Of a DNA stretch of 24,691 nucleotides, positions 1 through 24,691 are shown in pieces. The translations under genes were made by a program, and so were the position numbers. This DNA is from Coleofasciculus chthonoplastes F2-STO-03 (lineage in GTDB: Bacteria; Cyanobacteriota; Cyanobacteriia; Cyanobacteriales; Coleofasciculaceae), in contig JAVJWO010000068.1 of assembly GCA_040222015.1 (NCBI GenBank), positions 1-24,691 on the forward strand, written 5' to 3'. Within the stretch, counting starts at the first letter, position 1; each line of letters opens with the position of its first letter. The notes beneath the pieces are model-generated. The model searched no databases, was not told the DNA's origin, and saw nothing but the letters and a program-made list of their open reading frames with translations.

Positions 1-89
1 CAATCCCTGAGTTCAATTAGACTCTAGATTATTTTTATTAAAACGAATAGAATTCCCGACAACCCCGCAACGGAGAGAATGATAACGGC

Positions 90-192
90 TATAGCGCTTC
101 GCGCTGGTATATTTACAAATTCAGAAATGGATGCTTGATCAAGAGGGATTTAGAACACTTGTACTGTAACTACGCGAGAGCGAACTGCTATA
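90..192. mobile_element. MITE-like element (~103 bp) with imperfect terminal inverted repeats starting TATAGC
   Basis: Left end TATAGCGCTTCGCGCT (90-105); reverse complement of right end (177-192) TATAGCAGTTCGCTCT; 13/16 identical, TA at both ends, no coding capacity. Confidence 0.55.
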
Positions 193-277
193 AAAGCTTA
201 ACGGGGATAACTTCCTGCTTCGATAGCTGAATCTGTTTTCTCAAAATATAGTAATATACTAAAATCCAGCCGATAAT

Positions 278-970
278 ATGTCTGTTAAAATCAATCAATC
301 TTCATTAGTCGAAATTCACAATCTCAACCATTACTTTGGAAAAGATAAATTAATAAAACAAACCTTATTCAACATTAACCTCGAAATTTTTTCAGGCGAA
401 ATCGTCATTATGGAAGGTCAATCAGGATCAGGAAAAACGACACTACTGACGTTAATTGGAGGACTGCGCTCTGTTCAGTCAGGCCGCGTAAAAATTTTAG
501 ATCGTGAGTTGTTTGGGGCTAGCGAAAAACAATTAATGTATATTCGTCGTCAAATTGGCTATATTTTTCAATCTCACAATCTGTTGCGGTTCTTAACGGC
601 TAGGCAAAATGTAAGTATGTCTTTGAAATTACACAACCATCTAAGCCAACAGAACGTTTACGAGCAATCGGTTGCCATGCTCCAGTCAGTAGGATTAGGC
701 GAATATCTAGATTACTATCCAGAAAAGCTTTCCGGGGGACAAAAACAACGCATTGCGATCGCTCGTGCCTTAGTAACTCAACCAAAGCTTGTTCTCGCTG
801 ACGAACCCACCGCATCTTTAGATAAAAACAGTGGTAGAGCTGTGGTCGAATTAATGCAAAAATTAGCGAAGCAACAAGGGTGTTCTATTCTCCTCGTTAC
901 TCACGACAGTCGAATCTTAGATATCGCCGATCGATTAATTCAAATGGAAGATGGTCATTTAATTAGTTAG
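278..970 (+). CDS. devA: DevA-family ABC exporter ATP-binding subunit
   Basis: Walker A GQSGSGKTT, Q-loop IGYIFQSHNL, signature LSGGQKQRIAIARAL, Walker B LVLADEPT, H-loop LVTHD; 230 aa; devB/devC nearby. Confidence 0.92.
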   Translation: MSVKINQSSLVEIHNLNHYFGKDKLIKQTLFNINLEIFSGEIVIMEGQSGSGKTTLLTLIGGLRSVQSGRVKILDRELFGASEKQLMYIRRQIGYIFQSHNLLRFLTARQNVSMSLKLHNHLSQQNVYEQSVAMLQSVGLGEYLDYYPEKLSGGQKQRIAIARALVTQPKLVLADEPTASLDKNSGRAVVELMQKLAKQQGCSILLVTHDSRILDIADRLIQMEDGHLIS

Positions 971-1037
971 GCGAAAATAAATGTAACATACAGTATTTCA
1001 GTTTATTTGGATTATATTGGATAGGCAAAACTTCATA

Positions 1038-1994
1038 CTAAGAAATAATTTCATCAATTGATAAAATAATTTTCCCAACTGCTCTGCCAGTTTCACTGTA
1101 TTGATGAGCGTTCGCAATTTCGGATAGCGCAAATACCTGATCAATGACTATTTCAAGTTTGCCGACTTCAATTAATCGATTGAACAACCTTAAATCTTGA
1201 GCTTTTGATTGAACGGCGATTATTTTTGCTTTTCGCTTTGATAAGATTAAAGTTGTTAATGAAGCGATTAGATTGCCAACAGTGGGTAAGGTTGTAACAT
1301 AGACTCCTGAGTTCGTAAGATTATTAATACATTCCGAAAAATTGCGTTTACCAACTGCATCAAAAATAAGGTCATATTTAATATTTTCTTGCGTAAAATC
1401 CTGCTGAGTATAGTCAATCACTCTATCCGCTCCTAATCGTTTCACTAAGGCTGAATTTTTTTGTCTGCATACTCCAGTCACTTTGGCATAGAGCGCATTA
1501 GAAATTTGAACGGCAAAGATACCAACTCCTCCTGATGCCCCATTAATTAAAACCTTCATTCCTGGCTTAATTTTTCCTAAATCCCACAGTGATTGTAGAG
1601 CTGCTAAACCTGCCACTGGAATAGCTGCTGCTTGCTCAAAGGATATATCCGGAGATTTCAATGCCACTATTTTGGATGGAACAGTGAGATATTGAGCATA
1701 AGCTCCTCCTTTGAGCGGATTAATAAATCCGTAAACCTCATCCCCTACCTGATAGTCTCTCACTTCGGAACCGACTTGCTGGACAATTCCGGCAAAATCA
1801 CAGCCAAGTTTTTTGGGACAAGTCCATCCCGATAATACTTTTAAGTCTCCGCGACGAATTTTCCAATCTATAGGATTGACACTAGAGGCTTTAACTTGAA
1901 CAAGAAGTTCATCAGAATTTGGAATCGGCTTCTCCACATTAATATATTTTAGAACATCAGCCGAACCATAAGAATTAGCTCGAATAGCTTTCAT
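1038..1994 (-). CDS. NAD(P)-dependent medium-chain oxidoreductase (quinone-oxidoreductase/enoyl-reductase-like MDR)
   Basis: MKAI start, SVNPIDWK, LGCDFAGIV, nucleotide-binding INGASGGVG, LGADRVIDY, C-terminal GKIIL; no obvious Zn-ligand cysteine cluster. Start placed at ATG 1994 rather than TTG 2003. Confidence 0.88.
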   Translation of the reverse strand: MKAIRANSYGSADVLKYINVEKPIPNSDELLVQVKASSVNPIDWKIRRGDLKVLSGWTCPKKLGCDFAGIVQQVGSEVRDYQVGDEVYGFINPLKGGAYAQYLTVPSKIVALKSPDISFEQAAAIPVAGLAALQSLWDLGKIKPGMKVLINGASGGVGIFAVQISNALYAKVTGVCRQKNSALVKRLGADRVIDYTQQDFTQENIKYDLIFDAVGKRNFSECINNLTNSGVYVTTLPTVGNLIASLTTLILSKRKAKIIAVQSKAQDLRLFNRLIEVGKLEIVIDQVFALSEIANAHQYSETGRAVGKIILSIDEIIS

Positions 1995-2029
1995 AAAAAA
2001 CAAAAGGTTAACTTGTCATGACTATATTC

Positions 2030-2039
2030 TAACCTACAT
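2030..2039 (-). promoter_or_regulatory. Recurrent upstream motif, copy 1 (plus strand TAACCTACAT)
   Basis: Exact 10-mer about 35 nt upstream of the MDR ATG; on the minus strand it runs into a TAGAAT -10-like hexamer. Confidence 0.4.
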
Positions 2040-2134
2040 TCCGTTTATTTCAGTTTACTCATAATATTAACTCTTCATTAACCTATTTTGCTCTAAGTTA
2101 GTACAATTGCCGATTGCAGACCAAAAATATTCTT

Positions 2135-3283
2135 TTAAAAAATATCGGCTGGATCGGCTGAATTCAGCCTTCGCATCGAAATTAATCCTGAAACACAACA
2201 CATAGCAATTGTTAAAATTAAAACTAAACTGGCTCTATTCACTGTCATCATAATAGGTAAATTTGTAGCATTAGCTGCTAAAGAATACAGTAACATTGTA
2301 ATTGATATGCCTGGAATATATCCCAAAATAGCTAAAATCATCGCTTCTTGAAAAATTACGAAAATAAAATACTTGTTATGATAACCAATTGCTTTTAAAG
2401 TTGCATATTCAGGAAGATGTTCGGAAATGTCAGTATAAAGAATTTGATAAACAATTAAAGTTCCGACAATAAAACCAATTCCTGTCCCCATGGCAAAAAT
2501 AAAACCAATGGCTGTACTTGTTTGCCAATAGCGACGTTCAAAATCAATAAATTCTTCTTGAGAAAAAAGGATGACATCTTGCGGCAAAATATTTCGCAAT
2601 GCTTTTTTAGCACTAATCAGATCAACTCCTTGTTTAAGTTTAATCACTCCCAGATCAACTAAGTCTGGATTTCGACGGGTAAATAATCGATGAAAATTAA
2701 TGTCACTGGTAATTAGATTGCCATCAGCCGCAAAGGATGCACCTAAAGAAAAGAGTCCTCCAATCTTCACTCGACGTTCTTCCATTTCCGTCGTTACCAT
2801 TTCTTGGTTTTGTAATAATTGCGGAATTTTACCAAATTCTTCTCTAGACATTTTATCAAATAAATAAACATCTTTTTGTTTAATTAACTCAATATTTTGA
2901 GTTAATCCTGGCAAATTTAGAGGATTTTTACTGGGATTAATGCCAAACACCAACAAGCCACGAGTTCTGCGATTAGTGGGATTTTTCCAGATCGCAAAAT
3001 CTAAAGAAACAGACGTAGCAGACTGAACTCCTTCGATCGCTAAAGATTGATAAATTCGTCGGCGAGCAAAAGGTTTCATCGTCACACTTGCATTAGATTG
3101 AGGACTGACCAAAAAAATGTCCCCATCAAAGCTTTTATGAAGTTTAACGTTGCTTTCAAATAAAGCGTCTTGAAAACCCAGTTGAACAAACATTAACAAA
3201 TCGGCAAAAGCGATACCAGATAATGCGACTAAAAAACGAATTTTTTCATATTTTAATTGTAACCAAGCTAAAGGTATTTTCAT
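2135..3283 (-). CDS. devC: DevC-family ABC exporter permease (FtsX-like)
   Basis: N-terminal IPLAWLQL..FADLLMFVQLGFQDALF, IVYQILYTDISEHLPEYATLKAIGY, C-terminal ADPADIF; ATGA overlap with devB stop. Confidence 0.93.
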   Translation of the reverse strand: MKIPLAWLQLKYEKIRFLVALSGIAFADLLMFVQLGFQDALFESNVKLHKSFDGDIFLVSPQSNASVTMKPFARRRIYQSLAIEGVQSATSVSLDFAIWKNPTNRRTRGLLVFGINPSKNPLNLPGLTQNIELIKQKDVYLFDKMSREEFGKIPQLLQNQEMVTTEMEERRVKIGGLFSLGASFAADGNLITSDINFHRLFTRRNPDLVDLGVIKLKQGVDLISAKKALRNILPQDVILFSQEEFIDFERRYWQTSTAIGFIFAMGTGIGFIVGTLIVYQILYTDISEHLPEYATLKAIGYHNKYFIFVIFQEAMILAILGYIPGISITMLLYSLAANATNLPIMMTVNRASLVLILTIAMCCVSGLISMRRLNSADPADIF

Positions 3284-4596
3284 AGTAAAATTTTAACTAA
3301 AACCTGTGAATAAGTTAATCGAGACACCCTTAAGCTATCTTGAGAATTTAACTCTATTTTGACGTCAACGACTCGATTATCGACATCTGAAGCAGGATCT
3401 GTATCAAATACTCCTTGTCGATTAATTAACCAGCCAATTTCCGTTACTTTACCCTTTATTTCTCCTGAAAAAGTTCCGTTTTCGCTCTTGATAATCGCGG
3501 ATTGACCCAGATTTACTTGGCTAATATCACTCTCGTAAACTTCTGCTTTTACCATCATTTGTTGAGTTTTTCCTAGTTCGACAATTCCTTTTTCTGGTAA
3601 AATAGTTTCCCCAGGATAACTGTGAATTTTGAGAATTCGCCCAGTAATTGGGGATTTAACATAGGTTAATTCTAGATCTTGTTGCGCCCTAGCAAGAGAA
3701 GCTTGCGCTCTTTCCAACTCTGCTTTTGCCTTCTGGACATCGACATCTCTCACTTCACTAATTTTCTCTAGGGTAGCCTTAGCTTCCTGAATTTGCTGCG
3801 ACAAGGTTTGTTGAGTTTTAATCAGATTGGCTTGAGCTTCACGGATTTCTTGCTCTAAAGTTGCCATCGTTTGCTCAAAAGTTGCTTGAGCTTCTTGTAA
3901 CCGTTTTTTGGCTGTTGCTTGGGTTAAGCGATGACGATCTAATTCAGAGGTAGAAATCGCCCCCTCTTGAGATAATTGTTCATAGCGTTGATATTCAATT
4001 TCAGCATTTTTTAGTTCAGCTTGTAAACGGCTAAGGGTTGCCTGTTGACTGGTTTGTTCTCCCAATCGCTCTGCATTTAACCGATTCAAAGTCGCTTGAT
4101 TAGTCAAATTTTCTCCGTGTAATTGTGCCTCTAATCGTCTAATAGTGGCTTTTTGGGCTTGAATTTCTCCAGGTTTTGCTCCAGCTTTGATAATTGCTAA
4201 ATTAGCCTGAGCCACTTTTACCTCTTGACGAGCTTCTTCAACGGCTGCTTTGAGTGACGCTTCATTTTCCAGAACCGCTACAATTTGATTGGCTTCAACA
4301 GGCTCTCCCTCTTGAACCCGTAATTCAACTACTTTTGCCCCACCCAAGTTAGGAGGAGGAGCTAAACGAATGCTTTTTCCTTTGGGTTCAAGTTGTCCCA
4401 ATGCTGTCACGGCTGTCACTTTTGTCTGGGATGATTCTGCTAGAGCAACTGAGGAAGAGGGAGAAGTATGTCTTATTTTGACAGCATAAAAAATATTGAC
4501 TCCTGTTGCCAGAAGTCCCATTACTGATAGGATCATCGCCCAGCGCATGGTCGGTTTTGGCAAAGGAACTTCTTTGAAAAGAAATTTGATAACCAT
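3280..4596 (-). CDS. devB: DevB-family membrane-fusion (HlyD-like) protein
   Basis: N-terminal TM segment, VTALGQLEP, long coiled coil, VKSPITGRILKI, AEVYESDI, DNRVVDVKI; coupled to devC. Confidence 0.92.
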   Translation of the reverse strand: MVIKFLFKEVPLPKPTMRWAMILSVMGLLATGVNIFYAVKIRHTSPSSSVALAESSQTKVTAVTALGQLEPKGKSIRLAPPPNLGGAKVVELRVQEGEPVEANQIVAVLENEASLKAAVEEARQEVKVAQANLAIIKAGAKPGEIQAQKATIRRLEAQLHGENLTNQATLNRLNAERLGEQTSQQATLSRLQAELKNAEIEYQRYEQLSQEGAISTSELDRHRLTQATAKKRLQEAQATFEQTMATLEQEIREAQANLIKTQQTLSQQIQEAKATLEKISEVRDVDVQKAKAELERAQASLARAQQDLELTYVKSPITGRILKIHSYPGETILPEKGIVELGKTQQMMVKAEVYESDISQVNLGQSAIIKSENGTFSGEIKGKVTEIGWLINRQGVFDTDPASDVDNRVVDVKIELNSQDSLRVSRLTYSQVLVKILL

Positions 4597-4626
4597 GTTG
4601 CTTACACTGAATTTATTTAAGGAAAA

Positions 4627-4679
4627 GCTGAGATGAAAAATAAAGAAAACTTTTGCCTTGCTTGAAACTTCATCTCAGC
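4627..4679 (-). terminator. Stem-loop (possible terminator or mRNA-stabilising hairpin) between the PEP-CTERM gene and devB
   Basis: Perfect 11-bp inverted repeat GCTGAGATGAA (4627-4637)/TTCATCTCAGC (4669-4679), 31-nt loop, followed by TTTTCC on the minus strand; 13 nt after the PEP-CTERM stop. Confidence 0.5.
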
Positions 4680-4692
4680 CGACTGTGAGCTG

Positions 4693-5643
4693 TTAATTTT
4701 GACGACGTTTATTGAACAAGGTAGCGAGTGTCCCTACTAAAAACAAACCGCCAATAGCAGAGGGTTCAGGAACTTGAACCGTTCTTAGGGTCAGTGGTAA
4801 TGGAAAATTGACGATAACATAACCCGTATCAGGATCGAAAATAGGTGTCGGATCTTCAACTACGCTATCTTCTACAACAACTTGCACCTTTCCTCCGTGT
4901 AAATTAACATCTAGTAAAAAGGCATTGGCTAACCCATCTGTTAAGGGATCTAAGCCAGCAACCTTTTGAACCGTTAGGGCTTGGGTTAAAAAGATATCTG
5001 TGTTATCGGTAATGGATTGAGTGGCTCCCTGGTCTAAAACAGCATACAGAGGACTATAGCCCAAGTTAATGAATTTTTTTGTATTGTTTATCACGAGAAA
5101 CGATTCCACTGCATCAGGATCAGCTTGATAAATCCTTTCTTCAATGCTTGAGTCGGGACTTGCCAACCAATCTTGTCCGAGTAAGTCATCTCCCAAATTC
5201 CAAGTTTCCGTAAAAGCTCGATCGTTTTTTTGGCCGTAGCCAAAACCAATCTCATTAAAATTTATGCTATTCTGATTGAGATATTGGAAAAAGTTAGTAA
5301 AGCCAGTCACTCCGTCTAAAGTTCCTGAACGAGTAGCATTACTTTGTTCTGGGCTAGACTGCCGACCCGTGGCATAGTAGGGAGCAATATTTCCGGGAGG
5401 AGAATTTTTACTGATTTCTAGGTGTCCACTATCAGGGGCACTGGGGTCGAGATTAAAAAAAGCCGTTTGTCCCTCATTCTCGTCGGGTTCTCCACTAAAG
5501 GATAGGAAATTATCAGAATTAATAGGTCTAACCGGAATCAGTTGCAGATCGTCAAAATTGATCGATGCAGCTTTAGCTGGCAAGGATGAAATAACTGTCG
5601 TTATGGTCAGACCAAGACAAAAATAAATTGTGCGAGTTTTCAT
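4693..5643 (-). CDS. Secreted PEP-CTERM sorting-domain protein of unknown function
   Basis: Signal peptide MKTRTIYFCLGLTITTVISSLPAKA; C-terminal VPEPS + hydrophobic helix + basic tail NKRRQN; AGGAG RBS at 5653-5657; acidic mature region. Confidence 0.9.
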   Translation of the reverse strand: MKTRTIYFCLGLTITTVISSLPAKAASINFDDLQLIPVRPINSDNFLSFSGEPDENEGQTAFFNLDPSAPDSGHLEISKNSPPGNIAPYYATGRQSSPEQSNATRSGTLDGVTGFTNFFQYLNQNSINFNEIGFGYGQKNDRAFTETWNLGDDLLGQDWLASPDSSIEERIYQADPDAVESFLVINNTKKFINLGYSPLYAVLDQGATQSITDNTDIFLTQALTVQKVAGLDPLTDGLANAFLLDVNLHGGKVQVVVEDSVVEDPTPIFDPDTGYVIVNFPLPLTLRTVQVPEPSAIGGLFLVGTLATLFNKRRQN

Positions 5644-5698
5644 GGCAAACGCTCCTAGTTACAGATTAACTAATATTTTCATTTTATCACAAAAGATA

Positions 5699-5950
5699 TA
5701 TAACAGTCCTAAATAGGTTGTGCCAAAATCCCATACTGAAAAAAGTTTTAAAAAACCGCATATTTGACCATCAGTAAAAAACTTGAATAGCCACTTCACT
5801 ATTTTAACAGAACGGCAAAAATGATAAAAATGCCTAATAAAACTTTTGCATTGTAACCAAATATCCTCTACTGGGTTTTGTTCGGGAGCATTTGGAGAAA
5901 ATTTTTCACAAGTTATCAACCATTTTTCCTCTAATAAACCTTGATTAATT
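5699..5950 (-). mobile_element. IS630-family remnant (3' end of transposase plus probable right end)
   Basis: Translation INQGLLEEKWLITCEKFSPNAPEQNPVEDIWLQ matches the P-x-x-P-E-x-NPxE-x-x-W motif around the catalytic Glu of IS630 DDE transposases; no N-terminal part; ends in TA-TAACAGTCCTAAAT (5699-5714), resembling cyanobacterial IS630 termini as I recall them. Confidence 0.75.
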
Positions 5951-7111
5951 TCATGCTTTTAATTTTCTTCTCATTATTCTCAGCAGCAAAACAATATATA
6001 CAGGAATAAACCCACTAAAAATATAGGAATTTCCCAGTGATTCCATCAGAAAAGCTGCCAAAATCGGTCCAGTAGCATTTCCCAGAGAATAGGTGGTAGT
6101 AAATAAAGCCGTTCCTGCTCCCACATTCTCTTTAGAAACTTGTTCTCCGACTAAGGCTAGACAAAGTGGATACACTGGACCAATACTCGCTCCGGCTAGC
6201 CCAGAAAATAGCAAAAGCAGATAATAATCAGTTAGTGTAATTAAGCCGATACTGGCAATAATTCCCACACAAATACAAATAAACAATACCCTAACTTTAC
6301 TAGATTTATCTGCTACGTTTGTCACTGGAACGGTACTAATCAGACTTCCTACCACAAAAATTGATAAAGTAAAGCCCATTTGGGTGACTGTGTAGTTCTG
6401 TTTTAACAAAAAGACAGGATATAAGGTAATTAGCGTTGCTTCCGCCATTCCATAGGCAAAAATGCCATGAATGGGAAATTGAAAATGTTTCAGCAGATGG
6501 AAAAAGGCAGGACGAGATCCAGATTTAACCCGTAAACTAGAGGGTAAAAACATCCAAACCATAGCCATTGCTGCTACCATCACACCTCCCCCTATTAAAA
6601 AAGCCAAAGAGGGAGATATTTGATAAAAATAAGACCCGATGGCAGGTCCACCAATAAACCCTAATCCCATCGCTAGAAAATATAAGCCACTAACGCTGGC
6701 TCGATTCTGATCACGACAGAAAAGATTGAGAGCCGTTTGACCGCCAATTAGATAAGCACAGACTCCCAATCCCATAACAATACGAATCACAAACCACAGA
6801 CCTAAAAAAGACGTTAATGGAAATAGAGGAGCACTCAGCATCATTAAGAGGCATCCTAAGAAAAGAATCAGACGAATTCCTAACTTACGTAATAGCCTCT
6901 CAACCACAGGTGTGACGAGGGCAATCGTGAGAAAATAGACAGTAGAAGTCGCACCAATCCACAGCTCACTAACTTGATGCTGTTCCATAAAGGTTGACAT
7001 CAAGGGATTAAATATCCCAACCGTCACTCCAAACAGAAAGGACAGTCCATACAAAGTTAACAGGGACATAGAAGAGGGTAATGAGGAACGATCAGGAGAT
7101 ATAGTTGGCAT
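5951..7111 (-). CDS. Major facilitator superfamily transporter
   Basis: 386 aa, about 12 hydrophobic segments, motif-A-like loops (ERLLRKLGIR; NVADKSSKVR), GFIGGPAIG. Confidence 0.9.
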   Translation of the reverse strand: MPTISPDRSSLPSSMSLLTLYGLSFLFGVTVGIFNPLMSTFMEQHQVSELWIGATSTVYFLTIALVTPVVERLLRKLGIRLILFLGCLLMMLSAPLFPLTSFLGLWFVIRIVMGLGVCAYLIGGQTALNLFCRDQNRASVSGLYFLAMGLGFIGGPAIGSYFYQISPSLAFLIGGGVMVAAMAMVWMFLPSSLRVKSGSRPAFFHLLKHFQFPIHGIFAYGMAEATLITLYPVFLLKQNYTVTQMGFTLSIFVVGSLISTVPVTNVADKSSKVRVLFICICVGIIASIGLITLTDYYLLLLFSGLAGASIGPVYPLCLALVGEQVSKENVGAGTALFTTTYSLGNATGPILAAFLMESLGNSYIFSGFIPVYIVLLLRIMRRKLKA

Positions 7112-7173
7112 GAGAATAAAGAATCTATAAACAACTTATATTTTGGCTTAAATGCTGCGAACGAGTTGTGGAA

Positions 7174-7211
7174 AGCTAGGGAATATAAAATTATAGTTTT
7201 ATCCCCTAGCT
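7174..7211 (-). terminator. Stem-loop immediately downstream of the NRPS stop
   Basis: AGCTAGGG (7174-7181)/CCCTAGCT (7204-7211) with inner ATAAAA/TTTTAT pairing; only a short T run follows on the minus strand. Confidence 0.45.
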
Positions 7212-7219
7212 AGGAGAAA

Positions 7220-10200
7220 CTAGAGCGTAAATTCTTTAATAACAGAAGACTGAACTTTGCTATTAGTAACTTGAGACTTTGCACAACGATTGACTGGGGT
7301 AAAAGGTTCTAGCATATTCTTTGACCCATAGAAAAACATATCCTGCTTACCAAAGACCTTGAGACATTCCCCGGTAATGCTGTCAACATGGGGAGATGCC
7401 AGGAAAGCAACAATCTCAGCAATTTGATGGGTGGGGATTGAACTATCGCGGTAGGCTTTAGGAGTGAGATCCGTATCCACAAATGCAGGACAAACCGCAT
7501 TAACTTGGATATTTTGTTGTTTAAGTTCCTCGGCTAAAGATTTTGTTAAACCGGCAACTCCATGTTTAGAAGCAGCATAGGCGCTAAAGAGAGGATAACC
7601 AATGACAGAAGAATCTGAACCCAAATTAATAATTTTACCCTTACCCCGCCGCAGTAAATAAGGAACAACCGTCCGACAGCAGTAATAAGTGCCAAAAAGA
7701 TTAACTTCGACAGTTTTGCGCCATTTTACAGGATCTGAATTAGCTAAGGTTGCAAAGCCAGTAATTCCCGCATTATTGACTAAAATATCAATCCCTTGCC
7801 ACTGCTCGACAATCTGCGCGATCGCGGCTTCTACTTGGTTTAATTCGCTAATATCGGTGGGAATGGCTATCGCCTGTCCACCCCATTGCTGAATTTGGTT
7901 GACAGTTTCCTGGAGTTGGTCTTGATGACGAGCTAAAACGGCTACTTTAGCACCTTGTTGGGCTAACTTAAGGGCGATCGCCTGACCAATTCCTCGTCCA
8001 CCTCCTGTAACAATAGCCACTTGTCCAGCTAATGGGAGAGAAGACAAATTTATAGGTTGGGGAGCATCTGGGGCTGGAGACTGATTGATTTTGGGTTGAG
8101 GAACCTCTGCGAGTAAAGATTGCAAGAGAGATATATATTGCTGTCCTAACTGTTGAATGGTGGTAGCCGAATGGAAATGCTCCGAGTATTCGAGTTGTAA
8201 CTCTAGACGGTTATCAACAACCGAGAAAAAGAACTCTAAAAGTGTCGTTCGTTTCTGTTCCGGCGGTGAAAGACGCCGATCCCAGTCTTCTTTCATAAAC
8301 TCAAACAGTGAAGACGGTTTAATATCCCGATTCCCCAGATAATTAGCCCGAACAGGCGTTAAATGATTATCGGGATACATGAAACTTGGGAGTCGCTCGC
8401 CTAACCAATCAAAAGTACCGCCATTCATTGGGACTGCCTCAAATTTATCCTTGATCTGTTGCAGCAGATCCTGCCAAGATTGGTCTGTTTCTATGGTTAA
8501 TCCTAGAGGAAAGTTGGTGGCAAAGTTACCAATACTATCAAAAAAATGCTTCTGCTTGCCTAAATTTCGACTATGGATTCGATGACTCAAAATAACATCA
8601 TGACGCTGGCTCCAGTTCGCCATTAAGCGGTATAAGGGAGCTAACAATAGAGAATAAACATTACAGTCATAGTGTTTTTTGGCATGAGTCAGGAGGTGTT
8701 TGGTTTCATCGGGGGATAAGTTAAACCATTCACTAGCAGCGGACGTTTCTAGATTCGCTCCCAATTGCTTGTCGAGAGGGATTTGAAATGTGGATTTGGC
8801 GGTAGGAAATTGGGCTTGCCAATAATCGAGGTGACTTTCTAAGTGTCCCTGTTCTTCTTCCTCCATCAATAAGCGCACATAATCAGCATAGGAAGAAGTT
8901 TGGGGGAAAGTGTCCAAAGGATTAGTCTTTCCTGACAATAATTGAGTATAGATTAACCAGAATTCTCGGAACAGGATTTGGTTGCTTAATAAATCCCCAA
9001 TAATATGATGTCCAATGGTGTTGATGTCGTAACAAGTATCATTCACTTTGACGACCAGTGCTTGAACTAGCGGCCATTGATTGATCCGAAATTCCTGTCC
9101 GATGGCTTTTATTTTCTGATGAATCTCCAGATTACGCTCTTCTGTACTTAGATGAGAACCATCATAAAAAATCGCTTTTAAAGCATTTTGATGATGAATT
9201 TCCTGTTGCCACCATTGTCCGTCTTCTTGGATAAAAATCGTTCGCAATGCCCAATGACGTTCAATTAAGTAATTAAGAGCTTGATTAAAGAGGCTTAGAT
9301 CCAGCGGTTGATGATAAAGACAACGACTGTAACCTGTCCATTGATATGGAGCCTCAAAGTAACGCACTAACCATCGTTGTGCTGGTCCTAAGGGAAGACG
9401 TTCTAATGAAACAGACTTTGCTTTTGTTGGCGAAGAAATTTTATCTGATGTCTGCGCTGGTTTACCTTGGAAATAAGCAAGCAGAGCCTTACGATCTAAT
9501 TTGCCGTTGTGATTTTTAGGCAAACTAGGTAACCACTCTATGCGGTGGGGGATCATATAATCTGTTAACTGACGGGCTAGATAATTTTTCATTTCTTGCA
9601 CATCAACCACAGATCCTGCTAAACCAGCCACTAAGCGTTTTTGTCCCTCCCCATAATCGAGAACGACGACTCCTGCTTCTTGAACGCTGGGATGAGATAG
9701 AAGAACCGTTTCAATTTCCCCGAGTTCAATGCGAAATCCCCGAATTTTTACCTGATGATCGATGCGACCATGATATTCAATGCTACCGTCTGGTAATTGT
9801 TTGGCGAGATCCCCGGTGCGATAGAGCGTTTTACCCTGAATATGAGGAAAAGGATTGGAACAAAAGGCTTTAGCTGTACGTTCGGGATCTTTGAGATAGC
9901 CTTTCGCTAACTGTACTCCTCCAATCCAAAGTTCTCCCATTTTCCCTGGGGGTAACGGCTGACGATTGTCATCCAAAATCAGCAGATCCACATTGTCAAT
10001 GGCTTTACCAATGGGAATACTGGTTTCTCCTTTCTGTCCGGGATGTTGACGAATAATATGAGCAGAGACATCAATGGACGCTTCAGTGGGTCCATAAAGA
10101 TTAGCCAATCCAGTGCTGTTTCCATACTGATCCAGCCATTTGTGAATAAAGGGAATGGGTAGGGCTTCTCCACTAAAAAACAGCCAGCGCAAATGGGGAA

Positions 10201-13200
10201 AGGTAAACCCTTCTCCTTCTAAAGCATTGATAAATTCCCCAAAGAGAGAGGGGACAAAGTGCATGACATTAATACGAGCTTCATTGATCCATTCTGCCAA
10301 TTGCCAAGGGTTTTTCACCGTTGTCTTGGCAAGGGGGCAAGCGGTTGCACCATACATTAGGGGCCAAAATATTTCCCAAATCGAGATATCAAAACAAATG
10401 GACGTTTTTTGGGCTACGCGATCGCTGGGGGCTAAGGCAAAGGTTTTTTGCATCCATTCCAGACGATTCATATATCCTCGATGGTTGAGCATCACCCCTT
10501 TGGGACGACCCGTTGAACCGGAAGTGTATAAAACGACCATGAAATCATCAGGGGTATTAACAAGAGTTAAATCCTCCACCGATTCTTGGAACCAAATGTC
10601 TTGATTGACTTGTTTTAAGACTTTATTGCCTTTAAAGCGAGTGCCTTCATCTAAGAAAACTAAAGAATGTAAAGGAGAGTCAATTTGAACACATTCGGTC
10701 AATTTGTCTGTTAATTGAGACTCTGTTAATAAAATATCAATTTCGGCATGACCCAACATATAACCAATGCGATCTTGAGGATAGGTCGGATCGATGGGAA
10801 CATAAGCTCCCCCTGCTTTGAGAATCCCTAAGATGCCAATCCACATGAGAGGGTTACGATGGGTCATAATGCCAACAAGAGCCCCTGGTTTAACCCCTTG
10901 TCGGCGTAAATAATGGGCGAGTTGGTTAGAAAGCGTGTGTAACTGTTGATAGGTAAGGGACTGATTTTCTCCCAAGATAGCAAGGGCTTGTGGCGTTTGC
11001 TGTGCCTGACGAGCGATCGCTATATAAGGAATAGCCAGCGAGTTAGTAGCTTCTAAAACCGGAGAAGTGGCTGGACTGATAGCTTGAGCAATTTCCGCTA
11101 AACTGCGGCAAGATAAGAGTTTTTGGCGATCCAGTCTTTGTCCTAATTCTTGTTCTAGTTTTGTGACCAAACGAATGTGTTCTAAGGAGTCCATTCCTAA
11201 CTCGGATTCAAGATCTCGATGCCAATCTTTTTCCGTGAGCGTCAAGTGAAAAATTTCGCTTACAAGCGTTGCCATCGTCGTAACAAATTCTTGATTGAGG
11301 TGAAACTGTTTAATCGCTTTTTGTTGAAATTTAATTTCCAGATTAGCCAAGTCTTCCAGTTGAAGTATAAACTGCTCAATCAAATAATTAATGAACGTAT
11401 CACTAAAACAATTTATGTCATAGCTGGTGTTAATGTATAGACAACCATTGAATATTTCTGTCAAAGTGTCTATACATCCAGCATTTGTTACGGTAGCAGA
11501 ACGATAGTCTAACACCTCAACAGCAGCATATCGAGGTTTTATATGGGTTTGTCCCATATTCGAGAGGAAAAGATTAGATTTAATTGAATTCTGCATCAAA
11601 TTAACTGCAAAGCTGGGCAACTTTCCCTGAGCAAGCATAACCTTGTCTCGCAATGTTAGCCCCATCTGACGAGTCTGGGCTTTATCATAATTAGCCGCTA
11701 AACCTGATTGAATTTCTGCTTGAATAGATTGCAGTAAAGTAGTCCAATCTGATTGATTTTTAATAGAGGGAAAACTCAAGGCTAAATTTTGAGCAAAACA
11801 ACCAATAACGTTAGTTGCATCAGCATCAGGATAAATGCGTCCCCCGGTAGGAATATTGATGATTGGGGCATCAGGAATTGGACTACAGTGGGCGATCGCC
11901 TGTAAATAGGCTCCTACTAACAAAGAATTAAAAGATAACCTTAATTCATGAGCTTTCTGGATCAATTTAGAAACAATCTCAGAGCTTACTTGATAGCGCA
12001 AACTATGAATCTGGGTTTCTAAACCAGAATTAGTTTTTTGTTGAGGATTCCAAACAAATTTATCTTTACTTTGTTTAGCTAAATACTGTTTCAATAATTC
12101 CTCAGCTTGAGGATCTTGCCATTGATTGAGAGATTGAATTAACTGGCGATAGTCTTCAACAGATGTTGAAGGAGGTAATATAGGTTCTGTTCCTGCTAAA
12201 CGCGCCCCATAAATTTCCAGAAATTCTCGCAGAATAATTTGATTACTGAGTCCATCAGATAAAACATGATGATGATGCAAGCCTAGCTCATAAACAGAAT
12301 CATTGAGGTGAATCACAAAAAAAATATGAAGCGGCCACTTTTCGATATTCCAACGTTCATTAATACGACGATTTACTTCTTTACAAATGAGAGATTTTTG
12401 AGTTGTTTCATCGTACTTTCGCAAGTCAATAATTTCCATTTCTGGTAGTTGAGTTTGATTGCCAACTCGTAGTTGATAAGCTGAAAACCGTGTCGCATCC
12501 TGTGGAATGAAAAAGTAAGCTCTCAACATCGGATGACGTAACAGGAGTTCTTGCCAGCTTTGTTGAGCGATGGTGGGTTCAAAGCTTCCCCTAACGCGAA
12601 CGGTAGAACAGACACTACATGTAGAAACTGCCCAATGAGTTGCCAAAAAGATGTACTGAGAATCAGTAATATCGACGGTTTCTTCACTTAAATCAACAAA
12701 TAACGTTTTTTTATCGCTATTTTGATCCACAGAATCAGTTGCTTTTTGTTGGTTATATTCTAAATCAATTAACCAATCTTGAGCAATTTCAATCATTTCT
12801 CCCAAGGTTTGCAACTGCATTAGCTGCTCCATCGGCACAACTTGCAAAAACTCGTTTTGTCGCTGTTGGGGAATCAGTTGAATCATGCCATTGAGCAGTT
12901 CCACTGTTTTAATCGAATCGAGTCCTAAATCGCTTTCTAGGAATAAATCAGGAGCTAAGTCGGCAGGATGATGCCCCGTAATTTGACCGACAAGGTTAAA
13001 GATTTGCTGCTCTATGATTTCTGTGGAGGACTGTCCCTTAGAAGCCGAGAGAGAGGATGTTGTCATCACATTAGGGGAGTTTTCAGCGACAACAGGAGCA
13101 GCAGAGTCAGTCAGATTTGGAGCAATTAACCAATCTTGAGCAATTTCAATCATTTCCCCCAAGGTTTGCAACTGCATTAACTGCTCCATCGGCATAACTT

Positions 13201-13387
13201 GCAGAAACTCGTTTTGTCGCTGTTGGGGAATCAGTTGAATCATGCCATTGAGCAGTTCAACGGTTTTAATTGAATCAAGTCCTAAATCGCTTTCCAGAAA
13301 TAAATCTGCGGCTAAATCATCAGTTTTATGCCCCGTAATTTTGGTAACTAGGTTAAATATTTTTTGTTCAACCGATTTAGAAGTCAT
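7220..13387 (-). CDS. Atypical NRPS: ACP-ACP-C-ACP-A(Ser-type)-E-like C-SDR
   Basis: Two LGLDSIKTVELL carriers; C with HHHHVLSDG (~12250-12277); third carrier LGMDSLEH (~11177-11203); A-domain cores YTSGSTGRPKG, YGPTE, YRTGDL, QVKIRGFRIELGEIE, NGKLDR; second condensation-superfamily domain HHIIGDL; SDR TGGGRGIG, NNAG, YAASK. Start taken at ATG 13387 (MTSKSVEQKIF); ORF track extends to GTG 13438. Confidence 0.88.
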   Translation of the reverse strand: MTSKSVEQKIFNLVTKITGHKTDDLAADLFLESDLGLDSIKTVELLNGMIQLIPQQRQNEFLQVMPMEQLMQLQTLGEMIEIAQDWLIAPNLTDSAAPVVAENSPNVMTTSSLSASKGQSSTEIIEQQIFNLVGQITGHHPADLAPDLFLESDLGLDSIKTVELLNGMIQLIPQQRQNEFLQVVPMEQLMQLQTLGEMIEIAQDWLIDLEYNQQKATDSVDQNSDKKTLFVDLSEETVDITDSQYIFLATHWAVSTCSVCSTVRVRGSFEPTIAQQSWQELLLRHPMLRAYFFIPQDATRFSAYQLRVGNQTQLPEMEIIDLRKYDETTQKSLICKEVNRRINERWNIEKWPLHIFFVIHLNDSVYELGLHHHHVLSDGLSNQIILREFLEIYGARLAGTEPILPPSTSVEDYRQLIQSLNQWQDPQAEELLKQYLAKQSKDKFVWNPQQKTNSGLETQIHSLRYQVSSEIVSKLIQKAHELRLSFNSLLVGAYLQAIAHCSPIPDAPIINIPTGGRIYPDADATNVIGCFAQNLALSFPSIKNQSDWTTLLQSIQAEIQSGLAANYDKAQTRQMGLTLRDKVMLAQGKLPSFAVNLMQNSIKSNLFLSNMGQTHIKPRYAAVEVLDYRSATVTNAGCIDTLTEIFNGCLYINTSYDINCFSDTFINYLIEQFILQLEDLANLEIKFQQKAIKQFHLNQEFVTTMATLVSEIFHLTLTEKDWHRDLESELGMDSLEHIRLVTKLEQELGQRLDRQKLLSCRSLAEIAQAISPATSPVLEATNSLAIPYIAIARQAQQTPQALAILGENQSLTYQQLHTLSNQLAHYLRRQGVKPGALVGIMTHRNPLMWIGILGILKAGGAYVPIDPTYPQDRIGYMLGHAEIDILLTESQLTDKLTECVQIDSPLHSLVFLDEGTRFKGNKVLKQVNQDIWFQESVEDLTLVNTPDDFMVVLYTSGSTGRPKGVMLNHRGYMNRLEWMQKTFALAPSDRVAQKTSICFDISIWEIFWPLMYGATACPLAKTTVKNPWQLAEWINEARINVMHFVPSLFGEFINALEGEGFTFPHLRWLFFSGEALPIPFIHKWLDQYGNSTGLANLYGPTEASIDVSAHIIRQHPGQKGETSIPIGKAIDNVDLLILDDNRQPLPPGKMGELWIGGVQLAKGYLKDPERTAKAFCSNPFPHIQGKTLYRTGDLAKQLPDGSIEYHGRIDHQVKIRGFRIELGEIETVLLSHPSVQEAGVVVLDYGEGQKRLVAGLAGSVVDVQEMKNYLARQLTDYMIPHRIEWLPSLPKNHNGKLDRKALLAYFQGKPAQTSDKISSPTKAKSVSLERLPLGPAQRWLVRYFEAPYQWTGYSRCLYHQPLDLSLFNQALNYLIERHWALRTIFIQEDGQWWQQEIHHQNALKAIFYDGSHLSTEERNLEIHQKIKAIGQEFRINQWPLVQALVVKVNDTCYDINTIGHHIIGDLLSNQILFREFWLIYTQLLSGKTNPLDTFPQTSSYADYVRLLMEEEEQGHLESHLDYWQAQFPTAKSTFQIPLDKQLGANLETSAASEWFNLSPDETKHLLTHAKKHYDCNVYSLLLAPLYRLMANWSQRHDVILSHRIHSRNLGKQKHFFDSIGNFATNFPLGLTIETDQSWQDLLQQIKDKFEAVPMNGGTFDWLGERLPSFMYPDNHLTPVRANYLGNRDIKPSSLFEFMKEDWDRRLSPPEQKRTTLLEFFFSVVDNRLELQLEYSEHFHSATTIQQLGQQYISLLQSLLAEVPQPKINQSPAPDAPQPINLSSLPLAGQVAIVTGGGRGIGQAIALKLAQQGAKVAVLARHQDQLQETVNQIQQWGGQAIAIPTDISELNQVEAAIAQIVEQWQGIDILVNNAGITGFATLANSDPVKWRKTVEVNLFGTYYCCRTVVPYLLRRGKGKIINLGSDSSVIGYPLFSAYAASKHGVAGLTKSLAEELKQQNIQVNAVCPAFVDTDLTPKAYRDSSIPTHQIAEIVAFLASPHVDSITGECLKVFGKQDMFFYGSKNMLEPFTPVNRCAKSQVTNSKVQSSVIKEFTL
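12766..13370 (-). repeat. Tandem duplication encoding the two N-terminal ACPs (offset 357 bp)
   Basis: 12766-12900 vs 13123-13257 differ at 4 of 135 nt; similarity continues with more mismatches to ~13010/~13370. Confidence 0.9.
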
Positions 13388-13402
13388 ATTTTTCTCACTC
13401 AA

Positions 13403-13412
13403 TAACCTACAT
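13403..13412 (-). promoter_or_regulatory. Recurrent upstream motif, copy 2
   Basis: Exact TAACCTACAT 15 nt upstream of NRPS ATG 13387. Confidence 0.4.
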
Positions 13413-13458
13413 TTTTTAAACATTGGGGAATTCTTCACAATCTAATGAAGATTGAAAG

Positions 13459-16400
13459 CTATTTAATATCGAAAGCTTTAGCTAGGGCTAAATAGCTTTG
13501 CTGGCGTTGATCAGCAGAAAGAATCGGCACAGTATCTGTTGGTCGTAATTCTTTAGATGAGGAAGGAATGCTAATGGATTGAATGGGTTCAGTCTGTCCT
13601 TGATTCGTGTGATCTGAGTTCACGGATTCCACTACAGGTGCTTGGTAAGGTTTATTGTCAAAAGGATAGATAAATAAAGGAACACGACGAGTCCCAAAAG
13701 CAAACAATTCTGAAGGTCTAAAACCTACACCATTCACATAAAAACGTGCCATTACTCTTAATAAAGCTTCAATTGTGTTTATTTCTGGACTAGGTACTTG
13801 CCAGATGACCGAAAGTTTATCTAGGCTAAGTCGATCCACCAAATCACTGGAATTACCTAAGTACAAGTAGATAGTTTCAGATTGCTTCGTTTCCTGAGCC
13901 AAATTCAGTGAACCGCCTAACTGGACAAAAGCACTTAACTGAAGACTAGACACCTGAGTCGTTGGATGAAATATCCCTTTAGGAGTAACTAGAGGGCAAT
14001 GCCAATTTAAGGACTTTTCTTCTTCTGTTTGAATCTTCTTAGCCGGAATAACAATTTTTTCCCCTTCCAACCGAGCTAAGGCAGCTAAAGCTTCTTCTAG
14101 GGTTAATAGTCCGGTGAAACAGGCTCCCACTAAAATACCAATGCCTGCTACTAATAGTTTTTTCGGTTCGACATCCAGAAACTTTAACCAAGACAAATAG
14201 GCATATTGGCTAGCAAAATCGTGAATTTTAGTTGAGGATTGAGGATAATTAATAAACGGTTTCCACCGAGATTGACACGCTTCATAAGCTGATTTATACA
14301 CTGGAAACTGTTGTCCAATGGTTGTGACATCTTCGACGCTTAAGTGATTAGTACCATCTAAGATTAAAGAGAGCGGTGTTGAACGTTTAGGATTGGCTCG
14401 TCCCCGATAAATCTCTGAAGGTTGACAATCATTCGTTATTGCCTCAAGATAATCTAACAATTGTTGCCGCTCTTTGACGACGAAAGCGGCTTTAGAGGGA
14501 AATTCCTTCTGAGCTTGATTCATGGTGAAACAAACCTCAGCTATTTCCTGTTCGGGATAAGCGAGTAGATGCTCACGGAGTTGACTGGCAATCTGTTGTA
14601 ATTTAGCAGGAGTACGAGCCGTTAAACAAAGTAAATAAGATGGGGTATCATCCGTTATCCTTGGCGAAGAGGATAAGATTGGTGCTTGTTGAAGAATAAT
14701 ATGAGCATTGGTTCCGCCAAAGCCAAACCCATTTACCCCGGCTCGCAGAGGATGCTCTTGATTTGACCAGGACATTCCCTGTTCTCCCACCACATAAAAG
14801 GGCGTTTTTGCAAAATCGATATTGGGATTAGGACTTTGATAACCTTGGGTTCCTGGAATGTGTTGATGCTGCATCGATAGCACCACTTTAATCAGGCTGA
14901 GAATGCCAGAAGCGGATAAGCCATGACCAATTGAGGATTTTACTGAACCGATTCCACAAAATTGTTGGCACTCTGTAAAGGTGCGAAAGGCTTGAGTCAT
15001 TCCTTCTATTTCAATCGGATCGCCGAGTAACGTCCCAGTCCCGTGAGTTTCAATATAATTGATGGTTTCAGGAGCAATCCCTGATTGCTGATAGGCTTGA
15101 CGAATTGCTTTAGCTTGTCCTTGGGGATTTGGCGCGGTAATCCCTTGGGAATGACCGTCATTGTTAATGGCTGAACCTTTAATTACCCCATGGATATAAT
15201 CTCCATCGGCGATTGCTTGTTGTAACGGTTTTAAAAGAATAACCCCTGCGCCTTCTCCGATGACCATACCATTTGCTCTACTGTCGAATGGATAACAAGT
15301 TCCTGTCTCAGACAGTGCCTGAACGCGGCTGAGAAAGGTTAAGGGAGTAGGACTCAGATTTAAGTTAACACCGCCCACAATTGCCATCGAACTTTGCCCA
15401 GAGCGCAGGCTGTCACAGGCTAAGTGCAGTGCTACCAGAGAGGAAGAACAAGCGGTGCTAACCGATAAACTCGGTCCCGTGAGATCCAAACAATGGCTAA
15501 TTCGGGCGGCAAGTTGGTTTAATTCGTTTCCAGCCGCCGTTTCTGACAGAATTTCACTGGGTTGGAGGATTTCAATTAAAGTATTTTGCAAAGCCTGACG
15601 ATTTTGCTCAGGTAACTGATTAAACCATTCACTGGTTTCTAATCGTTGGCATAATGCACCATAGGACTGATAGTTTATAAAATGTTCTACATAGTTATTT
15701 TGTCCACAACCGACAAAGACACTAATGTCTTGAGTGCGGTTTTTGCTACCATATCCTGCCTGGAATAGAGCTTGCCAAACCAGTTGTAGAACAAGCCGTT
15801 GTTGGGGGTCTATTGCCATTGCTTCCTTTGGCGATATCCCAAAAAACAGGGGGTCAAAGTCATAGGGATTGTCAATAAAACCACCCCATTTACAATAGGT
15901 CTTATATGGAGTTTGTTTAGTGGGTTCAAAATAATCTTTCGTTGACCAACGGCTACTCGGAACAGAACCAATGGCGGAGCGCCCCTGACTGAGTAAATTC
16001 CAGTATTCTTCTAAATTGTTGGCTCCTGGGACTTTACACGCCATGCCAATGATCGCAATATCGGTTACAAGATTTTTTTCTGGGTTTTGGCTGATTTGTC
16101 CTGTTTGAGTGGATGTAGTCGCAGAAACAGTTAAGGGAGAGGTAAAAACTTTCTGATTATCTTCAAAATATTTTACTAAGGCATCAAGACTTTGATACTC
16201 AAATAAAATAGTGGGAGATAATTGGGTATTCAGACTTTGATTTAACTGTTGAATTACCTCAATTCCGGCTAAAGAATCTAATCCCAGTTCTGAGAAGCTT
16301 TGATATCCTTCGATTTGTTCCACCGACAGCTTAATATGCTCACAGAGAATCTCTTTCACTAAATCTTCTAGATGAGTCACCTGAGCCTTCGGTAATGATG

Positions 16401-19400
16401 AAGGGGAGACATCTGTCGTGGAAGAAGATGAGGAAAGAGCCGTTGTCTGAGAAGACGATCGAACAAAGTCAATAATATGCGTGACAGCAGGAGTAGAACT
16501 GGTCAAGGTGTCAATAAAGGAATTAACAGCAGCTTCGGGTTCTAACAGATTCATTCCTTTCGCTCTCGCAACCATGACTAAAGCTTGACCTCCAATTTTC
16601 GCCATTCCCCGATCGCGCCAGAGGGCAAAGTTAATCGCTAAGGAACGACCCGAAGCAGGTTGTTGTGACCGATAAAGGGCATAGTGGTCAAGGAACGCAT
16701 TAGCAGCCGCATAATCACTTAAATTCGTTCCCCATTCTGCTTTAGAGGCAGCCGCCGAAGAAATCATCACAAAAAACTTGAGCGGCTCAGAACGAGTGAT
16801 GGTATCGAGAATCACTGTTCCTTGGAGTTTGGGAGCAAACACTGGGGCAACCGTTTGCCAACTCTTCTGATGGAATTTGAAGTTTTTCTGATCCTGAACC
16901 CCAGCTGCATGAATCACTCCATCAAGATGACCAAAGCGATCGCGGACTTTATCCATTAATTGAGCCATTGCATTTGCATCAGTGACATCGACCGCCTCAT
17001 ACAAGACAGTTGCACCCAATTCTTCTAATTGTTGAATGATCCCGATGCGATCGCATTGAGGATGATGATTAGCCAGTAATTGAGTCCATTGTTCTTTGGG
17101 GGGTAAAGATTGACGACCGATTAACACCAAATTCAGGCTAGCCTGACGAACTAATCCCATGGCAATTTCTGAGGCAACGGCACTGGTTCCTCCGGTAATC
17201 AAATAGGTATCTCCATCCCTAATCACTTCTTCTATCGGTTGTTTGGGAACGGCTGGCATTGGTACTAGGATTCGTCCTAGTCGTTGTTCCCCTCGAATCG
17301 CAATAATTCCTTCGCCAGTGGGAGGAGTCCGAAGTTCTTGCCAGAGGATATGTCCTAATTGCCCTGATTTCAAGATTTTTGGCATTAGGTCTACAACTTT
17401 GGTTTTAAAACTGGGATTTTCCTGAGCTAATACTTGTGTTAGCGTCGCACCGATAATTTGATGAATTCCTTGAATAGGATGATGTAGCGTAACCGCATAG
17501 TTACCTAAAGTCAACTGCAGAAAAGCAATGGACTGTTTAGGGCAATGTTTGAGCAAGGCTTGTCCCACAAATAGGACACTGTAGTCATTTTCAGCCAGTA
17601 TCCTATCAGAAATATCCAGATCATTCTCCGGATGAAGACCGTTCCACAAATGAATCACGGCGACGATTGGCTGCTGATCGGATTCGGATTGAATGGCTTT
17701 TATTAACTGCTCATAATCTTGAGGATTAGCTGGATTCAGGGTAAATTGATCAGCCGAGCGAGAGAAAGATTGACCTGGAATAGCCCAATAGAGGGGGTGG
17801 CTATTTTGAGAGATGTGCTTAGCTAAATCTTCACCCCAGGTTTTGGACTCTCCCAAGACTAAAATAGCACCAGAGGATAAATCTTGAGGCGCACTCAGGG
17901 GTTCAGGTTGCCACTGCCACTGATAAAACCAAGGATGTTGGAATTGAATCACTGGCGGTAAGTTGGGTTCAGAAGGTTGAGGAGGTTGAGGAGACGGATT
18001 AGACTTAGATTTAGGAACAGGAACTTCAACGGATTCCCAGTAACGCTGATGCTCAAAGGGATAATTGGGAAGACGCACAGGACGGCGTTGATAATCTTGG
18101 TCAAACTTTAACCAATCGATGTCAACGTCTTGCAGATATAACTGTCCCAAACTATTGAGAAAAGGAATCCAATCGGGCTGTCCTCGTTTAAGGGAAGGCA
18201 ACCAGAGAGACGATGGCTCAGAGAGACAACGCTGCCCCATACTTAATAGCGTAGAATTCGGTCCGATTTCCATAAAGAGGCGATAGCCTTCTTGGGCGAG
18301 TTTTTCCATCCCATCTGAGAAGCGGACAGTTTCTCGCAGATGAAGACTCCAATAGGTAGCATCAGGAACTTCGCCCGGTTTCCAAAATTGACCGGTTAAA
18401 TTAGATAGTAGTGAGCAGTTAGGGGCTTGAAAGGAAAGGGTATTAGCAAAGGCTTCAAAAGAATCCAAAATGGGAGCCATGAGCGGCGAATGGAAAGCAT
18501 GGGAAACTTGAAGTTGGCGAAACTGAATGCCTTGCCCTCGCAACAAGTCCAATACGTCCTGTACCTTGTCTTTTCGTCCAGAAATAACCACATTGCTAAC
18601 CCCATTAATGGTAGCAATTGCTACTTGCTCTTGGTAAGGCTCAATTAGCGGCGCGATCTGCGCTTCAGACGCAAAGACAGCCACCATCATGCCATTTTTG
18701 GGCAAACTTTGCATTAGACGCGCCCGTTCTGCTATTAATCGCAGTCCATCTTCGAGGCTAAAAACCCCAGCAACACAGGCGGCGGTGTACTCTCCCACAC
18801 TATGTCCCATTACGGCATCGGGAACAATGCCATAACTTTGCCAGAGGTGTGCCAAAGCGTATTCTAGGGCAAAAAGAGCTGGTTGGGTGTAAGCAGTCTG
18901 ATGGAGATGGGGGGAATCGGCATTTTTTGGATACAGCACCGATAACAAGGGCAATTCCAAGTAATCCCGCAAAAGTTCATCACATTGATTCAGTATGCGA
19001 CGAAAAGTCGGTTGGGTTTCGTATAACACCTTTCCCATACCAGTATACTGAGATCCTTGCCCCGTAAACAGAAAAGCAATGGGATTGGCTTCAGCTTGTA
19101 TGGGAAGCTCTCGATAGAGAAATCGATGGTGATCTGAGGAAAGAGCAAATTCTCCCAACTGTTGCCGTAGATCCTCAATCGATTCCGCCACAATCGCCAG
19201 ACGATGTTTAAAATGAGACCGTCGAGTCAGGGTTGTAAAGCCAATATTGGCTAAGGAATCAGAGGTTTCTGCCAATGCCGTCGAGTAACGTTTCGCTAAT
19301 CGTTGTAAGGCATTTTTACTTTTAGCCGATAAAGTAACAAGATGATGAGAACGTTCTAAGGGAGCTTGCTGAATTTGAGTCGGTTCTTTTTTATCCGCAG

Positions 19401-19413
19401 GTGATAAAGTCAT
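13459..19413 (-). CDS. Type I PKS: AT(malonyl)-KR-ACP-KS-degenerate AT
   Basis: KS-AT linker HLVTLSAKS, AT1 FTGQGSQY/GHSVG/HAFH, KR (AAGV, YAAANAFLD), ACP LGLDSLAG, KS STACSSS/ETHGTGT/SIGH/FGFGGTNAH, AT-like tail with VAGIG in place of GHSxG; no DH, ER or TE. Confidence 0.9.
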   Translation of the reverse strand: MTLSPADKKEPTQIQQAPLERSHHLVTLSAKSKNALQRLAKRYSTALAETSDSLANIGFTTLTRRSHFKHRLAIVAESIEDLRQQLGEFALSSDHHRFLYRELPIQAEANPIAFLFTGQGSQYTGMGKVLYETQPTFRRILNQCDELLRDYLELPLLSVLYPKNADSPHLHQTAYTQPALFALEYALAHLWQSYGIVPDAVMGHSVGEYTAACVAGVFSLEDGLRLIAERARLMQSLPKNGMMVAVFASEAQIAPLIEPYQEQVAIATINGVSNVVISGRKDKVQDVLDLLRGQGIQFRQLQVSHAFHSPLMAPILDSFEAFANTLSFQAPNCSLLSNLTGQFWKPGEVPDATYWSLHLRETVRFSDGMEKLAQEGYRLFMEIGPNSTLLSMGQRCLSEPSSLWLPSLKRGQPDWIPFLNSLGQLYLQDVDIDWLKFDQDYQRRPVRLPNYPFEHQRYWESVEVPVPKSKSNPSPQPPQPSEPNLPPVIQFQHPWFYQWQWQPEPLSAPQDLSSGAILVLGESKTWGEDLAKHISQNSHPLYWAIPGQSFSRSADQFTLNPANPQDYEQLIKAIQSESDQQPIVAVIHLWNGLHPENDLDISDRILAENDYSVLFVGQALLKHCPKQSIAFLQLTLGNYAVTLHHPIQGIHQIIGATLTQVLAQENPSFKTKVVDLMPKILKSGQLGHILWQELRTPPTGEGIIAIRGEQRLGRILVPMPAVPKQPIEEVIRDGDTYLITGGTSAVASEIAMGLVRQASLNLVLIGRQSLPPKEQWTQLLANHHPQCDRIGIIQQLEELGATVLYEAVDVTDANAMAQLMDKVRDRFGHLDGVIHAAGVQDQKNFKFHQKSWQTVAPVFAPKLQGTVILDTITRSEPLKFFVMISSAAASKAEWGTNLSDYAAANAFLDHYALYRSQQPASGRSLAINFALWRDRGMAKIGGQALVMVARAKGMNLLEPEAAVNSFIDTLTSSTPAVTHIIDFVRSSSQTTALSSSSSTTDVSPSSLPKAQVTHLEDLVKEILCEHIKLSVEQIEGYQSFSELGLDSLAGIEVIQQLNQSLNTQLSPTILFEYQSLDALVKYFEDNQKVFTSPLTVSATTSTQTGQISQNPEKNLVTDIAIIGMACKVPGANNLEEYWNLLSQGRSAIGSVPSSRWSTKDYFEPTKQTPYKTYCKWGGFIDNPYDFDPLFFGISPKEAMAIDPQQRLVLQLVWQALFQAGYGSKNRTQDISVFVGCGQNNYVEHFINYQSYGALCQRLETSEWFNQLPEQNRQALQNTLIEILQPSEILSETAAGNELNQLAARISHCLDLTGPSLSVSTACSSSLVALHLACDSLRSGQSSMAIVGGVNLNLSPTPLTFLSRVQALSETGTCYPFDSRANGMVIGEGAGVILLKPLQQAIADGDYIHGVIKGSAINNDGHSQGITAPNPQGQAKAIRQAYQQSGIAPETINYIETHGTGTLLGDPIEIEGMTQAFRTFTECQQFCGIGSVKSSIGHGLSASGILSLIKVVLSMQHQHIPGTQGYQSPNPNIDFAKTPFYVVGEQGMSWSNQEHPLRAGVNGFGFGGTNAHIILQQAPILSSSPRITDDTPSYLLCLTARTPAKLQQIASQLREHLLAYPEQEIAEVCFTMNQAQKEFPSKAAFVVKERQQLLDYLEAITNDCQPSEIYRGRANPKRSTPLSLILDGTNHLSVEDVTTIGQQFPVYKSAYEACQSRWKPFINYPQSSTKIHDFASQYAYLSWLKFLDVEPKKLLVAGIGILVGACFTGLLTLEEALAALARLEGEKIVIPAKKIQTEEEKSLNWHCPLVTPKGIFHPTTQVSSLQLSAFVQLGGSLNLAQETKQSETIYLYLGNSSDLVDRLSLDKLSVIWQVPSPEINTIEALLRVMARFYVNGVGFRPSELFAFGTRRVPLFIYPFDNKPYQAPVVESVNSDHTNQGQTEPIQSISIPSSSKELRPTDTVPILSADQRQQSYLALAKAFDIK

Positions 19414-20838
19414 TTATAAGTCCCCCTCTCCTATAATTATGTGAACATTCGTCCCACTCATACCAAAAGAACTAACCCCAGCCAATCGGGATTCCTCTTG
19501 TGCTTGCCAAGGCATTAATTGGTTAGGGACAGTAATGGGAAGTTTCAGCCAAGGAATATAAGGATTAGGTTTTTTGAGATGAAGATGAGGGGGAATCTGC
19601 TTATTTTTTAAGGACAGAACAACTTTCATGAAACTGGCAATTCCTGCTGCTCCTTCGAGATGCCCTAAATTGGTTTTGACAGAACCTACGATTAAGGGGG
19701 TGTCAACAGAACGGGTTTTTCCAAGAACATTTCCGAGAGCTTGGACTTCAATCGGATCTCCTAAAGAGGTTCCGGTTCCGTGGGCTTCGACATACTGAAT
19801 TTGTTCAGGAGAAACCCCAGCATTCACGAGAGCTTTTTGAATTACTGCTTCTTGAGCTAAACCGTTAGGGGCTGTCAATCCATTGCTTAATCCATCATGA
19901 TTAACAGCTGAACCTCGAATAACCGCCAAAATCGGATCGTTGTCTCTAACCGCATCGGACAATCGTTTGAGAACAACAATTCCTCCCCCTTCTCCTCGAA
20001 CATAGCCATCAGCTTGAGCATCAAAAGTTTTACAGCGGTTATCAGGGGTTAAAGCCCTCATTTTACATAAACCAATGGTGGTTTCGGGACTAAGCATCAA
20101 GTTGATGCCTCCAGCTAAGGCGAGATTACATTCTCCTGAATGTAGACTCTGAGTGGCTAAATGCACAGATAGGAGAGAAGAGGAACAAGCCGTATCCACT
20201 TCCATTACAGGACCTCGGAGATTCAAAGAGTAAGCTAACCGCCCCGCAGCCATACAGCGTAAAGCCCCTAGACTCCGATAAACATTGAGATTTTCCCGCT
20301 CATATCCATTAATCAGGAGATGGGCGTAGTCATCTGCCGTGAGTCCGATAAAGACACCCGTTTGACTCCCACTGAACTGGGTAACAGGCTGTCCAGCATT
20401 TTCTAGGGCTTCCCAAGCTATCTCTAACAATAAACGCTGTTGAGGATCAATCGCTGCGGCTTCTTTAGGTGAAATTCCGAAAAAATGGGGATCAAACTGG
20501 TCAATATCGTCTAAAAAACCACCATAACGGGTGTACATTTTACCGGGGGCATCAGGATTTGGGTCATAATAGTCATCAATATTCCAGCGTTGATCAGGAA
20601 CTTCTGTGATTGCATTAATTCCTTGGGATAAAAGCTGCCAATAGGCTTCTGGAGTGTTAATTTCTTGAGGAAAACGACATCCCATGCCAATAATGGCAAT
20701 CGGTTCATGTTGTCGAGTTTTCAGAGTTTGTAAGTCAACTTCAAGTCGCTTTATTTCTAGAAAAGCTTTTTTCAAAAGCGATTTGTAGTTAACCGGGGAA
20801 GATGGAGGATGTAATTTCGATTCTACTTGAGCAATCAT
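19414..20838 (-). CDS. Stand-alone type I ketosynthase with N-terminal docking domain
   Basis: Docking helix LLKKAFLEIKRLEVDL, EPIAIIG, DPQQRLLLE, DTACSSS, EAHGTGT, NLGHLEGAAG, SSFGMSGTNVH; ATGA overlap with FAAL gene stop. Confidence 0.9.
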   Translation of the reverse strand: MIAQVESKLHPPSSPVNYKSLLKKAFLEIKRLEVDLQTLKTRQHEPIAIIGMGCRFPQEINTPEAYWQLLSQGINAITEVPDQRWNIDDYYDPNPDAPGKMYTRYGGFLDDIDQFDPHFFGISPKEAAAIDPQQRLLLEIAWEALENAGQPVTQFSGSQTGVFIGLTADDYAHLLINGYERENLNVYRSLGALRCMAAGRLAYSLNLRGPVMEVDTACSSSLLSVHLATQSLHSGECNLALAGGINLMLSPETTIGLCKMRALTPDNRCKTFDAQADGYVRGEGGGIVVLKRLSDAVRDNDPILAVIRGSAVNHDGLSNGLTAPNGLAQEAVIQKALVNAGVSPEQIQYVEAHGTGTSLGDPIEVQALGNVLGKTRSVDTPLIVGSVKTNLGHLEGAAGIASFMKVVLSLKNKQIPPHLHLKKPNPYIPWLKLPITVPNQLMPWQAQEESRLAGVSSFGMSGTNVHIIIGEGDL

Positions 20839-23063
20839 GATTGTTGACTCTGTTGTATTATTTCTAGTTCTTGACTTAACAGGTTTGCTATTTCAAGTTC
20901 CGACATAGAATCAAGTAATTGTTCCATATCCGCTAATTCAGAAGGCTGTTGTACCCCTTTATTGCTGACTGTTTCAGTAGTAAATAATTGGCTGGTATAT
21001 GGATTATAATGAGCTAAATAGGCAGCAGCATCAGCAATAGAAGGAAAGTTCCAAACTAGAGTTATTTCAATCTCTTTGCCTAACCAGCGCCCTAATTGTT
21101 CGACCAATTCCACGGCTATCACAGAGTCAAGACCATAGTCAGCAAAAGGACGTTGAGGATCAATCTGCTGAGGAGTTAACTGTAACGCTTGAGCGAGCCA
21201 GCTAATCATCCATTGTTGAATATCTAGAACTGTAGTCGGTGCAGGAGCATGAGCCATTTGGGGAACAGCACCAGACACTGGGTTATTGGCATTCCAGACA
21301 GCTATAACTGCTAAATTATCTTCTAAAAAGCCTTGTTTACAGGCATGACGCTGAATTTTACCACTAGAGGTTTTGGGAATGCTGGCGGTTTTGAGTAAGA
21401 TAATACTTTGTACTTGTAGTTCATGGATTTCTGAGATAGATCGGCGGATGGCAGCAAAGACTTCTTCTTCTTTTAACTTACGCAGATGGGTGCGTTCTAC
21501 TTCTTGAACAACAACTAACTTTTCAGTCCCTCCCTGTTCAATAGCAAAGGCAGCGCCACAACTGGCTCTAAGAGCTGGATGACTTTTCTCAACGGTTGAT
21601 TCAATATCTTGAGGATAATGGTTACGACCTCGGATAATGATAAGATCTTTTAGACGACCGGTAACAAATAATTCTCCGTCATGAATAAAACCTAAGTCTC
21701 CTGTACGTAGAAAAGATCCTTCACCACTATCTGCTAAGTAAGCCTGGAAGGTTTCTTTTGTTAATTCTTCTCGATTCCAATAACCTTGAGTGACACTTGA
21801 GCCGGCCACCCAAATTTCTCCTACTTGTTGTTCTTGGCATTGGATTTTCGTTTGCGGATCGACAATTTTCATCTGCTCAAAAAAGTTGCGTCCGCAGCCG
21901 ACAATGGTTTTGCTGACTTCTGATTCATCTTTTAAGAGTTCTACCTGATGTTGCTGTAAAGCGGTTTCGTCTATGGGTTGCAGAACCGGAGGCTCTGTTT
22001 TTCGTGATCCGGAAATAAACAGGGTTGCTTCTGCCATCCCATAACAAGGATAGAAGGCTTGAGGACTGAAGCCATAGGGCGCAAATTTTTCGCTAAATTG
22101 TTGGATTGTTTTTGCCTGAATCGGTTCAGATCCATTAAAAGCAATTTTCCAACTGCTAAGGTCTAAGTCATGACACTGTTCAGGTGTAATTTTCCGCACA
22201 CATAAATCGTAGGCTGAATTAGGTCCTCCACTGACAGTGGCTCGATAATGACTAATGGCTTGTAACCAGTGAATTGGCTTTTGTAAGAAAGCAACGGGGG
22301 GCATCAGATTACAGGAGACTCCTAAATATAGAGACTGCAAGACATTTCCGATCAATCCCATGTCATGGAATAGGGGTAACCAACTGACGTAAATCTCTGT
22401 TTCATCGTTTTGAAATGCCAACTTGATCATCTGTTCGTTGTGGATGAGGCTGCCGTGACTGACCATAACCCCTTTGGGAGTTCCTGTTGAACCTGATGTG
22501 TATTGAAGAAATGCTAGTATATCTTTATCGATGATAGTTTCTTGCCAATCTCTAGCTAATGAAGCAGCTAGATTTTCTGTGATTACCCACTTTACCTCTG
22601 TTAATCGAAGCTCTTCAAAAAAACTAGAATATTTATTTTTAACCTTCTCTAAAATGGAGGTAGTTGTCAAAATTAAAGTGGCTTGGGAATCTTTGATAAC
22701 TGAAGTGAATCTAGCTAGGTGATGATTAGAACGAGGGGGATAGATGGGAACAGCAATCACCTGAGCATACAAACAGCCTAAAAAAGCCGTAATAAATTCT
22801 AATCCAGGGGGATAAAGCATTAAAGCTCGTTCACCCGGTTTGGTAATTGATTGCAGATAGGCGGCAATGGCACATGCCTGTCGATCTAGCTCTTGATAGG
22901 TAAGTTGATCAGACTCGGTCACTCCATCTGACAAAAATCGATAGGCTAGTTTATGGGGTTGATGTTGCGCTTGATACCGTACAAGGTTTACCAAAGTAGG
23001 CACTTGAGACAAATTTTTCGTGATGGGAGTTTCTCGACCTTCAGCAAGTGTAGTTACTTTCAT
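20835..23063 (-). CDS. Fatty acyl-AMP ligase fused to ACP and C-terminal docking domain (starter module)
   Basis: LAFLQYTSGSTGTPKG, WLPLFHDMGLIG, PCYGMAEATL, IIIRGRNHYPQDIE, IPKTSSGKIQR; ACP FADYGLDSVIAVEL; acidic C-terminal helices; GAGGA RBS upstream. Confidence 0.93.
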   Translation of the reverse strand: MKVTTLAEGRETPITKNLSQVPTLVNLVRYQAQHQPHKLAYRFLSDGVTESDQLTYQELDRQACAIAAYLQSITKPGERALMLYPPGLEFITAFLGCLYAQVIAVPIYPPRSNHHLARFTSVIKDSQATLILTTTSILEKVKNKYSSFFEELRLTEVKWVITENLAASLARDWQETIIDKDILAFLQYTSGSTGTPKGVMVSHGSLIHNEQMIKLAFQNDETEIYVSWLPLFHDMGLIGNVLQSLYLGVSCNLMPPVAFLQKPIHWLQAISHYRATVSGGPNSAYDLCVRKITPEQCHDLDLSSWKIAFNGSEPIQAKTIQQFSEKFAPYGFSPQAFYPCYGMAEATLFISGSRKTEPPVLQPIDETALQQHQVELLKDESEVSKTIVGCGRNFFEQMKIVDPQTKIQCQEQQVGEIWVAGSSVTQGYWNREELTKETFQAYLADSGEGSFLRTGDLGFIHDGELFVTGRLKDLIIIRGRNHYPQDIESTVEKSHPALRASCGAAFAIEQGGTEKLVVVQEVERTHLRKLKEEEVFAAIRRSISEIHELQVQSIILLKTASIPKTSSGKIQRHACKQGFLEDNLAVIAVWNANNPVSGAVPQMAHAPAPTTVLDIQQWMISWLAQALQLTPQQIDPQRPFADYGLDSVIAVELVEQLGRWLGKEIEITLVWNFPSIADAAAYLAHYNPYTSQLFTTETVSNKGVQQPSELADMEQLLDSMSELEIANLLSQELEIIQQSQQS

Positions 23064-23113
23064 TGTAAATTCCTCACTTAGATAATACTACGACTGAAAT
23101 TTTTATTTGGTGG

Positions 23114-23316
23114 TTAAGTAGGTGGACACAATTAAAGTTAGCGGTGGAGATTAGGGAACAGGGAACAGGCAACAGGCAACAGGCAACAGGGAACAGGCAA
23201 CAGGCAACAGGCAACAGGCAACAGGCAACAGGCAACAGGCAACAGGCAACAGTAAGCGTTTGAGGCTTGTTTACATAACTTAATCTAGTTAAGTTTATTT
23301 CCACCAACCTACTTAA
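23114..23316. mobile_element. MITE-like element (~203 bp) containing a heptamer array
   Basis: Left end TTAAGTAGGTGGACACAATTAAAG; reverse complement of right end TTAAGTAGGTTGGTGGAAATAAAC; first 10 nt identical plus a shared A-rich box. Confidence 0.65.
23153..23250. repeat. Heptamer tandem repeat (AGG[C/G]AAC)x14, STRR-like
   Basis: Counted 14 contiguous units: 11 AGGCAAC and 3 AGGGAAC. Confidence 0.95.
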
Positions 23317-23349
23317 TTTACTTGTAATTAAATCTGATTGACATAAAAT

Positions 23350-23991
23350 TTATAACCTACATTTCCTGATTGAATCCAAAAAATTTTCTAGGTATTTTCT
23401 TTTTATTTGCGCTTTTATTGCATGGTTTTGGCTGATTGAATCAATCTCTTTTTCAGTTAAAACATATCGCCAGCCAGATTTGACTATTTGAGGAAGTTTA
23501 CTGCAATTAACTTCACAAATATTAATAATTCGATCGCGGTAATTTAGGCAAATATTCTCGCGGTTAAGACAATCCTTTTGCTGTTGTAATTGATGATAAG
23601 CCTGATTGACTCGTGCTGCAATTTCGGTAAATCTGAGAATTTCTGCTTCTAACTGAGCGGCTATTGCATTAATACAATTGGCTTGAGTTTCTAATTGTCG
23701 CATTCCTGAATGAATAGAGTATTCAAGTGCTTCTTGATGACGCTCTTGAAGTTGAGACAGAATGTTCTCTTCTTTAGCAATATCATTAAGCAGATCGACC
23801 AATTTAGCCAAAATTGTCAGCGGCAAGTAAACCTGATCATTAGTCATTTTGCCAGGTAGTTCAGGTAGTTCAACATAATCCGGCTCTGACGTATGAATTA
23901 AGATGTACTCAATATTTTTATTTTTGATTAAAGGGTACTCAACATCATTGAGTAAATGTTGGTTACACTCTGGCTGTTGTCTGCTGTTCAT
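23350..23991 (-). CDS. Hypothetical protein with predicted coiled-coil region
   Basis: Open ~213 aa frame; GAGGTG RBS 7 nt before ATG 23991; helical Q/E/L/A-rich middle; no catalytic motif recognised. Confidence 0.65.
   Translation of the reverse strand: MNSRQQPECNQHLLNDVEYPLIKNKNIEYILIHTSEPDYVELPELPGKMTNDQVYLPLTILAKLVDLLNDIAKEENILSQLQERHQEALEYSIHSGMRQLETQANCINAIAAQLEAEILRFTEIAARVNQAYHQLQQQKDCLNRENICLNYRDRIINICEVNCSKLPQIVKSGWRYVLTEKEIDSISQNHAIKAQIKRKYLENFLDSIRKCRL
23353..23362 (-). promoter_or_regulatory. Recurrent upstream motif, copy 3
   Basis: Exact TAACCTACAT upstream of the FAAL gene, just outside the MITE; on the minus strand it runs into TATAAAT; overlaps the last codons of the hypothetical gene. 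Confidence 0.4.
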
Positions 23992-24098
23992 TGGCAAACA
24001 CCTCTTGTATTTTTGCTTTCATTTGCTTGGCTACTTCACCATTATTTTTTTGGACTCTTGGTTCGCCAAGGCTAATACTTACAGTGGGATTTTGCTGC

Positions 24099-24108
24099 TA
24101 ACCTACAT
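24099..24108 (-). promoter_or_regulatory. Recurrent upstream motif, copy 4
   Basis: Exact TAACCTACAT about 107 nt upstream of ATG 23991. Confidence 0.35.
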
Positions 24109-24160
24109 AATAATATAATTGGTCAGGGGAAATCAATCAATTGTTGTAAATTTATTTATC

Positions 24161-24188
24161 TAAATAAATAAATAAATAAATAAATAAA
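24161..24188. repeat. (TAAA)x7 microsatellite
   Basis: Seven contiguous TAAA units read directly. Confidence 0.85.
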
Positions 24189-24235
24189 AGTTTATATAAA
24201 TAAACAAAATCATAAAAATTAAAAATAAAAATGAA

Positions 24236-24361
24236 GTGTAAAATATCCTTACGCTCACCCGCTTGGGGGAAATCCACATAGAAAATCTCACCAAACCGCC
24301 CCAAGCGCGTCAACTCCGGCGGCAAAGCGTCCAATCGATTCAGTGTAGCCACCACAAACGT
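24236..24361 (-). pseudogene. AAA-ATPase gene fragment (Ycf46-like second region of homology)
   Basis: TFVVATLNRLDALPPELTRLGRFGEIFYVDFPQAGERKDIL resembles the AAA SRH consensus (VVATAN..LPPELLRxGRFDEIFFVDLP); no Walker A/B; flanked by low-complexity sequence. Confidence 0.75.
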
Positions 24362-24424
24362 CTGGGAAACCTTATTATGTAATTGGACTTTGGACAAAAA
24401 ACTGATTAAACGTAACAAATAATC

Positions 24425-24691
24425 ATGGGGCAAGTTGGCACGCTTTACGGTCTGAGTGTGGGTCCAGGCGATCGCGAATTAATCACGCTCAAAGCCCTGC
24501 GTATCCTCAAACAAGCACCCGTGGTGGCTTTTCCGGCTGGGGTGAGGGGGAAATTGGGTATGGCACAGCAGATTGTCGGGCAATGGTTAGACACTCAACA
24601 GATTCAACTGCCCTTAACCTTTCCTTACGTCCAAGACCAAGACATTCTTACCCAAGCGTGGAATGAAGCCGCCGAACAGGTTTGGCATTAT
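24425..24691 (+). CDS. cobI: Precorrin-2 C20-methyltransferase, 5' part (runs off the window; absent from ORF track)
   Basis: My translation from ATG 24425: MGQVGTLYGLSVGPGDRELITLKALRILKQAPVVAFPAG...LPLTFPYVQD...AWNEAAEQVWHY; the GxGPGDxELITLKA tetrapyrrole-methylase motif and L-x-F-P pattern fit CobI/CbiL. Confidence 0.85.
   Translation, partial: MGQVGTLYGLSVGPGDRELITLKALRILKQAPVVAFPAGVRGKLGMAQQIVGQWLDTQQIQLPLTFPYVQDQDILTQAWNEAAEQVWHY

Follow-up and report, generated by a model that had tools for sequence, protein, structure and literature searches.

In this study we demonstrated that the window (the whole stretch of DNA analysed, 24,691 nt; Coleofasciculus chthonoplastes F2-STO-03, GCA_040222015.1, contig JAVJWO010000068.1, positions 1-24,691) contains an intact fatty-acid/polyketide/peptide assembly line, and that this cluster is one member of a large family spread across several phyla, for which we found no described product. 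On balance we favour a pathway in which a FAAL-primed, twice-extended acyl-serine amphiphile would be processed by an altered epimerase-type end domain (E*) and an SDR, exported by an MFS transporter and DevBCA, and handled outside the cell with a PEP-CTERM partner protein.

Organisation of the assembly line

Domains were called from Pfam and NCBIfam scans of the ORF translations (Table 1). The genes are ordered FAAL-ACP, KS, AT-KR-ACP-KS-AT0 and ACP-ACP-C-PCP-A-E*-SDR, followed by those for the MFS transporter and the PEP-CTERM protein, devB, devC, MDR and, on the plus strand, devA, which bears out the gene and domain order described in an earlier note on this DNA. The absence of TE, DH, halogenase and in-line ER domains, also claimed there, was confirmed among the window ORFs of at least 100 aa (Pfam/NCBIfam). 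The free-standing MDR protein, which weakly matched the ER region of Pks2 and has homologues at the G037 and G003 loci, resembles PKS ER regions and could therefore be a trans-acting ER.

Table 1. Features of the cluster with their positions in the window and the matches that identify them.
Feature	Position	Strand	Evidence
FAAL-ACP loading protein, 742 aa	20835..23063	-	AMP-binding 240.6 bits, AMP-dom_DIP2-like, PP-binding
Free-standing KS1, 474 aa, separated from its AT	19414..20838	-	ketoacyl-synt 331.7 bits
PKS: KS-AT linker-AT-KR-ACP-KS2-AT0	13459..19413	-	Pfam
PKS, AT	18130-19074
PKS, KR	16615-17208
PKS, ACP	16168-16362
PKS, KS2	14842-16062
PKS, AT0	13462-14526
NRPS: ACP-ACP-C-PCP-A-E*-SDR	7220..13438	-	Pfam and alignments
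NRPS, ACP	13123-13369
NRPS, ACP	12766-13012
NRPS, C	11345-12682
NRPS, PCP	11078-11272
NRPS, A	9500-11014
NRPS, E*	8093-9400
NRPS, SDR	7355-8023
MFS transporter, 386 aa	5951..7111	-	MFS_1 159.7 bits
Secreted PEP-CTERM protein, 316 aa, domain matching no known family	4693..5643	-	TIGR02595
devB-type membrane fusion protein	3280..4596	-	TIGR02971 321.1 bits, cut-off 129
devC-type FtsX/MacB-like permease	2135..3283	-	TIGR01185 555.8 bits, cut-off 290.35; 4-nt overlap with devB
MDR (zinc-ADH/quinone-oxidoreductase-like) protein	1038..2003	-	ADH_zinc_N_2, ADH_N
devA-type ABC ATPase, convergent with the other genes	278..970	+	TIGR02982 358.5 bits, cut-off 295.8

The best NCBIfam matches of the putative FAAL were fatty-acid--AMP ligase models, all of them under their curated cut-offs (PRK05850, 483.8 with a cut-off of 775; FadD32, 456 with a cut-off of 975), and an ACP is fused to it at aa 622-683. 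The KS1 translation shows TACSSS, HGTGT and GH. The 355 aa that follow KS2 had no Pfam match and aligned to the first AT around the active site, where AGIGI stands in place of GHSVG. Since this tail aligns to AT1 and GHSVG is lost, we designated it AT0; judging from its sequence, this second AT is a dead domain. The two N-terminal ACPs of the NRPS form a tandem pair, 85% identical to each other.

KS1 and its AT are encoded separately, the TAA of the first gene being immediately followed by the ATG of the second, with GGAG upstream. The split was also found in the relative genome G038, whereas KS and AT are fused in G037, and a relative of about 96% identity from environmental samples keeps the split with a different junction, in which a 1-nt deletion creates an ATGA overlap. 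Thus, the KS/AT split is a genuine gene boundary. The junction could still be seen as a former nonsense mutation and, together with the missing TE, as a sign of a silent or decaying cluster, but this is highly improbable, because every reading frame is open with its catalytic motifs intact, the split is common to G038 and the environmental relative, conservation across phyla is strong, and contigs of the cluster occur in RNA libraries. These contigs are 95-99% identical and span 16-23 of 30 cluster bins, their source being the environmental relative; they represent weak evidence and not proof of transcription, because DNA carry-over is possible. Moreover, the matches listed in relatives were free of stop codons, save one generic A-domain match.

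Substrate, altered end domain and chain release

In the NRPS the PCP (aa 723-787) lies upstream of the A domain (aa 809-1313), and the first C domain carries HHxxxDG. The PCP serine did not vary among 16 homologues drawn from four phyla. When aligned to EntF (5ja1), with the pocket columns assigned to what we take to be the EntF positions, the A-domain pocket reads D-I-W-H-F-S-L-I-D against D-V-W-H-F-S-L-V-D, 7 of the 9 positions being identical; they were invariant in the 16 homologues except for the one aligned to the first F of EntF. The A domains of FscH and EntF were within the top three solved relatives of the pocket stretch. The A domain is thus predicted to activate serine, and the serine substrate proposed earlier is backed by the pocket alignment.

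The second C-superfamily domain, E* (aa 1347-1782), had E domains as its best solved relatives, scoring 60-141 bits with those of PvdL, BacC, TycA, TycB and GrsA against about 40 bits with the neighbouring C domain of PvdL. By this sequence comparison, E* derives from an epimerase domain. Its HHxxxDG site reads HHIIGDL, with both His and the Asp kept and Gly replaced by Leu, and SHRIHSR was aligned where the E domain of PvdL has EGHGRE. E* therefore has no counterpart of the EGHGRE Glu, which we take to act as the second catalytic residue in E domains. At the same time, H1477, H1478, D1482, S1618, H1619, R1620 and R1624, which belong to the HHxxxD and SHRxxxR motifs of E*, were invariant in the same 16 homologues.

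The SDR (aa 1806-2028) is FabG-like (adh_short, 216.8 bits), and its best solved matches were FabG-type 3-oxoacyl reductases (E 1e-40 to 1e-48). It was fused in 21 of the 24 non-cyanobacterial family loci and missing in 26 of the 33 cyanobacterial ones; the latter implies that the SDR is not essential to the core chemistry of the family.

Every domain call agrees with the logic suggested in the earlier note (fatty acid, extension, serine, processing by E-like and SDR domains, export), with two extensions. FAAL-ACP would load a fatty acid, two malonyl extensions would follow, with the first keto group reduced, and AT1 would supply both PKS modules, while the SDR could provide the keto-reduction absent from module 2. 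The acyl chain would then be amide-linked to serine on the carrier upstream of its A domain. The N-acyl-serinol-like, oxazoline or dehydroalanine-type lipids offered as examples in the earlier note are hypothetical products, and no reductive-release or cyclisation (Cy) domain was found in the cluster. Likewise, no window ORF encodes a Dieckmann cyclase or a release domain of the R* or TE kind; type II thioesterase genes were present in only 17 of the 81 loci and absent from the window, which leaves no obvious catalyst for hydrolytic release here. With neither a TE nor an R domain in the window, E* may itself perform or gate chain release, and E* and the FabG-like SDR would likely process and off-load the acyl-serine. 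The release chemistry may be hydrolysis, epimerisation or tetramate cyclisation, and the predicted product is an N-acyl-serine with a 3,5-dihydroxy- or 3-oxo-5-hydroxy-acyl chain, or else a cyclic derivative of such an acyl-serine.

One specific alternative is that the product is a 3-acyl-5-hydroxymethyl-tetramic acid, E* deprotonating C2 of the beta-ketoamide for Dieckmann release and the SDR acting later or on the side chain. E domains, from which E* derives, form carbanions on acyl-aminoacyl thioesters bound to a PCP. This would suit a module 2 that leaves a beta-keto group (KR, DH and ER were lacking in every family locus annotated), the lack of a fused TE or R domain in any member seen, the dispensability of the SDR in most cyanobacterial members, and an E* that retains its His base but has lost EGHGRE and gained invariant Arg/His residues. 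However, the SDR fused here and in most non-cyanobacterial loci most simply reduces the 3-oxo group, which would block Dieckmann cyclisation; moreover, we know of no C/E-type Dieckmann cyclase and found no relevant literature on acyl-tetramates in these taxa. We therefore consider the tetramate unlikely.

Distribution of the family and its probable extracellular partner

E* was present in 57 of the 80 fetched loci, from cyanobacteria, Firmicutes, Proteobacteria and Anaeromyxobacter. The architecture had been described as unrecognised among characterised clusters; this holds in that no characterised product or cluster with the same domain order was found in the literature, but the spread of E* indicates that it is not singular. 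A permuted PKS-NRPS that has no thioesterase and is linked to an MFS gene has been conserved in cyanobacteria, clostridia, Paenibacillus and Proteobacteria alike, which points to a widely shared lipid. One solved member would annotate many genomes together, and solving its product would reveal the role of an epimerase-derived domain deprived of its Glu.

An MFS homologue adjoined the NRPS in 37 of the 81 loci (17 cyanobacterial, 20 other). In a separate count over loci with enough flank, it was present in 22 of the 23 non-cyanobacterial loci whose downstream sequence was 2.5 kb or longer and in 16 of the 25 cyanobacterial ones, which marks the MFS gene as core to the family across phyla. The PEP-CTERM protein has an N-terminal signal-like segment and a C-terminal VPEPS, TM segment and KRRQN (TIGR02595, 24.9 bits, cut-off 16), kept in most of its 18 homologues. 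These occurred in 18 of the 81 loci, all cyanobacterial (18 of the 25 with enough flank), and always on the synthetase contig within a few kb; among 41 related genomes, the protein was found in the same four that gave full-type synthetase matches. Thus, the association of the MFS and PEP-CTERM genes with the cluster, claimed earlier, was upheld, and the 316-aa PEP-CTERM protein is a partner specific to this cluster in cyanobacteria. Its strict co-occurrence with the synthetase offers a rare handle on the function of exosortase-sorted proteins and on the extracellular handling of a lipophilic product.

This raised the idea that the product, rather than being a free secreted metabolite, is a specialised lipid of the envelope that acts together with the PEP-CTERM protein, either as the acceptor onto which exosortase transfers that protein or as a ligand that the protein retains at the cell surface. 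The co-occurrence fits this idea, as do two PF09721 exosortase matches above cut-off on other contigs of the same genome, the very small size of the PEP-CTERM protein's own family (63 representatives at E ≤0.001 among 1.84 billion), distant relatives of its domain in large surface proteins, and an AF2 model (pLDDT 80.1) that is beta-barrel-like and weakly resembles small-ligand barrels (best Z 5.5, a range described as common by the tool). On the other hand, these fold matches are weak, no known exosortase acceptor is available for comparison, and the PEP-CTERM protein was found in 0 of the 23 non-cyanobacterial loci (Firmicutes, Proteobacteria), so that the core role of the lipid is independent of it; such an envelope lipid is very unlikely. 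We would grant slightly more to the speculation that E* is a new off-loading catalyst that frees a serine-derived acyl-tetramate or lactone without a thioesterase, in an ancient cross-phylum cassette for a lipid that serves as a signal or binds metal, where the cyanobacterial PEP-CTERM beta-barrel receives the lipid or is anchored through it, but it would still be a long shot. If E* off-loading and the PEP-CTERM lipid partner were true, this would be the first natural-product pathway having its own exosortase-sorted partner.

In the favoured pathway the MFS transporter would move the product over the inner membrane, DevBCA would expel it from the periplasm, and the PEP-CTERM surface protein would be the likely extracellular partner. 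DevA, DevB and DevC all passed their NCBIfam cut-offs, and the exporter ascribed to the cluster is present in that sense, but with devC in 3 of the 25 cyanobacterial loci with enough flank (MDR in 1 of 25), the description as its own DevBCA is true of one sublineage only. As devBCA occurred in only three other loci and here devA is inverted and MDR inserted between devA and devC, the link may be local. It is conceivable, if doubtful, that DevBCA and MDR are mere neighbours of the PKS-NRPS-MFS-PEP-CTERM cassette serving another substrate, as this rarity and gene arrangement suggest and as would also agree with MMPL or MFS alone in the non-cyanobacterial loci. Against this, the three other loci have the colinear order NRPS-MFS-PEP-CTERM-devB-devC-devA with DevC 51-72% identical, they hold the closest SDR-bearing synthetases, and the genes here share one strand with short gaps.

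Comparison with known systems

DevBCA-HgdD is the heterocyst glycolipid exporter of Anabaena. All three subunit families are present here, but beside a PKS-NRPS instead of hgl genes and with the rearranged devA and MDR; of the hgl island features, no glycosyltransferase was found in the window (Pfam/NCBIfam), where an NRPS is present instead.

Tetramate PKS-NRPS hybrids (equisetin type, polycyclic tetramate macrolactams) release their products via R*, TE or separate Dieckmann cyclases. Both they and the present system have a last PKS module without KR followed by C, A and carrier domains for one amino acid, but here a fused SDR stands in place of those release enzymes. VibF of vibriobactin synthesis has the order Cy-Cy-A-C-PCP-C, with no PKS part and in a siderophore context; its domain set is different, and a PKS part is found here only, but in both the A domain lacks its carrier directly after it, and neither has a carrier beyond the terminal C-type domain. 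In comparison with the E domains of TycA, TycB, GrsA, PvdL and BacC, E* occupies a terminal place where no C domain follows to take a D-configured chain, and its HHIIGDL and SHRIHSR are invariant in the family, yet HHxxxD can still be made out, as can the general succession of motifs.

Cyanobacterial pathways of the columbamide type are FAAL-primed PKS-NRPS lines for serinol lipoamides; they possess halogenases and finish with a thioester reductase (R) domain for reductive release. A terminal thioester reductase (NAD_binding_4) was not found here, the C-terminal NRPS domain being a classical adh_short/FabG-like SDR; the present cluster also differs in its PCP before A, its E*-SDR end, the dead AT in module 2, its tandem ACPs and the lack of a halogenase. 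Both begin with an FAAL (putative here) and an ACP, lengthen a fatty acid by PKS modules, contain a serine-activating NRPS module and, as predicted here, yield an acyl-serine-derived amphiphile.

Layout of the cluster and its PKS part

In the window, 11 ORFs of 100 aa or more are credible. Ten of them make up the cluster, and of these only devA lies on the plus strand. The layout was based on Pfam and NCBIfam scans with whole proteins as well as with cut pieces, and no TE or R domain was found within the window. A 149-aa ORF (10155-10604, plus strand) antisense to the A-domain region of the NRPS gene is unsupported and most likely a chance open frame. Upstream of the FAAL gene, the 215-aa ORF at 23350-23997 (minus strand) had neither a Pfam nor an NCBIfam match; it matched only a single related locus, L039, over a stretch of 35% identity.

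Features of the cluster in the window, and an accessory gene beside the synthase in three family loci (L046, L066, L067)
Feature	Position	Strand	Basis
FAAL-ACP	20835-23063	-	Pfam/NCBIfam
Free KS	19414-20838	-	Pfam/NCBIfam
AT-KR-ACP-KS with 355-aa tail	13459-19413	-	Pfam/NCBIfam
NRPS, 2072 aa	7220-13438	-	Pfam/NCBIfam
MFS	5951-7111	-	Pfam/NCBIfam
316-aa protein with PEP-CTERM tail	4693-5643	-	Pfam/NCBIfam
devB	3280-4596	-	above curated NCBIfam cut-off
devC	2135-3283	-	above curated NCBIfam cut-off
MDR oxidoreductase	1038-2003	-	Pfam/NCBIfam
devA	278-970	+	above curated NCBIfam cut-off
Acg/Rv3131-type FMN oxidoreductase	L046:26427-27614; L066:18247-19413; L067:17912-19435		

In translation, both KS domains carried the Cys and two His motifs intact. 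The tail that follows the second KS (KS2) had no Pfam match; it aligned with the AT of module 1 (AT1) across the active site (E 3e-4), with AGIGI in place of GHSVG, and is thus a dead AT, as the earlier note had called it. According to the domain calls, module 2 is missing in-line reductive domains. At the KS/AT junction (window 19411-19422) a TAA is followed directly by ATG, with GGAG 10 bases upstream. The same split was present in the related genome G038, and G037 carried a fused 2512-aa form. In a 96%-identical environmental relative, represented by contigs from two RNA-library runs, a 1-base deletion at 19420 would give an ATGA overlap. The split in G038 and the altered junction in this relative indicate a true gene boundary and not the result of faulty sequencing or of a nonsense mutation.

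Contigs 95-99% identical to the window were found in three metatranscriptomic runs, covering 16, 23 and 21 of 30 bins, and their longest pieces extended over 4.6 kb (NRPS), 8.6 kb and 6.7 kb (PKS-KS-FAAL). Parts of the cluster, e.g. 4808-5461 and 7424-8077, had no contig cover in any of the four runs compared. The contigs lend weak support to transcription of the cluster, since they come from a close relative and may include DNA carry-over.

The NRPS and its altered end domain

The two ACPs at the N-terminus of the NRPS are 85% identical as proteins, and in the DNA they appear as a direct repeat of 247 nt (12766-13012 and 13123-13369, 88% identical, 357 nt spacing), which by sequence points clearly to a recent tandem duplication. 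The duplication was picked up by a direct-repeat search and overlooked by Tandem Repeats Finder. Several close NRPS homologues fall about 130 aa short of this length and cover 91-93% of the query, as would fit the presence of only one ACP. Next in the protein are a C domain, which has the HHxxxDG motif, a PCP (aa 723-787), the A domain (809-1313), a second C-superfamily domain (1347-1782) and a classical SDR (1806-2028). Only about 34 residues separate the A domain from the second C-superfamily domain; as no carrier comes after the A domain, the PCP lying N-terminal to it must be the one that it loads. The A domains of FscH and EntF were among the three best solved relatives of the pocket stretch, and the nine alignment columns that we take to form the pocket read D-I-W-H-F-S-L-I-D, compared with D-V-W-H-F-S-L-V-D in EntF. 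These residues were invariant in 16 homologues from four phyla, except in the column aligned to the first F of EntF. The EntF-like pocket thus supports the prediction of serine as the substrate.

The best solved relatives of the end domain (E*) were epimerisation domains, namely PvdL (141 bits), BacC (126), TycA/TycB (about 101) and GrsA (60), whereas the C domain adjoining the E domain of PvdL scored only about 40 bits against E*. Judged by these scores, the end domain is of E-domain origin. The HHxxxDG motif reads HHIIGDL, with the HH and D kept, and SHRIHSR stands where EGHGRE aligns; H1477, H1478, D1482, S1618, H1619, R1620 and R1624 were invariant in the 16 homologues of the family. The second catalytic residue of E domains is the first Glu of EGHGRE. 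If this role holds, E*, in which the Glu is replaced, would be no standard epimerase; it would be a derivative whose altered active site has been conserved. The SDR carries TGxxxGIG and YxxxK, its nearest solved relatives being FabG-type 3-oxoacyl reductases, and a solved-structure search with the E*-SDR part returned generic SDRs and E domains and nothing else.

Family breadth, exporters and the PEP-CTERM protein

A word-based search retrieved full-length proteins sharing this Pfam set, at 53-84% identity from cyanobacteria and at 40-46% identity over 92-98% of the length from Clostridium, Paenibacillus, Bacillus cytotoxicus, Halalkalibacter, Methylocaldum and others. The family scan, with one genome per species, returned 80 loci, and E*, counted at no less than 33% identity over at least 70% of the domain length, was present in 57 of them (33 cyanobacterial, 24 other). 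The architecture is less singular than had been supposed from the sequence alone, and is spread over several phyla. The SDR was fused in 21 of the 24 non-cyanobacterial loci, whereas this was the case in only 7 of the 33 cyanobacterial ones. Annotated examples of Firmicutes loci carried, besides the NRPS and an MFS, one protein of 3070-3100 aa with the order FAAL-ACP-KS-AT-KR-ACP-KS. In two loci from Proteobacteria, the NRPS and an MFS were accompanied by an MMPL protein, FAAL-ACP-KS-AT-ACP-KS, a PPTase and an FMN oxidoreductase of the Acg family. Among the 41 related genomes, matches extending past the A domain were limited to four (G000, G003, G037 and G038), and the distribution is therefore patchy.

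When all ORFs of the 80 loci and the window were clustered, the MFS was found in 37 of 81 loci (17 cyanobacterial, 20 other), the PEP-CTERM protein in 18, cyanobacterial without exception and at times in two copies, and devB and devC in four each, the window included. A type II thioesterase (17/81) and a DUF4386 protein (13/81) were absent from the window; the latter, about 250 aa long (e.g. L054:6596-7366), occurred in 12 loci from cyanobacteria and one from Desulfobacterales. The count was then restricted to loci in which 2.5 kb or more of sequence follows E* (25 cyanobacterial, 23 other). Of the 25 cyanobacterial loci, 16 carried the MFS and 18 the PEP-CTERM protein; of the 23 others, 22 carried the MFS and none the PEP-CTERM protein. 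In the cyanobacterial loci so counted, devC occurred three times and the MDR once, in a locus that shares its length and gene order with G003:C98 and may be the same record; the stretch from G037 contains another copy of the MDR gene. The order NRPS-MFS-PEP-CTERM-devB-devC-devA was colinear in three other DevBCA-bearing loci. In the window (278-2003) devA is convergent, on the strand opposite to devBC and with the MDR between devC and devA, and in the three loci elsewhere it directly follows devC.

An Acg-like oxidoreductase was detected in 10 loci, all non-cyanobacterial. This nitroreductase-like gene was considered as a SagB-type azoline oxidase, leading to an oxazole, and rejected, as its match is to FMN oxidoreductases of the Acg/Rv3131 family (above cut-off in one of three loci checked). 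A LuxR-type autoinducer-binding regulator lies nearby in the betaproteobacterial locus L066.

The PEP-CTERM protein has a signal-like N-terminus and a tail of VPEPS, a TM helix and KRRQN, and the same genome encodes two exosortases. Its homologues occurred in exactly those four of the 41 related genomes that hold the synthetase, each time on the synthetase contig and a few kb away. Tandem duplicates were seen in three cyanobacterial loci (L014 17111-19303, L021 20623-22722 and L033 16315-17933). No Pfam family covers its domain, and a profile search against 1.84 billion representatives gave only 63 relatives at E ≤0.001, 33 of these at ≤1e-30; in a few distant ones the domain begins large surface proteins with Calx-beta, DUF11 or T9SS tails. 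A search of the ESM Atlas returned nothing beyond the protein's own PEP-CTERM cluster. A single-sequence AF2 model was dropped (pLDDT 30.3), and the model from an 18-sequence alignment was confident (pLDDT 80.1, pTM 0.77). No PDB entry matched this model in Foldseek at E ≤0.001. In VIA-align the top match was 7x80_A (Z 5.5, rmsd 3.5, 116 aligned), and below it came many small beta-barrels with Z 4-5; as VIA-align counts this range as common, we claim no fold family. The model offers at most a hint of resemblance to small beta-barrels holding lipophilic ligands or substrates.

Proposed pathway and comparison with known systems

In the proposed pathway, FAAL would put a fatty acid on its own ACP, and KS1, AT, KR and ACP would add and reduce one malonyl unit. 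KS2 would add a second unit on the tandem ACPs, loaded by AT1, and the C domain would couple the chain to Ser-S-PCP. The missing keto-reduction could most simply come from the FabG-like SDR. The main rival is a Dieckmann release to an acyl-tetramate, which would account for the absent KR, the absent TE and a carbanion-type end domain, but fits badly with a fused 3-oxoacyl reductase. In the main reading, E*, with its His base kept, may epimerise and/or release the acyl-serine; the product would then cross the inner membrane via the MFS and be expelled by the MacB-like DevBCA pump. What is distinctive in the cluster is a well-supported exporter gene together with a new, strictly linked PEP-CTERM partner.

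In the portions of the literature retrieved, including those of PMC3250452, PMC10088813, PMC11837247, PMC4247773, PMC7522474 and PMC11063209, neither the domain order nor a product is described. In PMC7522474, circularin A is assigned to a PKS-NRPS region of C. beijerinckii, which may or may not be the homologue. The cluster works like the FAAL-primed PKS-NRPS lipoamide pathways. On the tests that define them, it falls outside the reductive-release type, the tetramate type and the hgl island, and its E* outside the canonical E domains. Thus, given this lipoamide-like logic, the separation from the other types and the literature retrieved, the cluster is a real, intact orphan and a variant of the FAAL-primed PKS-NRPS kind.
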